DNA from: a virus
Length of the DNA stretch: 64,000 bases
Direction: 5' to 3' (one strand)
Virus record (IMG/VR): IMGVR_UViG_3300035158_000222
Span: 1 to 64,000 of that record
Translations under genes and position numbers: made by a program
In this document: positions 1 through 64,000 of the stretch, one piece after another
Position numbering within the stretch: position 1 is the first letter of the stretch
How the letters are laid out: each line of letters starts with the position of its first letter
The notes under the pieces: generated by a model
What the model was told of the DNA's origin: nothing
Databases searched by the model: none
Seen by the model: the letters and a program-made list of their open reading frames with translations, nothing else

Positions 1-335
1 ATGGGTAGTTCGTACGGGTATGTCTTGCCAGGTTTTTTGCCCCTGTCAAGAAGATATACGAACTCTATATTATATAATTCTGTTAAAGATTCTCTTAGTG
101 TCCGGTAGGGAGCAATGGCTGCGACTATCACGATCTTTGTCTGGCTTAGCCTATGCGCCTCTCGCCCCATGTTCAGGCAGTTCATGTATCTTCCATTCTT
201 TGTGAAGTCCTTGTTATCGGTCTTGGCACGATAGTTGTCTCCGTCTAAAACGATAGAGTTAGGAATCATTTCGTGTAGCTTGTTGGCTAACGTGGTCTTG
301 CCCGCACCACTGTTACCGGAAATCCATAGGATCAT
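1..335 (-). CDS. cysC: Adenylyl-sulfate (APS) kinase, runs off left edge; missing from the ORF track
   Basis: Hand translation from ATG 335: MILWISGNSGAGKTTLA...IVLDGDNYR...NKDFTKNGR...IVAAIAPYRTLR...YPYELP; P-loop, LDGD, (S/A)PY and YExP motifs of APS kinases. Confidence 0.85.
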   Translation of the reverse strand, partial: MILWISGNSGAGKTTLANKLHEMIPNSIVLDGDNYRAKTDNKDFTKNGRYMNCLNMGREAHRLSQTKIVIVAAIAPYRTLRESLTELYNIEFVYLLDRGKKPGKTYPYELP

Positions 336-336
336 A

Positions 337-663
337 TTATTTCTTTTTGTTCCTGATATTTGTGGCAGAGATAGCTTCTATCCCTGGATCCAGACGAATC
401 TCATGGACACCGTAGCCTACTTTTCTCCCGTAGACTACGCCCTCTATATCGGGAATAGTTATTATCTTTAATAAATTGTTTCCTCCAAAGGCCTTGCGTA
501 CCATCTTCTTTCGTTCCTTGTATGTATGCGGATTATCTTTGCTCATCTTTGTATCACGTATTGCAACACAGATAGGCTTCCCAGCATCCAGGAACTTCTT
601 CACGAAAGCTTCATGGCCTTTGTGGAATGGTTGAAATCGACCTATATATAGATAGTATTTCAT
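337..663 (-). CDS. Single-domain HIGH-type nucleotidyl/cytidylyltransferase
   Basis: GRFQPFHKGH motif, NPH...ER, C-terminal ISATNIR. Confidence 0.8.
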   Translation of the reverse strand: MKYYLYIGRFQPFHKGHEAFVKKFLDAGKPICVAIRDTKMSKDNPHTYKERKKMVRKAFGGNNLLKIITIPDIEGVVYGRKVGYGVHEIRLDPGIEAISATNIRNKKK

Positions 664-764
664 AGCTTACGCTTCTTTATCTTTTCTACTAGCCAGCCTA
701 TACAGCAAATAAACAACATTGCTAAATAGGCTAGCGCTACTATTAATATGAATTTAAAACACAT
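660..764 (-). CDS. Small membrane protein (34 aa)
   Basis: MCFKFILIVALAYLAMLFICCIGWLVEKIKKRKL; ATGA overlap with next gene. Confidence 0.4.
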   Translation of the reverse strand: MCFKFILIVALAYLAMLFICCIGWLVEKIKKRKL

Positions 765-767
765 ATG

Positions 768-841
768 TGGGCATGATAGGATTCGAACCTATGGTCTTCT
801 GCTTAAAAGGCAGTTGCTTTAACCAGCTAAGCTACACACCC
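768..841 (-). tRNA. tRNA-Lys(UUU)
   Basis: GGGTGTG/CATGCCC acceptor, CT-TTT-AA loop, GGTTCGAATCC T-arm. Confidence 0.93.
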
Positions 842-847
842 AACAGG

Positions 848-932
848 CGGAGAAAGAAGGATTCGAACCTTCGTAGGCGTTAACCTAGTCTCTGGTTAGC
901 AACCAGGCCCCTTTCCACTCGGGCATTTCTCC
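848..932 (-). tRNA. tRNA-Ser(GCU)
   Basis: GGAGAAA/TTTCTCC acceptor, TT-GCT-AA loop, long variable arm, G73. Confidence 0.92.
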
Positions 933-1023
933 TGGCGGAAGGGGTGGGATTCGAACCCACGGGGCTTTGACACCTCACTGGTTTTCAAGGCCAGCTCCTT
1001 AAGCCAGACTCGGACACCCTTCC
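933..1023 (-). tRNA. tRNA-Ser(UGA), CCA encoded
   Basis: GGAAGGG/CCCTTCC acceptor, CT-TGA-AA loop, long variable arm, ends GCCA. Confidence 0.92.
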
Positions 1024-1024
1024 G

Positions 1025-1098
1025 TACGGGAGGTGAGATTCGAACTCACACTGGACAGGTTTTAAGCCTGTTGTCTCTACCGGTTGGACTACTCCCGC
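1025..1098 (-). tRNA. tRNA-Leu(UAA), short variable loop
   Basis: ACAGG-CTTAAAA-CCTGT anticodon arm, 5-nt variable region, A73. Confidence 0.9.
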
Positions 1099-1104
1099 TA
1101 TATG

Positions 1105-1178
1105 TACGGGAGGTGGGACTCGAACCCACAAATTTCTGGTCCTAAGCCAGCTGCCTATTCCAATTCGGCTACTCCCGC
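1105..1178 (-). tRNA. tRNA-Leu(UAG), short variable loop
   Basis: CT-TAG-GA loop, GTGGG-TTCGAGT-CCCAC T-arm. Confidence 0.9.
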
Positions 1179-1187
1179 ATATATAAG

Positions 1188-1261
1188 TACACGGGAGAGG
1201 AGTCGAACCTCTACTGTCTAGGTTTTGAATCTAGTGCCTCTACCTATTGGGCTACCCGTGC
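1188..1261 (-). tRNA. tRNA-Leu(CAA), short variable loop
   Basis: TT-CAA-AA loop, AGAGG-TTCGACT-CCTCT T-arm. Confidence 0.88.
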
Positions 1262-1362
1262 ATGTGTAAAGAACAAACTTAAGTCAAGCTACTGAGCAAA
1301 CTCAGTAACGAGGATAATGACTTAAGTTTTAATACACGAGTATTCATAATAATTAATGTTAG

Positions 1363-1436
1363 TCGCGGCGGTGGGATTCGAACCCACGTCCTCGAAGTTA
1401 TGAGCTTCGCGAGCTGCCAGACTGCTCTACACCGCA
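1363..1436 (-). tRNA. tRNA-Met(CAU), initiator-like
   Basis: CGAAG-CTCATAA-CTTCG arm; GAGC/GCTC D-stem and weak 1:72 pair as in fMet tRNAs. Confidence 0.88.
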
Positions 1437-1440
1437 ATAA

Positions 1441-1507
1441 TGGAGCGGGCTACAGGATTTGCACCCGCCTTAAGGTGGTACCTTAAGTACCGCTACGATT
1501 CGCCCGC
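1441..1507 (-). ncRNA. Miniature tRNA-Gly-like RNA (67 nt) or degenerate tRNA
   Basis: GCGGGC/GCCCGC acceptor, U73-CCA, T-arm GCGGG-TGCAAAT-CCTGT, shrunken D arm, 7-bp stem with TACCA loop. Confidence 0.6.
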
Positions 1508-1695
1508 CTTGTAAGCGGATCTCGTTCTCTGTTACAGAAGTGGCAATAGCGCTTATCTTCGTTCCCATCCAGGTAATGTCCTTGGATATAACAATCGTTT
1601 CCGTGTATGCTACACATTACTTTGCCACAGTTGGCACACTTTACTTGGAATGAACAATACAGACATCTAGTAGTTAATACTGAATCTTTCTTCAC
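1483..1695 (-). CDS. Small Cys-rich zinc-finger protein
   Basis: CxxC, CxxC, CxxH, CxxC; 3' end overlaps the tRNA-like element. Confidence 0.5.
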   Translation of the reverse strand: MKKDSVLTTRCLYCSFQVKCANCGKVMCSIHGNDCYIQGHYLDGNEDKRYCHFCNRERDPLTRRANRSGT

Positions 1696-1785
1696 ATCTA
1701 CTCCTTTGGCACATCGATATGTGCTGTACGCTCAGGGCCCTTGGGATCGTCTTTGACAATAGCCATGACTCTCTTGTGGCCCTTC

Positions 1786-2205
1786 TTAACTGGTTTGTGT
1801 TTTAGTTTTCTTTTGTGCTCGCTTATTATTTGAACGATTTGCATATCTCTTGAAGGCACCGCATTTAGACATGTGGCTGCGATACTTAGGGCCTAATGTT
1901 TTCTTAAGATTAAACTTGAACATTCTGTCGTTGAGCTTCTTGTTCTCCTGTAGCTTTGTCTTTGTATATCTGTGCAGGTCTACTATCTGTCTTGCCGGTA
2001 TTCGGTTAGTGCTGACGTATTCCCAGTATGTATGGTCATATGGTAGCTTGATCGATACTGCGAAGACATGTGTGCCTCCGTAGTGAACAGCGTCCTCGAG
2101 ATGATTCGCGAAGAATGTACCTCGTTTGAATCCCTCCTTTAGTATAATAGCAGCAGTCTTCTTGTCTGTGCCGTGATAAAACTTCTTCCAATATATCTCG
2201 CTCAT
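1786..2205 (-). CDS. ADP-ribosyltransferase-fold protein
   Basis: FYHGT...AAIILKEGF...GTFFA...A.HYG pattern of HYE-clade ART domains. Confidence 0.55.
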   Translation of the reverse strand: MSEIYWKKFYHGTDKKTAAIILKEGFKRGTFFANHLEDAVHYGGTHVFAVSIKLPYDHTYWEYVSTNRIPARQIVDLHRYTKTKLQENKKLNDRMFKFNLKKTLGPKYRSHMSKCGAFKRYANRSNNKRAQKKTKTQTS

Positions 2206-2233
2206 AAGGATGGTAAAGTCTAGAATGAATTAG

Positions 2234-2509
2234 TTAGTTATCTTTTCTATTATCCTGCTCTGGTGTGGTTGCGGCCATTGGCTGATCGCAGCGGTCTCTC
2301 ATTTTCTTTAGTGATAGCTCGTATTCGTCCGGATCCATCTTTCGTATCTCTTTGATTACGCTCTCTAGGATCTCGTAAGCTTTAACGATCTGTGATCTGA
2401 CTACTGCAGCTCGTGTGCGGGCAATCAGTCTATGTCTCAACTCGTCATCATATTGGCGCTTGAGCTTTTCCTCCTTAGTAAGGCCCTCAGGCTTTAGAAT
2501 ATTTCCCAT
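2234..2509 (-). CDS. Hypothetical protein (helical)
   Basis: ORF on coding strand with TATG start context. Confidence 0.6.
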   Translation of the reverse strand: MGNILKPEGLTKEEKLKRQYDDELRHRLIARTRAAVVRSQIVKAYEILESVIKEIRKMDPDEYELSLKKMRDRCDQPMAATTPEQDNRKDN

Positions 2510-2524
2510 ATACTCTATTGTATT

Positions 2525-3165
2525 AACCTACATCTTCCATGTAGGCGACTCCACCATTCTCATGGTGACATATGTACTGATAATACAGGGCATTTGGTAT
2601 CCTACCGGGACTTCCCAGTCTTATACCCGTATAGAATCAAATACCCGAAAGTATCAATATACATGCAATGAGATCCCCGCCTATCTGCAATTCTTCGGGC
2701 AAACTGGCCCTCCCGATTCATTTCAGGCATAGGACGCCGCGTGATAGTAAAGAGACAGGGGAGCTCACTACATACGTAGTTCTTTGCTGGCCTCACCGGA
2801 GATCTTCGACCTATCAGCCCTGTCACGAATGACAGAGCAGGGCCACCGTAGTGTAATGGCTAACACTCGGAAGATCCACCACCCAATCGTGAAGGGCTGG
2901 AGAGTGTGGAGAGGTTTAAAGCAAACGACTCCGGTTCCCACCACCACCCCTTCTAGTTATTACTCCATGAAAGGGCTGATATACCAAAGCGTAGAACTCC
3001 GCATACGTTCGGACTTCTACGTCTAGGTACATACTAGCTGGTTAACACACCTACTTTCCGCAATATCTCCGGGCCAGCGCCGTCTATCCGGCCGCTTTCT
3101 TAAGCTAGCTATCGACAAGAAACGTACGCTCCTCGAGACAGGTGACGCAAGATGTGATTGTTTGA
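2525..3165 (-). ncRNA. Large structured ncRNA candidate (~640 nt)
   Basis: Gene-free gap with nested helices; G-U pairs and GAGA/GGGA/UUCG loops work on minus strand only. Confidence 0.7.
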
Positions 3166-3167
3166 TT

Positions 3168-3671
3168 TCAGTATATGTACCCCAGGATCCTAGGGTCATC
3201 TAGTGAGAGTTCTCGTTTGGAAATAACATATCGGCCTAAGAAGTTTTGTTCGCTGATATGTATATGATCGTCATGTACATCTTCAACAACAGCAACATGG
3301 CCGCGAGACTCATTGGTAATTACCATGCCTCCGATAATAGGAACGGTGCTGGTTGAGTAACCTTCTTCCTTTGCCCACTTGAGGAAATATCTAGCCCAAC
3401 CATAGAGCTGGATACCGGTCCTATAGCGCGCATATGGTACGCATGTTCCGTTACCGAAATACTTGACTTGTTGTAATGGACGTGGATCTGGTCTTTTTAT
3501 GGTACGTAGAAGAACTGGAGCTTTAATAGTTCCGTAATCCCAGGCGCATGTAGTACATGGTTCTTTCATAATTGCAAATCCTGGGCTTACTGCTGTCGGA
3601 AATAATATGCCAATAACTATCAGGAGTATGAATCTTTTGATGCCTATAATAGGCAATGGATCTTCATCCAT
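3168..3671 (-). CDS. CHAP-domain amidase with N-terminal membrane anchor
   Basis: GTCVPYAR (catalytic Cys), GHVAVVE (His), ISEQNF; hydrophobic N-terminus. Confidence 0.88.
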   Translation of the reverse strand: MDEDPLPIIGIKRFILLIVIGILFPTAVSPGFAIMKEPCTTCAWDYGTIKAPVLLRTIKRPDPRPLQQVKYFGNGTCVPYARYRTGIQLYGWARYFLKWAKEEGYSTSTVPIIGGMVITNESRGHVAVVEDVHDDHIHISEQNFLGRYVISKRELSLDDPRILGYIY

Positions 3672-3825
3672 ATAGTATTAGTCAAGTCCATTGGCCGCTT
3701 AGCATCCGCAATCCTCTTTGTACACTCACGAGGAAGGGACACTAGGCACACGATGGACGCGACCCAAGCAGCTCCGAGTTCAATTCTCGGCCGGTAGTAT
3801 AATGGATAAAACGCGAGACCTGCTG
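3672..3825 (-). ncRNA. Structured 5' leader / small RNA
   Basis: Nested helices GTCCAT/ATGGAC, TAGTGTCC/GGATGCTA, TCCTC/GAGGA; begins at predicted TSS. Confidence 0.55.
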
Positions 3826-3831
3826 TGTAAC

Positions 3832-3860
3832 ATTATAGCAAACATGTATGCTTTTGTAAA
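3832..3860 (-). promoter_or_regulatory. Sigma70 promoter
   Basis: TTTACA-17 nt-TATAAT. Confidence 0.75.
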
Positions 3861-4034
3861 TTAGAATTCCATGAGTTCCAGCCTCTCCCGTAACCTTAGG
3901 TAAATTTCAGGCGGGAGTAGGAACCGGATTTCTTCCACAGAATAAGGCGAGTCGTCGCTTAATATCTCTATTCTACCGCCCCGGAGATGTTGGTAATCCG
4001 GGTTCATGATAGCTTCTTCTACAAAGCTGAGCAT
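3861..4034 (-). CDS. Hypothetical protein
   Basis: C-terminal part of ORF 3861..4199 from MLSFVEE, abutting upstream stop. Confidence 0.5.
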   Translation of the reverse strand: MLSFVEEAIMNPDYQHLRGGRIEILSDDSPYSVEEIRFLLPPEIYLRLRERLELMEF

Positions 4035-4038
4035 GTAT

Positions 4039-4341
4039 TTAGGTATTAAGTTGGAATCCTGTTTTTTTGTAAACAGTAACAAGATGTTTCTGGGAATAAC
4101 CCAGTTTAGTATTCCATTTAGCTTCGAAGACGAAGATGTATCCGCTGAATAAGCGATAGATCCTACTGCCTCCGTGTCTTTGTCTCTTTTTGTTGACATA
4201 CTCTTCTTTGATTTCCTCCCGGCTATTCCATGCTTTAGTTGTAATTTTTAGGAGCTTGTCCTTATTACATTTGAACCGCAGCTTCAGCTTCTGTTCGGCA
4301 TGGGAAGTGATAACAAACTCGGGAGGAAGAGAAGTTTGCAT
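4039..4341 (-). CDS. RelE/DUF4258-like small RNase-fold protein
   Basis: ITSHAEQKLKLR N-terminus and LVTVY C-terminus. Confidence 0.5.
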   Translation of the reverse strand: MQTSLPPEFVITSHAEQKLKLRFKCNKDKLLKITTKAWNSREEIKEEYVNKKRQRHGGSRIYRLFSGYIFVFEAKWNTKLGYSQKHLVTVYKKTGFQLNT

Positions 4342-4438
4342 CGTAGCACCTCACACCTTGCAGTTCTTTTCGATTAGTTCCTTCAGGCGCTGTCGCACAA
4401 CGCCTGATATATTATTAATCCTCATATTAACGCCACAG

Positions 4439-4538
4439 TTTACTCCGTCTGCTTAGTAAAGCCTGTAGAGGCAGTACCTCACAGCCCCACCGAAAGAATA
4501 GCGATGCCGTTCCAAGGTGGCCAGAGTAAGCACTGACG
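4439..4538 (-). promoter_or_regulatory. Structured intergenic RNA element (three-way junction)
   Basis: Helices 4446-4455/4527-4538, 4463-4471/4477-4484, 4487-4491/4516-4520. Confidence 0.45.
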
Positions 4539-4910
4539 TCAATAGAGGCTACCTCCTTCCGGTAGGGTACAATTATGTCTCCTACCGTCGAGGCATTCCT
4601 GTCTAAGTTGTGAAAATTTCACGAGAGCTTCCATTATTGTCTCGTATCCATGGGCTTCTATTATCCGGTCTATACCGATATCTTTCATGTGAACCTCTAC
4701 CTTACAGTCGCCACAGTCAGAGCACTTACTGATTGTTATTTTGTACCACGGATATTCCTGTCGAATAAATTCTTCGCATTTAACTATGTCATATTTACAT
4801 GGTTCTGCTTGGGAAATCTTTCTCCACATATAATTATCTTGATAGATCTGGTCCACAATTTTGTTCATGAATAATCTGTGGCTAAAGCTTGCGTCTAGCA
4901 TATTCGGCAA
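4539..4910 (-). CDS. Hypothetical protein
   Basis: ORF on coding strand; start uncertain. Confidence 0.55.
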   Translation of the reverse strand: MPNMLDASFSHRLFMNKIVDQIYQDNYMWRKISQAEPCKYDIVKCEEFIRQEYPWYKITISKCSDCGDCKVEVHMKDIGIDRIIEAHGYETIMEALVKFSQLRQECLDGRRHNCTLPEGGSLY

Positions 4911-5394
4911 TTAGTATGGCATCTGTCATGCCGTCATGTATCTTGGTACAGCGAGCTGACTTCTTGAATGTAATATCTGGGAACAGCTGCTGTGCTATAA
5001 GTTTGGAATGGTCCTTGGGCTTACCCTTGGGTAGGCCTTTGAACATCTCCTTCTGCCACTCTCGTGGCATTACTATAGTATACGGAAGGTTTAAGCCAGC
5101 GCATATTCCTTCAAGCTGACCGAATCCCTGTCCGATAGTGAAAGTAGAAGATACGCCTTGCTTAGGCATCGCACGCTGATGTTCTATCGCAATTATAGCT
5201 ACGGTCTTATCACATTGAAAGTCGTATGATGATGCCCATCCAAATAGAAGGGAAGATATCTCTCTTAGGTTGAGGCGGTTCTTCGTACCTATTTTGATTG
5301 TTGACATAACGTCTAGGTATACCATCTTGCCCTTCTTGTCCAGGCAGGCTATACCTCCGTTAATGCCAGGATCTATTCCTATATAAAGTTTCAT
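4882..5394 (-). CDS. RuvC-like Holliday junction resolvase
   Basis: YIGIDPG, IE, QGVSSTFTIG, PREWQK, DGMTDAILIA. Confidence 0.88.
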   Translation of the reverse strand: MKLYIGIDPGINGGIACLDKKGKMVYLDVMSTIKIGTKNRLNLREISSLLFGWASSYDFQCDKTVAIIAIEHQRAMPKQGVSSTFTIGQGFGQLEGICAGLNLPYTIVMPREWQKEMFKGLPKGKPKDHSKLIAQQLFPDITFKKSARCTKIHDGMTDAILIAEYARRKL

Positions 5395-5406
5395 ATTGAA
5401 AATTTG

Positions 5407-5495
5407 AGTTACTAGGAGGATTGAATTCTAATCCAGATGAGGATCCCGCGTTGCGCAGGACTCTGTCGAAGCTGGCTCCCCGCCCCCTAGTAACT
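5407..5495 (-). other. Intergenic fold closed by a 10-bp perfect inverted repeat
   Basis: AGTTACTAGG (5407-5416)/CCTAGTAACT (5486-5495) with internal hairpins. Confidence 0.55.
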
Positions 5496-5504
5496 AAAGA
5501 TCGA

Positions 5505-5696
5505 TCAGCAGCCGTACGGAAATGTCCAGGGCAACGTCTTGCTCTTGATGTGATTCGGATCGTCGCAGTCGATACAGACCCAGGCCTTTATAGTAATAAC
5601 GACAGTACAGTTCTCCGTACATAAGCCGTCGATCTTGTGATCTCTTACTCTGGTAAAGAGCGTTTTCTTTTCCTCGCCACATACATAGCATTTCAT
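5505..5696 (-). CDS. Small zinc-ribbon protein
   Basis: MKCYVCG...CIDC. Confidence 0.55.
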   Translation of the reverse strand: MKCYVCGEEKKTLFTRVRDHKIDGLCTENCTVVITIKAWVCIDCDDPNHIKSKTLPWTFPYGC

Positions 5697-5768
5697 TCTT
5701 CATCGTCCTCCTTCTTCTTAAAATCGTACACATAGATCTCACCGCAGAAATTGCAGTTCCATACTTCT

Positions 5769-6209
5769 TTAACTTTCTTGTTCTGCTTTGTCAGCTTGTG
5801 AAATCTTAGTGGCCACTCGCACTTGTCGCACCAGTGAACATCTTTCAGACTCATCTAATACCTCCTTAAAATGTGATTCGTAATATGTTCCTATGAATTG
5901 TATGTCGAGCTCATTGAGCTTATAGCCTTGTGCCCTGGTTAGGGCAATGTATGTCTTGCGCAGAAGTGCTACTTCATATTCACGATGGTGTAATAAGCCG
6001 TTATCAAGATGGCAACCGCGATTGTGCATAGGTGCTGAGTTAAGGATGGATCCATTGAAGTCTCCGTGTCTGTGCTCGTATGAGCTTGGTGATATTATAT
6101 GATGAAGGCAGTCCCACTTGTTTTGTCCGCACCACATGCAGCGGTACCAGAACATCCATGCTTCTATATCGTTAGGACTGAACCTGTATTGCAGGCCTGT
6201 GTTTTTCAT
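5769..6209 (-). CDS. HNH/NinG-like nuclease-fold protein
   Basis: CMWCG...HHI...N..P.H..CH. Confidence 0.6.
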   Translation of the reverse strand: MKNTGLQYRFSPNDIEAWMFWYRCMWCGQNKWDCLHHIISPSSYEHRHGDFNGSILNSAPMHNRGCHLDNGLLHHREYEVALLRKTYIALTRAQGYKLNELDIQFIGTYYESHFKEVLDESERCSLVRQVRVATKISQADKAEQES

Positions 6210-6396
6210 ATCTCTGTTTGATAAGTTCGAACTTGATTAAAGCTCCGCCCTTAGTAGGGAAATATTCTTTGTAGTCCTTCCCAAATCGTGGAATTATAAG
6301 TATGCTAAATGCACGCTCTCCTGCCGTCGGCCATGCATATGCAAATATACTAACATACTCTGACTTATAGTACTTGAGTAGTTCCGGGATATTCAT
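6172..6396 (-). CDS. Hypothetical protein
   Basis: First ORF after promoter at 6412-6439. Confidence 0.6.
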   Translation of the reverse strand: MNIPELLKYYKSEYVSIFAYAWPTAGERAFSILIIPRFGKDYKEYFPTKGGALIKFELIKQRYEKHRPAIQVQS

Positions 6397-6411
6397 ATTC
6401 CCATAGTATAT

Positions 6412-6455
6412 AGTATACAGTACACACTATACTTGTCAAGGGGAAGTTATCCACA
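6412..6455 (-). promoter_or_regulatory. Sigma70 promoter with adjacent DnaA box
   Basis: TTGACA-16-TATACT; TTATCCACA at 6447-6455. Confidence 0.7.
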
Positions 6456-6458
6456 ATG

Positions 6459-7097
6459 TCAAGGGTATGTATAACCGTATGACTCTGCTAATGTTAGGAA
6501 TTTTTTCTTTATATCTCTATTGCACCTATGTAAATCTTCAAGCTTGAAGTACTTTGGATTCTCTCTCTGATTGTACTTTTTGACATATAATTCCTTGTCT
6601 TTATATCTTATACCAAGGGTTTTCAGAATGTCCGTCGGATCCTTGACAACTTCTTCTAACTTGAACCTAGCCTGACATAGGTTAGAGATCTCTTTATTCC
6701 ATGCAGTCCAGAAATATAGGTATCTATCCAGGCCATGGAACCGCATCATACTTGGTAGTCTCTTGCGTTTAAACATAGAGTATTCATTGGTCTCCATGAC
6801 CTGGTTGTCCAGGTGCTTGCCCTGATGCATGGAGCTCACAACCTTTAGGGGATCACGTACTACGTGAATGATCTGCACGCCTTCGCCCATGAAGTTATGA
6901 ATGAATGGCACCGCCATCCAGCTGCTGTCGCCTACGGCACCCTTTGGGTAGTATCCGTGGCCGGGTTGACCGAAGAACATTTCATGTCCTATCGGAACTC
7001 CAGCACTGGTGAATAGCTTAGCCATGTAACCGGTTCCGCTTCTTGGGGTTCCGGTTATTACGTACTTTAGTTTTCTTCCCTTTATACCAGCTGGCAT
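6459..7097 (-). CDS. Sulfotransferase-family protein
   Basis: VITGTPRSGT PAPS-binding loop, GHE, IHVVRDPLKVVSS 3'-phosphate motif. Confidence 0.8.
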   Translation of the reverse strand: MPAGIKGRKLKYVITGTPRSGTGYMAKLFTSAGVPIGHEMFFGQPGHGYYPKGAVGDSSWMAVPFIHNFMGEGVQIIHVVRDPLKVVSSMHQGKHLDNQVMETNEYSMFKRKRLPSMMRFHGLDRYLYFWTAWNKEISNLCQARFKLEEVVKDPTDILKTLGIRYKDKELYVKKYNQRENPKYFKLEDLHRCNRDIKKKFLTLAESYGYTYP

Positions 7098-7282
7098 AGT
7101 TAGTAGCGCCTGAGAGAATTTATAATTCTACTTACATGACACTGATTAATGTTAAATATTTTAGCTATTTCATATAGAAGAAGTATCTATGCGCTCTGTA
7201 TCTTCGCAGTTTATTATTTTCTTTTACATGAAGCTGGCCATATACATTGTAGCATGTGCTTCTGGTAAAATCCCAGCAACCA

Positions 7283-7765
7283 TTACTTCTTTTTACGTAA
7301 TACTTTTTTAGACTTTGTTTTCATGCTGGCATTTGTACAATTGATTAATTTTAATCCAGTTTGAGGCCTTGGCGTACCAGCCTTATCATGCTTCCAGCGT
7401 ATGATCCTGGTTATATGCTGTGTAAGGCGTTCATTGGCCCTGTTTAATTCAGGGGGCGTGATGTAGCGATCTTGGGCCATGTAGAAGATCTCGTGAGTAA
7501 TACAGTGGATTAGCTCATGAGTCAGTGCCTCGACCAGCAGCGCGTCATTATTTAGTGTCATCTCTCGCAGATACGGATAGATATGCATTTCTGCTACGTA
7601 GTAGTGATATGTGGGCGTGACCGTGGCTGCTACACGCAAACCATCTTTAGTGGTGTCCTTAGATTCGAAGTGAACATGGACTGACCAATGTTCCATAAGG
7701 AGATCTTTTCTCAGCTCCTCGAGATAGTCTCCAACTTTCTTTTGAAACTCTTTATCTATTGGCAT
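7283..7765 (-). CDS. Zincin-like metallopeptidase
   Basis: LTHELIHC HExxH with downstream E. Confidence 0.65.
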   Translation of the reverse strand: MPIDKEFQKKVGDYLEELRKDLLMEHWSVHVHFESKDTTKDGLRVAATVTPTYHYYVAEMHIYPYLREMTLNNDALLVEALTHELIHCITHEIFYMAQDRYITPPELNRANERLTQHITRIIRWKHDKAGTPRPQTGLKLINCTNASMKTKSKKVLRKKK

Positions 7766-8081
7766 GTGAACGATAGTATAGTAAATTAAAACGCTTAGTA
7801 GTGGGATCGGGATACTGGTTCTTGCAATTCTTACAAGTGAAGTAGTAGGTATGATAAGACTCTTCCTTTAATACTTCCACGGTAACATCGACCTTATCTC
7901 TGGCAAACTTAGTACACCCGCACTTACATGCGTCAGGCTGATGCTTGTATTCTTTTGTCTTGCGCTTGCGTGGCCAACGAAGTTCATTGGAGCAGTTCCT
8001 GCACCTGGCAGTAACCATCCCCTTCTCAGTTTTAAATTTCCAATCTGACTTACCACACTCACCGCACGGTTTCATTGCCAT
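7752..8081 (-). CDS. Double zinc-ribbon protein
   Basis: Four Cys pairs. Confidence 0.6.
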   Translation of the reverse strand: MAMKPCGECGKSDWKFKTEKGMVTARCRNCSNELRWPRKRKTKEYKHQPDACKCGCTKFARDKVDVTVEVLKEESYHTYYFTCKNCKNQYPDPTTKRFNLLYYRSHANR

Positions 8082-8187
8082 GATTCCATTGGCAGTGCTC
8101 GCACCATCGGCACTGAACTAATTTAGAAACGTTTGTGGGTTTGTAATTGTGCCAGCCCAGCTTGCACAATATTTTTAAAATCTTCAT
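8059..8187 (-). CDS. Small Cys/His zinc-finger protein (42 aa)
   Basis: MKILKILCKLGWHNY...QCRWC; below ORF-track cutoff. Confidence 0.5.
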   Translation of the reverse strand: MKILKILCKLGWHNYKPTNVSKLVQCRWCEHCQWNHGNETVR

Positions 8188-8190
8188 AGG

Positions 8191-8715
8191 TTAACCCTTA
8201 ACCTCCTTCGGAGCCAGAAGCTCCGCTAATACAGCCTTAGCTGTTAGTTTTTTTATGATAGCCTTCTTGAGCTCTTTGATTTTCTCAACTGCTAGTTTAC
8301 AGGGCCTATCTGTGTCACCTATGATTTCCGGAAGGTCCTTTTCTTCTATCTCTATCTGTGCTATTAGCTGAAGTTTCCATCTTCCGGTGACCTTATCGAA
8401 CTCAAATCCTATCTTTGCAAGAACTTCTTTTTCCTTCTTACTCCATGGATTCATCCAGTTTCCCCAACCAGATCCAACGCTGGTGGTAGTTTGGCTAGGC
8501 GGATAGTATGGACTAGTTATATTCGTACCTGTCCTGGATGTATTCGGAGCAGGAACAGTGCTGGGCTGTCCAGTCTGTGGATCTACCCATACCATATTGG
8601 CATAGTTACCCTGGGCATTTTGCATAGCCTGTATATTCAGAGCATTGGAATTCTTCATAGCCTTTCTGAGTTTAGCCTGTTGAGCTTTATATTTTTTGTA
8701 TTTACTACTGAACAT
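8191..8715 (-). CDS. Hypothetical protein
   Basis: Start MFSSK in TAATATG coupling with upstream gene. Confidence 0.65.
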   Translation of the reverse strand: MFSSKYKKYKAQQAKLRKAMKNSNALNIQAMQNAQGNYANMVWVDPQTGQPSTVPAPNTSRTGTNITSPYYPPSQTTTSVGSGWGNWMNPWSKKEKEVLAKIGFEFDKVTGRWKLQLIAQIEIEEKDLPEIIGDTDRPCKLAVEKIKELKKAIIKKLTAKAVLAELLAPKEVKG

Positions 8716-8716
8716 A

Positions 8717-9616
8717 TTAGTATCGTAACAGGAGCCTGACTGCATCATCGAAGCTCATGTTCTTGGATTCTACTATGAATTGTATAGTATCTCCGTTCCA
8801 TCCGCAACCATGGCAGTGAGCCCTGTTAGTATTATTATATATTGTAAAACTAGGATTCTTCTCGTTATGAAAGGGACATAGTGCCTGAGAATAGCCTGAG
8901 AGCTCCTGTGCTTTGATTAGAGAGCCGTAGGGCACTTTCCTGGCCTGAGCCTTCATTTCGGCTGTAATATGCCTAGAATCGGCTTGTGTGCCCTCGTAGT
9001 AAGCGATAGAACCACGGTTGGATTTAAGTTCTTTGTACAGTTTCTCAATATTTGACATGCTTTTAGCCACATTTACGAACCAACTAGGGCTATCCATCTC
9101 ATGTAATATGCGAAGATTAGTCTTTATTTCCTCTATCTGCGAACTTAAGTTCGCGTTTTCTTCCTTGAGGTACATAATCCTGGCCTTTTTCATGTCTGGT
9201 CCTATATCCGATAGGAAGATATCATCTCGGAATTCGGCCATTGCTGACTGAAGTTCGTGCTCATCCTGCGGCCGGTTCTTTGCCAGCTTACCAAGACTGT
9301 TGGTAGTATAGATATCATCCCACTCTTCCCAGTATCTTTTAAACCATTCGATAAAATCCTCCCAGTGATAGTTTTTAGCCATACGCTCAAGGCCCATTAT
9401 TGTACTATGTTTAACTACATAGCTTTCGTTGGTGATCTTCTGTGTTACCCAATGCATTGTCTGTCTGGCATCTTTACGATAGAACTCCAGCAACTTCCTG
9501 GACACGAAGCCGTCCTCAGATATCGGACCCATGAATCCGGTATCACGCAGTACAAGTTGTTTGCCGGGCCTTTCGAGAATTTCGAATAAGTGGCCCAGTC
9601 CAAAATAAATGTTCAT
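8717..9616 (-). CDS. Protein with C-terminal CHC2 (primase-type) zinc finger
   Basis: LCPFHNEKNPSF...HCHGCGWNGDTIQF. Confidence 0.85.
   Translation of the reverse strand: MNIYFGLGHLFEILERPGKQLVLRDTGFMGPISEDGFVSRKLLEFYRKDARQTMHWVTQKITNESYVVKHSTIMGLERMAKNYHWEDFIEWFKRYWEEWDDIYTTNSLGKLAKNRPQDEHELQSAMAEFRDDIFLSDIGPDMKKARIMYLKEENANLSSQIEEIKTNLRILHEMDSPSWFVNVAKSMSNIEKLYKELKSNRGSIAYYEGTQADSRHITAEMKAQARKVPYGSLIKAQELSGYSQALCPFHNEKNPSFTIYNNTNRAHCHGCGWNGDTIQFIVESKNMSFDDAVRLLLRY
9140..9153. repeat. Palindrome CGAACTTAAGTTCG copy 1 (in CDS)
   Basis: Exact; extends to 16 bp (9139-9154). Confidence 0.95.
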
Positions 9617-9909
9617 CTAAGTCGTCCTCCTAGTTTATCATTAAGTTTAAATATGATCTTGTATCCGCCGGGGTACTTCATTTTTACTCTTCGTTTTTTC
9701 TGGAAATCGTGAACTTCCCTGATGAACGGCTTTATAGAATTCCTCTTGAAGAATCCCAGGTATGGGAATACGAACTTCCCCTTAACACGAAGTTCGCGCT
9801 CCATGATCTTGATCATACACAGTAGTATATACTCTATATCAGACGCGCTGAACCCGGTAGTCTGTGATACTTGTTTGAAGAATGCTTTTGGATCTATGAA
9901 CTTTGACAT
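9613..9909 (-). CDS. Divergent HU/IHF-family DNA-binding protein
   Basis: Two helices then GKFVFPYLGFF...IIFKLNDKL. Confidence 0.65.
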   Translation of the reverse strand: MSKFIDPKAFFKQVSQTTGFSASDIEYILLCMIKIMERELRVKGKFVFPYLGFFKRNSIKPFIREVHDFQKKRRVKMKYPGGYKIIFKLNDKLGGRLR

Positions 9910-10211
9910 GATTCATGCGTCCAGCCCCACATAAGATTGAACTCCTGCCAGAATTTCTCTAGTGACTTCTTGTCTTTACGCGGGAACTTCATAAATTCTC
10001 TTCGTGCTTCTATGTTTGTACTAAGAAGATCGAGTAACCACTTCTTGAACTCTTCTTGTTGTTCATTGTTCCATGTATGTGACTGGAACCAGTTCTGGCT
10101 TTCGAAGTCTACGTTGTCAGGATCTACGTTAATAACCTGGCACATTTTGCAGATTGCCAGATTTAAGTACTTTGGCAGGTCTTTTCCTTTTACGCTTAGC
10201 TGTTTTTTCAT
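9894..10211 (-). CDS. Hypothetical protein
   Basis: ORF on coding strand, overlapping neighbours. Confidence 0.7.
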   Translation of the reverse strand: MKKQLSVKGKDLPKYLNLAICKMCQVINVDPDNVDFESQNWFQSHTWNNEQQEEFKKWLLDLLSTNIEARREFMKFPRKDKKSLEKFWQEFNLMWGWTHESCQSS

Positions 10212-10425
10212 AATAATTAATTAGCTTATTGTAAGCCGCAAGCGACACAACAAGGCTGTTATAATAATATGTCCTGCAGTTTAAATCCTGGAATTCTCCT
10301 TTATACTCTTCCGGCTCATCCAGAACAAGATATATCATGTGTCCCTCTATACCGAGGGACACATGTACAAGCTTTCTGCCCCTAGCAAAATGCACCTGAA
10401 AAGAGTTTTTCGTAATTTTTTTCAT
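10129..10425 (-). CDS. Hypothetical protein
   Basis: From MKKITKN; fills gap between neighbours. Confidence 0.5.
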   Translation of the reverse strand: MKKITKNSFQVHFARGRKLVHVSLGIEGHMIYLVLDEPEEYKGEFQDLNCRTYYYNSLVVSLAAYNKLINYYEKTAKRKRKRPAKVLKSGNLQNVPGY

Positions 10426-10756
10426 TATGTTTCCTGTAAACGAGGACGTTGGTCCGACCGAGGCCGATTTCACAGTCGTCAAAGGTGAGGTCAATCTCTC
10501 TTTTATGGCCGCCCAGCTCAGGCTTAGCAATACAGTCGGTGACAATTCCCGTGATTCCAAGCTTTTCGCAGATGGTCTTAGCATAATCAATACCGCCAGC
10601 GGACCAGACGTATATATTGTCGCCGTTATTGTAGAACCAACGCATGACAGCTATCATGTCGTAGTCCGGGACCTGACGCTTAAGTTTAACATCTACTTTA
10701 TAAATTGTGTCATCAACGTCAAACGCTACGTTTATTGGTTTTGGATTCTTAGACAT
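10382..10756 (-). CDS. HAD-superfamily phosphatase-like protein
   Basis: AFDVDDT, VWSAGG, K, FDD. Confidence 0.8.
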   Translation of the reverse strand: MSKNPKPINVAFDVDDTIYKVDVKLKRQVPDYDMIAVMRWFYNNGDNIYVWSAGGIDYAKTICEKLGITGIVTDCIAKPELGGHKREIDLTFDDCEIGLGRTNVLVYRKHNEKNYEKLFSGAFC

Positions 10757-10769
10757 AGGTTCTGATAAA

Positions 10770-10824
10770 GCGACACGAGCCCTGGGGCAGGGGGAAGGAG
10801 GGTTACCCTTAGGCTACACGCCGC
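10770..10824 (-). other. GC-rich intergenic stem-loop
   Basis: GCGGCGTG/CGTGTCGC and AGCCT/GGGCT pair via G-U on minus strand. Confidence 0.45.
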
Positions 10825-10835
10825 CCTATCAAAAT

Positions 10836-10973
10836 CTATTTTGACCAAAATTTCTCGGGCAGTTCTACTTTGTCAATCTTAATCTTCTGCAGTTTTTTCA
10901 CGGAACCGCCTGAGACTTTCATTTTCTTTTTCTTACGACGCTTATCTTCGCGCCGCTCTCCTTTTGTTTTCAT
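10836..10973 (-). CDS. Small basic protein
   Basis: MKTKGERREDKRRKKKK; ATGA overlap. Confidence 0.5.
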   Translation of the reverse strand: MKTKGERREDKRRKKKKMKVSGGSVKKLQKIKIDKVELPEKFWSK

Positions 10974-11317
10974 AACTTTGATGCTTCTTCGAGCTTTTCT
11001 TTGTTCTCGTTCCACCAATCGCGAGCTTTACTGATGCATCTGCTGGGATCAGAATCCTTAAACATCTTCTTTACCTGGATTCCTTTGTAGTTATAACCGA
11101 GAGTACATCTGAATCCCCTGATTAAAGACTTTGTCACAAAGAAGGTTTCGATCTTCTTGTCTTTTGCAAAATCTAAATTAAAGACGCTGCAATATACGCG
11201 TGGCATAGCTGCAGGTTTGCTCTCTTTGCCCTTCTTGTATGCATATGTAAGAGCTGTAAATAATGGCGCTAACACAAAGCAAGCTGCTATGATAAATAGT
11301 ATTTTGTTAGTGGTCAT
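10970..11317 (-). CDS. Membrane-anchored hypothetical protein
   Basis: From MTTNK; N-terminal TM helix. Confidence 0.65.
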   Translation of the reverse strand: MTTNKILFIIAACFVLAPLFTALTYAYKKGKESKPAAMPRVYCSVFNLDFAKDKKIETFFVTKSLIRGFRCTLGYNYKGIQVKKMFKDSDPSRCISKARDWWNENKEKLEEASKL

Positions 11318-11338
11318 ATATTTGAAGTTAATTATCTG

Positions 11339-11453
11339 CTCCGGGCTGCCCGCCTCTTGGAACCGCGAGGCGAACAGTAGGCTCATGCGGGTTCGAAGTG
11401 CACGAGTGCTGTTTATAAATCCCCATGCTTGTTGATAATGAAACAGCCCGGAG
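11339..11453 (-). other. Intergenic fold closed by a 10-bp perfect inverted repeat
   Basis: CTCCGGGCTG/CAGCCCGGAG, inner CGCCTC/GAGGCG. Confidence 0.55.
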
Positions 11454-11459
11454 AAGACA

Positions 11460-12290
11460 TTAGGCTTTTAATGTCTTCTCTTCTTCCGCGCTTATAGCGG
11501 GAATAAGTAATTTACTTGCGTACGTAAGTAAAACCATCTTGCCCATTACACCTGTCTCACGCTGCTTAATAATGTGAACCTCAGTGTTGTTGGTGAAATC
11601 GTACTTACGTGACGACCATCCTTTGAGCTTCTGCGGTTGCCTGTGTATGGCATATACCGCATCAGATTCCTGTGCTATCCAGGATGAGTCACGCAACGAG
11701 GACATGGTCGGAGCTGTCGGAACCTTGCTCATATCAGGCGGTTGCTTGGTATGCGCGCAAAGAAAGATAGCAACGTCCAAGTCCTTGGTCATTTGTTTTA
11801 AAGTTCTCATTACATGGCCTACGCGATTAGTGTATCTGGTTCTGTCGTCTGTATCGTCTATACCTATAACATAATGCAGATGGTCTATAAATACAACCCT
11901 GGCTTCGAATTTATCTATTCCTTCCTGTATCTTCTTCGCTAGCCACTCAAGGTCGTATGGTTTATTTTTCTTCGGGATGAAGAAGTTCGGTAATGGATCG
12001 GGGAAGTGCCTGAACAGCTGCCTATATGGTACTTCGTATGAGATAAATGTGACAGCCATTCCTTGTCTGGCCAGATTACTGATAAGAGTTTGGCAGAACG
12101 TAGTCTTTCCGAACCCGCTGTATCCAGTAACCGTGACGAGCTCACCGGTAGCAAATCCGTTCGTATAGTAATCCAGGTTCTCTATTCCAAACTTTAACTG
12201 CGGAGTCTGTGGTGTCTGCTTCAGGGCTTCATGCATATCATTAGAGCTAACAAGTCTATCTTCTCCGTTATAGTTCTTTAGTTTGCTCAT
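11460..12290 (-). CDS. DnaB-like replicative helicase (RecA domain only)
   Basis: GYSGFGKT, ISYEV, VFIDHLH, LRDSSWIAQESD, KQR. Confidence 0.9.
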   Translation of the reverse strand: MSKLKNYNGEDRLVSSNDMHEALKQTPQTPQLKFGIENLDYYTNGFATGELVTVTGYSGFGKTTFCQTLISNLARQGMAVTFISYEVPYRQLFRHFPDPLPNFFIPKKNKPYDLEWLAKKIQEGIDKFEARVVFIDHLHYVIGIDDTDDRTRYTNRVGHVMRTLKQMTKDLDVAIFLCAHTKQPPDMSKVPTAPTMSSLRDSSWIAQESDAVYAIHRQPQKLKGWSSRKYDFTNNTEVHIIKQRETGVMGKMVLLTYASKLLIPAISAEEEKTLKA

Positions 12291-12294
12291 AGAT

Positions 12295-12807
12295 TTATCG
12301 CTCTTGAAGCCACTTATTCCATATACCGTTACCTAGTATGGTCTTTATGGAACACGCAAAGTTTTGATAGTTGTCATGATTCATGTACCAATCAAAACAG
12401 TCCGTTATCTCGTCTACGCTGTAGTCTTTGAGATATCTCTTGATGATAGCTCCTTCTACGGCGTGATTGATTCTTGGTGTGAACCCACGTATGTTTTCAC
12501 AGTATTGTACAAAGGCCTTCTTTACCTCTGTGACCCGGGGGTCAGTCTGTCTCTTTCTGTTTTCGTCTTTCTTCTTCTCCGATAGGAAGAATGTTGCATG
12601 GAGTCTGAACTTCTGTCGCTCCCCGCCCGGGAGCTTTTCGTATTCTCTCTCCGTATCCCGCATCATTTTGTCATAATGCGCCTTGGAGATAGTTATTGAT
12701 CCGTCAGCATTGGGTGTTCCGATCTTCTTAAGATGATAGACAAAGCCGAGATATAATCGAAAACATACTCGGGCATACCTTTCACTAAGTGATAGTCGCT
12801 TCGACAT
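12295..12807 (-). CDS. Hypothetical replication-associated protein
   Basis: Directly upstream of helicase; helical C-terminus like initiator C-domains. Confidence 0.55.
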   Translation of the reverse strand: MSKRLSLSERYARVCFRLYLGFVYHLKKIGTPNADGSITISKAHYDKMMRDTEREYEKLPGGERQKFRLHATFFLSEKKKDENRKRQTDPRVTEVKKAFVQYCENIRGFTPRINHAVEGAIIKRYLKDYSVDEITDCFDWYMNHDNYQNFACSIKTILGNGIWNKWLQER

Positions 12808-12813
12808 AGTGAT

Positions 12814-13050
12814 TTATTTCTTCTTAGGGAAAGTCATGCTCAGATCGTCATTGACCTTGACAAAGTTATTATCCTTCCGGATCTTGGCTATGGCATCTTT
12901 CAGGGTCTGCGTACAGTTCTGACAAGAGAGGCTCTCTTTGACAGCCTGTAATTTAGGGTGCATCTCGCTGAAGTTACCAATGGGCCGATCCGATATTGCA
13001 GACATGATTACCTCTTGTCCACAACAATCGCAATAATGCTTAGTAGCCAT
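12814..13050 (-). CDS. Small zinc-ribbon protein
   Basis: YCDCCG...CQNC. Confidence 0.6.
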   Translation of the reverse strand: MATKHYCDCCGQEVIMSAISDRPIGNFSEMHPKLQAVKESLSCQNCTQTLKDAIAKIRKDNNFVKVNDDLSMTFPKKK

Positions 13051-13051
13051 A

Positions 13052-13390
13052 TTATTTTCCCTGTGAGATTTTTCTCACATGCTCTATGTATTGGTTCGTT
13101 AATACCTCGCACTTGTCCTTGACCGCGTCTATCTCCAGAAGATGTTTCATCTTAGAGGCCTTCTTGTCTATGCCTTTTACGGTAATGACTTCAGGTATCA
13201 ATAACATTTTGGTATCTGGATCCGCATCGACGGGGCCTTGAACGGCTACGTTCCAGACATCTTTGATTCCTAGTCTGTCTACTTTTTCCACGGCATGATC
13301 CGAGACTAGGGCCGGAACTACCATGAACATATTTTCTTTCCTGGCTCCGATCAAGAGCCAGAATCCTATTGTAGCTGAATACTGTTTCAT
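13052..13390 (-). CDS. Hypothetical protein
   Basis: From MKQYS; coupled to neighbours. Confidence 0.6.
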   Translation of the reverse strand: MKQYSATIGFWLLIGARKENMFMVVPALVSDHAVEKVDRLGIKDVWNVAVQGPVDADPDTKMLLIPEVITVKGIDKKASKMKHLLEIDAVKDKCEVLTNQYIEHVRKISQGK

Positions 13391-13391
13391 G

Positions 13392-13973
13392 TTATTTGTT
13401 GGGATCTTCATCCCATTTACTCCCGCAACCGCCGGTGCACTTCCAGTACTTCACCTTGATCACATTGTGATCGCAGCTATTCGCATCAGCGATTGTATCT
13501 TTATCTCCTTTGGCCTCGATAAAGAGATCTTGTGCCGTAAGGCTCTCGGCTTTCTGCAACCATTCTTCTCTGTCCCGGTTACTATCTGCATCAAGGGCTC
13601 GCGCTACGAGATCCAGCTTAGTATAACCAATGCCGGCCAGACGCTTCTCCTCTATTGAGCCGTCCTGCATAAAGTTTTCAAAGACTCTTATAAGTTTCTG
13701 TGCTACACGAACCCTGCTTGAATCCGTTGTCCCCGGGAGTGGGATATCAGGTTCCCGCAGGAAATCGTTGAACTTGTAGTCGACAGAAGAATCGGCAGCC
13801 TTATATGTTTCTTTCTTTCTGATCTCATATAAAGCTTTGCCTGCTCTCAGAAGTCCCAGCTGGCCAAATACCAGAGACTCCTTTAACTCCTTCACCAGTT
13901 TAGTATGCTCTTTGGCTAGAGCCACTTCGTCGGTGATTGGAGCTTCATCAAATGTGATTGCTTTTTCTGCCAT
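13392..13973 (-). CDS. Hypothetical protein with C-terminal zinc ribbon
   Basis: Helical body; CDH...CTGGC. Confidence 0.7.
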   Translation of the reverse strand: MAEKAITFDEAPITDEVALAKEHTKLVKELKESLVFGQLGLLRAGKALYEIRKKETYKAADSSVDYKFNDFLREPDIPLPGTTDSSRVRVAQKLIRVFENFMQDGSIEEKRLAGIGYTKLDLVARALDADSNRDREEWLQKAESLTAQDLFIEAKGDKDTIADANSCDHNVIKVKYWKCTGGCGSKWDEDPNK

Positions 13974-13980
13974 AAGATTT

Positions 13981-14099
13981 AAAAAAGGGAGAGAGGGAAA
14001 TGATTATTTAACATTAGGGAAGTGTAGCTCTCTGTGGCAGTTAGGACATAGCGGAGTAACATTATCTTTTGTATATCTGCCTCCATTCCCCTCTCCCCC
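13981..14099 (-). terminator. Long-loop stem + U-tract after ssb
   Basis: 16-bp helix 14084-14099/13987-14002 followed by T6 on minus strand. Confidence 0.5.
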
Positions 14100-14108
14100 G
14101 GTTAATAT
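14004..14108 (-). pseudogene. HNH endonuclease C-terminal remnant
   Basis: GGRYTKDNVTPLCPNCHRELH with no start codon. Confidence 0.7.
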
Positions 14109-14885
14109 CTAGAATGGAATCTTACTGACGTCAATTTCTTCTTTGTCGACCGCATCTGCTGTGATCTCCGGATGACCATTCGGTTCTTCCTCTTTGGGCT
14201 TCTCTGATTCTCTCTGAGCGATCCTATCGTTGTAGGACTTGTACTCACTGTCGATTGTATCCAGAGTTTCTCCCATTTTCTCCATGTGCGGACCGATCTT
14301 GTCGAGATCTGAGTCATTACCTGACTCAAATGTAAGATGATAGAATACGTTTCCGCCCTGGCCTTGGCCCTGCATCACGCCTACCTTGGTCTCAACTTCG
14401 AATAGTTCCTTCCCGTCTTTAGCGAGATCCTTGACATAGTCTACGAGGGCCTGTCGGCTTTTCCCGCGGACGTTCATCTTGTGAACCTCATCCATATACA
14501 GAAGATATAAGTTGTCATTGATCCGGAGCTTCGGGAATTCATTCCTGAGTTCTTCGATAACTCCTGACTTGAGGGCTTTTGTTTTCTGGCTGCCCACAGC
14601 TTCGAAGATGGTGATGTGATCGGCATAGTTATTATGCTCGTTGGTGAATCTTCGGATTGCACCGTTCGAGCTTTTTTCGTAAGACGAATAGATCCGTCTT
14701 CGACGTAGCCCTACGAGGATAATCTCCTTAGGCTGTTCTTCACCGTCTTTGAAGTTACCAGCCGGGAATCGTGTGATGATCCCAGTGTTCCCGTTGAACT
14801 TCAACGTGGGAACTGTGTACTTAGTTCTGGCGGTTTGGCCGCCCCCTGAGTGCTTTCTAAGCGACTCCTTAGTGTACTGTGTCAT
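14109..14885 (-). CDS. Single-stranded DNA-binding protein
   Basis: LKFNGNTG N-terminus, acidic tail ending EIDVSKIPF. Confidence 0.7.
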   Translation of the reverse strand: MTQYTKESLRKHSGGGQTARTKYTVPTLKFNGNTGIITRFPAGNFKDGEEQPKEIILVGLRRRRIYSSYEKSSNGAIRRFTNEHNNYADHITIFEAVGSQKTKALKSGVIEELRNEFPKLRINDNLYLLYMDEVHKMNVRGKSRQALVDYVKDLAKDGKELFEVETKVGVMQGQGQGGNVFYHLTFESGNDSDLDKIGPHMEKMGETLDTIDSEYKSYNDRIAQRESEKPKEEEPNGHPEITADAVDKEEIDVSKIPF

Positions 14886-14967
14886 ACAGTTTTTGCAGTC
14901 TCAAGAAAGTCCTGCATGGGAATCTCTATGAGCCTGCCTATTTATAAATTTTGTAAGTTCTTATTTT

Positions 14968-15013
14968 AGTATATCAGAATGTAAATATCTGTCAAGAGGG
15001 GATATGTGGAAAA
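14968..15013 (-). promoter_or_regulatory. Sigma70 promoter with adjacent DnaA-type box
   Basis: TTGACA-16-(TGn)TATACT; TGTGGAAAA at 15005-15013. Confidence 0.7.
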
Positions 15014-15037
15014 ATCAAGGGGGTATGTTAGCTAACC

Positions 15038-15655
15038 TTAGTCAAAGAGAATTGAGGACCATTCCAGGATCTTTTTCACCGTGTAGGCATCGCTGTGATT
15101 ACTTGTAGTAATCCACGGTTTATCCACAGCTGGGTTGTACGTAGGGACAATATAGGTCTTATAGCCCACTGGTTTCCTTCTGTACATCTTTGGAAGAACT
15201 AGGTAGCCGTTTCCGTGCCGTTCATGTAGATCTACGAATTCCTCTGTAATGCCGAAGTGCTTTAGAAGATAGTTACTACAGAAATGTCCTAGTGTAAAGA
15301 TAACCTTGGGACGTATGATATCGAGTTCTTCTATTATATATCTAGAGCACCCACGTATATCACTGTCGCCAGGTATATCGTTCTTGGTATAGTGACACTT
15401 CAGTAGGTATGTCATGTATACATCTTCTTTCTTCAATCCGATAGAGGAAATTATGGCCTCGACATTCTCACGCGCGTTGCCTACGAACGGCTTACCGCTT
15501 TCTTCCTCTTTTAGTCCCGGCATTTCTCCCACGAGGACGACCCGGGCCTCTACGTTTCCCGCTCCCACTACCGGATTTCTTTTTAGTTTGCAGTTCTTGC
15601 AATGTTCCAACCGGGAGTTCATCTTTGATAAATAATGTTCCTTGAACATTTCCAT
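15038..15655 (-). CDS. Uracil-DNA glycosylase family 4-like (Fe-S)
   Basis: CxxCxL, VGEMPG, GKPFVG, KC, C, IIRPKVIFTLG. Confidence 0.85.
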   Translation of the reverse strand: MEMFKEHYLSKMNSRLEHCKNCKLKRNPVVGAGNVEARVVLVGEMPGLKEEESGKPFVGNARENVEAIISSIGLKKEDVYMTYLLKCHYTKNDIPGDSDIRGCSRYIIEELDIIRPKVIFTLGHFCSNYLLKHFGITEEFVDLHERHGNGYLVLPKMYRRKPVGYKTYIVPTYNPAVDKPWITTSNHSDAYTVKKILEWSSILFD

Positions 15656-16334
15656 ATGCTTTGCATAATTCTGAGTAAGCACAGATATGGCAGAAGTTAG
15701 TCCGCTCCCTCTTGGGTAACGTCTGTTCTGCCCAGTGGCAGTTCAGGTCTCGTAGCTCTTTAACGAGATCTTCGAACTCGTCGTCGTCAAATACCATGAC
15801 AAGCTCGTCTCTCTCTCCTGTGTTTTTATTTACGTAGTACAGCCTGGCCTCTTTAAGGTCGGGATACCTATGCTTCTTCAGGAAATAAAAGTATGAACAT
15901 AGCTGCCTTCTGTGGGTATCAAAAGCCTTCTCCGGCATACGTGCACGAGCCCGGTAGTTGCGGTTATTCTGTGTCTTGATGTCCAGTAGGACCATGCCTA
16001 CCTCGAGTTCTATAATAGCATCGAAGTGCCCACAGTAGTTAAGCTCCTTGTCCTGCACAGAGCCCTCTTCTTCCACCAGAACGCCCATCTTTTTGAATGC
16101 TCTCTGCCTCCAGTGATGTGAGGCGTGCCCATCTTCGGCAGCATTCTTCCATTTATAAGGAGATGTCCCCCCTGTAACTATTCCTGTTCTATTCAGGAAC
16201 TGATGTCTTTTACATTTACCCAGTTGACTGGCGGGCCAGCACGACAAGCCTCTTTCTTTTTTAACCCGCTTACGCTTCTGGTCCATGTACTCACAGATAA
16301 CGTCGTCTATAGTTTTAAACTTTTTCTTTTTCAT
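15492..16334 (-). CDS. Cas4-like PD-(D/E)XK exonuclease
   Basis: SQLGKC, GHFD, LDIKT, QLCSY, CHICAYSELC. Confidence 0.85.
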   Translation of the reverse strand: MKKKKFKTIDDVICEYMDQKRKRVKKERGLSCWPASQLGKCKRHQFLNRTGIVTGGTSPYKWKNAAEDGHASHHWRQRAFKKMGVLVEEEGSVQDKELNYCGHFDAIIELEVGMVLLDIKTQNNRNYRARARMPEKAFDTHRRQLCSYFYFLKKHRYPDLKEARLYYVNKNTGERDELVMVFDDDEFEDLVKELRDLNCHWAEQTLPKRERTNFCHICAYSELCKAYGNVQGTLFIKDELPVGTLQELQTKKKSGSGSGKRRGPGRPRGRNAGTKRGRKR

Positions 16335-16554
16335 ATTTCATGACGGTATCTATCTTGTCTATAGCCCTGGCTTCTATCTGTCGTACTCTCTCACGAGAGA
16401 TATTCATCACCTTGGCTACTTCGGCTAGGGTACGGGCAGCCCCGTCCTCAAAGCCGTATCGCAGACGCAGCACCTTCCTCTGGTTAGCGCTGAGGACTGC
16501 AAATGTCCTTCCCCATTCCAGGAAATCTTTTGGTGTCATATTAATAATCTTCAA
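16315..16554 (-). CDS. Stand-alone sigma-70 region 4 HTH protein
   Basis: VLRLRYG...TLAEVA...ISRERVRQIEARA. Confidence 0.9.
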   Translation of the reverse strand: MKIINMTPKDFLEWGRTFAVLSANQRKVLRLRYGFEDGAARTLAEVAKVMNISRERVRQIEARAIDKIDTVMKYEKEKV

Positions 16555-16927
16555 ATTTGTCCATCATATCTTGAGTTATCTCTTTGGCTCCACCGAAGAT
16601 ATTACCTTCTCCGGTATAGAGAACCTTGACTACTCTTTCCTCAACGAACAAAACCTCATCCTCTACCCATGGAGTACCCTGGTCGACTTTGTCGTACTCA
16701 TGAAGGATAAACTTATCACCAGGTTTTATTTGTTTTACTTCCGGACCGATGGCTAAGGCTTCGCATGTATAGCGATGGCCTAGTCTGCCTTCACCTCCAC
16801 CATCATGTATATTGTCCGGAACAAAGAAGTCTGTGCCCGAGAACTTCTCAGGCTTAAGCCATTTGAAGGCCACGAGGTTTCGTAATACACGGGGCCTTGA
16901 CAGCTTTTCAAAATCTTTAATTTTCAT
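16541..16927 (-). CDS. GroES-like co-chaperonin
   Basis: ALAIGPEVKQIKPGDKFI...VLFVEERVVKVL. Confidence 0.7.
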   Translation of the reverse strand: MKIKDFEKLSRPRVLRNLVAFKWLKPEKFSGTDFFVPDNIHDGGGEGRLGHRYTCEALAIGPEVKQIKPGDKFILHEYDKVDQGTPWVEDEVLFVEERVVKVLYTGEGNIFGGAKEITQDMMDKFEDY

Positions 16928-16935
16928 ACCCCTTA

Positions 16936-16991
16936 ATTTTATCAAAGATAAATACCCCTGTCAAGTAGGGGTACGGGGGTATTTATCCACA
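16936..16991 (-). promoter_or_regulatory. Sigma70 promoter with 12-bp inverted repeat and DnaA box
   Basis: TTGACA-17-(TGn)TAAAAT; GATAAATACCCC (16947-16958)/GGGGTATTTATC (16976-16987); TTATCCACA 16983-16991. Confidence 0.75.
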
Positions 16992-16995
16992 GGGC

Positions 16996-17051
16996 AGAGC
17001 AGCACAAGTTTCCGAGCGGACCACTAAACACTCGAACCCAGGTGCCGCTCT
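16996..17051 (-). ncRNA. Hairpin RNA with apical loop UUUAGUGGUC
   Basis: AGAGCGGCAC/GTGCTGCTCT and CGAGTG/CGCTCG helices, each needing G-U on minus strand. Confidence 0.6.
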
Positions 17052-17060
17052 AACCAATGG

Positions 17061-17074
17061 CGAACTTAAGTTCG
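17061..17074. repeat. Palindrome CGAACTTAAGTTCG copy 2 (intergenic)
   Basis: Exact; 16 bp 17060-17075, abuts stop codon. Confidence 0.95.
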
Positions 17075-17075
17075 C

Positions 17076-17258
17076 TTATTGGTATTTCTTCTTGAGTTTC
17101 GCCATGAATTCCATAGCAGGCTGCTTAAAGTAGAAGCCCAATATGAAAGTGGCTACTGGTACAAGAACTTGAGAAGCTTCTTGAGCAATAAAAGCAGAGG
17201 CAACAGCGCCGCCAACTACGATTATTGCCAAGATAGCCATAGTGGTTTCTTTTGACAT
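17076..17258 (-). CDS. Small two-TM holin-like protein
   Basis: Two hydrophobic helices, GFYF, basic tail. Confidence 0.6.
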   Translation of the reverse strand: MSKETTMAILAIIVVGGAVASAFIAQEASQVLVPVATFILGFYFKQPAMEFMAKLKKKYQ

Positions 17259-17279
17259 AATAGTAGATTTATATGTTAA

Positions 17280-17588
17280 TTATCTAATCGCAGTTGTTCT
17301 TACTACTTTGAAGGGGCGCCGTATAACGACTGGGTTTCCACCCATTTCTCCTGAAAATTTCAGGATGTAGTCACCTACCTCGCTCGATGTCCAGAATATG
17401 TACCAGAGTCCGTCTGATCTCTTGTAAGGCCCACCGTTAAGCGTATCATTTGCCACTACAGTTCCTCTGGAAGTGGTTATCTCCCATGCTGGATTGTCAG
17501 GATCTGTCAAGACCCCCATCGTATTACGATAGGTACACTCGAAATAGACGGTATTCCCTAATTCAAATGTCTTGGTAGTGTGTAACAT
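17280..17588 (-). CDS. Ig-like virion structural protein
   Basis: GNTV...LTDP...SDGLWY...GDY pattern. Confidence 0.6.
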   Translation of the reverse strand: MLHTTKTFELGNTVYFECTYRNTMGVLTDPDNPAWEITTSRGTVVANDTLNGGPYKRSDGLWYIFWTSSEVGDYILKFSGEMGGNPVVIRRPFKVVRTTAIR

Positions 17589-17593
17589 ATATT

Positions 17594-20500
17594 TTATTTT
17601 TTATAAATCTTTAATGGATAACCCATACCGGCTCCTAATCCGAATCCCAGATGCTGCTGTTCTCTATCCAGTGTTATAGTTCCAGCGAACCCGGAACTAA
17701 TTGTTCTCATCGCATCCATTTCACCAGCGAATCCGGCTTCTTCTTCCTGTATTAGCAGGGCATCGCCCGTAAAGGCCGCAGAAACGGTCCTTAGGAGACT
17801 AGAATCCGCGGTCCATTGTCTCTGTTCTACTGCCTTCAAGGAGGCATCAGACGAGAAGTCGGCCCCCACAGTCCGCAAGAGACTTGAGTTGCTGCTGAAC
17901 TGGACCTCTGCTACTACATATAGGTTGGCATCTGCAGTGAACATGTCAGCTACAGTGCGCATGATAGACGCATCTCCTGATATGCTATCGGATATTACTC
18001 TTAACAGACTTGCATTGGCGTTGAATATCACATTTGTAGTCTTCACCAGGTTAGCATCGCCATTAAACTGATTTTCTTCTAGTTTGTACAGATTAGCATC
18101 ACCAGTAAATGTGTCTATTATCACCTTATTCAGACAGGAGTCTGCAGTAAACGTTGTACTTAGTATCTTCAGTAAGACCGCTCCGCCGGAGAACTGGTCT
18201 GATACAGACCGTTTCAGGTTACCATCTGCGGTTATAGTGAATGGCAGTACTGCGATGAGGTTAGCGTCTCCGATAAAGGAATCTGCTACCGTCCGTAGGA
18301 GGCTGCAGTCAGCGCTGAACTGCGCGTCAACCACCTTCTTCAAAGAAGAGTCTGAAGTGAATTGATTCTGTATTATAGCCAGTATTGCCGCATCACCAGA
18401 GAATGTAGCCGTTACTGTAGCTTTCAGATTAGCGTCACCTTCCCAGTAGAAGGCGCCTAGAGCTAGAATGCTGGCATCTCCAGTCCAGGAATTTGAGACA
18501 GTCTTCACAAGGTTACAGTCCCCTGACCAGTAATCTGTACCGATTCCCCTGATAGACGCGTCACCAGTAAAGCTGTTCGTGATAACTCTAAGTAGGCTTG
18601 AATCGCTGCTAAATACTGTAGCTTCTGTAGATATCAGACTAGCGTAACCTGTGAATACGGCGCCTACGACTCTTAATAGGTTAGAATTTGAACTGAAAGT
18701 ACCCAATTCTGATGACTTACAGTTCGCATTTCCGGTAAAGGAGCCATAAACTGTCGCCAGAAGATTCGCATCAGACAACACTGTCAGAGCTATTGTTCTT
18801 AGGAGACTACTATCCCCGCTGAACTGGTCCGTAATTATAGTCCTTAGATTAGCATCTGATGTATATGACGAACTTAAGTTCGCGAGTAGGTTAGAATCGG
18901 CCGTAAACGATGTAAGCACTATGCGCAACAGCACAGCATCTGCGGTTATTGACTGCGTTATTACCGCTTTTAGGCTAGCATTAGATGTAAATATATCAGA
19001 AGCAGTTCGTAACAAGTTGGCGCTACCAGAGAAGGACGTCTGTACTGCTGCAGTAAGGCTAGCATCCGCAGTTAGGGACAACTCTACAACACGCAATATG
19101 CTTGCTTGGGACGAGAACTGCTGACTTATGGTCTTCAATAAGCACCCATTACCTGTAAAAGTCGTCGCTATTCCAGCCTGTAGACTGGCATCAGAAGTGA
19201 ATGTATTAGAGACCAGTTTTACAAGATTAGCGTTTCCGCTAAATTGCGAGACTATATCAACTGCTTCAAGATTGGCATCTCCGTAGAAGAATACTGTCGG
19301 TATTATAAGTAGATTCGAATCACCAGAGAATTGCTGGCTTACCTGTCTCAGGAGAGACGCGTTACCGGTAAATGTATTACCGATAACTTTTAGCAGTACG
19401 GCATCCACGGTCCATGAAGCTACTTCTGTCTTAAACAGATTCGCATCTGAACTGAAGGTATTTGCCGTCTCGACCTGCAGATTAGCATCTCCAGTGAACT
19501 GCTGCGCGATCACTCTGAGCAGACTAGCATCACTGCTAAATGTATTTACAAGCAGCTTAAGCAGAGAAGCATCTCCATAGAAGATATTCTGTTCTATGCT
19601 AAGCAGACTAGCATCTGAGCTAAACTGGGCAGCTACGACTTTCAGTAGGCTTGCATCACCAGACACTGTATTCTGTACTGCCTTGTACAGGTTAGAGTCA
19701 CCACTGAAGCTGGCGCTTACTTCGCGCTTCAGGTTAGCATCAGAAGAGAATTGCTGTGATGGCGTTGAAGTTAGGTTGGCATCACCTGTAAACTGTACAG
19801 AAATTGCACCGGTTAGGTTCGCATCGGCAGTCCACGACTGTGTTACTATGTGTAACAAGCTGGCATCTGCCGCAAATGTATCAGAGATTACTCTCTTCAA
19901 ACTTGAATCAGAGGTGAGAGTAAAGCTCACTTCCAGTTTAAGATTCGCATCTGAGGTAAACACATTCGATAATGTTTCTATCAGATTAGCATCTCCGCTG
20001 AAGGTAGCGCTGACTATACGCAGCAGGCTGGCATCAGATGTATATGTCTGTAATATACCGACCTTAAGACTTGAATCACCGCTAAATGTGGCAGACACGT
20101 TCTTCTTTAAGTTAGTATCACCAGAGAAAGTATTTACTCCAACCTTCTTCAGGCTGGCATCACCACTGAACGTTGCAGATACTATCTTCCTTAGATTTGC
20201 GTCAGCAGTATATGAGTCTATGTGATGTGTCGAAATGTCAAGTAGTGTACCGTATTGGCTGCCATATGCCCATGCCGGGAACAATCCTCTCAGCTCCTCG
20301 CTGTAAAGGTATGAATCGCCAGAGAAAGTATTCTGCTCCGCACCGGTCAAGTTAGCATCGCCCGTAAATGTGTCTATATAGGTGTTAATCAAAAACGTGT
20401 CAGAAGTGAAGGAGTTCTCAACTACTAATAGGAGCGAAGAACTGCCGCTGAATGTATTCGCCTCTGTATCTGTCAGATTCGCATCACCTACAAAGCTTTG

Positions 20501-23500
20501 TACAACCGTGCCAACGAGATTAGCGTCTCCGCTAAGGATATTAGAGATGGCCAATCTCAGGTTGGCATCGGCTGTGAGCACAAGATATAGTATTTTCTTT
20601 AGACTTGCATCTGCAGAAAACACCTGATCGATTTGTTTTTGTAGGTTCGCGTCCCCGGCAAAAGAGTTCTGTATTGCTCTCTTTATACTACAATCACCAG
20701 TAAACGCCTGCGAAATTGTTGCTGTTAGGTTTGCATCACCAGTCCATGCATTACTTTCGACTGACTTCAAGGATGCATCACCACTAAAGCTGCTTGTAAT
20801 TTCGGACCTTGTAAGGTTCGCGTCCGCATTGAAGGACGCAGCCAGTACCGCTTTCAGGGAGGCATCTCCCGCGAAAGTAGTACCGACAACATACTTCAAT
20901 GAAGCATCACCTGTAATACTTTGTATTACAGTAGTTTTAAGATTAGAGTCACCTGTAATGAGGCTCTGTACGGCCCTCAGAAGGCTTGAATCACCTGATA
21001 TGGTATCAGACACCACCCTAAGTAGATTCGCGTCGCTACGGAGCTCCTGTGGCGTTATACGCAATAGTGAGGAATCACCTGTGAATTGCCCTAATTCTAT
21101 TGACTTTAGTGAAGCACTTCCCGTAAACACTGCAGTTACTACCCGTAACAGCGAACTGCCGCCTGTAAAGCTCGTAATTTCCTCTGATCTTAGCGAAGCA
21201 TCACCTACGAATGTATTAGATATATTAATTAGTAAACTTGCATCTCCGGTAAAGACAGTAGATACACCGCCCACGAGGTTTGCGTCCCCGCCGAATGAGG
21301 CTGTTATCACCTTGAGAAGTGATCCGTCAGCCACGAACGTCGTCGATTCTATAGACTTCATACTGGCATCACCAGTAAAACTGTCTGTTATATCGATCTT
21401 TTTCAGGTTAGCATCCGACGTTAATGTATTGGTTTCTTCACCGGTTAGATTCGCATCGCCTGTGAATGATTCTAATTGTATCATTTTGAGGCTCGCATCG
21501 CCCGTAATCGTATCATAAATGATACGCTTTAGGCTCGCAGATGATACGAATGTATCTGAAATTGTGATCAATAGACTGGCATCGGCCGTAAACTGTGCAG
21601 ATTCTGCACCGATTAGATTTGTATCGGCTGAGAATGTAGCGCTTACTTCTTTCTTCAGGTTACCGTCACCATAATAGAATACTGTCGGGACAATAAGAAG
21701 GTTACCGTCACCATAGAATGTGGCGGTTATTTCTTTCAGAAGACTGGCGTCAGCTGTTGCAGAATTTGCAACTACTCCTACTAAGTTAGCATCACCGGTG
21801 AAGTTGGCACTTACGATCCGCAAGAAAGAACCATCCGATACAAATGTATTGGATAGTACCCTCTTAAGAGAACCGTCACCCGTGAATGTATCTTGTATAT
21901 CAGTCTTCTTTAAATTTGAGTCTCCACTGAATGAATCTACTTCAGCTGTTGTCAGATTAGAATCACCCGCAAACGAAACGTTTACAGTTGTAAACAGATT
22001 GGTATTACCAGAGAATGTAGCACTTACTACGCGCTTAAGAGACGCATTACCTGTGAAGGTATCAGTCCCCTCTATCTTCAGACTGGCATCTCCGTAGAAA
22101 AATACTGTAGGTACAAACAAGAGATTACCATCGCCTGAGAATGCAGTGCTCACTGCGCCTACCAAGTTAGCATGTCCGTGGAAATCAACAGATACTTCGC
22201 CCACTAGATTAGAATCTCCGGAGTATGTATCTGTGGTTATTCTGAGTAGACTGGCATCAGAACTGAATGTATCCGATAGGGCTATGAGTAGACTAGCATC
22301 TCCATAGAATGGCGTCTCATATGAGTTGATCAATACAGTATCACCAGAGAAGGTAGACTCCTCGGTCTTAAGTAGGTTAGTATCGCTAGAGAATGTATCA
22401 GATTCTATGCTCTTCAAGTTAGCATCACCGTAGAATGGTGAGTCAAGGATGTTTCTTAGATTAGCATCCCCGGAGAATGTGGCTGCTATGTTCGTGATCA
22501 GCATTGCATCTCCCGTGAAGTCGTCCAAGTATGTATCTGTATCTGTGGGATCGCCTTCTAGTACAAATGTGTTGGGAGTCTTCTGGTTATTGTATGCAGC
22601 ATTGATCCATTCATCATCCTCCCTAGAATCCATGACCCACATTTCGTCGATCATTCCGTCCATCCAGTGACCATCACTATTAGAGGAACCAATTCTGAAT
22701 TCAAAGTCAGAGTTCTCTATAGAGCTCACGTTAGTTCCGTTCTGAGTAGATCCCTGCTGTGAACCGTCTACATAGAACTTAAAGTCCTTAGTAGCTCCAC
22801 CTATCCATGTAGCTGCTAGGTGATACCAGGTGGTAGCAGACGGACTCCAGTTAACAAGAGCATCGTCTTCACCGGGACCGTGCTCGTAGGGATTCATTCT
22901 GAATCTATAGTTAACTCCGTTGTAGTTATGACTCCATGTATATGCTCTTTTGCCCTCGGCTCCGACAGTATTGTATTTGCTCAAAAGTCCGAATGTCTGT
23001 CCACTCGTAGGTAGTGTCTCTATCTTATTCCAGCATAGGAACGTATGTTCTGTAGTCAGGTCCAGTCCTTGCTGATTAGCATTTGTTATATATAGGTGTT
23101 CGTTGTTAGATCGTTCAAAGTCTCCGGCTGTATCTATTTGTCCACTTGAAGAGCTCTGCACAGTATTATAATCAGTAAGATCATTCTGGTTTCTAGTACT
23201 ATCGGACCTTGTTCCGGATGTTTCGTCCAGGTGCCAGACGCCCTTGAAGTTGTCGTTCCATACGTTAAAACTTCCATATATACCTTCTTCGTGTGGCTGT
23301 GTCTTACCCGATTTGTTATACCATACATAGATATTTGTATTGGTAGAGCTTGATATGCTTGGTACCTTGACCCAGACCTGAGCCGTTCCGTTAGCCGGGT
23401 CTATGTCAGTAGTAAATTCCCTCACCTCGCAAGGTAGGATATTAGTACCGGCAGCATCAGAGCTAAACCGGATGTCACCACCGCCATTGAGCGCGGGGTA

Positions 23501-24517
23501 GCTTCCGTCAGAGTCGAACATCTCAGATGGTAGCGTTGTCTCATCCAGTAGGACGGGGAAATCTGTTAGGGTAGAATCTACCTTGCTTGACTGGATAGTA
23601 AGCTTACACTTCCTGCCCCAGTCCTGTAGATCTTCAGATGGTTCCGTTATAAGTACTTGGTCACCATATGTCTGGTGGACTGAACTATTGGACAGACATA
23701 AACGAAGTCTTGTGAACTGGTTATTTGTTCTATTCCGCATAAAGTTTATCCAGCTCGTCCAGGTTCCATCGTTTATGTTCGCCCTATACTGATGTGTAGT
23801 AAAGTTCCATTGGACAGTAAGCTTGTGCCAGGTATTTGTAGCTAGTCCTGTAGCAACGTCTACGTAGTCAGTATCATAGATTCTCCACCTTCCTGGATTT
23901 CCTTCGTATCTAGTCCACAGTACTTGCGTAGCACCGTCAAAGAGATGGAAGTGAACCTCACCTCCGGCACCGGCACACTTGCCCCAGTATGTCATTTCGT
24001 AGTTATCGGTATTAGTATCCTGTGTTATAGCAGTACGGAATGTATAGTCAAGCTTATCATCGCCGGCAGTAGTATTCGTGATACACTTGTCTGAGCTCTC
24101 TGCACCGTCTGTATCTATTATGTCTACATCGGTAGAACCTGACCAGCGCTTCTGACCATTGGCATCTCCGTTTGTCATATCATCAAAGGTTTCCTGGAAC
24201 ACCACAATCTTACCTACAAGGCTTGAATCTCCCGTAAAGGTATTCGGTTCTGTTTTGATTAGGTTAGCATTAGATGTAAATGTGCTGGCTATCTCTTTGA
24301 TGAAATAGCAATCGCCCGTGAACGAGTCCGAGTGTTCTTGGCTCAGACTCGCATCACCGGAGTATGTACTGGAGACAGTGCTTAGCAAACTAGCATCTGC
24401 AAGCATTGTATTATCTACGACCCGTGTCAGGCTCGCATTTGATGTGAAGGTTGCTGTCTGTTGATCAGACAGCCAGCCGCCATAAGATTGTGAGCCATAG
24501 GGCTGTCTTCCGTACAT
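17594..24517 (-). CDS. 2307-aa virion fibre protein: lectin-like, DUF2341-like and LamG domains plus >100 FxGDAxL repeats
   Basis: LTDFPVLL, GGDIRF, VWVKVP, GVWHL, WYHLAATW, FYVDG, GMIDEMW; 14-aa period. Confidence 0.85.
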   Translation of the reverse strand: MYGRQPYGSQSYGGWLSDQQTATFTSNASLTRVVDNTMLADASLLSTVSSTYSGDASLSQEHSDSFTGDCYFIKEIASTFTSNANLIKTEPNTFTGDSSLVGKIVVFQETFDDMTNGDANGQKRWSGSTDVDIIDTDGAESSDKCITNTTAGDDKLDYTFRTAITQDTNTDNYEMTYWGKCAGAGGEVHFHLFDGATQVLWTRYEGNPGRWRIYDTDYVDVATGLATNTWHKLTVQWNFTTHQYRANINDGTWTSWINFMRNRTNNQFTRLRLCLSNSSVHQTYGDQVLITEPSEDLQDWGRKCKLTIQSSKVDSTLTDFPVLLDETTLPSEMFDSDGSYPALNGGGDIRFSSDAAGTNILPCEVREFTTDIDPANGTAQVWVKVPSISSSTNTNIYVWYNKSGKTQPHEEGIYGSFNVWNDNFKGVWHLDETSGTRSDSTRNQNDLTDYNTVQSSSSGQIDTAGDFERSNNEHLYITNANQQGLDLTTEHTFLCWNKIETLPTSGQTFGLLSKYNTVGAEGKRAYTWSHNYNGVNYRFRMNPYEHGPGEDDALVNWSPSATTWYHLAATWIGGATKDFKFYVDGSQQGSTQNGTNVSSIENSDFEFRIGSSNSDGHWMDGMIDEMWVMDSREDDEWINAAYNNQKTPNTFVLEGDPTDTDTYLDDFTGDAMLITNIAATFSGDANLRNILDSPFYGDANLKSIESDTFSSDTNLLKTEESTFSGDTVLINSYETPFYGDASLLIALSDTFSSDASLLRITTDTYSGDSNLVGEVSVDFHGHANLVGAVSTAFSGDGNLLFVPTVFFYGDASLKIEGTDTFTGNASLKRVVSATFSGNTNLFTTVNVSFAGDSNLTTAEVDSFSGDSNLKKTDIQDTFTGDGSLKRVLSNTFVSDGSFLRIVSANFTGDANLVGVVANSATADASLLKEITATFYGDGNLLIVPTVFYYGDGNLKKEVSATFSADTNLIGAESAQFTADASLLITISDTFVSSASLKRIIYDTITGDASLKMIQLESFTGDANLTGEETNTLTSDANLKKIDITDSFTGDASMKSIESTTFVADGSLLKVITASFGGDANLVGGVSTVFTGDASLLINISNTFVGDASLRSEEITSFTGGSSLLRVVTAVFTGSASLKSIELGQFTGDSSLLRITPQELRSDANLLRVVSDTISGDSSLLRAVQSLITGDSNLKTTVIQSITGDASLKYVVGTTFAGDASLKAVLAASFNADANLTRSEITSSFSGDASLKSVESNAWTGDANLTATISQAFTGDCSIKRAIQNSFAGDANLQKQIDQVFSADASLKKILYLVLTADANLRLAISNILSGDANLVGTVVQSFVGDANLTDTEANTFSGSSSLLLVVENSFTSDTFLINTYIDTFTGDANLTGAEQNTFSGDSYLYSEELRGLFPAWAYGSQYGTLLDISTHHIDSYTADANLRKIVSATFSGDASLKKVGVNTFSGDTNLKKNVSATFSGDSSLKVGILQTYTSDASLLRIVSATFSGDANLIETLSNVFTSDANLKLEVSFTLTSDSSLKRVISDTFAADASLLHIVTQSWTADANLTGAISVQFTGDANLTSTPSQQFSSDANLKREVSASFSGDSNLYKAVQNTVSGDASLLKVVAAQFSSDASLLSIEQNIFYGDASLLKLLVNTFSSDASLLRVIAQQFTGDANLQVETANTFSSDANLFKTEVASWTVDAVLLKVIGNTFTGNASLLRQVSQQFSGDSNLLIIPTVFFYGDANLEAVDIVSQFSGNANLVKLVSNTFTSDASLQAGIATTFTGNGCLLKTISQQFSSQASILRVVELSLTADASLTAAVQTSFSGSANLLRTASDIFTSNASLKAVITQSITADAVLLRIVLTSFTADSNLLANLSSSYTSDANLRTIITDQFSGDSSLLRTIALTVLSDANLLATVYGSFTGNANCKSSELGTFSSNSNLLRVVGAVFTGYASLISTEATVFSSDSSLLRVITNSFTGDASIRGIGTDYWSGDCNLVKTVSNSWTGDASILALGAFYWEGDANLKATVTATFSGDAAILAIIQNQFTSDSSLKKVVDAQFSADCSLLRTVADSFIGDANLIAVLPFTITADGNLKRSVSDQFSGGAVLLKILSTTFTADSCLNKVIIDTFTGDANLYKLEENQFNGDANLVKTTNVIFNANASLLRVISDSISGDASIMRTVADMFTADANLYVVAEVQFSSNSSLLRTVGADFSSDASLKAVEQRQWTADSSLLRTVSAAFTGDALLIQEEEAGFAGEMDAMRTISSGFAGTITLDREQQHLGFGLGAGMGYPLKIYKK
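18869..18882. repeat. Palindrome CGAACTTAAGTTCG copy 3 (in CDS)
   Basis: Exact. Confidence 0.95.
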
Positions 24518-24528
24518 ATTAGGTTATT

Positions 24529-26373
24529 TTATGTTGCTATAAAGATAATTTTGCTTACGGTTTCTGTTTGGAGATTAGCATCACCAGTAAAGGTTCCGGT
24601 TCCTGTATAGCTGTAGACTACTTCGAGCTTCGCTGCTTTAGACGCAGAGCTGCTATAGTCATAAGCATTTCTTTCTCTACCAATATCACTTCCATTGTCA
24701 TTGATTATTAGAGCAAGATCATTCCCACTTGCCCAGCCGTTTCTGTCTGTAATCTCCTGTACAATACTTGCTAGGCCAGTGAAGTCATACTCATTGTCAG
24801 TCGTCCACGAAGGAAGAATACTGAAGTTTACGTATGCAGAAGTGAGCTGTGTATAGTTGTCTTCCCAGGGCCTGTTATCAGTCGACCATGCAGGCGCATC
24901 ATCAACGTCAATACCGTAAACTCTTACATTTACATTATTACTAGAATAGTCACCATTGGCAGTAAGCGTAAGTTTGGCGCTATGGATAGTAGCACCCTTC
25001 GGGATATTTACTCCAGTAAATCTGAAGCCTGCGCAGAGGCTCCACTCTAGCATGTGCCCACCTTCGTGACCTATCTCGATAGTGCTTTCGCGATAGTCTA
25101 CGGATACGTTAGTATCATTGCGATACTTGTCAGTAGCGTCGTTAGTAGATGAGGTTACTATCTGCTCCGTAACGGTAGTTCTCGGCTGGAATAGAGATGC
25201 ATCGCCAGTAAAGTCATCGGAGTATCTATCAGCATAACTGGTATCATAACCAACTATAAACTCACCATCATTATCTGTATTGGCTTCGTATAACATACAG
25301 AAATGTGTAGTAGTAAGCTTACACATCGCAGGCGCATTGATTCTATAGCCCGTGCTATAGGTATCTTCTCCATCATCGGTTATAGTATCATTATCGTTTC
25401 TGGTTATATACTGGACCTTGCCGTTAGCACCACCGAGTTCGAATTGACATACATATTTATTAACACCCATTGCAAACAAGTCCTGTTTTCTAACTTGATA
25501 CGATGCACCATAGTAAAGCTCAGAAGCAGAGGAGTTGGCTGTTACGGTAGTATCAGTAAGAGTAAAGGGTCTGGCATATAGCTTACGCTCTGAGCCAGAA
25601 GACCAGGTTAGGATACCTTTCGTAGTCGAATCTACGTCCATGCTACATGCTACATATTTATATGTAGTAAAATCCTGAGAGAACTTGGCACCCCCGGCGG
25701 TCGAAGGCGTAGTACCTGAAACAGTATACTGACTCAGGTAGGCATCAAAGCTCCATGTTCTTCCGCCGCTTCCTACCATTCTTGACCAAGCCAGGATAAA
25801 CCTATCGTCGGCTAGGCGCTTTATATCACATGCTCCAAGCTCATATGCGGAGTTTCCGGTATTAAGGAAATTATATTCCGTTCCAGGAATAATAGTCGTC
25901 CCGGATACAGTACATACCTGAAGCTGTCCCTTACCAGTCGCATAGTAACTTCTTCTGGCAGCAGTAACGAACTTACTATCAGTCAGCATGTCTACGGCGA
26001 ACGGATATACGCCGGTGATATTATTAAAGAGGCCCGTAGCACTATCTAATGATATAGTAATAGTAGTTCCGGATAATGTACCGATAATACCCTTCGCTTT
26101 ATTAGTATCGCCCGAGTCAGAAAATACTATAATGAATTTAGTAGATGACAACGGAGCAATAAATAGCGAGCCAGAATCAGCATTACCGGATTCAAACTTT
26201 ACCTTACTTCCCCAAGTTGGCGTAGTACCGCTAACAGACGCTGCTCTTACATAACATCCAGTAGCACTGAAATCAGACCAGGCCGCTACTATATGTGTAT
26301 CATCCATACGACAGATATCCATCTTGGCCATATTGCCAGTATCAAATGTTGACTTTGTTCCAAATGTTGCCAT
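24529..26373 (-). CDS. Virion protein: beta-propeller-like + DNRLRE/CBM-like domain with two isolated FTGDAxL repeats
   Basis: Propeller-type repeats; GFRFTGVNIPKGATIHSAKL...AKLEVVY. Confidence 0.75.
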   Translation of the reverse strand: MATFGTKSTFDTGNMAKMDICRMDDTHIVAAWSDFSATGCYVRAASVSGTTPTWGSKVKFESGNADSGSLFIAPLSSTKFIIVFSDSGDTNKAKGIIGTLSGTTITISLDSATGLFNNITGVYPFAVDMLTDSKFVTAARRSYYATGKGQLQVCTVSGTTIIPGTEYNFLNTGNSAYELGACDIKRLADDRFILAWSRMVGSGGRTWSFDAYLSQYTVSGTTPSTAGGAKFSQDFTTYKYVACSMDVDSTTKGILTWSSGSERKLYARPFTLTDTTVTANSSASELYYGASYQVRKQDLFAMGVNKYVCQFELGGANGKVQYITRNDNDTITDDGEDTYSTGYRINAPAMCKLTTTHFCMLYEANTDNDGEFIVGYDTSYADRYSDDFTGDASLFQPRTTVTEQIVTSSTNDATDKYRNDTNVSVDYRESTIEIGHEGGHMLEWSLCAGFRFTGVNIPKGATIHSAKLTLTANGDYSSNNVNVRVYGIDVDDAPAWSTDNRPWEDNYTQLTSAYVNFSILPSWTTDNEYDFTGLASIVQEITDRNGWASGNDLALIINDNGSDIGRERNAYDYSSSASKAAKLEVVYSYTGTGTFTGDANLQTETVSKIIFIAT

Positions 26374-26396
26374 ATGTTTAGTTTATATTAAGTAAA

Positions 26397-27110
26397 TTAT
26401 TCAAACGTAAGAATGACGCTTAGACCTTTTGGTGCAGTTCCTGAGTGCACAGCGTCTACGTCTATGTAGATCTCGTCGCCGGTAGCGATGTCATCATTGG
26501 CCGCGTTTATGACTTCGTCGTTCGCGTAGAACTCGTCACCAATCGTCACCTTCGTTGAGAGCATGTCGACATCGGCACCTGCTCTCCGTCGCCTTACTTG
26601 TACGTCAGTAGTTCCTGTTATACCTTTGGTATGAACAGTGCAAAGAACGTCTTTGAGTTCGTATCCGTTAAAGTCAGCCGGTACCGGGATAGCCACGGCA
26701 CCATCTCCGACAGCTACGTCTTGCGAGCTATCAAAGACATTAATACCGAACATCTTCTTACCAGCTGCGTCTGTAAGATCATCCATCATTTTTTTCGTAA
26801 GCACTAGGGCCATACGATATGTTTTGCTAGCGATGTTCTTGATGCTAGCACCAGATCCTTCTTGGTTTCTGGTTACGGTTAAGGTATCAGTACTTCTGGC
26901 AGTACATCGAACGATCTCAACATTAGGATCGTCAGACGGATCACCATAGTCAGTATTATTCCACCAGACAAGGTTAAACTCCCCATCCGAAGACGGATCA
27001 GGAAGCTTGGCGCCATGGCCACCAGACAGAACAATGCTCACGGCACTGTCGTCATAACCAGTGGATACTGTTACCTTACCAAAGTTTTTTACTGCGTCGA
27101 ATGTTGCCAT
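26397..27110 (-). CDS. Virion fibre-associated structural protein
   Basis: EIVRCTARSTDTLTVTRNQEG motif; C-terminal IDVDAV...KGLSV beta-sandwich. Confidence 0.7.
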   Translation of the reverse strand: MATFDAVKNFGKVTVSTGYDDSAVSIVLSGGHGAKLPDPSSDGEFNLVWWNNTDYGDPSDDPNVEIVRCTARSTDTLTVTRNQEGSGASIKNIASKTYRMALVLTKKMMDDLTDAAGKKMFGINVFDSSQDVAVGDGAVAIPVPADFNGYELKDVLCTVHTKGITGTTDVQVRRRRAGADVDMLSTKVTIGDEFYANDEVINAANDDIATGDEIYIDVDAVHSGTAPKGLSVILTFE

Positions 27111-27136
27111 ATGTTTTGGTTTATTATTAATTTTAA

Positions 27137-30100
27137 TTAAATTCCTAATTCAAGGCCAAACTCTTCCATACCTGTCAGACCCCATCCTGGGGCATTGGCC
27201 ACGCTGACACAATCTATAGTTCCTGCGAAGCCTGCGTCCTGCAGCGTAGATTCAAGCACCGACAGACCGGCAAATGATTCTGTGCGCTCTACGTCAAAGT
27301 ATGCGTCACTATTGAACTGATTCGACAGTACGCCCTTCAGACTTGCATCAGCTGTAAATGTATTCTGGATATCCTTTTGAAGACTCGCATCTCCAGAGAA
27401 CGTATCAGACACTGTAGCAGATAGACTGGCATCTGAACTGAATGTATCTGATACTACTCTGAGTAGACTAGAATCACCAGAGAATTGTGCTGTATGCAAT
27501 GTTTGTATCAGGGCATCACCTGTGAATGTATTAGCTTCGACTGACCTTAGGCTGGCATCTCCGGAGAATGTAGCAGGTACTACAGCCAACAGACTTGAAT
27601 CAGCAGAGAACGTATTCGCCTCTAAACCTACGAGATTCGCATCACCCGTGAACGTTGCTGTATGCAGGGTCACAAGAGCTGCATCTCCGTTGAATGTATC
27701 AGAGACAGATACTGCTAGATTCGCATCTCCAAAGAATCTTGGATATGTAATATATGAATCACCTGTGAATTGATTTGAAAGTACGGCCGCCAGATTCGCA
27801 TCACATGTAAACGATCCTGTTATGATCTCAGCAAAGTGCGCATCACCTGAGAATGTATTAGATACCACACCTGTCAGGCTCGCATCACCAGAGAACGTAG
27901 CAGCAATTACCTTCTCAAGATTAGCATCTCCTACGAATGTATTCGACTCTGCCCCTACAAGGTTGGCGTCACCTGTAAATGTATCTTCTATGTATCTGTC
28001 ACCCATGAATATACCGCCGTACATTGGGCCGTATCCCCAGGCTCCGTACAGGAATTTACTGTCACTGTCGTATAGATATGCATCACCGGTCCAGTGTCCC
28101 TTACTAATTACTGCATCTCCGGTAAAGGTGTTAGGAATCGAGTATGTCACTTTTACCTCGAGGTGGTCGAGATTCGCGGCTATCGATTTGCCTGCATACG
28201 ACTCTATCCCTACGTCTATAATAAAGTTATCGTCATTTATATCAGACGGTGACAGGGATAATCCCCATAGATCAGAGATAGTTCCGTATATAGCAGTGGT
28301 CTCTGATGTTGACAGGGTCACTTCTTTCTCTCCATAACTTGTATCTGGTTTCACTACCCTCACATAGAATCTTCCGTCAGCAGTATCGACAGTATCCTCA
28401 TAGTGCTCAAGAGCCACCTCTACTCCGAGTATTGTAGCGTGAGACGGTACTGTGAATCCGAAGTGGTGATATGATTGCCACTTAGATCCTAAGCCAGACT
28501 GCGAAGCAGTCGCGTACTGATCATCACTTACGTACGCCTGTGGCGCATTGGTCCACTGGTTATTTGATCCTGTACCGGAAGGAGATTGCCAGTATGTTGT
28601 TTTAATAGTGTATGATATTTCAACTCTTTCAAGATTACAGTCAGCAACGAACGTGGTTGACTCTATGCTCTGCAGACTTGCATCTCCTGTGAAGGTATCA
28701 CTTTCTGTGCCCAGAAGACTGGCATTACCAATAAACAAATTCTGTGAAGTATCTTTAAGGCTTGCATCACCTGAGAATGTGTTCGATACTTCACCGACCA
28801 GATTGGCATCAGAGCTAAATGTTTGCTCTACAATACTTACTATGCTGGCATCTGCAGTAAATATGTCGCTGTACTGCCGCATGATCATGGCTCTTCCAAG
28901 CCACGTATTAGAGACAACTCTCTTAAGGCTAGAGTCTCCGCTGAACGTGTCGCTTATATCGGTCTTAAGAAGATTGGCATCAATATCGAATCCATTACCT
29001 CCACCATATAAGAACTTAAGTTCGTTGATAAATATCTCATGACCAGATACTCCGATAGTAGGATGATGTATCCTAAAGATAACATGATTATAGTTAGCAG
29101 TATCTATATAGTCAGACATATCTAGCGGTAGGAAGTATGTGTGTGAATAGTCTCCGGTAGGATTCTTTTTGAAATCCTGGGTTTGTGCTGTTATGTTATC
29201 CCAGCCGGTTGTATTTGTATTATATAATTGGAATCTGATATTATGTTCGGTTGTAGCATTATAGTAGCCAATCAATCTGACCATTAGCTGCTGGCCGCTT
29301 GTAGGCACTTCATAGAAATCAAAATCAACTTGCATTCCCGGGGTTACCCCAACATTTTCTATGACAGATAGTCTGCTTCCGTTATGGTCCCACGTATCTT
29401 GAAGACTACCGCCGCTTACTGATCCAATATTGACCGTCATTGATTTGGCATGTTGCCACGACAGAAGGTAGGAATCTCCATAATAAAATACTGTAGGTAT
29501 TATTAACAGATTCGCATCTCCAGTAAATGTTTCCGTATATGTACTTATAAGATTGGCATCACCCGTGAATGTATCAGAGATCACGCGCTTTAAGCTTGCG
29601 TCTGCCGAATACGTATCTGAGTATGTTTCGGCTGTGATCTTCACCGCTATAATTCTGTTTAGCTTAAAGTCTGATTCGTTACCAGCTCCAGTATCCTGAG
29701 TAGCACCTTCTAGCTCTAACGTCTTACTTCCTGCTGCCATACCAGCAACACCAAGCGAGATAATAGAACTATTGCTATTATCCTGATTATCAGAATTCGT
29801 CTCACCATACATGTAGCCATCCATTGTGTCTGCACCGAATTTCATTGCTATACCGGTCCCATTATTATTATCCCTGCATCCGAAGAACGAGTGTGCCATT
29901 ACAAGATAATCACCGTCATCCAGATATCCTGTTTGCGTTAATATATCTTGCCAGGTAGCAGCCCCACTATCGAGAGTAACAGTGCCTTCATTCTCGTTCT
30001 GGATATTCGTGTTGTTCATTATCGGAATAGCACAGATTCTTGCTCTCTGGATTATAGCCTCGTCAGCCCAGCCTTGACCCTGATATCGTATATCAAATGT

Positions 30101-30847
30101 CTGCGAAGACGCGGGAAGCGTCTCAAGAGTAAATGCAGTAATAGGAATATATTTACTGTCGTTTGATGTATCTCTACCTATATCTGTATTGGCAGCATCA
30201 TAGTCAGTATTGTAGGCACCGACTACTGTGCTACCATACCTGAATTCAAATGCACCACCGCCTGCTGCAACATCTTCGGACGCACATGAAGCATGGAACA
30301 TTACCATGTACTGTCCTGCAGTCGGAGGAGTAAAAGTTAGGGTTGTCTTGGTCTTCCACCCTGTACCAAATCCCGAGCTTGATTCGGATTCTGACTCAGC
30401 CCACTCTGTGTTTGGTGGTTCCTCGAAGCAGGTAATGCTGGCATTATTAATCCAGATATCATCCGTAGAAGATTCAGCCAGATATTGCAGATCAATAGTG
30501 TGAGATGTATTGTCAAGGCTGATTCTATCTATGAACGTGATCGGGATACCCTGCCTAATCGATGTAGCATTCAGGTTGCCAAAGTTAATCCATCTTGCTC
30601 CGCTGGTTCCGGTAATAGCCAGAGTAGTAGAATCGTCCAGCCTGAATCTTGCACCGATACCGTGCCCGTCCTGAGCAGTGTCATAGTCTGCACCAATGAA
30701 CATAGTACCAATCACGATAAAGTTCTTGGTACCTGATTCCCCGCTTCGGTTCACAGTAAGCGTAAGGTGGTCAGTCCACGATGTAGGAGCTGACGAGGTT
30801 ATGACAGTTTCGGTTAGGTCTTTATTTGTATAAAATTCTCTGGCCAT
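27137..30847 (-). CDS. 1236-aa virion fibre protein with beta-sandwich domains and ~30 FxGDAxL repeats
   Basis: Repeat blocks separated by globular inserts (FGFTVPSHATILGVEV). Confidence 0.8.
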   Translation of the reverse strand: MAREFYTNKDLTETVITSSAPTSWTDHLTLTVNRSGESGTKNFIVIGTMFIGADYDTAQDGHGIGARFRLDDSTTLAITGTSGARWINFGNLNATSIRQGIPITFIDRISLDNTSHTIDLQYLAESSTDDIWINNASITCFEEPPNTEWAESESESSSGFGTGWKTKTTLTFTPPTAGQYMVMFHASCASEDVAAGGGAFEFRYGSTVVGAYNTDYDAANTDIGRDTSNDSKYIPITAFTLETLPASSQTFDIRYQGQGWADEAIIQRARICAIPIMNNTNIQNENEGTVTLDSGAATWQDILTQTGYLDDGDYLVMAHSFFGCRDNNNGTGIAMKFGADTMDGYMYGETNSDNQDNSNSSIISLGVAGMAAGSKTLELEGATQDTGAGNESDFKLNRIIAVKITAETYSDTYSADASLKRVISDTFTGDANLISTYTETFTGDANLLIIPTVFYYGDSYLLSWQHAKSMTVNIGSVSGGSLQDTWDHNGSRLSVIENVGVTPGMQVDFDFYEVPTSGQQLMVRLIGYYNATTEHNIRFQLYNTNTTGWDNITAQTQDFKKNPTGDYSHTYFLPLDMSDYIDTANYNHVIFRIHHPTIGVSGHEIFINELKFLYGGGNGFDIDANLLKTDISDTFSGDSSLKRVVSNTWLGRAMIMRQYSDIFTADASIVSIVEQTFSSDANLVGEVSNTFSGDASLKDTSQNLFIGNASLLGTESDTFTGDASLQSIESTTFVADCNLERVEISYTIKTTYWQSPSGTGSNNQWTNAPQAYVSDDQYATASQSGLGSKWQSYHHFGFTVPSHATILGVEVALEHYEDTVDTADGRFYVRVVKPDTSYGEKEVTLSTSETTAIYGTISDLWGLSLSPSDINDDNFIIDVGIESYAGKSIAANLDHLEVKVTYSIPNTFTGDAVISKGHWTGDAYLYDSDSKFLYGAWGYGPMYGGIFMGDRYIEDTFTGDANLVGAESNTFVGDANLEKVIAATFSGDASLTGVVSNTFSGDAHFAEIITGSFTCDANLAAVLSNQFTGDSYITYPRFFGDANLAVSVSDTFNGDAALVTLHTATFTGDANLVGLEANTFSADSSLLAVVPATFSGDASLRSVEANTFTGDALIQTLHTAQFSGDSSLLRVVSDTFSSDASLSATVSDTFSGDASLQKDIQNTFTADASLKGVLSNQFNSDAYFDVERTESFAGLSVLESTLQDAGFAGTIDCVSVANAPGWGLTGMEEFGLELGI
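29012..29023. repeat. Palindrome core GAACTTAAGTTC (13/14 match, in CDS)
   Basis: AGAACTTAAGTTCG. Confidence 0.8.
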
Positions 30848-30848
30848 A

Positions 30849-31142
30849 TTATGTATATTTATGTCTTACTTCTAGCTTGCCCTTCATTTTCTTCTTGCCT
30901 TCGTAGTTGTCAACTATCCTCTCTATTGATGTTATAAAATCCATTAGGTCGTACTGTCCGACCTTTGCAAGTGATTTAAGATTGAGCTTGAGATTGTAGA
31001 TGATCTCATCTGCCGTGGGCTTTTTCTTGAGTTCCTTGATCCTGATCAGGTATTTCTTTTCGCAGTATTCACGTTCGTCAATATACCAACGAGGTCCGCG
31101 GTATTTACCACATATAGTTTGTTTACATCCACGACAGTCCAT
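30849..31142 (-). CDS. Hypothetical protein
   Basis: N-terminal CxxC; TAATATG coupling. Confidence 0.6.
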   Translation of the reverse strand: MDCRGCKQTICGKYRGPRWYIDEREYCEKKYLIRIKELKKKPTADEIIYNLKLNLKSLAKVGQYDLMDFITSIERIVDNYEGKKKMKGKLEVRHKYT

Positions 31143-31152
31143 AGAATTAAAG

Positions 31153-31431
31153 TTAACCTATAAAGTGTACGGCGGCTTTCCAGATAGCGTATACGACCCC
31201 ACCGATAATCGAAACGCCTACTACTCTACCCACCCAAATAAGAAACTTCTCTACCCACTTGGCAGAGAACTTTTTCTCGTTCTCCTTATTCATATTCTCT
31301 ATCTTTTTCCCGAGATCTTTAAAGCCATCACCGACTTTTTTGTCGAGATTCTTGTGGCCTTCCTTGATATGTTTGATGTCGGTTTTTACTTCTCTCATAT
31401 CTACTTTAAGTTGTATGATATCTTTTTCCAT
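31153..31431 (-). CDS. Coiled-coil + TM holin/XhlA-like protein
   Basis: Coiled coil, FSAKWVEK, C-terminal TM. Confidence 0.6.
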   Translation of the reverse strand: MEKDIIQLKVDMREVKTDIKHIKEGHKNLDKKVGDGFKDLGKKIENMNKENEKKFSAKWVEKFLIWVGRVVGVSIIGGVVYAIWKAAVHFIG

Positions 31432-31435
31432 ATTA

Positions 31436-32473
31436 TTAGAAGTTCGCGCCTTTCGGAAGTTCATTGAAGATCTTGGATGAAACGGTTATGCCATAGCCAT
31501 TATTATTCTGTACGTAGATCGAGGCCGCAGCCTGTCTCTCGTTCCGCACAGGCCGTAATTGGCCACCGACTATAATACCTTTTCGTCCTGCTCCTTCGCC
31601 TTCCAAGACGAACTTTTTCTCAAAGTCTTTAATAATACGATTTGCATCATCAGATATTTGAACGACATTGGGTTTATCTACCAATGTCCACGGATTAAAC
31701 ATGAATCGTGAGTCGAACCATTCTTCCCGGAACTTCTGCCACCCATCAGGATGTAGGGCATCTGGGGTTCCTCTCGTACCCCAGCTGTTAGGACCTGCAA
31801 TAAACTTTCCAAGTTTATCTATACCAAACTTGGCCCACCACATACAGTGAGCCCAGGTAGACCTTACCGGTGGCTTTGGTTCGAATGATCCCCAGTTACC
31901 TGCACCATCGCCGCGCAATCCTCCAACTACTCCCCAGTTGTCTCTAATAGCCATAGCAAATAAGTCCATATTACTTGCCGCACTGAATGTGCGATACTCT
32001 TTGGCTTGCAGGATTTGAGCTATTCTATCCATCTCAGGAGTCTTCCATGTTCTCTCGATCATGAATTCTTCTCTCGGGGGATTTCCATTTTCATAGCTGG
32101 ATACCAGTCTTTCCGGTAGTGATCCCCAGTTCACCAATAACTTAGCGCCATCACGGATATATGCACCGCCATGGAGTCCAAGGCTGATCTGAGAATAGAT
32201 AGCTTTTGCCGATTGATCCCGGTAGTATCCGGTCTCAACAGCATCAAGACCAGAACCGTAATAACTCCAGCCTTGTCCTACACAAGAACTGGAACCGTCC
32301 TGGTCCTTGAATGGAATAACAATATCAAGTTCTCTCTCGATATCGAATCCCTTTTCCCAATCTACGGGTTCTCCGGCCGCGGCTACTTCTTCGTAGCCAT
32401 AGTCCCTTACATCTATCTGATCCGGGACACAACCAGTCCCATAGGGAAATCTTGGTCGGAAGAAATTAAACAT
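31436..32473 (-). CDS. Papain-like (C1) cysteine peptidase
   Basis: KDQDGSSSCVGQ, WAHC, NSWG. Confidence 0.85.
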   Translation of the reverse strand: MFNFFRPRFPYGTGCVPDQIDVRDYGYEEVAAAGEPVDWEKGFDIERELDIVIPFKDQDGSSSCVGQGWSYYGSGLDAVETGYYRDQSAKAIYSQISLGLHGGAYIRDGAKLLVNWGSLPERLVSSYENGNPPREEFMIERTWKTPEMDRIAQILQAKEYRTFSAASNMDLFAMAIRDNWGVVGGLRGDGAGNWGSFEPKPPVRSTWAHCMWWAKFGIDKLGKFIAGPNSWGTRGTPDALHPDGWQKFREEWFDSRFMFNPWTLVDKPNVVQISDDANRIIKDFEKKFVLEGEGAGRKGIIVGGQLRPVRNERQAAASIYVQNNNGYGITVSSKIFNELPKGANF

Positions 32474-32491
32474 AGTTGTGGTCTTAGTTAA

Positions 32492-32911
32492 TTATGGTAC
32501 CAACGTGCAGTCCCCTGAGAATGAATCAGAGACTACAGCAAGAAGACTCGAGTCAGCATCGTATGAAGCTGCTATTGTTGTCAGAAGACTTGAGTCACCA
32601 GCGAACGTATCGCTAACAGTGATAGCAAAAGCCCCAAGACCAACAGCGTCTCCTAATTCCATGATAGAAAGAATCCCAGCACCTGAGTCCTGGATAACAG
32701 AAACTTGAGCCGGATACAATATATCGAATGTATATTGCCTATCCGCTGAAATTAAGAAGCCGTTGCCCGCAGAAACTGTAGTAGAGTCGAAGCTGATGTA
32801 GCAATCAGCCGAAGCAGATACGGTGATCTGTTTAGCTTTTCCACTAAGATCCTGCGACTGTGATGTGCCGGTAAACGACACATTGATTGCATTTGATTTT
32901 GAATAAGCCAT
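32492..32911 (-). CDS. Small beta-sandwich structural protein with three C-terminal FxGDxxL repeats
   Basis: FAGDSSL, YDADSSL, FSGDCTL at 14-aa spacing. Confidence 0.75.
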   Translation of the reverse strand: MAYSKSNAINVSFTGTSQSQDLSGKAKQITVSASADCYISFDSTTVSAGNGFLISADRQYTFDILYPAQVSVIQDSGAGILSIMELGDAVGLGAFAITVSDTFAGDSSLLTTIAASYDADSSLLAVVSDSFSGDCTLVP

Positions 32912-32915
32912 AGTT

Positions 32916-33671
32916 TTAAGCCTTAATTATTTTATCTCTATAAATAAGTTTATAGTCCCTAATAGGAATTTCCCTCTGGCGGATATCCTTGTTGCCGATT
33001 ATCCTGATATGGCCTAGGCCATGTTGCCAGTTTGGCACACCCTCGATATAGTCCTGCTGCATTTTACACAGGCACCCGGTCTCCATCCATTCGTAGTCCC
33101 CGCTTCTTTTAGTAGCGTAGAACTTCCCAAGACGGTGAGTATGAGCAGATGCTCCGCTAATACCCTCCTTCTCGAACTCGGCCCTGCATGTATATGCAGA
33201 GTGCTTTCTAAAGTTCTTGCCATGCTTTGCTATGAATTCATCTCCTATTTCGAAGGAGTCCATATAGGCTATCCCAAGCTCGTCTAGCTTGAGGAGTTTA
33301 TTTAATTGTAAGTCTCTTAGATATGCGAAGGCTTTTGCATGTCTCCACATGTACTTCTGAAGTCTATCCATGTGGTTGCTTTTGAGTAACACTTTCTGTG
33401 AGTTCGGGCATATCTCGCTGAGATGTTCCCAGTACCCTCGTACCATGTCCAGCTCTTCTTGCAAGCTATTAACTCTCTTTGGGTCTTTAGAGAATTTAGA
33501 GATAGCGTAGAAATCATGCCACTCATGCATGAGTATGATCTCCGGCTGGATGATCTCACAAAATTTGAATGCTACTGATAGTGCCCTCTTGTCCTCAAAC
33601 GGGACGTGTACGTCGTTTAGCGTTATGATATCCATCGATTCACACGCCTCGACTTTCGCTTTGTTGAGCAT
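32916..33671 (-). CDS. Calcineurin-like metallophosphoesterase
   Basis: DVHVP, SNH, HG, HTHR, GCLC, NWQHG. Confidence 0.8.
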   Translation of the reverse strand: MLNKAKVEACESMDIITLNDVHVPFEDKRALSVAFKFCEIIQPEIILMHEWHDFYAISKFSKDPKRVNSLQEELDMVRGYWEHLSEICPNSQKVLLKSNHMDRLQKYMWRHAKAFAYLRDLQLNKLLKLDELGIAYMDSFEIGDEFIAKHGKNFRKHSAYTCRAEFEKEGISGASAHTHRLGKFYATKRSGDYEWMETGCLCKMQQDYIEGVPNWQHGLGHIRIIGNKDIRQREIPIRDYKLIYRDKIIKA

Positions 33672-33691
33672 AGTAGTCTATTATATTTGAT

Positions 33692-33786
33692 AAAAAAAAC
33701 TTTCATCGTATGTGGTCCGATCCACGATGAAAGCTTTCTTCGATGGGTACGCAAAGGAACTGCGTTTAACCTAGGATCGGTTACCC
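33692..33786 (-). terminator. Terminator hairpin preceded by a three-helix fold
   Basis: CTTTCATCGT/ACGATGAAAG stem + T8; upstream GGGTA/TACCC junction. Confidence 0.65.
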
Positions 33787-34529
33787 TATTTTGCGTTTGT
33801 ATCCTTGACTATTCCGCCCATGACGTCATGGCGGGCTACTTCTGTCTGATTCGGGTATGTAACTTTCGTCATCTTCCAGTGATCACAATGAACTGAGAAG
33901 TCGCACCAGAGATCCTGGCCCTTGTCTCTGAGTTCATAACAGAACTTAATATCTTCTCCTATCGGCTTCTTTCCTTTGTCAGGAACAAACTCTTCCTTGA
34001 ACCAAGGCTCTTCAAGATTATCGAATACAGACTTATGTATAAGGCAGCATGACATTCCAAAGGCGTCTACCTTTTCTATGCCTTCTGGCTTAAGAACGTA
34101 TTCGAGACCGTCTTCTTTGTCTTTGCCGTTGGCGAATCTGAACACCATGGGGGCTGGCCTAAGAAGTCCGTCTTCACATAGTTTGAAGTTACAGGTTACA
34201 CCTGTTATTATATCTTTTCCGGTAGCGAGTAATTTCTCTATCGCGTCTGGTGGAGGTACGGTATCCGCATCGACAAAGAACAAGTAATCGTAACCGCCGT
34301 TCAGGAATGCAGACACGCACAGGTTGCGCGCTACTGATACCGGTGAATAGTTTTGTGGCGGGAACAATATCATCTTCATGCCTCTCGACCAGGAGATCAC
34401 CCTGAGCATGAGATCAGTGCGGATATTCCCCATGTTGGGAATAGCGACAAAGATAGATGGCATTTGATCTAAGGTTTTGCCGTCTACCTCTTTGGGTTTG
34501 AATTCTCTATTCCCCATCTTCGTCGGCAC
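33786..34529 (-). CDS. GT-A (family 2-like) glycosyltransferase
   Basis: ARN, YLFFVDAD, GMSCCLI, PWF, GEDIKFC. Confidence 0.85.
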   Translation of the reverse strand: MPTKMGNREFKPKEVDGKTLDQMPSIFVAIPNMGNIRTDLMLRVISWSRGMKMILFPPQNYSPVSVARNLCVSAFLNGGYDYLFFVDADTVPPPDAIEKLLATGKDIITGVTCNFKLCEDGLLRPAPMVFRFANGKDKEDGLEYVLKPEGIEKVDAFGMSCCLIHKSVFDNLEEPWFKEEFVPDKGKKPIGEDIKFCYELRDKGQDLWCDFSVHCDHWKMTKVTYPNQTEVARHDVMGGIVKDTNAK

Positions 34530-34977
34530 GTACCAACTTAGGTTCGCATCCTGTGCAGGATTCTATTTCACTGGCGTCCTTCAGTGGAAGGCTCTCAGTA
34601 AAACTTTCTACCATAGTTGGTTCGTCGTAATTATTCTCTATCCGTCCGTCCGGATAAAGATACGTAATCTGCTTGACCTTTTTACCTCCTATTTCTATTT
34701 GCCAGCCAACCATGTTGACTTGAAATTTCGGGAACAGGTTCCCGGTATTGGCAATAGTTCGTCTGAAATAAATCAGAGTAGCTCCATCTGGAACTCCCAT
34801 CTTGAATTCTCTGAGCCCTGAATCTTTATGTTTAGGGATGAGCTTAAAAACTCTAATCTTTTCAAAGTCCGGATTCCTGTGATGAAACTTGAATTGTTCC
34901 TTCTCCCCATCTGGAGATTGATTAACGACTCTGCCGTCGTCTAGTTCAAGCTCCCACTTATAGTATTCTCTGAGCAT
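34507..34977 (-). CDS. Hypothetical virion-module protein
   Basis: WELELDDG..V.Q, LIYFRR, GWQ. Confidence 0.7.
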   Translation of the reverse strand: MLREYYKWELELDDGRVVNQSPDGEKEQFKFHHRNPDFEKIRVFKLIPKHKDSGLREFKMGVPDGATLIYFRRTIANTGNLFPKFQVNMVGWQIEIGGKKVKQITYLYPDGRIENNYDEPTMVESFTESLPLKDASEIESCTGCEPKLVRADEDGE

Positions 34978-35082
34978 ATTGTTTAGTGGTCTAGAGTGCG
35001 ACTGGGCACATCCAGAATAGTAATCTTTTTATTACACTCTAAGAGCAAAACCTAGTTTTCGTCGAGCCCGAAGGCCTCATCG

Positions 35083-35628
35083 TTAGCGAGGATAGAGTTT
35101 TTTGACAATAGGTTTCCAGTCGTCATAGGTCTTATAGCCGCGCTTAGCTGCAGATGTTCTCATGTCTGCATTAAGGTTGGTAGCTACACGGATCAAATCT
35201 AGTACTGTTTTCTGTTTTCTTAGTTTCTTTCCTGATATTTTGTCTTTCATGTTTTTTGTTACGACCTTTGACTCCCTGATCCATGATTCAAGAACAGGGA
35301 TAACTATATCTGCTTGTGTTTTTTTGACAACCAGATATGGCCTTACTGCCTTCAGCACATCTACTATCTCTTGAGTTTTAAGAGTTTGCCATGTAGCTTT
35401 TGCGCTTGCGTTGCTTCTATTGGCAATATATACAGCGCCTTTGCCTAACATGCCTCTTATATACTCACATACCCATTCGTACTTAATGTGCTGTGTAATG
35501 TTAAGGACTGGGCGAATGGCAATGTATTCATTACCATTGTTGTTCTGTACTCTAACTCCGATATGGATGGATCCATCGCCATCGATGAAGCCTGCGAGCC
35601 ATGACAGAAATTGAGTCTTAGTTGACAT
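35083..35628 (-). mobile_element. Free-standing LAGLIDADG homing endonuclease
   Basis: WLAGFIDGDGSI, ITQ, PYLVVKK.QA. Confidence 0.9.
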
Positions 35629-35656
35629 AGATTTTATATTAGTTACTTATATAATA

Positions 35657-35685
35657 AGTATAATACTCTATCTAGTTATTGTCAA
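35657..35685 (-). promoter_or_regulatory. Sigma70 promoter of the LAGLIDADG gene
   Basis: TTGACA-17-TATACT. Confidence 0.8.
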
Positions 35686-35695
35686 CTAATGATCA

Positions 35696-36205
35696 TCAAT
35701 TTTCGTCGTAAGAGTAATTGTAAGTTTGCTGGGTCATGTTACCTTGTGAAGCACCCGTAGATACTTCCAGCATCATAACCAGGAAGTCTGTAGCTTCACC
35801 TTGTGTGTTAAGGGTTCCTGAAACAGAAGCCTTAGCACCGGCTGTAGCTGTAGACACCGCCGTGTAACCAGCATTAGTTGTAGCTAACGAAGGTGTGGCG
35901 TAAGTTGAAGTGGTTTTGTAGTAATCCTTTACTACTCCGGCTTCCGGCTCAGTGCCGGCTCCCCAGAATTTGAAGTTGGTAACCTGAGTGTCTGGCTCAG
36001 TAGTACCTAATTCAAAGTGTAACCACTTCTCGTAAGAGTAAGCGTAACCCGCACTTGGGATGGTGATCGGATTGGATGTTCTGTTTCCAGAACTGTTGGT
36101 GCAGTTATCGGCTGTGATAAAGTCGATACCTGTACCGGTAATATCCGTTTCCGTAGGACCAGCGCCAAAGTTACAAGTTAAGTTTACATCAGCTGGACTT
36201 GCCAT
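35696..36205 (-). CDS. Thr/Gly-rich beta-sandwich structural subunit
   Basis: NPITIP..G..YSYEKW, NFKFW, terminal YSYDEN strand. Confidence 0.7.
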   Translation of the reverse strand: MASPADVNLTCNFGAGPTETDITGTGIDFITADNCTNSSGNRTSNPITIPSAGYAYSYEKWLHFELGTTEPDTQVTNFKFWGAGTEPEAGVVKDYYKTTSTYATPSLATTNAGYTAVSTATAGAKASVSGTLNTQGEATDFLVMMLEVSTGASQGNMTQQTYNYSYDEN

Positions 36206-36248
36206 AGTTTTGGTTCACTATGTTAATTAATAAATAAAACCGTACGGC

Positions 36249-36449
36249 CTACTTCGGCCCTACAGTCTTTTGAGCTGGAAATTCAGCAGCATCATTGCTG
36301 ATGACCTCGAATAACCCGCCCTTGCCTTCAGCAACAATAGCGTCATACCGAGAATTCGGCATAGATACTATGTTACCCTTTGAGGCGTGAAACTCAGGAC
36401 ACATGAAACTCGCGTGCTGAGCGTCGCCTTTGAATCTTGCTTTTACCAT
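36249..36449 (-). CDS. Hypothetical protein
   Basis: CATATG start on coding strand. Confidence 0.55.
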   Translation of the reverse strand: MVKARFKGDAQHASFMCPEFHASKGNIVSMPNSRYDAIVAEGKGGLFEVISNDAAEFPAQKTVGPK

Positions 36450-36467
36450 ATGTGTTACAGATAAATT

Positions 36468-36556
36468 AAAAACTGCCTGTCGGCAGCTGATACGAGCAAG
36501 TAGAGCAACGTATCAGTTGCCTATAAACTTGCTCCGACGACTAATCGCAGGAGTCC
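36468..36556 (-). promoter_or_regulatory. Attenuator-like leader (terminator/antiterminator)
   Basis: CTGCC-GACA-GGCAG-T5 competes with a 13-bp helix 36482-36494/36509-36521. Confidence 0.5.
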
Positions 36557-36577
36557 ACACATTATACTTTAATTATA

Positions 36578-36946
36578 TCACAGTTTTGCGTCAAACTCAA
36601 TATGGCACTTCTTACATACGGGCTTATAATCATCTAGATTGCGCCTGTACTTGTGATCTATATTGGACCACTGAGTTGCCATGTTGTCGCAGTATGTGCA
36701 TTTGTGAGTTCTGGCAGCGCCCTTATGGCGGCCTACCCACATATGTATAGCTTTATATTTAGCATCACTTCCTTTCCATTTAGAGCTATTACTGCTCTGC
36801 ATATGGGGCCGAGATATTCCTTTAGTAGGATTATTCTTCCCCTTCCAATAACTCGTGCGTCCTTTGCACGAATTACTTATCTTTTCTTTGGTTTTGGCAG
36901 AATGCTTTCTGCCTAGATTTGTTTTGTGACCCTTTTGAAAAGCCAT
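36578..36946 (-). mobile_element. NUMOD3 + HNH-type homing endonuclease-like gene
   Basis: GRKHSAKTKEKIS, WKG, HMWV, CTYC, VCKKCH. Confidence 0.8.
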
Positions 36947-36989
36947 AAATATAAGTAGTTATAATATGTTCCACACATTGTTACTTATA

Positions 36990-37439
36990 TTATATCAAAG
37001 ATTTGTCCTGTGGACAACTTATGCCCTTCCGCAATATCTCTTTATTGAACAGACCTTTGTCAATTTTATTCACTAATGCATGTAAAGGAAAGTAATTTAT
37101 TGACGTATTTCCTATCTTATCTACCCTAACTTCAAGGACAAACCGCCTATCTACATTGATTCCTGCAATGATTTTAGCCTGTAATTTCTGGTCACCGATC
37201 TCTAATTTGCCTCCGGATGATATAACGGAAGCTACTGCCTCGTTTAGAAAATAGTAATAGTGATACTTTCTTATGCTAATCTTAGGCGTTATCCGTGATT
37301 TATTAACGAATGTTGAGACCGGATGAGTCAATGCCAGTGCAGATATTGACACATCGGCAGGAATGTCTTCCCATGTAAAAGGCTTGTCCCCCGTGTTTTC
37401 CACAAACCTTCGGTTATCATTAGTGTAAGCAATAAACAT
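36990..37439 (-). CDS. Hypothetical virion-module protein
   Basis: FIAYTND..F.E, WEDIP, YYFLNEA. Confidence 0.7.
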   Translation of the reverse strand: MFIAYTNDNRRFVENTGDKPFTWEDIPADVSISALALTHPVSTFVNKSRITPKISIRKYHYYYFLNEAVASVISSGGKLEIGDQKLQAKIIAGINVDRRFVLEVRVDKIGNTSINYFPLHALVNKIDKGLFNKEILRKGISCPQDKSLI

Positions 37440-37497
37440 ATTTTAGCTAGGATTAGTGTAATTCACCTTAGTGAATGAAATTGTCCTATGGAAGTTA

Positions 37498-37511
37498 CGA
37501 ACTTAAGTTCG
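37498..37511. repeat. Palindrome CGAACTTAAGTTCG copy 4 (intergenic)
   Basis: Exact; 7 nt after a stop codon. Confidence 0.95.
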
Positions 37512-37518
37512 CACTTTA

Positions 37519-38154
37519 TTAAGTGGTTATCCCCATCTCTGGGGCGTCTACTGTACCGGATTCCGGTAGGGTTAACTTATATGGCCCGGCACTCCAGTCC
37601 GTCCCGGCATTGCAGTATCGCACGCCGTGTGTTCCTGGAGTAAACTCAGTCCATGTAGGGCTGGCCTCTGTCCCTTCGTTTGCATAGAAGCTAATAGAAG
37701 GAGTTGACCCCGAATATCTGTATCGGATCTGTATTACGTGTGCCAGTGAACTTGTACTAGGAACGGCCGCATCATACGGTACTTCCGCGCCTAGGTTAAA
37801 ATATATAGACTCACCAGCGCTAGGAGTAACACTAGCTTCAACATAATTTGTATCTCCCATAAGGCGGTTAGGACTAGCAGCACCGGCCGTGGCGGCAGCT
37901 GGCTTCCAGTCGTCACCAGGCGATGTAGATGTCGTGTCAACAGCATAGAGCATTGGTATGTTCCCATTACCGGTTGTTCCGATAAAAATCTCTTTGGCCA
38001 CAGATGCGCCGGGTGTAGTCTGCGCAGGGAAGGTTAATGCATTGTCCCATGCCTCTACGTATGGAGCTACGGATAAGGATTGAGAGAATGTAACCTTGAA
38101 TACGTATCGCGCGTTCTGGTTACCGGCTCCTGTGATTTGTAATGGAATAGCCAT
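37519..38154 (-). CDS. Thr/Gly/Pro-rich beta-sandwich structural subunit
   Basis: Composition and position in structural operon. Confidence 0.7.
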   Translation of the reverse strand: MAIPLQITGAGNQNARYVFKVTFSQSLSVAPYVEAWDNALTFPAQTTPGASVAKEIFIGTTGNGNIPMLYAVDTTSTSPGDDWKPAAATAGAASPNRLMGDTNYVEASVTPSAGESIYFNLGAEVPYDAAVPSTSSLAHVIQIRYRYSGSTPSISFYANEGTEASPTWTEFTPGTHGVRYCNAGTDWSAGPYKLTLPESGTVDAPEMGITT

Positions 38155-38182
38155 AGGTTTAGGTCTTGTATGTTAGTAAAGT

Positions 38183-38218
38183 GCGGACCCCGCCCCGACC
38201 TTTAGACGCAGGGCCCGC
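38183..38218 (-). other. GC-rich intergenic hairpin
   Basis: GCGGGCCCTGC/GCGGGGTCCGC 11 bp with G-U on minus strand. Confidence 0.55.
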
Positions 38219-38227
38219 GTAAGATGT

Positions 38228-38596
38228 TTAGCCATCTTGCCTTGGGACGTTGTCGAATCTCAAGGATTTCTTAGTCTTCTGTCTGTTTTTATCCCGTACG
38301 ATCTTCTCAGCTTTTAGAAAGTGTTGAAGAGCTTCAGGATCGGAACAGTTAGGCATAGCCAGGTCGTCCCTGGTAAGCTTAGCAACGCGTTCCCGCATCT
38401 CTTTGGGTACGTGCTCAAGCTTCTCTTTCATTCCTACTATATCGGATGAAAGATCTACTTCCTTTACTGTGTCAGTCTCAGGCGCGGGTATAACCCTGTC
38501 CTGAGGATTGTTGTCAGGATTTTTAATCTCCCGACCGTCGACGTTTGGAGCGCCACCTGCTTGGGCCTCCATGTCTAATGGTTGTCCTTTTGACAT
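38228..38596 (-). CDS. Hypothetical protein
   Basis: ORF in structural operon. Confidence 0.7.
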   Translation of the reverse strand: MSKGQPLDMEAQAGGAPNVDGREIKNPDNNPQDRVIPAPETDTVKEVDLSSDIVGMKEKLEHVPKEMRERVAKLTRDDLAMPNCSDPEALQHFLKAEKIVRDKNRQKTKKSLRFDNVPRQDG

Positions 38597-38604
38597 AAGT
38601 GGTC

Positions 38605-38907
38605 TTAGTTATTGTTTATAAAGTCTAGTAGTCGGCCGACTACTACAGCCATGAATGAGGAGTTGCCATCAATGACCTTCTCAAGGAATTCGACATCTTC
38701 CTTGGTAAGCTCTAGCTCTTCCTTCGCATCCAGGATCTTACCGCCAAGACTATAAGCCCTAACGTTTTCTCCTGAACCAGGCTGGCCCTGATGCGTCTCA
38801 CAAGCAGACACAAGGGCTGATCGATAAGTCATCGCCGCTGTCGGCGTTAACATTATCTTGCCACCGTTTAGGGTGGTCATCTCTTGATCAAGATTTTTTA
38901 ATTTCAT
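38605..38907 (-). CDS. Hypothetical protein (fibre-adjacent, possible chaperone)
   Basis: AY.LG.KI...ELELT.ED..FL pattern. Confidence 0.7.
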   Translation of the reverse strand: MKLKNLDQEMTTLNGGKIMLTPTAAMTYRSALVSACETHQGQPGSGENVRAYSLGGKILDAKEELELTKEDVEFLEKVIDGNSSFMAVVVGRLLDFINNN

Positions 38908-38923
38908 AGTGGTCTATATTAAT

Positions 38924-39208
38924 CTAGACGTCGGTCGCTCCAGCGAAGTCGTCTAGTGTTTTAAGCCATGTATAAAGGTCTGCTCTACTCTCTTTCGATT
39001 CGTCCTCGCATATATATTTGCGTGTCTCTAAATAGTCACGCTCGTCTGCATTTCTGGCATCTTCGTTAAAGTAGAATGCGACCATCACTGAGTTGCCGAC
39101 AGGATCATTGGGATTAGTAGAGCCTATATAAATTATCTCTACTATTCTGGCATAAGAAGAATTGGCCACGACTCCTTTGTCTAGTGTTGTGTCTAATTGT
39201 AGTGCCAT
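38924..39208 (-). CDS. Hypothetical protein (fibre-adjacent)
   Basis: From MALQL; LYTWLKTLDDFAGATDV C-terminus. Confidence 0.7.
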   Translation of the reverse strand: MALQLDTTLDKGVVANSSYARIVEIIYIGSTNPNDPVGNSVMVAFYFNEDARNADERDYLETRKYICEDESKESRADLYTWLKTLDDFAGATDV

Positions 39209-39212
39209 ATGT

Positions 39213-41555
39213 TTATGAGGCGCCAAGTACCCATTTGCCAAGACCGAAGTCCCATATAGGCGTATAGGTTTTGCCACCTACTTTAATAGCAGCAGTAGAA
39301 CACTCCAGAAAACCGGAGCACCTTACGCTGCCTGTTACGTATAATTCTTTATTAAAATATATTGTGCCAAATGAATAGTGCATTCTTCCCTGTTGCGAGA
39401 CCCCAAACTCTACAGCTCCCTCTGCCCTAAGATCTCCCTGCGTCCAGATATTATCATCAACAACCGCAGCCCACTGTGCTCCGCGCCTGAACGCAAAGTC
39501 AATATTACTTGGTACATATAATATCATACTATTTGGATAAGATCCTTCACGATAGATTTTATAGTCTGGCCTTGAGCCTACATATACATCAGCAGTAGAA
39601 GACCAGTTTGTTCCTCCTGTACAGTACATCATATCATGCGCATTCCCGGCCGGGAGTGCGGCACCGCCTCCTATGTCTGCCCACCCGGTATCATATCTCA
39701 CTCTTACCTGATTAGTAGAATCATTGTAATACATTGCACCTATAGTATTGCCCTGGTCGGACGAGTTTGTATATAGTGCCAGGTTACCGAATAGGTCAAG
39801 TGAATATTCCCCGTCAGGTGTTCCGTTGAATCTGGCAATCGCTCCACTACCACTATTCTCGATCTTAAGAAAATTACTTGTCGATAAGCTAAGGACATTC
39901 TGGTACCCCCAGGAAGTATATGAAGTATCTACATACATTTGGAAGTATAAGCTTCCGGTATTGTCGGCAGCTGAGAATGCTTTACCCCAGGCTGTACGCA
40001 CACCAGTATTCAGAATTCGCACAGTATTGTTTGCGATTGATATATCATCTATGTTAAATAGCGTTTGTGATCCACCTGTCTCACCTTGGATATGTCCTAC
40101 TTCATTCTCATTCTCATCAAAGAAGTATAGTCCCTCAGAATTAAGCATGACTCTCTTCTTAGATACTGATCCCTCTGCCCGGTAGATATCGAGACGTGGT
40201 AGCGGTGTTCCGCCAGGATCGCTTGAGTCACCCTGCGTAATCTGGACAAGATCGATTGGGTTTCCAGGATGCGTCCAACTTCCATTATGAGAATATGCTG
40301 CCTGAATATGTCCACGTGAAGAGCCCGGACCTATGCACATTTGAATTCTCGTTTCTCCAGAGCCTACAGTCTTGTCCTTTGTAAGACAGGCAGAGCTCAT
40401 TACCCATCCTGCTATATCTCCGTAGTCAGCCTGAAGATATTTACCTGATATATATAGGGAGTTGATCTCATCACCTGTTATGGTATTGGCCGCAATCTCA
40501 TTGGCAGTAATCGTATTTGCAAAGATCTCATTAGCTGTAATTGTATTTGATGCTATGTTATCTGCTGTTATGAATACATTTTGACCATCGCTTCCAAATA
40601 CCTGGAACACGGCTTTCTTGCTTGCCTCTGCATTGGCCTTGGCTACACAGATCAATATCTTCCCGCTTCCTACTGCTGTCTCAGGATCAGTAGTTACGCT
40701 GAGTGTGGATGATCCACTGTAGTAGATATAATATACAGTACCTCCGGTCATGTTGCCCGTATTGCCTGAGTTGATAGAATAATCCGTACCATCCATCAGA
40801 TGTATCTCTCCACTTGTCCACTCTACAGTATCGTTATCGGTGGCTGAGAATACCATGTCATGGCTCCAACCCTGGATAGATGGCTCAGATCCTGATAGTA
40901 GTCCTGTTAACTGTACGTTGTCTATATCTCCGCCTAGGATTCTTATATCGTTGAAGTATCCTATTCCGGTAAGGTATTCAAGTTTGTAGCCCGGCGGATA
41001 GCCGTCAGACTCTATATCACCCTGGACGATAATGTCACCCTTGATGTATAGCTTTCCTTCGCTGTCATTCCAGAGAATGAACTCGTCAGAATTTATATCA
41101 CCGATTATAACATCGCCTTTGTCCAGATTCTCTGCCGGGGATGTTCTCCACTGAACGTTTGTGTTCTTAATGTAGAATGCGAATATGTTATCCCTACCGG
41201 AAAAGCCCAACATACCTTCGTCACTCATTATAAGAGAAGGATTAGACTCCATTGGTTTCTCTCCGATAGAGATGAATCTGTTAACCCCGTCTAGCTTGAT
41301 AGTATCGCCTATCGTGATAACCGTGTTCGCGTGCAAAGCTCCGGTCCGGATAGATGCAGGATCGGTAGACGGCCCGCCCGTATAGTCCTCTGCGCCGCTT
41401 GCGATGATCTTACTTCCGGGAGTATTTGATATCATCCACCTTTCGAACCCAGGCATCTGCATAATCAAACGCCCCCTCGTATCCCTTTTGAATTCGGGCT
41501 TGTAGGGATCAATCTCTACATCTTTGATTGCATGTACGTTTTTATGCTTCGCCAT
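39213..41555 (-). CDS. Tail fibre / spike protein
   Basis: 10-aa ITANEIAANT repeats near 40470-40570; beta-rich C-terminus. Confidence 0.75.
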   Translation of the reverse strand: MAKHKNVHAIKDVEIDPYKPEFKRDTRGRLIMQMPGFERWMISNTPGSKIIASGAEDYTGGPSTDPASIRTGALHANTVITIGDTIKLDGVNRFISIGEKPMESNPSLIMSDEGMLGFSGRDNIFAFYIKNTNVQWRTSPAENLDKGDVIIGDINSDEFILWNDSEGKLYIKGDIIVQGDIESDGYPPGYKLEYLTGIGYFNDIRILGGDIDNVQLTGLLSGSEPSIQGWSHDMVFSATDNDTVEWTSGEIHLMDGTDYSINSGNTGNMTGGTVYYIYYSGSSTLSVTTDPETAVGSGKILICVAKANAEASKKAVFQVFGSDGQNVFITADNIASNTITANEIFANTITANEIAANTITGDEINSLYISGKYLQADYGDIAGWVMSSACLTKDKTVGSGETRIQMCIGPGSSRGHIQAAYSHNGSWTHPGNPIDLVQITQGDSSDPGGTPLPRLDIYRAEGSVSKKRVMLNSEGLYFFDENENEVGHIQGETGGSQTLFNIDDISIANNTVRILNTGVRTAWGKAFSAADNTGSLYFQMYVDTSYTSWGYQNVLSLSTSNFLKIENSGSGAIARFNGTPDGEYSLDLFGNLALYTNSSDQGNTIGAMYYNDSTNQVRVRYDTGWADIGGGAALPAGNAHDMMYCTGGTNWSSTADVYVGSRPDYKIYREGSYPNSMILYVPSNIDFAFRRGAQWAAVVDDNIWTQGDLRAEGAVEFGVSQQGRMHYSFGTIYFNKELYVTGSVRCSGFLECSTAAIKVGGKTYTPIWDFGLGKWVLGAS

Positions 41556-42234
41556 ATATTTTCTTTTTACCGTATATAGAATTACGCAACTTCTTATGTC
41601 TAGTTAATGCCGGGTGTATCTTCGGCTCACGTTTTCTCGCAGCCAGTCTTGCTCGCATAGCCTCTATCTTTCTGAACTCAGCTTCGCTATCCCTGATCTC
41701 GGGGCCAACAGTACCAGGAATTCTTCTCTCGAATACCTCTGGTATATCTCTCGCGAATAGTCTTGCTACTCCACCGTAGATCTCTGTATCCCACCAGATA
41801 ACAACTTTGCCTCCGTTAGGATTTCCATTTGGTATTGTCGGTACTCCGCCTTCGTATATCGTATAGCCAGCCATCAGCCAATATGCTTTCTTCAACTGAT
41901 CGCTATCCCTATTCATCGTATGCCAGTATGTACCAAATACCTCTATGTATATATTACAATCGGGTAGCTCGAAGTCTGGGATCCAGACGTCTTCCGGGTT
42001 GTATGTTCCCGGGTTATCCGGCATATGGTATTGGAAGTTGAAATTAACACGAAGTCTTACGAGATGATTATACACCATCTTCTCCGGGACGGTTCCTGGA
42101 ACCTGCCCGGTAATGTCAAAGAATGACCAGCTGTCAACCTCAGCTATCACATCTCTTTGTTGTAGGCCTCTTTCATCGCTAAGGTTCTTCGGCCTTTTAT
42201 ATGTTCTGATGTATCTTCGTGATCGTATAGACAT
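41542..42234 (-). CDS. Vsr/DUF559-like PD-(D/E)XK nuclease-fold protein
   Basis: PE, IPDF, IEVFGTYWH, D..K. Confidence 0.7.
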   Translation of the reverse strand: MSIRSRRYIRTYKRPKNLSDERGLQQRDVIAEVDSWSFFDITGQVPGTVPEKMVYNHLVRLRVNFNFQYHMPDNPGTYNPEDVWIPDFELPDCNIYIEVFGTYWHTMNRDSDQLKKAYWLMAGYTIYEGGVPTIPNGNPNGGKVVIWWDTEIYGGVARLFARDIPEVFERRIPGTVGPEIRDSEAEFRKIEAMRARLAARKREPKIHPALTRHKKLRNSIYGKKKIYGEA

Positions 42235-42337
42235 ATAGTTGGTGGAGGACTCGAACCTCTTCTTGCTTTGGGTAATGAATTTAGGTACATTACTTATTCG
42301 CAGAGTAGTACACCCCACTACCAGCACCAACGTATTA

Positions 42338-42616
42338 CTATAAGACAGCGTCTTTCAAAGCTTTTTGGATTCTGAATTTAACTACTGTTTTGGCAGGAAT
42401 CTTGATAGATTCGCCGGTCGCTGGGTTTCTACCCATGCGTGCTTTGCGGAAAGCTTTCACTAACTTGCCGAAGCCAGGTAGTGTGAACTCGCCGTCTTCC
42501 TTGACGTACTCGTACGCCATGGCTGTCAGCCCGTCGAGGACTTTCTGAACGGTCTTCTTGTCCACCTCGGTTAAGGTTGACAAGTTGTCCGTCAGTTGCG
42601 ACTTTGTCATTGACAT
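42338..42616 (-). CDS. hup: HU DNA-binding protein
   Basis: LPGFGKL...RKARMGRNPATGESIKIPAKTVVKF...LKDAV. Confidence 0.95.
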   Translation of the reverse strand: MSMTKSQLTDNLSTLTEVDKKTVQKVLDGLTAMAYEYVKEDGEFTLPGFGKLVKAFRKARMGRNPATGESIKIPAKTVVKFRIQKALKDAVL

Positions 42617-42653
42617 GTTTTTGTGTCCTGCCTTCCCCAGCAGGAATCAATTT

Positions 42654-45251
42654 TTAAGCTTCTCGAAGCCTGACCTGTAATCGGTCAGAGCCTCTACCAT
42701 CAAGTGACTGCTTGGTTTGACTAGGAGAGCCGGACTCCATAATCACGGTATGGATATCTGATCCAACCATGACATAGCTTTCGGCACTCTTAATCTCAAG
42801 GTCATTGCGAGGCTCCATATCGTGCGCGCTGCGACTATCCTCCTGGTCCCTATGGACAGAGCACGAGTAATCGCCTAGGCCATCGAAATAGTCGGAGACC
42901 TCTTTGATAGTTTTATCTTTATAGACGTAGCTGGTATCAGGTGTACCATCTACGGCCGTAGATATCAGATAATTGGTTCTATCTATCGTACAGATGCATG
43001 ATGTCCCTGCACCGTCATAGCTTAGTTTCAGCCCAACCTCACTATTATTATCAGGACCTATGAAGTTCAGGACCTGCTTGAGGCCCGCGCTTGCATTAAG
43101 ATCGCTTATGATTTCCTCTCTTGTTCTCGGGAATTCCCTGTCCTTATATAGGACCTGTTTGTCACCAAGATTATCTTCAAGCCAGTCTTCTGCCAGAATG
43201 GTAAAGTTGAATGATCTCTTAACTAGAACATCCTCTGACGGTTTCTCCAGAATGTATTTCCAGAGAAGATCAGTGACTACCGGAGTCTTGTCAGTATCTG
43301 TTGTCTCAAGAGTATTCTTGATTTGAATTCTGTTTCCTACGGTCGGATTAGGAAGTTCGTATACGCTCTCTGCGGTAGAGCCATCACCACTGTATACACT
43401 TGAGTCTGTCCAGCTGGAACCTATGGCAGCCGAACAGTCTGTGTCTTTTCTAAATGATAGTTTCGAAGTTGTATCTGTCGGGAACGCATCGTATATCACA
43501 GATACATTCGAATAGAGCTTCATGATCTTCACGAGGTTCTCGTCGATTATAGATGTGACATAGTATCCGCTCGACACATGGGGTCCGTCAACCTTATTGA
43601 ATGTTTCCCATGTATTGTCTGAATAGAAGATAAATACTTTCTCCGGATCCCAGCCTGCCATATGTACAGGTTCCTTCGCCAGTTGCTTCACGATCCACCA
43701 GTATTTAGGCTGACCCTGGTAGTTCAGGTTCGCGCGCAATAAATACCAAGTGCTGCCATCATTAGATACACATGCGTATACATCGTTACCAGAGGTATGT
43801 ATGTGCCGGCCAGACTTAAAGGTGAACCCTTCCTCTAGGTGTGTAAAAGCTGTGGGGAAAAGCTGTGAACCATCTGTGTAAAAGATACCCTGTTCTTCTA
43901 CTGTAAATATTGCGAAAGCATTCCATCGCTCCATTCCTCTGAAGTTATTGGCGTTTATGTAGTCAGGAAAGTGCCAGATATTAAGTCCGGAGCTTCCACC
44001 TACGAATGCCCACAGTCCTCTATCGGTACCGGCTATAAAGCTCTTAGGAATAGCTGTTGCATTTAATACAGTACCTTCTCCGCTTGGCACTACCCACAGT
44101 GGATCAGGCGGCTCTGGAGTCCAGTTATATCCGTCAGTAGATTGTCTGATACCATCATTGAACCAGCCGAATGCGTAGTCTGACTCAACCATTACGTAAT
44201 AGAGCTTATCTATGGTATCTCTCTTAAGAACAAACTGGAAGTCACTATTGTCCCTGTCCTCCCATTCTGTGGTATAGGTTAATGCATTACCTTCTGCATA
44301 GGCAGCTTTAGATCCGTCAGTCCTGCCCCAATGGTAGCAGTTAGAGCTATCTCCTCCGGAGTATGTAGCATGGATAAAGTATTTTAGTCCGGCCCTCAGA
44401 TCAAACTGTGTGGTATTATACGGAGCTTTTTCAACCCATGTATATGTCCCGCTGACATCACCGGGTGCTATATTGAAGTGAGTTACTTCAGCTGAAGTAT
44501 CGGGTAGGCCTCTGTTCTCCGTGTCTTCTTCGTAGATAGTCACCACTAGATTCCCTGGAGGAGAACCTGTTTTTCTTAATTTGAGTCCTAATGTATAGAA
44601 AGTATCCCCGCTCATGGGGACCCTGAATGACTGCGCGAATTGAGATCCGCTATGTATATGAGTATCTGTATCTGGTGTATGGTCAAAATCCGGTAGAGGG
44701 AACTGGGTCGATATTGCAATCTTCGTCCATGTATCACCCGAGTCTGGGGTTTCATTTACGTACGTAAAGCCGTTCCCCAGTGCTGCAAATAGCCTTCCCC
44801 CTATCTCGTAGAATTCTGTAATAGTTTTATCCGTATCTGTAATTGTATGAACTATACTAAAACTTGTACCGTTCGTGGATTTGATGATATGGCCCTGGTC
44901 GTCACCCAGATAGAGTTCGTTTCGTCTTCGGTGATGCGCGGTTATATTCCCGATACTGAGTCCGTGAGAGAATGATTCGGTATCGCGCTCTAGTTTATAT
45001 TCACCGGGCTTGGATAGATCAAGGCCCTGGCAGTAGAATCCCATTGCTGGATCTACTAGGAACTTCTGGTTCATCCCCTTAGAGAACTCTGTCATAGCGC
45101 CGACATTCCAGAAGTCCATACTGGAATACTCTCTCCTACCGGTATTCATCCTCGTACCCATAAGAGTAGACGGAGATGACCGGAAGGATCTATCTTCTAT
45201 TTTATAACCCTTGTAGTCTAAATAGACATCAAAGCGGTTTTGTAATTCCAT
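42654..45251 (-). CDS. Putative tail nozzle / tubular protein (beta-propeller-like)
   Basis: 865 aa beta-rich; follows adaptor and ejection-protein genes (positional inference). Confidence 0.55.
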   Translation of the reverse strand: MELQNRFDVYLDYKGYKIEDRSFRSSPSTLMGTRMNTGRREYSSMDFWNVGAMTEFSKGMNQKFLVDPAMGFYCQGLDLSKPGEYKLERDTESFSHGLSIGNITAHHRRRNELYLGDDQGHIIKSTNGTSFSIVHTITDTDKTITEFYEIGGRLFAALGNGFTYVNETPDSGDTWTKIAISTQFPLPDFDHTPDTDTHIHSGSQFAQSFRVPMSGDTFYTLGLKLRKTGSPPGNLVVTIYEEDTENRGLPDTSAEVTHFNIAPGDVSGTYTWVEKAPYNTTQFDLRAGLKYFIHATYSGGDSSNCYHWGRTDGSKAAYAEGNALTYTTEWEDRDNSDFQFVLKRDTIDKLYYVMVESDYAFGWFNDGIRQSTDGYNWTPEPPDPLWVVPSGEGTVLNATAIPKSFIAGTDRGLWAFVGGSSGLNIWHFPDYINANNFRGMERWNAFAIFTVEEQGIFYTDGSQLFPTAFTHLEEGFTFKSGRHIHTSGNDVYACVSNDGSTWYLLRANLNYQGQPKYWWIVKQLAKEPVHMAGWDPEKVFIFYSDNTWETFNKVDGPHVSSGYYVTSIIDENLVKIMKLYSNVSVIYDAFPTDTTSKLSFRKDTDCSAAIGSSWTDSSVYSGDGSTAESVYELPNPTVGNRIQIKNTLETTDTDKTPVVTDLLWKYILEKPSEDVLVKRSFNFTILAEDWLEDNLGDKQVLYKDREFPRTREEIISDLNASAGLKQVLNFIGPDNNSEVGLKLSYDGAGTSCICTIDRTNYLISTAVDGTPDTSYVYKDKTIKEVSDYFDGLGDYSCSVHRDQEDSRSAHDMEPRNDLEIKSAESYVMVGSDIHTVIMESGSPSQTKQSLDGRGSDRLQVRLREA

Positions 45252-45612
45252 ATTTTTTTCTTAGCTTCTTGATGCGCTGGCGCACTCTGTAGTTGTGCAT
45301 CCATACGCGATTGTATTCCTTACGCGATGGGTTGGGAGGCATCTCCCATATCGTGAGGTCTAGCTTCCTTCCCCTTATTCTAATTTCAGTACCCGTGATC
45401 TCTATTACAGGTTTCTTTGGTTTAGGCTTCCAGCCGTTCTTTGGGAGCTTGCTAAGTTCGTCTCTCGGAATCTGTTTAAGATTCTTTTTTCTTCCGAAGC
45501 CAGTCATCTTTGGAGATGGCTTCAGCGAACCGTCTTCCTTGAATACCGGTCCGTACGTTTTCGGATCACGCTTTCTTGCCTCCCTACAGTACTGTTTGTA
45601 AGTTTTTCCCAT
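45229..45612 (-). CDS. Basic hypothetical protein
   Basis: From MGKTYK; K/R rich. Confidence 0.6.
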   Translation of the reverse strand: MGKTYKQYCREARKRDPKTYGPVFKEDGSLKPSPKMTGFGRKKNLKQIPRDELSKLPKNGWKPKPKKPVIEITGTEIRIRGRKLDLTIWEMPPNPSRKEYNRVWMHNYRVRQRIKKLRKKYGITKPL

Positions 45613-45613
45613 G

Positions 45614-46258
45614 TTAGAATACCTTGACAGGATTTGAGTTAGTAAGCTTACGTTTCTCCAGTTCGATCTCTGAAGTAAGATCTCTGTAAATAGCCAGCAG
45701 CTCATAGCTGTTAGCTCTGCCTACCAGAGTTCTGTATCGGTCAAGCTTAATGTTGTCCATTAGAATCCGCATGATTCCTTCCTTCCTGCAGACCTTTCTG
45801 AACAAACCAAACTCTGCCTTATCAAGGTTGATTGAACCATCACCGGCTGTATCCGGAATATTACTTAGCCAATGTATCTCTATCGTAGGATAGGATGAGG
45901 ACGGCTTAAGGTCCTGCTCGGCATAAGTCTTAGGATCCAGTCTCAGCATCTTGAGTTCTTTGTCAAATACCCAGTTGATATACAGCCATCGCTTTCCGTT
46001 AGCGTCAATCAGATACACGTTCTTTATATCCTGCAATCCTTCGTAGGTAGTGGCGCTTGACATATCTATCTCGTGTGTATCTGTATCCACAGTGCTATAC
46101 GCTATCTGTGCAGTATTTACGAACATCACTTCTGGGGATAACTCACTGCCGGTTTGGTTGACAATATCCAACCATTCTGTCGAAGTTACGACTACCATGG
46201 TCGGATCTTTAGTGGCCTGGGCTAGATCTTCTATGAATTTTTTGACAGTAATTGCCAT
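45614..46258 (-). CDS. Putative head-tail adaptor
   Basis: Helix-beta insert-helix layout, size and position. Confidence 0.5.
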   Translation of the reverse strand: MAITVKKFIEDLAQATKDPTMVVVTSTEWLDIVNQTGSELSPEVMFVNTAQIAYSTVDTDTHEIDMSSATTYEGLQDIKNVYLIDANGKRWLYINWVFDKELKMLRLDPKTYAEQDLKPSSSYPTIEIHWLSNIPDTAGDGSINLDKAEFGLFRKVCRKEGIMRILMDNIKLDRYRTLVGRANSYELLAIYRDLTSEIELEKRKLTNSNPVKVF

Positions 46259-46275
46259 ATGTTTACACTTATTAC

Positions 46276-49200
46276 TTATATTTTAGCACGTTCAGGAACT
46301 CTGGTCAAAACCTTCCGGTCTTCCAGAGTATTACTGAATTCCTCGTTCGTGAATGCGATAACGTTTGTTACAATGAATGGATTCACGTCGCCCCAGCCTT
46401 TTAGCGGCTTAGGCAGGGTTGACAATGGGTATCTGCGCATAACTCTCAGTAGTTCTGACCTTAGCAGCGGTAGTTCCTCGAGATCCTTCTGTCTCAGTGC
46501 ATTGACTCTGGCTATTCTGGCTTCCCACCATTGATCCCATTGCGCGTCTGTCCAGACTGATCTGTCTTGCCAAGTGCCTCGCTTCACAAGAATATCCTCT
46601 ACTTGCTTCTTAATATCAAATGGGATATTTTTTCTGAACTTGTTTTGCTGTCTCACAGCCCATGCCTGGTCAGGCCTTTTGTTGTCTTCGATGCGTAAGC
46701 CCTCTTCCATTTGTCTACCTAGGGACAGATAGGACAGGAACTTCTTCTCTGGATGGCGCTTAAAGTATTCATTGCGCAACCAGGATGGTAGCATCTTGAA
46801 ATAATATGTTGACATGAACGTGCCAAACGTTGTGGCCCATGTGCTCATAGCTCTCCCGTACAGCTTGTTTAACAGCCATCTGCCTTCCTCGGTTCTAGTA
46901 TCCGGTACGGCAGGAAGAAGATCTTTGAACTTCTCTGCGCTTCTCCATTGCTTCTGCTCTACAGCTTCGAAGAACTTCTCAGCCTTACTAAACTTGTTGC
47001 GTGTAGTATCGAACTTTGATCTGTCTGTCCAGTATGATGTAGGCATCTTGGATACTTCCCAGTATTCCTCTAGCTCTGGATATCTATCCAGGAATGTCTG
47101 TCTCAATTCGTATTGCTTATCAGAATCTTCGTGCTCGATCTTAAAGTAGGCTCTCTGAAGTAGGCGTATTCTCCGTATCCCCGGAGGAACCTGGAGTAGC
47201 AGATAGCGATCTAAGTCTTCATGTTCTAATAGGAATTCGCGCCTCTCGCTGTCGTAATCGAGGGCGTTGTATTGCTCCATGAGCGTGTCCATAGCCTGCT
47301 GCTTGGGAGTGCGTGTTATTTCCCTATCGGATTTAAACCACTGTTCGAATTCAGGGTTGTCATCAAAATACTTCTGAGCTTTAGCCCGGGCCTCAAAATA
47401 GTCAAGGTAGTACTGCCGACCTTTACCATCAGCCTCGACCTTGTCTATTATCGTATAATATATTTCACGTTGTAAATTAAATGCGACTTCTTCTTCGCTT
47501 ATATCCTTGTCGCGATCCCACCATTCTCTGAGCTTAGGATTCTCTCGCAGGAATTCTCTCCGTTCTTTCCGGCCTTCCCACGACTCTCTGTCTATAGCTT
47601 CGTACTGTTTCCATAGAGTATATGCTTCGATAGCTCCTGGGTTTGCACTATCGTGGCGTAGTCTGTAGTCCTTGTTGGCATCAGAGAAGTAGAACTCAAG
47701 CGCAGCAGCACGTCCGTCTTTCTCTTTGATATTGTTATGATCGTACCAGAACTTGTAGTATCCGACTATTCCCGGCTTATCTCTCTCCCATGCGTCTCTT
47801 TGAGTTTTGTTTTCGGCTTTGAAGAAGTATCCTAACCTGTCTTGGAATTCCTCAAACTCCTGCATCTTAAGAGCCATAGGATAGTATACCTTCCTGTCAG
47901 GGTGGATATCAAAGTATCTGTTCCGGAACCATTCTTCCTGGTCGTATACGAATTGGTAGATAATGCCTGGATCTTTCTCAAACTTGTCAGCTGCGTCTTT
48001 CCATACTCGCTGGTAATCTACTACAGAGTGTACTCCGTCTATCTTCTTGTTCTCATGATAGGTCTCTCTTGCTTTCTTATTCTTTTCTGACCAGAACCAG
48101 ACTGTGGCCAGGTTAGTTCTTTTTCCGGTAAGGAGTTCGTTCTCTTCGTCGCGCTTCTGTAGCTCCAGCCAGGTACGGACATACGGATACGTGATTCGTT
48201 TCCATGTGTTATGTTCCTTACTGAAATAGAATTCTCGGAAGTCATCCCATCCTTTGTTGCCCTTCTTCTGGAAGAACAGGTCGAAATATATCGTACTATC
48301 GTCCACCTCTCTTGCCTTGGTCAGGCCGTCATACAGTTGCTTCAGTTTGTCATAGTAGTTATATGTTCCCGGTCTTCTTCTGTCCCAGGCCTTGAGTGCG
48401 TTCTGATTCTTCCAGATATAATCGTATAGGCCTTTCCAGTCTGCTGGATCGAATCCGGTTTTATCCTGGGTATCTACTATCTTCTGGCGCCTGATATTAG
48501 TCTCCTGTACTAACGGGAAGTACAGTCTAGCATCAGGATTGGAAAGATAGTACCACTTCCTGAACCAGCCAGGCTTGGCATTGAACCAGTTAAAGAAGTC
48601 TGTGTCTTCTTCACGCTCTATGCGCTGAATCATTTCTCCCCACCAATTACCGTATTGTACACGCTTCTCATAGTATTCACGCTGCCACGGCGGCATCTCG
48701 TCAAGATATCTTTGCTTCCACTTAGGTATGCTAAGGATAAGATCTTCTAACCTCTTGTTATATTTATCCCAGTACTTATTAGCTTCCTCATCTGGGAGTT
48801 CGTCTAGGTTATCCGGTAGGGTAGCAAATACCAGAGACATGCGTCCGTAGAAACGCGCATCTTCATCTCGCGCCTGTTCCTGCGCCTCCAGGCCTAGGGC
48901 CTGCCATCTTTGGTAATCAACTTCGGCTTCTTCCTTGTATATTTGAGGATCAAGGAATGTAACTATAGCATCATACTTCTCGAGTATTTTAACAACCTCG
49001 TCAATATTCTTGACTTTCAAGTTTCCAAATTTATCGAATAGTTCAGCGCGCAGCTCCGCCTCCTTGAACGGCTTCTTGAACGGATGTGAGATACCGGCCA
49101 GATTCATTCTGGCTATCTTGTTTTGATCTACATCTCTCGTAGTCGTTAGCATCTTCCTTATGGATGCTTCAACCTGGGCCATCTCGAACTTACGCTTACC

Positions 49201-52200
49201 GAGTATCTGCTTAGACGTAATGCCGTATTGTTTCTCAAGATCATCAAAGTGCTTTTCTACTATGTGCTTGATATCAGGATTCTGTGCCAGCCACACGTCA
49301 CCTGATCCGTCTTTCTCCCACTCCTTCTCGAAGTAGACCTGGATAACAATAAACTTATGAAGATCATATATCTTTTGTTCTTTAGATTTTCCCTTGGCTT
49401 TGTTGATCCGGTCCATCTGCAAGAGCATGTTATATTGCTGGAAGTACTTCCATAGATCCGGGTTCTCTGCCTCAAGTGACCGCTTGAATAGATCTCTCTC
49501 ATGAGGAGGAAGTTTGTTCAATGAGTCCCAAACGAATGCTACGTCCTCGAGCTCAAGATAGTTCAGACCGAACCATTTGAATATAGCCCGCACCTTCTTG
49601 GAATTATACCAGGCAGTACCTCTAAGCTGGACAGCATAATCAGTTTCGAATATTGATTCCATAACTCTTAGCGGAGGAAGGTATGCCATCATGAACGTCA
49701 CAAGAGCACTGGGCTCATCGGAATATGTTAGCTCGTCTGTAAATCTTGAAGCATCTCTCTCTTTGTATCTTCTTTGTTCCTCGGCAAACCAACCATACTT
49801 ACCGAAGTCACGCATAAGCGGACCAGTCTCGTGGAATCCCCTCTTGCCTACAAGCTCGATTCCTCCCGCGAAGAACGGTCCCCACCCGAGAGCGAATGAC
49901 ATCTTTAGCGGATTATCAGCGAACTTCTTCAGCGACTCGAATGGATCTACTATCACCCTTAGGTATTCAAGAACACCAAAGTGAGGCAGTACCCATATCT
50001 TGTCACCGAACGGAACTCTTTCCTTGAACTGGTCAGGCATGTCAGCAGACAGCTTGTCATATGCATCAAGCAGAGCGTTAGAGGCCTGATATACGCCAGG
50101 ACCATACTTGATCATAGCTCCGAGATACAGTCCGATGGACTTAGCAGTAAACGCGTAGAACGGGAAGAATGTTCTGAAGAATCTTCCTGCAAGTGTCAGA
50201 TCACGATAGTCGTATAGGAACTTCTTAACCTTGATCTCTGTCTTGGCCTTATTGAAAGCCTTCCTGTACATCAGGTCATGAGCCATGATTACCCTACGCA
50301 TATTCTCTAGTTGTGCTGCCATGGATACATAGTCCGCGAAGAATACTCTGCCTGCAAGCTTGAGCTTACGCGCAGTTTTTCTGGCTACTACAAAATTGTT
50401 CAAAGGTTCAGAGTCCATGTAATCTCTCAGAACACGTACGTGCCCTTCGGCTTTCTTCGGATCAGCCAGGTACTGCACAAGACCTGCTGATGTAATACTC
50501 TCCCAGTCTCCCAGCTCAATAGCTTCGTTAACCAGGTTCTTATTTCTAGGCTTGATAGACTCCATGTATGCTTTACGTACGCGCTTACTTCTCAGCATTC
50601 CAGGTATACTTCTGGAGTCTTTCTTTGCCTTCAAGTATGCCTCGAGATTGTACACACCAATGTCTGCCTCCTTGCCGATCATTAGCTTAGTGAACTCACG
50701 AACATTGATCAAGTGCTTCTTCATCCGTAATGCAGTTGCCTCTGCCTGTAGCCTACTGATATCAATAAACAGCCTTACATTTCTGGTTCCCATTATTACT
50801 CTCATGGAGTCACCAAGATAGTTCCAGAGTAGCCAGCCCGGTCTCAACATAAGTACTGACCATATGAATGTACTGAATGCTGTCCGCCTTATTGTCTTCT
50901 GTACCTGGTTAACATCCGGTAAGGTCTTTAGGAATAACTTATTGGCCCGCTCATAGTACCTCAGATTTCTCGGCACCTCACCTACAAGCTGTTCGTGAAT
51001 GCCGTTGAACGTATCGTCAAACTCTTGTCTCTGTCTCTCGTGAAGATAGAACATGTGATTAGCCATCTTACGCTTGAAGCTTTCGATAAGTCTGCTAGGC
51101 ATATCGAATTTGAAAACATATCTCTTGATGTTCTTTGATATCTCAATGGCCTGTCTGTGGTGTTCGTCGATCAAACGTTCCTGCCAGTCGAGTAACGGCT
51201 TACCATTATTCTGTTCCATAAACCCCTTTCTTATCTCATCTCTGTATTCTTTCATGGCTGAGTCTATCCCCTTATCGAATTTTTCCTTTAACTCCTGACG
51301 TCCCTTGATAGATGCCCAGTCCACCATGATATCCTTAATAGGTTTCTGGAAGTATGAGTTATGGTACATGTTCATCTTGTCTGTAATAAACCATGGCGGG
51401 AACTTGTTCGGATCACCCATCCACTTGCTGACAGATTCTTGTAGCTCCTGCCTAAGCTTAGCTTTTATGAGCTCTTCGTGCTTTAGAATATTAACAGTAC
51501 CAGGCAGACTAAACTTTTCGTATAGGTCTCTCATCGCCTTGGTTCTGAACTGTCTGGTGGTCGGGAACATCAGGTCAACATGCTTGGCCTTAGTCACCGT
51601 CTTCTTTAACTTGGGGTCGCGCATAGATATCTTAACCGGATTACCGTTACGTATAGCCATGATATTCTTCTCGTTAAAACTCATGAACGCCACCTTGCTA
51701 TTAGGTAGAGATGATACGAATTCGAATACAGCCTTTTCGCCGGGCATCATCTTGACTCCATTGAATACGAACCTTGTTCCATTATTGTATCCATACATGA
51801 TAGCCTTTCTCTGGTCTGGATTCAGGAACGTACTCCGTCCTCCGACTACAAGTATATTAGAACCTCTGACAAACTTCTTATAGTCAGCAGCTTCTCCAAC
51901 GCCCACGTTATGTCTGATCATATCCGCCTCTAATCCAGCCAGCGCCATATCTCTGGCAGATCTCTCGGCTATCTGTGGTCTAGATTCCAATAGAGAGTCA
52001 ATCGTTATATTGCCTTTCTTGTCAACACCGAAGAACTCGGACGCAAAACTATCCGGATCTACGGGGAAGTGACCCGGGAATCCAGGCTTAGGATCGGCTG
52101 CGGCACGCACTATCTGGTCAAAGTCTTCTCTCATTAAGTTGTGCATAGCTCTGTCCTCGGGTAGCATTCCCTTACCATACATAGAATTCTTAAGGTGCCA

Positions 52201-55200
52201 CGGGCTAGCCAGCTCACTACTCTCACCGAATATCCAGATAGCACCACGCTCTTTCATCTTGTCGACCATCTTTGTTACAGCCCTGGCCTCCACATCGTTC
52301 ATACCAAAGCCTTCACCGACTAGGATTCGGCCCAGGTTGTCGGGGTGGAAATCAGGATCTACAATGACAGTCATGTTTTTAATATATCCCCTTACTTCGT
52401 TGGCTTGTCTTATCAGTTCTTCTTTCTGTGCGCCTACCATTCTTGTAGAACGTCTCTCTAGGTCTTTCCGGAAGGAGTCAAGAGTTTCCTTTAGGGTCCC
52501 GCTCATATCGAAGACCACCGGGAAATCCTTCTCCCGCCCAGTCTTTCTGAACAGTCCTTTAATAGCCGCGTGTACTTCCGTCATGCTTCTCGCATTGCCT
52601 ACCTGCACTATATCAGCCTTCATAATTTTTATCTGGCCTAGATCTTTGGCAGACGGTAGCTTGTCGTAGAATTGTTTTTTAATATCTGCTGCAGTAATGC
52701 GCGGCACTTCAGTAGTTGGATGAGTAACGGTCGGGACACCGATTTCCTTCAGGCCCTCTCTTGTTAAGAGTTTGTCGCCCATGTCTGCGATAGCATTGTG
52801 TAGTGCGCCCATCGCGGCTCCCATCTCAGGAGTGATATGTCCCTTGTCCGCCCAGTATACTCCATCTATCGGAATAGGAATATGATTATGTCTGGCTACA
52901 GCCATTGGAATTACAGACTTCTTGATAGCCTTTAGTCTGACCAGAGCCTCTTGATTTGTTCTATAGTTGAATAGTATATCGTTATAGTCTATGTCAGGAT
53001 CGCCTGTCCTTAGAGTTTTCTCCTGTCTCTTCATAGAATCCTGTACTCGCTTTATCTCCCTATCAAGTTCGTCGTAGACATGTCTGGCTATAGTAGTATT
53101 TATGTTCCCATCCTTATCCACAATCTTTCCGTCCGGAGTATCACCGGTCAGAAGGAATCTCTCTACAGACATATCGTGTCTCATTCTATTTTCGACAGCA
53201 GCAAGATCAGTAGAAACTTCGTCTACCTTCTTGTCCAGTTTCTTGATCTTGGCATCTCGTTCTTTCTTGAGTATGTCTATACCATCGCGTATCTGCTTTC
53301 TCTTAACTGTAAACTCTATAGCAGATTCGGCAACGATCTTTCTCATGCCAGCTCTTGCCTTCGGATCTTTTTCTTTATCGATCATCTTCTTAGCTTTCTC
53401 TCTTTGTCTATTGTATAGAGCCTGTCCATCTTCGATAACCTTATACTCACCGTTGATTCGCTTCTCGTAATCTCGCTCTATCTTTCTCGTCTGATTCGAC
53501 AGGTCTTCAAGCTGGTCATTCAAACCTTTGATCTGTTTTCTATAGTCTGCCTTGTCAGACTTATCGTTGACCCACCTAGCCAGATCGTCTGGACCTATCT
53601 TATTCGCAACGTCAAATGCCACTCCAAGATTCTTCACGAGCTCTTCTGCAGAGAAATCTCTGATAGCCTTAGGAAGTTTCTTGGGCTTGAATGCTTCGCG
53701 CGCGGACTTGCTCAGGAGGTGTTTACCTATAACGTTACCACCAACCTGGTTAAGCTTGGACACTTCGGCAGCAGCTTTCGCATCCTCGGACGGACGCCTT
53801 GTGACTTTCCATTCCCAGTCATCAAACTTCTCTCTTGATATAGCTAGCTGTCTCTTTCTATATTCGTCACCCTTCTTGACTATCTTCTTCTTCTTAATCC
53901 GTTCCATGGCACTAGGATTCTCGCCCACATCATCAATCATCTTCTGGAATCTAGGAATAGGACCGTCTGTCATGTCGTCTAGATCAACGCGGATAAGAGG
54001 GGTTCTGGACCATCGAGGAGTTTCGAATGATACCTTAGCGCCCTTAATCTTCTTGAGCTTGGTATAGAATACTCCAGGATTAGCAATGTCTGGTTTTGTC
54101 TCCATTGTCTCCTTGCCGGTTCTTAAATCTACAGTCTTCTTACGCGGACCAACATAATCTCCTCTACCATTGACCCAGTTAGAATGCTCCCTCTGCAATA
54201 ATTTAGAGAATGCTTTTCCCTCTGGAAGCGAAGACTTTATTTCTCCGGACAATATCCCGCTAAATATAGTTGCAGTTGAATCAACTACGTCTGCTAGCAT
54301 CCCAAACTTTCTTAGTTCATCTATGCCACCATGTGCATCTTGCCAGGCAGCATAAGCCTTGTATAGAGCACGCTCTGCCGGAGGAACTTGCTTTTCTAGG
54401 AACTGCTTACCGAACTCGCCTATATTTATCTTGTGTCCTCTCATCATATCCCATATTTCTCTACCAAAATGTTTATAGTTCAGCTCAGCAGATTCTTCTA
54501 CAGTATAGTAAAGCTTGCTTGCGAGACTATTTCCCTCAATAAGATCTGATGCCTTTCCGGTAGGAAGATATACAGACCGGTATCCCTCGGCCTTCTTGTT
54601 GTACAGCGCATGGCGTATTGTAATATCAAACCAGCTATCATAGAGATCGGCATACCGCTTGTACACATCATAGTCCGCGATCTTCCTGCCCTTGACCGCC
54701 TTGTTAGATAGGATATCCATGAATGTAGTTCTGTATCTCTTCTCTTGACCCTGATAGTAATCTATAATCTTCTTCGCAGAGTCCAGGTTTTTATATAGAC
54801 CTCTTTTAAATTCGAGTCTACCTATCTTTACCTTCAGCGTACGACCAGCTTTGAAGTTAGCATTTAGATCAACTATGTTCTTGTAATACTTTCTATCGAG
54901 GTCATACAGTAGCTTACCGGTAGTAGTATCGGTACCAAGGCGCTTTGACTGCTCCTCTACGAATGCTAATACATAGTCTGCCATTGGATCGTGCGGTCCG
55001 AACTGTTTTTTTCTTAGCTTAGAGAGCTCGCCAAGTCTTGGCATAGTTTTTAGTTTACCTGCATCAAGCTTTGAATTCAGCTCTGCTATACCAAGGATAG
55101 TAGCATTAAGATCTCCTCTTGCCTCCGGTTCATACTTATACACGCTGTCTATCCGGCTGAATATACCCTTGTCCTTCGCGCCTGCTATTAAATCAGAAGT

Positions 55201-58200
55201 AAGTTTGTGTTTCTCTAGCCACTTGATAATATTCTTGCCTGCCTCATTTCTACGATACAGACTGGTATTTTGTTCGATAAATATTTGTCCCTGCTTTGCC
55301 GCTAACTCCTTCGCAGGAATTTTTTCCGCTTCACTTTCGAGCCTGGCAAACTCTGCCTTATAGTCTTCTGCGAATTTAGCTATGTCTTTTCTCTGCTGCG
55401 TATTGCCATCGAAGTACATTCTAATAAGTTTATTCTCTATCTTGTTCGAGGTGACATCGAAGGTTATGTCCCTATTAGCTTTTATATTCAGATCAATCTC
55501 ATGAACAGCTTTCTCACTCGCCTTAGCAACATCATTGTAATTATCCATGGCACTCATCAGTTCCAGATCATTCTTATATTTAGCCAGCATTGATACTCTA
55601 TTTTTTGCTTCTCTCTTCGCGACCTCTTCTATACCGGTAATACCGCCAGCTATCTCGTAGTCTCCATTAACAAAAGACTTCTTGATTTCCGGCAGAATGT
55701 CAGACTGGAACTCATGGATAAACACATCGTCCCCGATCTTAAACTCGGCATACCAACCAATACCATTGTATCGCTTCTTTGCCTCGCGGATACCAAACCT
55801 GTGGGCATTGGTTATAACTGCATCATCGACAAACAGCCTGCGCTTGTACTCTATCGGAACCTTCTTCTTTTGTATATCTGTCATAGGCCCGATAGGAATA
55901 AGATTTTTAATTCCATACATTTCATGCCCAGTAACATCTACTACTCCAAGATCATATCTTTGTCTCAGCCAATTTCTGTATGCATCGGCAAGCTCTGATG
56001 CTGGCATGGACTTTTCCTTGGTTGTCTCCAATAGATCCTTCCTGAATAATTCCATGGCCTCAAGCTCGGCCTTCTTAATGCCCTCAAACTTAAATGGAGA
56101 TGTAAGGGCTATGGCAGTGTCCGGCTTCTTCTCACCTAGCCAGTCTACAAATTTATATTTAAGCTCGACAGGGTTCACTCTCTTAGATATGGCTTTCATG
56201 TCTGCGTCCTTTTGATTGAGCAGTTTTCTTTTTACTTTGAATCCGGAGAATGATCCGTCAGTAAGGGCCCTGTCAAGATTGTCAACCGTTCTGGTTCTTG
56301 GATTATACGGACCCTGTGGCAGCACATACATTCTATCTACATACATATCTGCTCTCTGTTCAGCAGTAAGGTTGGTACCCAGCTCACGCTCTATAGCATC
56401 ATCTACGGCAGAGTACTTTGCTGCATCGCCTATATCTACCTTACGTTTCTCGAGTGCAATAAGATTACCGATATCCTCCAGTGTAAGATCCGGCCTTAGT
56501 TCTCCTGGTCTGATCACTTCTCTCTTTCCAAACATAACATTAAAGTAATCGGCTACTCTATCCAGGAGCTCTCTGACTTTACTAATGAGTCTTTGTCCCG
56601 TAGTAAGGGAGATTTTATCGGCAGCATACCTACCGATTGCCTCGGCAATACCCTCCTTATAGAAGTCTTCACTCCCGACTTTGATCTCAGGATACTTCTT
56701 CTCAATGTATTTAAGTATCTCGCCCTCGGTATCTAGTTCCTTCTTGAGGGCTTTATAGAGATCAACATTCTCGCGAGAAATTACTTCTATGAATGGGTGA
56801 GCTATCTCATGGAATGGCGTTGAGGCCTTTGCGTAGGCACGGTTAATGTAGACCTGGCCATTTACGAATTGACCAGCCCATTTCATTTCCCTCCGATTAA
56901 TTACTTTTACCTTCACGCCGAATCTGCTTGCGACTTGATAAGACGCACTGTCTATCGCATACCTAGACATCTTCTTACCATAGGCCTGCTTCTCCAGCTT
57001 AGTCTTAGGCGGAGGGAGCAATAGAACCTCAGGCGGGGCCGGGTCTACGTTTATTGTCTTGGGCCTTCTTGCTTCCGGATCTCTTACGAATCTAACTATA
57101 TCAATAGCACCAAGTTCTTTCTTGGCGGCATAGAACGCAGCATTCCATTCCCGCAGCTTATCAAGATATTTCTCATAGGAAAGGATTTCTCTCGGGCTCT
57201 TGATATCTCTCAGCAGCGCTCCCACCTCTTCAGGCGTCAGCTTCTCGAACGCTTCCTCTCTGTCTACTTTATTTCTGTAGTCACGGGTCACGCGCTTACC
57301 ACCGCTTCTCTCGCGTCTTAGTCTGGTTGCCTCGCGGGCTATACCCTCCTCAGAGAGTCCTACTAACATTCTTTGTTCTATATCCGATAGTTCAGTAAAT
57401 TCCAACAGGAGCTCCATGGCAGTCTTAGTCTTCACGATGGATCCTGTCTCATCACGTATACCTACAATCGGAGTAGCCAGAGCCTTCTCAAAGTTCCTTA
57501 GATAGTACTCAGGATTCTCTGCAGCCTTAACCGGATCAACAGACTGTGAGATCAGGTGGATAGAGTCATTGGCTCGGAACCCAGAACCGGCAGGAAGTCT
57601 GTCCTCCAGGATCGCATATACGATTGGATCATACGTTCCCTTGGCACGGAGCCTTTGCATGATCTCGGCAGATGTAAGAGTTTCTTCTATCTTAGCTTGA
57701 GGTGCAAGAACTTCGAAGTGTGTATCTTCGACAAAGCTCGGATGCTCTCTCATGTAATTGATAATGGCACGCTCTTCCGCGCTGTCACCAAACCACGCGA
57801 ACTTCTTTCCATACCATGGGTTCGGCTTTCCCTTAGCATCAGTGGGATGCAGAATAATCTCCAGCTCTCTCGCCAGCTCAGGAGTTACAAAGTAGTCCTC
57901 TGAGACATGCTTCTGCTTAGAGATTCTTCTATCTGGAGTTACTCTGTCGACGAACTTAAGTTCGGGAACTGCCATCTTCTTTGCGTAGTCTTTGCCAACA
58001 TCCTGGAGTTTTTTCCACTCTACTCTTTTGGCTTCGTATGCTTTCTGCCACTTATCTATCGTGGCCTTGCTTCTCTTTTTCTTCTTGGCTATGTTTAGTT
58101 TCTCCTGAGTCACAAGCATATCTATCTTTGCCTGTGCCGCTCTTTGCTCCATTTCATTCAGCTTATCTATAACCGCTCTGTCTACAAGTCTGGGCTCAAG

Positions 58201-61200
58201 AACCTTCCAGACACGAGACCGCTGGTTATTCTCGAATACATCCTGCATGATCTTCGGGATAGATCTGGTTGTGGCACCGGGCTCCTTATCCATCTTCATT
58301 AGAATATCAAGGCCACCCTTTTGGATCTCCTTCGTGAACTTGTTGAACTTCTCCGTGAAGGCTTCCTTCGGGACCTTACGCCTCAGGATATAGGAAACTT
58401 GCTTGTTGAGTTTTCGCTCCGCGAACCAGAATTCATAATCATTCCATAGCTCAGACATCTTGCGCACTTGTTCGTCAGTGTACTTCTCAAAGCTCCAGCC
58501 CTTGTTGCCCCCCTCCTTCTCGGGCACCATACCAGGCCATTCCTTCAGCTTATCCTTTAGGGTAGTGAATTGATTAGCATCTTTAGTCTTATTTAATTCG
58601 AATTTAGTATACAGAGCAAACTCCTTCTTGGTAGTTTCGTATAGGGCAGCGTCAGTTCTGGCCTTCAGGATATCGTCCCTTCTGGTAACAGCCCACATCG
58701 TACCAAGAGTATTGAAGTTTCTAAGTAGTTCGTTAATATTCTGATCAGTTAAATATCTACCTCTCATTATCATCTCTACGATATTGTACGGAGCCTTCGG
58801 GAAGAACGCTGGCTTGTCACCGCCAAGTTTCATCAGGAAGTATACCAGCTCATCAGCCGGGGTAAGTTTGAACGGGGCATCCGGTCTGTCTATCCAGATC
58901 TTCTTCTCCCTGTCCCACATCTTGGTAACCTGATACGATCTGTCTAGAACATTCCTTAGCTTCGCGTATAGGTTAGGATTAGTATAGTATAGATTTTCTA
59001 ATCCGATAGCAGAGGAAAATACCAAGTCGACTTCGGGATCATACGGGGTGTACCTTCCTTCACCGATCTCATGAACACCGGTACGCTTCCACATTTCACG
59101 CACACCGGTCTTCGGATCTTTGATGCCGCCCTCGTAAGTTCTCTGTACAACATCCTGGATAGGATAAAGTTCGGACATTTGCTTTGTCCATACTACTTGC
59201 TTTTTATTTTTAACGACATCGAACTTGCCCAGTATGCTGGTAAGCTCTCCTCTCTGAGCGCTGTTCAGGAACTGATGGTACCACCCAACCTTCGGGTTTA
59301 GGTATGCTGTACGCAAAAGATTGTATACAACGACCGGCCCCATCTCACCTCTATTCTTGGCAGCCTCAACATACTCGATAATAGTTTTGGTCTTACCCTT
59401 TGATGTGGCAGTAAGTTTCCTTGTCTTAGGATCGAATTGGAACTTCTGATTCTTCTCAAAGAACAGTGTCTTCCAGTTATCAGATATCTTACCTATCGTA
59501 AACCGTCTTGAGTTCTCTATCTGCTGCTGTGCAATAGCTGTGAATGCACCAAGAAGATCTCCGGACAATCCCATTCTTGTCTTTCTTGTACGTCTGTACA
59601 TTACCCTGTACACGCCAGTATCAGGGTCCCTGAGGATCAGATTCTGATTATTTTTCCATAACGCCTGATCGTGTGGGTGAAGGGCACTGAAGTCGTCAGG
59701 AGTAATCCCGTAGAAGACAAAGTCATCAGTTACCTTTATCGGAACAGCCTGGTCTGCTTCAACCATTCTGCGGAAGAAGTCATCACGCTTCCTGTATATA
59801 TCAGCAGCCTCAACAGCTCTGTCTATTGATCCATGATATTTCTTTGGATAGTCTTCATAGAGTTTCTTCTTAACCCTGTCCAGCTCTTCGGTTGTTTTAA
59901 TCATACGTTCTCTTTTAATAACCTTACCGTCCTTGTCTACCTTCTCTATTACCCTGAACAGATCAAGTAATGCCTGTCGTCCAACCTTGTCCAAGTTTGC
60001 AACCTGCTCTCCATAGTAGACAAGTTCGAACCGCCCAAGGTTTCTGGATTCAAATATCCTCTGCCTGAATTCTTTCAGGAAGTTGTCCGGAGACACTATT
60101 ACTCCTACTCCTCGAGAGATGTTGTTCGGATCAAAGGCTTCACCATAAAGTCCGCGATTAAGTTCTACAACTTCATTGAACAAATCAGTATCAGCCTTGA
60201 TCTCATCACTGACAAGATCCTTAAGTTTGGTCTTATCCTTCTTCACGAGAACTCTTTTGTAATAGGTCTCCGGGAACATTTGCATCAATCGTCTGATGTC
60301 CTCTGTCGCCAGGCCCATAGTTTCGTTGAATTTCCAGAAGACATCTTCAGCATCTGCGCTGGCTCTGATAGGATCTGCAACGTACTCCCTGAGATAGTTC
60401 TTTACCCTGGTGGCCGGGAGGTCGAATTCCCCGGATACCTTAGCCACTGCTTCTATGAACTTAACTTCATTCTGCGCACGCAAAACTCCCAGCTCCTGAT
60501 CGGTTAACTGGGTAATCTTTTTTCCTTTGTACGGAAGTAGTTTAGCTAGTGAGATACCTCGCCACTTCATCGAAGCAACGGTTAAGGTATTGAGATTTAT
60601 CTTATTGGGCTCAAAAGTTGTTAAGAGTTCACGGAATGTTGTCGCATCCTGCGGGGAGTAGAACCTCTCGGTCGGAACTTTCCCCTTCCGGATAACGTTA
60701 TCCAGGCTCCAGATAAATTCGAATGTCCCGAGCGCGGCGCGCTTAAATCCTGTGCGCTCTGCATCGTCAAGAAGCTTGTATGCGATCTTCTGTCCCAGTG
60801 GTCTCATCAATCTTCTTGTCCCCCTACCAACCGGATACCACAATAGATCAATGGGGTCAGTCACAATCATCAAGGCTTCATCGAGAAGCTCAGTAAAAAC
60901 AGGATAGTTGTTCTGCAACTTAACCCTGGTCTGGTCATTAAGTATGTTTAGGAATGATATATCGTCCTCTCTTGTGATAGGAATCTTGATCTCTGTACCG
61001 GCCGGTATCTTTGTAATATCTTTGATTCCCATTGCATACAGGTCATTACGCATTTGAATATCAGCAATGATCTTCATTCTGTCAGGACCGGCAGGCACTA
61101 TATCCATGAGGCTGCCTTCTTTTTCAAACCTATATTTAAACTCGTTGCGCGCGTCACGCATCCAGTTGTATGTCTTCTCCCAGTTCTTCATGATCTGCGG

Positions 61201-64000
61201 AACATCTTTAGCTCCTTTGTATAGCAGGATTTCTGTTCCTATCGGAATCTTATCAAAGTCTTTGATGTGAGGATTCAGTTTCTTAACGGCTTCTATCCGC
61301 TCCTCGGGTGTAGGCTCTACGAATCCGACAACGGCATCCAGGTCCCATGGATCCATGAATGATTCTAGTGGACCCTCGAACTCTGTCACGATCTTTCTGT
61401 CGTCAAGCCTGCTCCAGAGTTGCTCCTGATCTACAGTATGGTCGGGATAATTCAACCATCGTCTTACCATCCGGATAGACATTAGTGCCTTGTCTATGGG
61501 CCCTGCATCGTCAGGCTCCATAATAACCTGGCCAAGTTTAAATTCATTCGGCATACCAAGAGACTTCATCTTCTTGTTAAGGAAGTTATCGGTCTCCATA
61601 CCGATCCACTGCAGGAAGTTTTCGAATTCATTTACTGTAGCTAGCGTGGCTGGCCAAGCCTCTTTGAACAGGAGATTGTTATACTTCATTAGACCTTCGA
61701 ATACGACCTGTGACGGTTTCCATTTGACTTCCTTGCCGGTAACCTTACCCCACAACTTTCTTGGTCCCCAGGTAATGCCATCCGCAGTATATAGCGGAGC
61801 CTTAATGTATGGAGATATAATAACCGCATCGAATAGAGCCCAGGCTCTGCTACCCAACAGATCATATGTCAGACGTGCTCTTGATGGAGCCTCCCTATAT
61901 GCCTCAATGATGCTGGTCGGCTTTACTAACCTTGCCTTCTCGAATGCCGCATGTTGCTTAGATTCATTATTTAATTCTTCGATCTCCTGGAATTGTCTTG
62001 CCCTGGCTTCCATCTCATTGGCTTCATCTATCTTCTTAAACGAATCAAGCAGCTTATTATAGAACCGGTCCAGTTCCTCGTTATATGATTTAAGTTCATT
62101 GTCATATTGCTCCTGGAGATCGGTAAGCTTTTGATTATCTGTCTGGACTCTTGAGTAGTTGTTTCTGATCCAGGATTCATTCTCTCTATATGAGGCTGCT
62201 ATCTTCTGTGCATTGCTAAGCTCTCCGGCATTCATGATCTTACCTGCGATAACCGCATCCTGGAATGTAGGATTATTAACAAGGTCTTCAAGCCTTGGTC
62301 CGATATTATTCAGGATGGTTTCCTTCACATTGATTCTCTCTGCTATCTTATTTCCTTTTGTTACTTCGAGATTATATTTATCTAGAGTGCTGTGAAACTT
62401 TTGGGCCAGATCGTTGATCTTGATTATCCTATCCCTGTTCAGCATCCCATATGTCGTATGTGTCATCTGTTCGAACTCTGTCATCGCATCGAATCTGTAG
62501 CTATCCTCGATATACTTGTCCATCTCAGGATCAATCAATGAGTCAAGCTCTGCCTTCTGATCCAGCATCTCGTCCATCATCTCGTCAGCAGATTTAGACA
62601 CGTCATCAAATTCGCTGGTAAGTATCTTAACTTCTTCCGATGTGGCAGATATATCCGATAGGGATTCTGCGATATCGCCCATCTCTGATATCGTCTCTTC
62701 GATCACGCGGTGCTTCTCTTCGGGCACAGTGGTAAGGTCCAGCTTATACATCTTATCCGTAGCATCCCTGGATAGCTGCAGGAGATCGGCTATATCATTG
62801 AACTTCCGCGTAGTTCTGTCCTGCACCTGGTATAGCGGGCTATCTTCCGGAAGGGCAAACATCTCTGCTTTCCTTTCCATTTCTTTTAATGCTTCCTCTC
62901 CCATCTTTTCCATGTCATATAGGGGCCTTCCTTTCTCATCTATCGGAATTGCAATCCCAAGCTTCTTGGCTTCTTCAAGTGCTGGGCCTCTAAGCCAATC
63001 GAACTCAGCCTGTCGTGTTGACTCGGCTTTCTGCTGTTCTATCTCAAATGCCTTAGGGGCTGTGGTCTTTCTGATTCTCTGTACCTCTCCCTTCTGGGAT
63101 ACAAGAGTAAAATCATATTGGTTGTATATATCGAGAACCTCTTCGTAGCCCTTGCCCTGTTTGATTGCTTCATCGATTCTATCTTTCAGTTCTTCAATCT
63201 TCTTATCGGTTACTGGCTTGTTTAGGAAGTTCTTAACCGCATCGTCTATTCTAACTTCCTCCTCGGCATCAAGCATAGTCTTAACTGCATTACCGAATCC
63301 CTTGCGGATCTTGTCCTGGACCGTTGCCTCTGGGGCATTGGTTCTGATACCGATGCTCGGAAAATAAGTGTTTGTTACAGGAATAAAGTAGTCGGTCATT
63401 CCTTCTCTGATTTTTTGTTTAAGACCTTCGAACTTCTTTGCATCTTCCGGGGCCTTGGGTTGGAAGAATTCATCGAATCTCTCTCCGAGTTTATCCATCT
63501 GTTCGGTCACGTCTACTCCGAATATACTAAAAAAAGACCTGGCCTCGTCCGGTTCAGGGACGGGTTCAGGTCTCTTTTCGGGAGCCCTTGGTCTAAGCTC
63601 TGGGGGAACTTCAGCTTCTGGAATGATATCTACTCTGGGTTCGGGAACTTCCGGCTCTACAACTTCCACCTCTACAGCCTCTGGAGGAGGTACAATCTCC
63701 ACCTTGGGCTCTGGAATTTCCGGCTCAACTACTTCTACTTTCGCCTCTGGGAACTCGGGTTCAACAACCTCTACCTTTTGCTTCTTGGCTAGGTAGCGTT
63801 CGTATGCGCCTTCTTCGCGCCATTCTTTCCCCAGGTCTTTATCGATTTGTTCGTCTGCTACGTTTGGGAAACGTGCCTTCACTTCGTTCCATACCGGACC
63901 CCAGTCAACTCCTGTTTGCAACTTTCGTATACCCTCTTTGATAGCATCATCGTATTGAGTGGCCGGGACAACAACCTCCTGCCCTACTTTAATCACATTG
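46276..64000 (-). CDS. Giant (>5,900 aa) virion ejection / polyvalent protein, 5' end outside window
   Basis: Single open frame; FHEIAH zincin motif (~56800), FIHEFQSD motif (~55710), LysM-like segments, C-terminal helical repeats. Confidence 0.85.
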   Translation of the reverse strand, partial: NVIKVGQEVVVPATQYDDAIKEGIRKLQTGVDWGPVWNEVKARFPNVADEQIDKDLGKEWREEGAYERYLAKKQKVEVVEPEFPEAKVEVVEPEIPEPKVEIVPPPEAVEVEVVEPEVPEPRVDIIPEAEVPPELRPRAPEKRPEPVPEPDEARSFFSIFGVDVTEQMDKLGERFDEFFQPKAPEDAKKFEGLKQKIREGMTDYFIPVTNTYFPSIGIRTNAPEATVQDKIRKGFGNAVKTMLDAEEEVRIDDAVKNFLNKPVTDKKIEELKDRIDEAIKQGKGYEEVLDIYNQYDFTLVSQKGEVQRIRKTTAPKAFEIEQQKAESTRQAEFDWLRGPALEEAKKLGIAIPIDEKGRPLYDMEKMGEEALKEMERKAEMFALPEDSPLYQVQDRTTRKFNDIADLLQLSRDATDKMYKLDLTTVPEEKHRVIEETISEMGDIAESLSDISATSEEVKILTSEFDDVSKSADEMMDEMLDQKAELDSLIDPEMDKYIEDSYRFDAMTEFEQMTHTTYGMLNRDRIIKINDLAQKFHSTLDKYNLEVTKGNKIAERINVKETILNNIGPRLEDLVNNPTFQDAVIAGKIMNAGELSNAQKIAASYRENESWIRNNYSRVQTDNQKLTDLQEQYDNELKSYNEELDRFYNKLLDSFKKIDEANEMEARARQFQEIEELNNESKQHAAFEKARLVKPTSIIEAYREAPSRARLTYDLLGSRAWALFDAVIISPYIKAPLYTADGITWGPRKLWGKVTGKEVKWKPSQVVFEGLMKYNNLLFKEAWPATLATVNEFENFLQWIGMETDNFLNKKMKSLGMPNEFKLGQVIMEPDDAGPIDKALMSIRMVRRWLNYPDHTVDQEQLWSRLDDRKIVTEFEGPLESFMDPWDLDAVVGFVEPTPEERIEAVKKLNPHIKDFDKIPIGTEILLYKGAKDVPQIMKNWEKTYNWMRDARNEFKYRFEKEGSLMDIVPAGPDRMKIIADIQMRNDLYAMGIKDITKIPAGTEIKIPITREDDISFLNILNDQTRVKLQNNYPVFTELLDEALMIVTDPIDLLWYPVGRGTRRLMRPLGQKIAYKLLDDAERTGFKRAALGTFEFIWSLDNVIRKGKVPTERFYSPQDATTFRELLTTFEPNKINLNTLTVASMKWRGISLAKLLPYKGKKITQLTDQELGVLRAQNEVKFIEAVAKVSGEFDLPATRVKNYLREYVADPIRASADAEDVFWKFNETMGLATEDIRRLMQMFPETYYKRVLVKKDKTKLKDLVSDEIKADTDLFNEVVELNRGLYGEAFDPNNISRGVGVIVSPDNFLKEFRQRIFESRNLGRFELVYYGEQVANLDKVGRQALLDLFRVIEKVDKDGKVIKRERMIKTTEELDRVKKKLYEDYPKKYHGSIDRAVEAADIYRKRDDFFRRMVEADQAVPIKVTDDFVFYGITPDDFSALHPHDQALWKNNQNLILRDPDTGVYRVMYRRTRKTRMGLSGDLLGAFTAIAQQQIENSRRFTIGKISDNWKTLFFEKNQKFQFDPKTRKLTATSKGKTKTIIEYVEAAKNRGEMGPVVVYNLLRTAYLNPKVGWYHQFLNSAQRGELTSILGKFDVVKNKKQVVWTKQMSELYPIQDVVQRTYEGGIKDPKTGVREMWKRTGVHEIGEGRYTPYDPEVDLVFSSAIGLENLYYTNPNLYAKLRNVLDRSYQVTKMWDREKKIWIDRPDAPFKLTPADELVYFLMKLGGDKPAFFPKAPYNIVEMIMRGRYLTDQNINELLRNFNTLGTMWAVTRRDDILKARTDAALYETTKKEFALYTKFELNKTKDANQFTTLKDKLKEWPGMVPEKEGGNKGWSFEKYTDEQVRKMSELWNDYEFWFAERKLNKQVSYILRRKVPKEAFTEKFNKFTKEIQKGGLDILMKMDKEPGATTRSIPKIMQDVFENNQRSRVWKVLEPRLVDRAVIDKLNEMEQRAAQAKIDMLVTQEKLNIAKKKKRSKATIDKWQKAYEAKRVEWKKLQDVGKDYAKKMAVPELKFVDRVTPDRRISKQKHVSEDYFVTPELARELEIILHPTDAKGKPNPWYGKKFAWFGDSAEERAIINYMREHPSFVEDTHFEVLAPQAKIEETLTSAEIMQRLRAKGTYDPIVYAILEDRLPAGSGFRANDSIHLISQSVDPVKAAENPEYYLRNFEKALATPIVGIRDETGSIVKTKTAMELLLEFTELSDIEQRMLVGLSEEGIAREATRLRRERSGGKRVTRDYRNKVDREEAFEKLTPEEVGALLRDIKSPREILSYEKYLDKLREWNAAFYAAKKELGAIDIVRFVRDPEARRPKTINVDPAPPEVLLLPPPKTKLEKQAYGKKMSRYAIDSASYQVASRFGVKVKVINRREMKWAGQFVNGQVYINRAYAKASTPFHEIAHPFIEVISRENVDLYKALKKELDTEGEILKYIEKKYPEIKVGSEDFYKEGIAEAIGRYAADKISLTTGQRLISKVRELLDRVADYFNVMFGKREVIRPGELRPDLTLEDIGNLIALEKRKVDIGDAAKYSAVDDAIERELGTNLTAEQRADMYVDRMYVLPQGPYNPRTRTVDNLDRALTDGSFSGFKVKRKLLNQKDADMKAISKRVNPVELKYKFVDWLGEKKPDTAIALTSPFKFEGIKKAELEAMELFRKDLLETTKEKSMPASELADAYRNWLRQRYDLGVVDVTGHEMYGIKNLIPIGPMTDIQKKKVPIEYKRRLFVDDAVITNAHRFGIREAKKRYNGIGWYAEFKIGDDVFIHEFQSDILPEIKKSFVNGDYEIAGGITGIEEVAKREAKNRVSMLAKYKNDLELMSAMDNYNDVAKASEKAVHEIDLNIKANRDITFDVTSNKIENKLIRMYFDGNTQQRKDIAKFAEDYKAEFARLESEAEKIPAKELAAKQGQIFIEQNTSLYRRNEAGKNIIKWLEKHKLTSDLIAGAKDKGIFSRIDSVYKYEPEARGDLNATILGIAELNSKLDAGKLKTMPRLGELSKLRKKQFGPHDPMADYVLAFVEEQSKRLGTDTTTGKLLYDLDRKYYKNIVDLNANFKAGRTLKVKIGRLEFKRGLYKNLDSAKKIIDYYQGQEKRYRTTFMDILSNKAVKGRKIADYDVYKRYADLYDSWFDITIRHALYNKKAEGYRSVYLPTGKASDLIEGNSLASKLYYTVEESAELNYKHFGREIWDMMRGHKINIGEFGKQFLEKQVPPAERALYKAYAAWQDAHGGIDELRKFGMLADVVDSTATIFSGILSGEIKSSLPEGKAFSKLLQREHSNWVNGRGDYVGPRKKTVDLRTGKETMETKPDIANPGVFYTKLKKIKGAKVSFETPRWSRTPLIRVDLDDMTDGPIPRFQKMIDDVGENPSAMERIKKKKIVKKGDEYRKRQLAISREKFDDWEWKVTRRPSEDAKAAAEVSKLNQVGGNVIGKHLLSKSAREAFKPKKLPKAIRDFSAEELVKNLGVAFDVANKIGPDDLARWVNDKSDKADYRKQIKGLNDQLEDLSNQTRKIERDYEKRINGEYKVIEDGQALYNRQREKAKKMIDKEKDPKARAGMRKIVAESAIEFTVKRKQIRDGIDILKKERDAKIKKLDKKVDEVSTDLAAVENRMRHDMSVERFLLTGDTPDGKIVDKDGNINTTIARHVYDELDREIKRVQDSMKRQEKTLRTGDPDIDYNDILFNYRTNQEALVRLKAIKKSVIPMAVARHNHIPIPIDGVYWADKGHITPEMGAAMGALHNAIADMGDKLLTREGLKEIGVPTVTHPTTEVPRITAADIKKQFYDKLPSAKDLGQIKIMKADIVQVGNARSMTEVHAAIKGLFRKTGREKDFPVVFDMSGTLKETLDSFRKDLERRSTRMVGAQKEELIRQANEVRGYIKNMTVIVDPDFHPDNLGRILVGEGFGMNDVEARAVTKMVDKMKERGAIWIFGESSELASPWHLKNSMYGKGMLPEDRAMHNLMREDFDQIVRAAADPKPGFPGHFPVDPDSFASEFFGVDKKGNITIDSLLESRPQIAERSARDMALAGLEADMIRHNVGVGEAADYKKFVRGSNILVVGGRSTFLNPDQRKAIMYGYNNGTRFVFNGVKMMPGEKAVFEFVSSLPNSKVAFMSFNEKNIMAIRNGNPVKISMRDPKLKKTVTKAKHVDLMFPTTRQFRTKAMRDLYEKFSLPGTVNILKHEELIKAKLRQELQESVSKWMGDPNKFPPWFITDKMNMYHNSYFQKPIKDIMVDWASIKGRQELKEKFDKGIDSAMKEYRDEIRKGFMEQNNGKPLLDWQERLIDEHHRQAIEISKNIKRYVFKFDMPSRLIESFKRKMANHMFYLHERQRQEFDDTFNGIHEQLVGEVPRNLRYYERANKLFLKTLPDVNQVQKTIRRTAFSTFIWSVLMLRPGWLLWNYLGDSMRVIMGTRNVRLFIDISRLQAEATALRMKKHLINVREFTKLMIGKEADIGVYNLEAYLKAKKDSRSIPGMLRSKRVRKAYMESIKPRNKNLVNEAIELGDWESITSAGLVQYLADPKKAEGHVRVLRDYMDSEPLNNFVVARKTARKLKLAGRVFFADYVSMAAQLENMRRVIMAHDLMYRKAFNKAKTEIKVKKFLYDYRDLTLAGRFFRTFFPFYAFTAKSIGLYLGAMIKYGPGVYQASNALLDAYDKLSADMPDQFKERVPFGDKIWVLPHFGVLEYLRVIVDPFESLKKFADNPLKMSFALGWGPFFAGGIELVGKRGFHETGPLMRDFGKYGWFAEEQRRYKERDASRFTDELTYSDEPSALVTFMMAYLPPLRVMESIFETDYAVQLRGTAWYNSKKVRAIFKWFGLNYLELEDVAFVWDSLNKLPPHERDLFKRSLEAENPDLWKYFQQYNMLLQMDRINKAKGKSKEQKIYDLHKFIVIQVYFEKEWEKDGSGDVWLAQNPDIKHIVEKHFDDLEKQYGITSKQILGKRKFEMAQVEASIRKMLTTTRDVDQNKIARMNLAGISHPFKKPFKEAELRAELFDKFGNLKVKNIDEVVKILEKYDAIVTFLDPQIYKEEAEVDYQRWQALGLEAQEQARDEDARFYGRMSLVFATLPDNLDELPDEEANKYWDKYNKRLEDLILSIPKWKQRYLDEMPPWQREYYEKRVQYGNWWGEMIQRIEREEDTDFFNWFNAKPGWFRKWYYLSNPDARLYFPLVQETNIRRQKIVDTQDKTGFDPADWKGLYDYIWKNQNALKAWDRRRPGTYNYYDKLKQLYDGLTKAREVDDSTIYFDLFFQKKGNKGWDDFREFYFSKEHNTWKRITYPYVRTWLELQKRDEENELLTGKRTNLATVWFWSEKNKKARETYHENKKIDGVHSVVDYQRVWKDAADKFEKDPGIIYQFVYDQEEWFRNRYFDIHPDRKVYYPMALKMQEFEEFQDRLGYFFKAENKTQRDAWERDKPGIVGYYKFWYDHNNIKEKDGRAAALEFYFSDANKDYRLRHDSANPGAIEAYTLWKQYEAIDRESWEGRKERREFLRENPKLREWWDRDKDISEEEVAFNLQREIYYTIIDKVEADGKGRQYYLDYFEARAKAQKYFDDNPEFEQWFKSDREITRTPKQQAMDTLMEQYNALDYDSERREFLLEHEDLDRYLLLQVPPGIRRIRLLQRAYFKIEHEDSDKQYELRQTFLDRYPELEEYWEVSKMPTSYWTDRSKFDTTRNKFSKAEKFFEAVEQKQWRSAEKFKDLLPAVPDTRTEEGRWLLNKLYGRAMSTWATTFGTFMSTYYFKMLPSWLRNEYFKRHPEKKFLSYLSLGRQMEEGLRIEDNKRPDQAWAVRQQNKFRKNIPFDIKKQVEDILVKRGTWQDRSVWTDAQWDQWWEARIARVNALRQKDLEELPLLRSELLRVMRRYPLSTLPKPLKGWGDVNPFIVTNVIAFTNEEFSNTLEDRKVLTRVPERAKI
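57951..57964. repeat. Palindrome CGAACTTAAGTTCG copy 5 (in CDS)
   Basis: Exact. Confidence 0.95.
63620..63780 (-). repeat. Tandem KVEVVEPE.PE peptide repeats
   Basis: Four to five P/E/V/K-rich units in the giant protein. Confidence 0.8.

Follow-up and report, generated by a model that had tools for sequence, protein, structure and literature searches.

A strongly folded, non-coding segment between an amidase gene and the tRNA genes of an uncultured phage, with a conserved inter-ORF hairpin in its 3' part

Among bacteria and phages, large structured RNAs of still obscure function are a rarity, and GOLLD, ROOL and OLE each opened unexpected biology. Stable RNAs other than tRNAs also come from the tRNA operon of phage T4 (species 1 and 2, rnaC/rnaD), the early mRNA of T7 carries RNase III processing hairpins such as R1.1, leader hairpins can sequester start codons, and the "Min Jou" interaction between the coat and replicase regions of MS2 is a case of long-range translational coupling. 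ROOL and GOLLD are large ornate RNAs often found in phages or prophages near tRNA genes (Weinberg et al. 2017, PMC5737381; Kretsch et al., bioRxiv 10.1101/2024.12.08.627333), the mean length of ROOL being 581 nt (PMC5737381). The PeSLs of T4-type phages are mobile cassettes which consist of an early promoter and a terminator stem-loop and lie at ORF boundaries in hyperplastic regions (PMC2839356, PMC4122927).

The locus described here belongs to an uncultured phage known from a record of ~100 kb, of which positions 1-64,000 are numbered here (this whole stretch of 64,000 nt is referred to below as the window). At 2510-3167 it contains 658 nt to which the gene caller assigned no gene at all, bounded by the genes of a CHAP-domain amidase and of ORF91 (Table 1). 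A preliminary description had presented this region as the largest gene-free gap and placed it upstream of the tRNA cluster. The position is correct, the seven tRNA genes following ~1.1 kb further down the same strand, with protein genes in between; as to the size, the statement holds inside the window, the tRNA cluster aside, but bigger ORF-poor stretches exist elsewhere in the 100-kb record. The gap has a GC content of 0.49-0.52 versus ~0.43 in its flanks, a reversed AT skew and a G+U-rich sequence. The only strong promoter-like site within positions 1-6000, matching 11 of 12 consensus positions, lies upstream of the CHAP gene. No terminator-like sites were found between this gene and the gap, nor on the minus strand within 2500-3200, and a search for the gap's own promoter or terminator gave nothing above chance level.

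The CHAP protein aligns from end to end with 12 homologues, which likewise terminate in ...GYIY, and its closest relatives include P0002 (68% identity) and P0006, encoded on a contig of 31.8 kb. A CHAP profile search of genome contigs retrieved CHAP-domain matches of at most 43% identity (in CPR and alphaproteobacterial MAGs), that is, neither close kin nor grounds for a host call. ORF91 is present in a collection of 15 billion proteins and has one relative only, partial (P0015); a search of the ESM Atlas with it was uninformative.

Table 1. Features in and around the gap (positions in the window)
Feature	Position	Strand	Basis
CHAP-domain amidase gene, 167 aa, complete	3168..3671	-	Pfam CHAP 4.1e-10
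ORF91, 91 aa, helical protein, nearly orphan	2234..2509	-	called as gene
Seven-tRNA gene cluster	767..1436	-	Rfam and ARAGORN
Sigma-70-like promoter, TTTACA / 17-nt spacer / TATAAT, extended TG	3832..3860	-	consensus match only
Predicted 8-bp long-range helix, 5' arm, overlaps CHAP stop codon (3168-3170)	3170..3177	-	probability 0.86
Predicted 8-bp long-range helix, 3' arm, contains ORF91 AUG (2507-2509)	2507..2514	-	probability 0.86
D1, 5' leader, small hairpins	3079..3167	-	z -0.99, no better than shuffles; no homologue found
D2, 293-nt multi-branched domain, 14-bp closing stem, GC 0.52	2786..3078	-	helix probabilities 0.92-1.0
D2 core, 10+7-bp long-range stem around two hairpins	2812..2981	-	z -4.2
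D3, weakly folded linker	2669..2785	-	z -1.05, not significant
D4, conserved hairpin: P1 2652-2665/2569-2582, P2 2638-2646/2588-2596, variable GGGA-loop tip	2566..2668	-	homologues, covariation
Putative relic start: AUG in P1 3' strand, 3-codon frame M-S-P-stop	2560..2571	-	AUG counterpart starts small ORF in L010, L016, L006
D5, two small hairpins: 2552-2567 (GAGA loop), 2527-2546	2527..2567	-	no U-tract after them

The 658 bases that follow the amidase gene are really non-coding. TAA, TAG and TGA are present in every frame, which rules out a recoded ORF, and reassigning any one of the stop codons would still leave every frame closed. A conserved protein ORF, named in the preliminary description as a finding that would remove the RNA call, is absent: the peptides of the gap ORFs have no match in PHROGs, in the relatives or among 5.8 billion proteins, and the two ATG-start ORFs are missing from the 15-billion-protein collection and were not called as genes. 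The codon scores of gap ORFs of at least 41 aa range from -0.09 to 0.08 (one 37-aa frame reaches 0.15), compared with 0.24±0.08 for long genes, and three real neighbouring genes score as low as the gap ORFs. A pseudogene of the 157-aa gene which occupies this place in several relatives was ruled out by negative bit scores of the protein HMM and by the lack of any match of the DNA HMM; no trace of any other ORF of the relatives was found in the gap, so that a relic of these was rejected as well.

Comparison with Rfam 15 by cmscan, the check proposed in the preliminary description, gave no match either at the gathering score or at E<=10. In particular, the covariance models of ROOL and GOLLD had no match at E<=10 with permissive filters, in sequences of 1.8 kb and of 686 nt, and the same threshold yielded none for group II introns, RNase P RNA, tmRNA (also negative by ARAGORN), 6S, OLE and HEARO/omega RNA. 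No group I intron is recognisable in the gap: the CHAP protein is complete to the C-terminus of its family, ORF91 has its own AUG and RF00028 has no match; no Rfam intron was found anywhere in this phage genome.

The gap folds strongly on the minus, that is, the presumably transcribed strand. RNAfold gives -246.9 kcal/mol for it (z -6.6 versus dinucleotide shuffles), and -195.4 (z -2.3) for the plus strand. Among 284 windows of the same size from the phage's own genome the minus-strand gap is the most stable after regression on GC content, by a small margin (z of -2.8 to -3.0, the lowest value of the background being -2.4 to -2.65). The minus strand has five hairpins capped by GNRA or UNCG tetraloops and the plus strand has none (P~0.001); the genome mean is 1.1 per kb and the shuffle average 0.79. 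These figures bear out the strand preference stated in the preliminary description, whose GAGA, GGGA and UUCG caps are real and occur on the minus strand only. The four helices that it listed were also recovered, the partition function assigning them pairing probabilities between 0.88 and 0.99: P1 of D4 forms 13 of 14 pairs on the minus strand and 12 on the plus strand, P2 all nine and eight, respectively, the long-range helix 2812-2820/2973-2981 is paired in all nine positions, and the helix 2990-2996/3015-3021 in all seven. The single-sequence minimum-energy structure of the gap contains a few junctions, as predicted by a method blind to pseudoknots and with no homologues for a consensus. 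When the parts are folded independently, significance is reached only by D2 (z -5.4) and D4 (z -3.0), D1 and D3 having z of about -1.

The related phages are represented by contigs assembled from environmental metagenomes, and none of their relatives has been cultured. Their gene order suggests that the gap occupies a cassette-swapping (hyperplastic) slot in this lineage. Six relatives share the order of the upstream genes, and in relatives whose CHAP proteins are 46-61% identical the flanking synteny is kept and the 5' 500 nt are entirely absent. In L012 the CHAP gene is immediately followed by a homologue of ORF139, so that ORF91 and the gap together appear as a variable insert in this comparison, and in L006, L014, L011, L013 and L015 the slot is filled by the 157-aa gene.

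The 3' ~100 nt of the gap (D4) belong to a conserved, lineage-specific family of inter-ORF hairpins, with homologues in five metagenome contigs: L010:2866-2987, L006:7182-7303 (=L008), L014:2968-3070, L011:7254-7367 and L016:3019-3131. The members are built alike: the basal stem P1 has 14 bp, an internal loop (symmetric, 5x5 nt between the lower and upper stems in D4) separates it from the stem P2 of 9 bp, and the tip varies. In the MAFFT alignment of the six sequences (A9) 88.7% of the cells pair, compared with 20-51% in slid controls; compensatory changes occur in 8 of 18 pairs, and the covariation score of 0.359 versus 0.193 in shuffles was reached by 0 of 500 of them. The G-U pair of columns 7-116 is invariant in all six sequences, and the opposite strand would have a C-A mismatch there. 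The covariance model R2, built from three sequences including the window's own D4, gives 93.8 bits for this copy, 128-132 bits for the other two training rows and 15-32 bits for members on which it was not trained. Thus the call in the preliminary description for homologues and covariation was answered for D4, but no homologue of the large domain turned up. Pattern scans of IMG/VR with D4 motifs returned chance coding matches alone (L070, L073-L082), and P1 was ruled out as a genome-wide regulatory motif, since matches to its PWM are as numerous as in shuffles and the stem is confined to one locus.

In L006 and L011 the hairpin starts 15-23 nt past the stop codon of the preceding ORF, and in L010, L016 and L006 the 3' strand of P1 holds the AUG of a small basic ORF that is conserved (Pfam was uninformative on the latter). 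This arrangement is consistent with the D4-family hairpin gating or coupling translation in cis for genes that lack a Shine-Dalgarno sequence; alternatively, it might serve as a processing site of the RNase III type. The window yielded no homologue of the small basic ORF: this phage has lost the ORF that the hairpin would gate, the three-codon frame being what remains of it, and since D4 no longer gates an ORF here, it may be a relic.

The remaining 5' ~500 nt (D1-D3) owe their structure to D2, which folds with z of -5.4 on the minus strand and -4.4 on the plus strand. Its helices consist mostly of perfect Watson-Crick pairs, and it is flanked by inverted repeats, GCTGGCCCGGAGAT ... ATCTCCGG-4 nt-GCCAGC. 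Within the core, the long-range stem competes with a local UUCG hairpin (around 2820-2835, 9-bp stem). Homologues of D2 or of the gap were found neither by blastn in INPHARED phages and plasmids, nor for D2 by nhmmer and blastn among 160 fetched loci; the phage's own genome contains no second copy of D2, and the complete relative G001 lacks it according to both a DNA search and the covariance model R3, a single-sequence model of the D2 core that finds itself alone. Six-frame peptide patterns of D2 and D3 had no homologue in IMG/VR, a plus-frame peptide word search of 5.8 billion proteins found nothing, and a search for further IMG/VR relatives via ORF91, CHAP and ORF146 brought no homologue of the RNA. 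A likeness of the D2 closing stem to a segment of L016, noticed by eye, was not significant and was dropped; a link to the VIPR array of the phage was also dropped, for vrRNAs are GGY/NN repeats and the region differs from these. As D1-D3 have no homologue, they offer no covariation evidence and no proof of selection on the fold. The 5' part is thus a one-off insert without a known relative, and its being a new giant class of RNA is possible but unproven.

One more predicted element joins the two ends of the gap. A perfect 8-bp duplex over the AUG of ORF91 arises in 0.56% of shuffles (P~0.006), and the model places its other arm in the region of the CHAP stop codon, so that the entire insert of 658 nt would form a loop closed by the helix. 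The ribosome terminating on CHAP should melt it and thereby free the start of ORF91, which would amount to long-range translational coupling. The helix has been predicted from a single sequence.

Taken together, the data suggest, with a probability that we put at about 0.5, a composite, untranslated, strongly folded minus-strand segment in a transcript running from CHAP towards the tRNAs, made up of D4, a D1-D3 cassette and the coupling helix. D1-D3, built around D2, would form a non-coding cassette unique to this lineage and foreign in composition; it is most likely made as RNA, folds into a stable domain according to the model, and may act as, or be processed into, a stable phage RNA. Against this composite reading stand the small margin by which the gap surpasses other windows of its own genome in stability, the chance-level folding of D1 and D3, and the lack of genome-wide enrichment of the P1 motif.

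The preliminary description went further and proposed one multi-domain ncRNA of ~640 nt, possibly of a new class. Its non-coding nature, its folding and its absence from Rfam have stood; its unity and its rank as a class found no support, the relatives carrying D4 without the 5' 500 nt. We consider it unlikely that the entire ~640 nt form a single large ornate ncRNA of a new, GOLLD/ROOL-like class which is expressed with the tRNAs and acts in trans. The length of 658 nt is within the ROOL range (PMC5737381), tRNA genes lie close on the same strand of a phage genome, the fold with its z of -6.6 closes end to end, tetraloops are enriched and Rfam is silent; however, in relatives with conserved flanks D4 occurs alone, as a short element between ORFs, the folds of D1 and D3 lack significance, and no promoter or terminator of its own rises above chance. 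Since no second member was found, the word "class" is unsupported. A bolder proposal, which we hold to be doubtful, is that D2, alone or together with D1 and D3, is the first known example of a new family of large, structured RNAs from phages, a highly expressed non-coding cassette between a lysis-type amidase gene and the tRNA operon, acting in trans as a decoy, a scaffold or a ROOL/GOLLD-like self-assembling RNA, with its folding tied to the translation of neighbours by D4 and the stop-to-start helix.

It is also rather unlikely that the gap is a non-functional leftover, that is, harmless cassette-exchange DNA with incidental inverted repeats, D4 being the relic leader of a lost gene. Such an origin would agree with the high variability of the slot among relatives, with the missing D4-gated ORF, with the orphan status of D1-D3 and, mostly, of ORF91, and with the small margin over the genomic background. 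Nevertheless, phage genomes seldom retain 500 nt of junk, the z-scores of D2 (-5.4) and of the whole gap (-6.6) and the distribution of tetraloop hairpins between the strands (five versus none, P~0.001) speak against it, the composition is unlike that of this phage's genes, and neither the 157-aa slot gene nor any ORF of a relative has left a trace.

Considerably less probable is an element that works at the level of DNA. With its 293 bp, terminal inverted repeats of 14-18 bp and nested palindromes, D2 could be a small mobile element, palindromic or similar to a MITE, or a site of recombination or replication, and because its helices are mostly perfect Watson-Crick and the plus strand also folds with z of -4.4, a DNA-level palindrome has to be considered. 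However, the genome contains one copy, there is none in the phages, plasmids, IMG/VR or fetched loci, no target-site duplication is visible at the D2 ends, iterons and direct repeats are absent, and the stable tetraloops and G-U pairs belong to the transcribed strand only. In the phage, plasmid and virus sequences covered, the single copy, with none elsewhere, and the lack of a duplication speak against membership among MITEs in spite of the terminal inverted repeats. Finally, small or recoded genes overlooked by the gene caller are a negligible alternative, for although ORFs of 38-74 aa tile the minus strand of the gap and the phage is rich in small genes, the three types of stop codon in each frame, the unmatched peptides, the low codon scores (shared by the three real neighbours) and the skipping of the ATG-start ORFs by the caller all contradict it.

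If D2 is a real RNA, it would provide another uncatalogued example of large structured RNAs, from an uncultured phage lineage without a cultured relative. The more solid, smaller result is the covarying inter-ORF hairpin family of ~100 nt, which buries the next start codon in three relatives. It suggests how genes lacking a Shine-Dalgarno sequence in a cassette-swapping region may be gated or coupled translationally, and it perhaps also bears on how the cassettes are exchanged.

The gap has the setting of ROOL and GOLLD, a phage genome and the neighbourhood of tRNA genes, and resembles them in being ~0.6 kb long, ORF-free, strongly folded and possibly co-transcribed with the same-strand tRNAs. 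It differs from them in that it has no covariance-model match and no homologue family, significant folding is limited to a sub-domain of 293 nt and a hairpin of 100 nt, and host range and environment are not the same, its kin being environmental metagenome contigs. With T4 species 1 and 2 it shares a stem-closed fold, a place in an operon that ends with a tRNA cluster and absence from Rfam, but it is much larger, has no relatives and lies ~1.1 kb upstream of the tRNAs, beyond protein genes. Like PeSLs, the D4-family hairpins are conserved, border variable ORFs and make a plausible substrate for modular shuffling; in contrast to them, the family has no detected promoter, is confined to one locus and is made up of ~100-nt hairpins that have two stems in covariation and contain the AUG of the following gene. 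Membership among PeSL-type cassettes was rejected, no promoter or terminator above chance being present in the gap and the motif not being repeated across the genome. As in MS2, P1 of the D4 family and the predicted helix between the CHAP stop region and the ORF91 AUG bury a downstream start which upstream ribosomes should open, though here in a DNA phage, across a 658-nt loop, and with a D4 AUG that no longer opens a gene. As for R1.1 of T7, D4 is unrelated to it in sequence, includes a start codon in its basal stem and is at most a candidate for cleavage; the likeness lies in the lower stem, the symmetric internal loop and the upper stem, placed between cistrons of a polycistronic transcript.

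The segment between the gene of the CHAP-domain amidase and ORF91 (2510-3167) is best regarded as a composite untranslated part of a transcript running from the CHAP gene to the tRNA genes, a reading to which we give a probability of about 0.5. Co-transcription across it is plausible, since a strong promoter lies upstream of the CHAP gene and no terminator-like site was found on the minus strand from the CHAP gene to ORF91.

Features of the segment (subdivided into D1-D5), its surroundings and the related loci (L0xx)
Feature	Position	Strand	Description
D1	3167-3079	minus	leader, small hairpins; z -1.0, not significant
D2	3078-2786	minus	293 nt, closed by 14-bp stem; z -5.4 on minus, -4.4 on plus
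D3	2785-2669	minus	linker; z -1.05, not significant
D4	2668-2566	minus	hairpin; z -3.0
D5	2567-2527	minus	two small hairpins, no U-tract
CHAP-domain gene	3168-3671	minus	complete; Pfam 4e-10
ORF91	2234-2509	minus	ORF of 91 aa
Seven tRNA genes	767-1436	minus	same strand as the segment, downstream of it
Sigma-70-like promoter	3860-3832	minus	consensus at 11/12 positions plus extended TG; upstream of CHAP
Small, very basic ORF	L010:2982-3110; L016:3126-3323; L006:7400-7534; L014 ~3095-3230		directly behind the hairpin in relatives

The IMG/VR record is 99,954 bp long (CheckV completeness 85%), the window being its first 64 kb, where all ORFs of at least 250 aa sit on the minus strand. The phage has no cultured relative: its helicase shares less than 30% identity with T7-like primase-helicases, and PHROG matches are lacking for most large proteins. 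The primase zinc-finger signature is confined to the C-terminus of one ORF (299 aa, 8717-9616), and the DnaB-like helicase, only partially covered by its profile, is a separate 276-aa ORF (11460-12290) about 1.8 kb away; the two may be pieces of a split or interrupted primase-helicase. One ORF (46276-63999), at least 5,906 aa long, continues beyond the end of the window, which also contains ORFs of 2,307 aa (17594-24517) and 1,236 aa (27137-30847); of these three giants the 1,236-aa ORF, the only one scanned, has no PHROG match. An exact second copy of the record's final 111 nt (99844-99954) lies at 434-544 and not at position 1. This may reflect a circular genome that was closed with an offset, or a variant as the source of the first 433 nt; under either reading the tRNA clusters at 95.6-98.5 kb and 767-1436 are probably neighbours. 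Upstream of the CHAP gene, a gap of 189 nt (3672-3860) includes, on the plus strand, a canonical T-arm-like motif (about 3767-3787; stem CCGAG/CTCGG, loop TTCAATT, a D-arm-like stretch after it), called by neither ARAGORN nor Rfam, which may be a leftover tRNA fragment. As for the host, the CHAP domain has its best matches in the genome collection (L083-L088, 38-40% identity) on short contigs from MAGs of CPR/Patescibacteria (Peribacteria, Saccharibacteria, Moraniibacteriota, Parcubacteria) and, after these, of Rhizomicrobium and other Alphaproteobacteria; at such identity they are too distant for naming it.

The solid, if small, finding is a covarying inter-ORF hairpin family that includes D4. 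CHAP homologues led to 66 metagenome loci, among them 13 close kin (L004-L016, 46-61% identical), and a 32-nt match between D4 and L010 (z 5.6 against shuffles) was the entry point to the family. Folded independently, L010, L006 (identical to L008) and the window copy share two basal stems that occupy matching alignment columns, and a covariance model built from these three finds L014 (E 3e-4), L011 (E 0.003) and, weakly, L016. In a structure-blind MAFFT alignment of six sequences, 8 of the 18 pairs are compensatory and 88.7% of cells pair; the covariation score is 0.359 versus 0.193 in shuffles (0/500 reach 0.359), and pairing drops to 20-51% once the partner is slid by 1-3 columns. All six sequences keep one G-U pair unchanged, which fits an RNA on the transcribed strand. 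Covariation thus supports the proposed RNA in D4 only, D1-D3 having yielded no homologue. As a genome-wide signal, the basal-stem motif was not found.

In L006 and L011 the hairpin begins 15-23 nt past the stop codon of the preceding ORF, and in L010, L016 and L006 a conserved basic ORF of 42-44 aa (MKK..ANKN..HHVWKW/LLMPYG..KKKY), longer at the N- or C-terminus in L006 and L016 and matching no Pfam family, starts with the AUG located at the 3' end of the outer basal stem. In the window the corresponding AUG opens three codons only, and tblastn with the L006 copy of this ORF found nothing there; to judge by sequence, D4 of this phage is either a relic or keeps another role, such as processing or stability. 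Successive hairpins in L006 (7182-7400, equal to L008 1209-1425) and L010 (2757-2987) share a near-palindromic core of the GCATATATGC type, so that one stem's 3' strand can double as the 5' strand of the stem after it; alternative, mutually exclusive foldings, reminiscent of attenuator logic, are possible in these loci.

Synteny over the five genes preceding CHAP is shared by six of the loci, and the content downstream differs between contigs: an ORF139 homologue lies 37 nt after CHAP in L012, a gene of 157-190 aa follows it in L006, L008, L014, L011, L013 and L015, and in L010 about 230 non-coding nt separate CHAP from the small basic ORF. A gap of 650 nt occurs in none of the close kin, and neither nhmmer nor blastn found a counterpart of the 5' 500 nt in the relatives' loci. 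The slot is therefore hyperplastic, and D1-D3 with ORF91 are a lineage-unique insert. D1-D3 equal in size the 157-aa gene that fills the slot in relatives; as a remnant of this gene they were rejected, neither protein nor DNA HMM detecting a trace. D1-D3 also had no homologue in phage or plasmid databases, in any fetched locus, in IMG/VR (by motif or six-frame peptide patterns) or in the protein collection. A covariance model built from the D2 core sequence alone found no relative in the phage's own genome, 36 fetched loci or the complete relative G001; the same approach recovered true D4 relatives at E 0.4-4.5 and so is not powerless, although distant D2 homologues could still escape it.

The orphan 293-nt domain is the candidate besides the D4 family. 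Inside it lie one hairpin and a sub-domain of 170 nt that a 10+7-bp long-range stem closes, and single-sequence statistics, taken by themselves, suggest a unique RNA domain. A local 9-bp UUCG-loop hairpin (2820-2835) competes with the 10-bp stem 2812-2821/2972-2981 closing the D2 core; the two could form a conformational switch. The preliminary description had seen in the whole gap one multi-domain RNA of about 640 nt, possibly of a new class. The segment is indeed non-coding, strongly folded and near tRNAs, but its conservation is modular and D1 and D3 are unstructured, and we consider one ornate RNA unlikely.

All previously described helices and hairpins were recovered, minus-strand pairing being equal to or better than that of the plus strand, and all four long helices have partition-function probabilities of 0.88-0.99. 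The minus-strand fold reaches -246.9 kcal/mol (z -6.6 against dinucleotide shuffles) and the plus-strand fold -195.4 kcal/mol (z -2.3). As a harder control, 284 windows of equal size from the phage genome were folded on both strands and regressed on GC; the minus strand of the gap is the most stable of all, by a small margin (z -2.8 to -3.0, background minimum -2.4 to -2.65), and the minus-minus-plus energy difference, -51.5 kcal/mol, is also the most extreme (background minimum -39.5). GNRA/UNCG-capped hairpins (stem of at least 4 bp) number five on the minus strand and none on the plus, in agreement with the strand preference claimed earlier; the mean for the genome is 1.1 per kb, and the average in shuffles 0.79 (P~0.001). 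GC is 0.49-0.52 versus about 0.43 around, and the AT skew is reversed, making the transcribed strand G+U-rich. The fold and tetraloop statistics and the foreign composition argue against a harmless leftover of cassette exchange, which we likewise hold to be improbable, while a DNA-level palindromic element, considering the single copy and the strand-specific features, is very improbable.

Missed small genes are hardly credible: TAA, TAG and TGA occur in all six frames, so that no single stop reassignment opens any of them, and the stop-to-stop peptides match nothing in PHROGs, the relatives' loci or 5.8 billion proteins, where the absence of the query frame itself means that it was never called as a gene. 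Both ATG-start ORFs of the gap are missing from a 15-billion-protein collection that contains ORF91; the codon scores of the ORFs in the gap are low, yet overlap those of three real neighbouring genes, which makes this test weakly informative. On this evidence the segment is non-coding.

As to the function of the composite untranslated segment, conservation of the D4-type hairpin is apparent from the alignments, and a gating or processing mechanism would suit it. The start codons inspected in this genome lie in A/U-rich ...UAUAUG contexts, in which a 14-bp stem over an AUG would gate translation strongly until ribosomes arriving from upstream opened it. Furthermore, a perfect 8-bp helix (3177-3170/2514-2507, probability 0.86) brackets the whole gap, with the CHAP stop codon overlapped by the 5' arm and the ORF91 AUG included in the 3' arm; a duplex of such length covers this AUG in 0.56% of shuffles. 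The helix would loop out the insert and could couple translation of ORF91 to CHAP termination, for which the MS2 coat-replicase interaction is a model.

With Rfam 15 at gathering thresholds, only tRNAs were found in the window and the remaining genome, and searches at E<=10 with permissive filters on 1.8 kb and on 686 nt returned nothing but noise. GOLLD, ROOL, OLE, HEARO, RNase P, tmRNA, 6S and group I/II introns are excluded as far as covariance models tell, in keeping with the first failure to assign the segment to a family; a covariance-model match, the sole testable sign of membership, is lacking for every Rfam family. ROOL and GOLLD are alike in context (phage, near tRNAs; PMC5737381), as are the stable RNAs of phage tRNA operons. 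The D4 family resembles the PeSL cassettes of T4-type phages in its placement at variable-ORF boundaries, but does not have their promoter-terminator make-up (PMC2839356, PMC4122927); functionally it would be closest to start-codon-sequestering leaders or RNase III sites. The segment as a whole belongs with the non-coding structured elements of phages near tRNA operons.

Follow-up and report, generated by a model that had tools for sequence, protein, structure and literature searches.

Does a hairpin at the 3' end of one phage operon pair with the start regions of other genes in the same genome? The question arises from a stretch of 64,000 nucleotides (hereafter, the window) derived from an uncultured 100-kb phage. 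A preliminary description of this DNA noted that the genes lack Shine-Dalgarno (SD) motifs, that the word AGACCAC recurs just before start codons, and that a hairpin loop is complementary to that word; it proposed that a phage RNA pairs with its own initiation regions, either as a repressor or as a surrogate anti-SD. The underlying observations were reproduced. SD cores were present in 8.8% of leaders compared with a background of 12.9%, and GTGGTCT was found on the plus strand at positions 32478, 34986, 38599, and 38909. Read on the coding (minus) strand, AGACCAC precedes the ATG at 32473 by 4 nt, that at 34977 by 8 nt, that at 38596 by 2 nt, and that at 38907 by 1 nt. Two variants were likewise found, AGACTAC ahead of the start at 33671 and AGACCTA ahead of that at 38154. 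There is no firm basis for calling these late genes, given that they are unannotated and lie among accessory genes with host-type promoters, some of them in other transcription units.

The hairpin in question (16996–17051, minus-strand RNA; –28.7 kcal/mol, z = –5.18) proved to be a genuine, stable structured RNA on the transcribed strand, with a 10-nt loop, UUUAGUGGUC. It forms the core of the longer of two hairpins that together make up a conserved and previously undescribed structured RNA element of approximately 115 nt. Hairpin 1, the short 5' hairpin (17060–17075, minus strand; fold prediction), adjoins the stop codon of a gene for a 60–amino acid membrane protein and is in this phage one copy of a dispersed palindrome, GCGAACTTAAGTTCGC. 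Hairpin 2 (16988–17059, minus strand; fold z score of –5.2 to –5.7) has an outer stem (approximately 19 bp) that an internal loop separates from an inner stem of 6 to 8 bp, which is capped by the apical loop at 17019–17028 (minus strand). For the middle strand of its inner helix, two alternative partners are predicted. A covariance model of the element (R1) scored 77.8 bits on the minus strand and 13 bits on the opposite strand in this phage; the many G·U pairs, together with scores of 78 to 126 bits versus 13 to 32 bits on the other strand, fix the strand of the RNA.

Each of 11 metagenomic relatives carries a single copy of the element, always in the same syntenic position. With the consensus structure obtained by RNAalifold and pairs counted over this phage and the 11 relatives, compensatory changes were apparent in 12 of the 25 stem pairs of the long hairpin, and 95.3% of cells in the alignment were paired, compared with 32–47% in a control with slid partners. 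The inner stem CAGGUG/CGCCUG is replaced by CGAGUG/CGCUCG in this phage and by AUAAA/UUUAU in relative L024, with the intervening loop being unchanged. A hairpin was also predicted at the position of hairpin 1 in all 12 sequences, its sequence differing among them. Covariation supports the element. Within the apical loop, the heptamer AGUGGUC (17019–17025), the proposed seed, does not vary in any of the 12 sequences, and its unpaired probability was 0.92–0.97 in all of them.

The element lies in the 3' untranslated region (UTR) of the last gene of its operon, which bears out the earlier placement of the hairpin at an operon 3' end. This gene encodes a hydrophobic protein of 60 amino acids (17076–17258, minus strand) and is syntenic in the relatives. 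Its stop codon at 17076 is followed on the minus strand by the element (16988–17075) and then by a terminator-like hairpin with a U-run (16947–16987, minus strand; assigned by fold), and the relatives show the same layout. The terminator-like hairpin overlaps the sigma-70–type promoter of the next operon, the two together spanning 16936–16987 (minus strand; TTGACA at 16964–16959, a 17-nt spacer, and TAAAAT at 16941–16936), which matches the consensus at 11 of 12 positions, carries a TG extension, and is kept in relatives as TTGACA-N17-TAGACT-N8-ATG. A consensus DnaA box identified by sequence, TTATCCACA (16983–16991, plus strand; TGTGGATAA on the minus strand), overlaps the 3' end of the outer stem upstream of this promoter, and TGTGGATAA is nearly invariant among relatives. 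The gene that opens the next transcription unit (16541–16927, minus strand; 128 amino acids) corresponds to a conserved protein of 128–131 amino acids in eight relatives; a plus-strand open reading frame (ORF) at 16340–16756 overlaps this gene and was dismissed as an antisense artefact. The element thus shares with 3'-UTR–derived small RNAs (sRNAs) both its location, between a stop codon and an intrinsic terminator on the same strand, and a conserved accessible seed, AGUGGUC.

A position at the end of an operon, directly before a terminator, would also suit a structural or protein-binding RNA without an antisense role, such as a 3'-end stabilizer, an RNase III–type processing site, an insulator, or a put-like modifier of termination. 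A protein would then read the loop. The leader word would be an unrelated signal, for instance one bound by a translational regulator or one that reflects a local sequence preference, and its match to the loop a coincidence aided by the way in which the hairpin was found. We consider this explanation possible, although somewhat unlikely. RNase III substrates are characterized by a near-continuous helix of about two turns with an internal loop, and the element, with approximately 25 bp of near-continuous helix (about two turns) and an internal loop, resembles them structurally. T7-type RNase III hairpins similarly present a long near-continuous helix with an internal loop between phage transcription units, whereas the invariance of the apical loop and the alternative pairing of the inner helix set the element apart from such sites. 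RNase III is not known to read apical loops, so that processing alone would leave the invariant heptamer unexplained.

The complement of the loop is unusual in its position at start codons. An unbiased k-mer scan, bearing on the motif enrichment that the preliminary description had suggested examining, ranked AGACCAC first among 7-mers within 16 nt of starts (5 observed versus 0.09 expected, P = 4e-8). With the loop word taken solely from the relatives, its complement, GACCACT, was located in this phage: of 13 sense copies, 5 lay within –20 to +6 of primary-annotated starts, compared with 3.8% expected (P about 8e-5), a result that argues against a purely structural or protein-binding RNA. The overall frequency of the word across the window was not above chance (10 versus 6.8 expected), its position alone being unusual. 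The word is carried by about 6–8 of 126 genes; besides the four starts named above, copies lie at the starts at 11317, 64696, 89120/89129, and 89279. Predicted pairing with the loop covers 6–12 bp, the starts concerned being 32473, 34977, 38596, 38907, and 11317, all within the window, and 89120/89279, beyond its end. Paralogy does not link the motif genes and is therefore not the cause of the shared word. The number of complementary sites of at least 8 nt was at chance level in every genome checked, and pairing accounts neither for TAGACYACT, which is common to four leaders, nor for the A that precedes GACCAC in all six; both observations fit a structural RNA whose loop is unrelated to the leader word.

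Among individual sites, all on the minus strand, the strongest is AGACCACUAAACA (34980–34992), which lies 3–15 nt before the ATG at 34977 and gave the best predicted duplex of all (–18.9 kcal/mol). As reported earlier, UGUUUAGUGGUC, comprising the loop plus two stem nucleotides, is a perfect 12-nt complement of 34980–34991. The site AGACCACU-A(UG) at 38907–38915 would form 8 bp with the loop, extending into the A of the start codon of a gene for 100 amino acids, with the motif having an unpaired probability of 0.71. AGACCAC(UU) at 38599–38605, directly 3' of the preceding TAA stop codon and 2 nt before the ATG at 38596, would form 7 bp, and AGACCAC at 32478–32484, 4 nt before the ATG at 32473, would form 6 bp and has an unpaired probability of 0.76. 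With regard to the variants, AGACUAC(U) at 33673–33679 lies 1 nt before the ATG at 33671, and its GACUACU would form 7 bp with AGUGGUC, including one G·U pair; AGACCTA before 38154 would form only 4 bp with the loop. The word that had been noted in a terminator loop at 33712 was also found, as CGGACCAC (33712–33719); the intrinsic terminator whose 12-nt hairpin loop carries it lies upstream of 33671. This octamer is the complement of GUGGUCCG and is, on the basis of sequence, a possible loop-loop partner of the element. Finally, AUGACCACUAA at 11307–11317 contains a 9-nt complement of the loop that overlaps a start codon. It is probably the true start of a lipoprotein-like gene annotated at 10970–11386, and this start is syntenic with starts of the sequence AUGACCACUGA in relatives L013 and L018.

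The position of the word upstream of genes without SD motifs raises the possibility that it is read by the ribosome. That it is a translation enhancer pairing with host rRNA, with the phage hairpin being irrelevant or a mimic, is the least probable of the explanations that we considered: the word occupies the SD position, but GUGGUC and AGUGGU were absent from the whole 16S rRNA of five diverse bacteria from four phyla, the 3' ends of which are canonical anti-SD sequences. We therefore rejected the word as an SD substitute read by these 16S rRNAs. The same absence would be expected if a phage RNA took the place of the anti-SD, recruiting ribosomes to SD-less mRNAs or opening their leaders and so activating translation, with its complement placed where an SD would act. 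Such activation is nevertheless highly improbable. The word is found at few genes, the remaining SD-less genes doing without it; hybridization energies between the loop and all leaders were not shifted in distribution (Mann-Whitney p = 0.64); at several sites the complement overlaps the start codon, which would be blocked by pairing; and the element has no ribosome-binding feature. Leaders with the motif are predicted to lack structure in any case, which leaves nothing to open. The surrogate anti-SD proposal is thus unsupported. We similarly hold it very unlikely that the hairpin is a guide that marks a regulon of SD-less phage mRNAs at their start codons, operates as a two-conformation switch, and possibly activates initiation as a surrogate anti-SD; were it so, the end of one transcription programme would be coupled to translational control of genes elsewhere in the genome.

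The word might instead act at the DNA level. It was rejected as part of a sigma-70 promoter: the motif genes lack –35 and –10 elements, with no promoter-like site being present there; none of 72 TAGACY sites was accompanied by a –35 element scoring at least 5/6; and among motif genes only 89120 has a full promoter at leaderless spacing. It is also improbable that a phage regulator binds GACCACT as duplex DNA, in whichever orientation the word lies, to act at gene starts or close to them, with the hairpin locus being one more such site. The word does occur on both strands, one copy abuts the –35 element of a perfect promoter at 89083–89117, and the element is flanked by DNA-level signals (DnaA box, promoter, and palindrome). 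However, the motif genes lack promoters of their own, and in relatives the complement reaches 15 nt within a coding region, which is longer than a typical half-site. Moreover, at the element the word occupies the loop of a helix maintained by compensatory changes and by G·U pairs that are possible on one strand only, which points to RNA rather than duplex DNA.

This coding-region complement lies in an exonuclease gene located approximately 750 nt downstream of the element. In six relatives the same codons contain a perfect 10- to 15-nt complement of the core of the element, situated at +56 to +70 of the ORF, with the core being extended into the 3' strand of the stem for pairing. The chance of a 15-mer complement in the 6.3-kb locus was estimated arithmetically at about 5e-5. 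A structural or protein-binding RNA would require this second, independent complement also to be a coincidence. The site was not found in L022 or in this phage and was found only in part in L017, where it shows the same AGACUAC-type variant as the leader of 33671, and yet the loop is kept in all three; no single target therefore accounts for its conservation, and persistence of the loop where its known complement is lost is in keeping with a structural role. In L013 and L018, a gene for 395 amino acids begins with AUGACCACUGA, which would form 9 bp with the whole loop. Only two or three start-proximal complements, two of them homologous, were present in 94 kb of relatives' DNA, a sample taken from outside the counterparts of the motif-bearing gene block.

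Given a structured RNA on the transcribed strand with an invariant accessible loop, the complement of that loop at start codons, and further complements in relatives, the most economical reading is that the element acts as an antisense RNA derived from a 3' UTR and represses a small group of the phage's genes, to which reading we assign a probability of roughly 0.45 from sequence evidence. The earlier proposal of an RNA pairing with its own initiation regions thus survives in this form. The RNA would be released from the operon transcript, or act within it, with the loop as seed, and would pair over 6–12 bp with GACCAC(U) words situated 1–8 nt before, or on, the start codons of about 6–8 phage genes. 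Such predicted pairing would occlude the initiation region, so that translational repression of a small regulon is the most likely effect; canonical occlusion of the ribosome binding site (RBS) by sRNAs is a precedent (PMC5861419). In relatives, pairing of the extended core with +56 to +70 of the exonuclease ORF would more likely lead to mRNA cleavage or decay, and re-pairing of the inner helix, whose middle strand has two alternative partners, may shift the seed between the loop by itself and a longer exposed stretch. Against the antisense reading we count the shortness of 6- to 8-bp seeds and the fact that the hairpin was first found by looking for a complement of the leader word, as well as the chance-level site numbers, the unshifted duplex energies, the few start-proximal complements in relatives, and the unexplained TAGACYACT and A prefix.

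Several known RNAs resemble the element in part. The statement that no equivalent has been described was too strong, given that the loops of the P1/P7 c4 RNA carry short complements to sites around the RBS in its own operon and block translation (PMC12197685). Like c4, the element is a structured phage RNA with a loop that is complementary, by sequence, to start-codon sites of the same phage; c4 shares orientation and transcription unit with its targets, a layout of upstream regulator and downstream target comparable to that at the exonuclease in relatives. The proposed action would be c4-like without kinship. An Rfam search of the element at E values up to 10 returned only noise far below cut-offs, and the C4 covariance model was not matched. 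Whereas c4 has a single operon target and serves immunity in a temperate phage, several dispersed sites are present here, with the element placed at the 3' end of an operon, and this phage showed no lysogeny genes. The c4 RNA is processed by RNase P, a step with no visible counterpart here.

The sRNAs CpxQ, SroC, and DicF, the last of which is a prophage example (PMC5069750), likewise occupy the last ~100–170 nt of an mRNA and share its terminator, with an upstream A/U-rich stretch suited to RNase E cleavage, a conserved single-stranded seed, and several targets. They differ in that they belong to hosts or prophages and regulate chiefly host mRNAs, via Hfq, compared with predicted targets here that are the phage's own genes, and in having the seed in a linear 5' region rather than in a hairpin loop. 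For the exonuclease site in relatives, the position recalls that of MicC on ompD, where a duplex of ~12 bp reportedly forms about 65–80 nt inside the ORF, beyond the ribosome footprint, and triggers RNase E decay. MicC is, however, a host sRNA with a linear seed, and the decay outcome is here an analogy only.

No Rfam family reached its gathering score in the window, tRNAs aside, and none was found at E values up to 1 in three relatives; a tRNA-like cloverleaf at 16970–17082 was not found with ARAGORN or the Rfam tRNA model. The same two tools identified seven tRNAs at 767–1436.

The long hairpin at 16996-17051, located on the minus strand downstream of a 60-aa gene, was predicted to fold with -28.7 kcal/mol (z = -5.18) and to display a 10-nt loop, UUUAGUGGUC. 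It is flanked by a short hairpin immediately after the stop codon at 17076 and by a terminator-like hairpin, and the 151-nt region gave a z value of -5.67. We retrieved 17 metagenomic loci with an alignment of homologues of the neighbouring 102-aa protein (60-80% identity), and all 11 loci that were long enough contained the 60-aa gene followed by the short hairpin (hairpin 1, of variable sequence), the long hairpin (hairpin 2), a terminator, and a promoter. RNAalifold analysis of 12 sequences regained the originally described hairpin and lengthened its outer stem to approximately 19 bp. Standard pairs occupied 95.3% of the cells of the named structure, compared with 32-47% when partners were slid by 1-3 columns, and both sides had changed in 12 of 25 pairs in the 12-sequence alignment versus 2.9 in shuffles. 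Most relatives have an inner stem of CAGGUG/CGCCUG, which is replaced by CGAGUG/CGCUCG in the phage and by AUAAA/UUUAU in an AT-rich locus (L024), with AGUGGUC unchanged inside every inner-stem variant. Given that G·U pairs are frequent in the element and that covariance-model scores were 72-126 bits on the element strand versus 13-32 bits on the opposite strand, the element strand is the transcribed strand.

In each of the 12 sequences, AGUGGUC was computed to be unpaired with a probability of 0.92-0.97. An upstream CACCUG offers the middle strand of the inner helix an alternative partner, for which the comparative support is equal, and a two-state element is possible in these models because AGUGGUC is single-stranded in both forms of the helix. 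Searches with Rfam and tRNA models yielded no match to the element, ruling out a tRNA or known RNA family. Scans of public collections for the exact core returned seven viral and more than 120 bacterial matches, which we regard as chance 17-mers given that none fits the covariance model. The RNA family is new, absent from Rfam, and supported by covariation; its principle is already known.

The preliminary description had placed the complement of the loop, AGACCAC, at the starts of late genes, and all of its coordinates proved correct. The window contains 10 copies of the word versus 6.8 expected, which is no over-representation; its position is the unusual feature. An unbiased scan of 7-mers in the 16 nt upstream of 126 provisional starts returned AGACCAC as the top word (5 observed versus 0.09 expected, P = 4e-8). 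The relatives suffice to define the loop word, without recourse to the phage's own leaders. Five of the 13 sense-strand copies of GACCACT in the genome lie within -20 to +6 of primary-annotated starts (3.8% expected, P = 8e-5), as do 7 of 27 copies of GACCAC (P = 5e-5). Further copies were found at 89272 (TAGACCACU-AUG), 89122 (AUGACCACUAUG), 64694 (AUGACCACA), and 11315. For the gene at 10970-11386 (minus strand), the annotated ATG at 11386 is probably wrong, and the ATG at 11317 is a likelier start, given that it has a typical leader and that the protein then opens with a lipoprotein-like signal peptide (MTTNKILFIIAAC). Predicted duplexes between loop and leaders span 6-12 bp, the best being that of gene 34977 (-18.9 kcal/mol). 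The variant AGACUACU before 33671 retains pairing with the loop through one G·U pair, and the terminator 5' of 33671 displays CGGACCAC in its loop, 8 nt of which are complementary to GUGGUCCG. The genes with the word are not paralogues of one another, which rules out paralogy as the source of the shared word. In a global hybridisation test of all leaders, the overall distribution of duplex energies with the loop was not shifted (p = 0.64); complements of the loop of at least 8 nt occur at chance level, only about 6-8 genes are involved, and the A (often TA) ahead of GACCAC is unaccounted for by pairing. These observations limit the claim that the loop pairs with the start word, the main rival to which is a hairpin that binds a protein or directs processing and whose complementarity is coincidental.

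GACCAC was absent from the 12 nt upstream of starts (0-12 nt) in 94 kb of relatives' DNA. A 395-aa gene of two relatives (L013 and L018), the syntenic counterpart of the 11317 gene, begins with AUGACCACUGA, which forms 9 bp with the entire loop. In six relatives, a stretch of 10-15 nt perfectly complementary to the core GUGGUCCGCCUGCC lies within the ORF for a Cas4-like exonuclease, at +56 to +70 (codons R-R-T-T): L013, 2346-2356; L016, 3959-3973; L018, 3610-3621; L019, 7548-7562; L020, 2667-2678; and L023, 1637-1646. The site is located approximately 750 nt downstream of the element on the same strand, its synonymous positions are conserved, and by our arithmetic the chance expectation for 15 matching nt in a locus of 6.3 kb is about 5e-5. 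The corresponding site of L017 is GACUACU, which is G·U-compatible, and the site is lost in L022 and in the phage, which reads KRKRVKK there. The core thus repeatedly has complements in phage mRNAs, but no single target accounts for its invariance.

The preliminary description had interpreted the loop as either a repressor or a surrogate anti-SD. The analysis establishes how the element is structured and conserved, on which strand it lies, that its loop is accessible, and how the word is positioned relative to starts. An antisense regulator is partly supported, with a probability of roughly 45%, whereas a surrogate anti-SD is unsupported and very improbable. Shine-Dalgarno cores are not enriched at starts, being present in 8.8% of leaders versus 12.9% inside genes. 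The idea of a 16S-complementary enhancer found no support in five diverse 16S genes, from all of which GUGGUC is absent. Leaders are A-rich: across all gene starts of the genome, A makes up 40-53% at -7 to -2, and 70% of genes have a T at -1. This initiation signature is unusual for a host that nevertheless uses TTGACA/TATAAT promoters and DnaA boxes. The word was also considered as part of a promoter, either a sigma-70 -10 or the spacer of a leaderless promoter, and this was rejected: leaderless spacing fits only gene 89120, and a -35 was absent at 72 of 72 TAGACY sites. The leader words resemble CACTATAG/CACTAAAG, which we take to be cores of promoters for T7-like phage RNA polymerases. A search for a T7-type polymerase with PF00940 gave no match, but control genomes gave none either; the sites show no extended conservation around the leader words, and this reading is unsupported. 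A link to the VIPR array of the phage through the common word TTTAGTGG was dropped as chance within a pentamer-coded array.

As an antisense regulator, the element would constitute the 3'-terminal part of the operon transcript, perhaps freed by a cut at the A/U-rich stretch ahead of hairpin 1, with its 3' end at the terminator. The loop would then pair with GACCAC(U) words that lie at start codons or overlap them, and would block initiation; that the RNA is expressed as a separate species, that it pairs, and in which direction it acts are inferences. Pairing within the exonuclease coding region of relatives would act like coding-region sRNA targets, of which MicC-ompD is a similar example. Such blocking of initiation is the canonical sRNA mechanism (PMC5861419). 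It is also the mechanism described for the c4 RNA of P1/P7, in which loops are believed to carry the complementary sequences (PMC12197685).

Hardly any regulatory RNAs are known from virulent and uncultured phages. Phage sRNAs described to date stem mostly from temperate coliphages, and their targets are host genes or a single phage gene (PMC12197685). The present family combines an invariant seed with statistically placed candidate targets in the genome of the phage itself and, in relatives, a second target that is longer. Should the antisense reading hold, a large phage would be controlling a small post-transcriptional regulon of its own at initiation sites that lack SD motifs, and the pairs of seed and target would offer a ready test system; should it fail, the element is still a new and conserved RNA motif of phages, located where two operons meet.

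A nearly invariant TGTGGATAA lies at the base of the outer stem on its 3' side; on the other strand it is a consensus DnaA box (16983-16991). A replication-origin-like DNA element was rejected, there being no GC-skew turn at 17 kb. The element is followed by a conserved sigma-70-type promoter, TTGACA-17-TAAAAT in the phage and, just 3' of the element in L013, L016-L019, L022, and L023, TTGACA-N17-TAGACT with the ATG exactly 8 nt past the -10. Transcription of a conserved 128-aa gene and of the exonuclease starts from this promoter, which places the element precisely where two transcription units of the same orientation meet. At gene 89120 (genome 89083-89122), a perfect TTGACG-17-TATAAT is followed by the ATG 6 nt past the -10. 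Such near-leaderless promoters, together with the lack of SD motifs, suggest that this phage group may use leaderless or very-short-leader mRNAs. The 128-aa ORF (16541-16927, minus strand) overlaps an antisense 138-aa ORF (16340-16756, plus strand); the former is the real gene, being conserved in eight relatives with a conserved promoter in front, and the latter is an artefact that still yields tblastn matches.

In the phage and five relatives, hairpin 1 is made up of a 14-bp perfect palindrome, CGAACTTAAGTTCG, which occurs within and between genes in 10 exact copies (window 9140, 17061, 18869, 37498, and 57951; genome 65142, 66180, 67460, 89067, and 95343) and one copy with one mismatch (29011). 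Three intergenic copies (65142, 67460, and 89067) are a few nt away from TTGACA/TTGACG -35 boxes, and the palindrome may serve as the operator of a dimeric regulator. Two independent metagenomic contigs, those of L012 (47 kb) and L014 (2.1 kb), end at the same point, just past hairpin 1 and ahead of hairpin 2, probably because the long inverted repeat interrupted the assembly, the alternative being a physical end.

The phage contig comprises 99,954 bp with 44% GC, the window being its first 64 kb, and the minus strand carries nearly all long ORFs of the window. No relatives were found among GenBank phages, or in IMG/VR via other proteins. PHROGs/Pfam named few proteins: a metallophosphoesterase, a glycosyltransferase, an HNH endonuclease, the Cas4-like exonuclease, and tail-fibre-like proteins at 17.6-30.8 kb. 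A giant ORF of 5,943 aa (46276 to 64107, minus strand), searched as four overlapping pieces, showed no Pfam domain at E<0.01. The 345-aa gene at 31436-32473 (minus strand) is common to eleven otherwise non-syntenic viral contigs (36-59% identity) and therefore behaves as a mobile accessory gene; these contigs (L001-L011) contain neither motif nor element and are uninformative, given that this one gene is all that they have in common with the phage. The 302-aa product of 89279-90187 (plus strand) consists mostly of Pro/Ala/Asp repeats (PADPKPADPP-like), and three copies of GACCACT are clustered in the 200 nt upstream of its gene.
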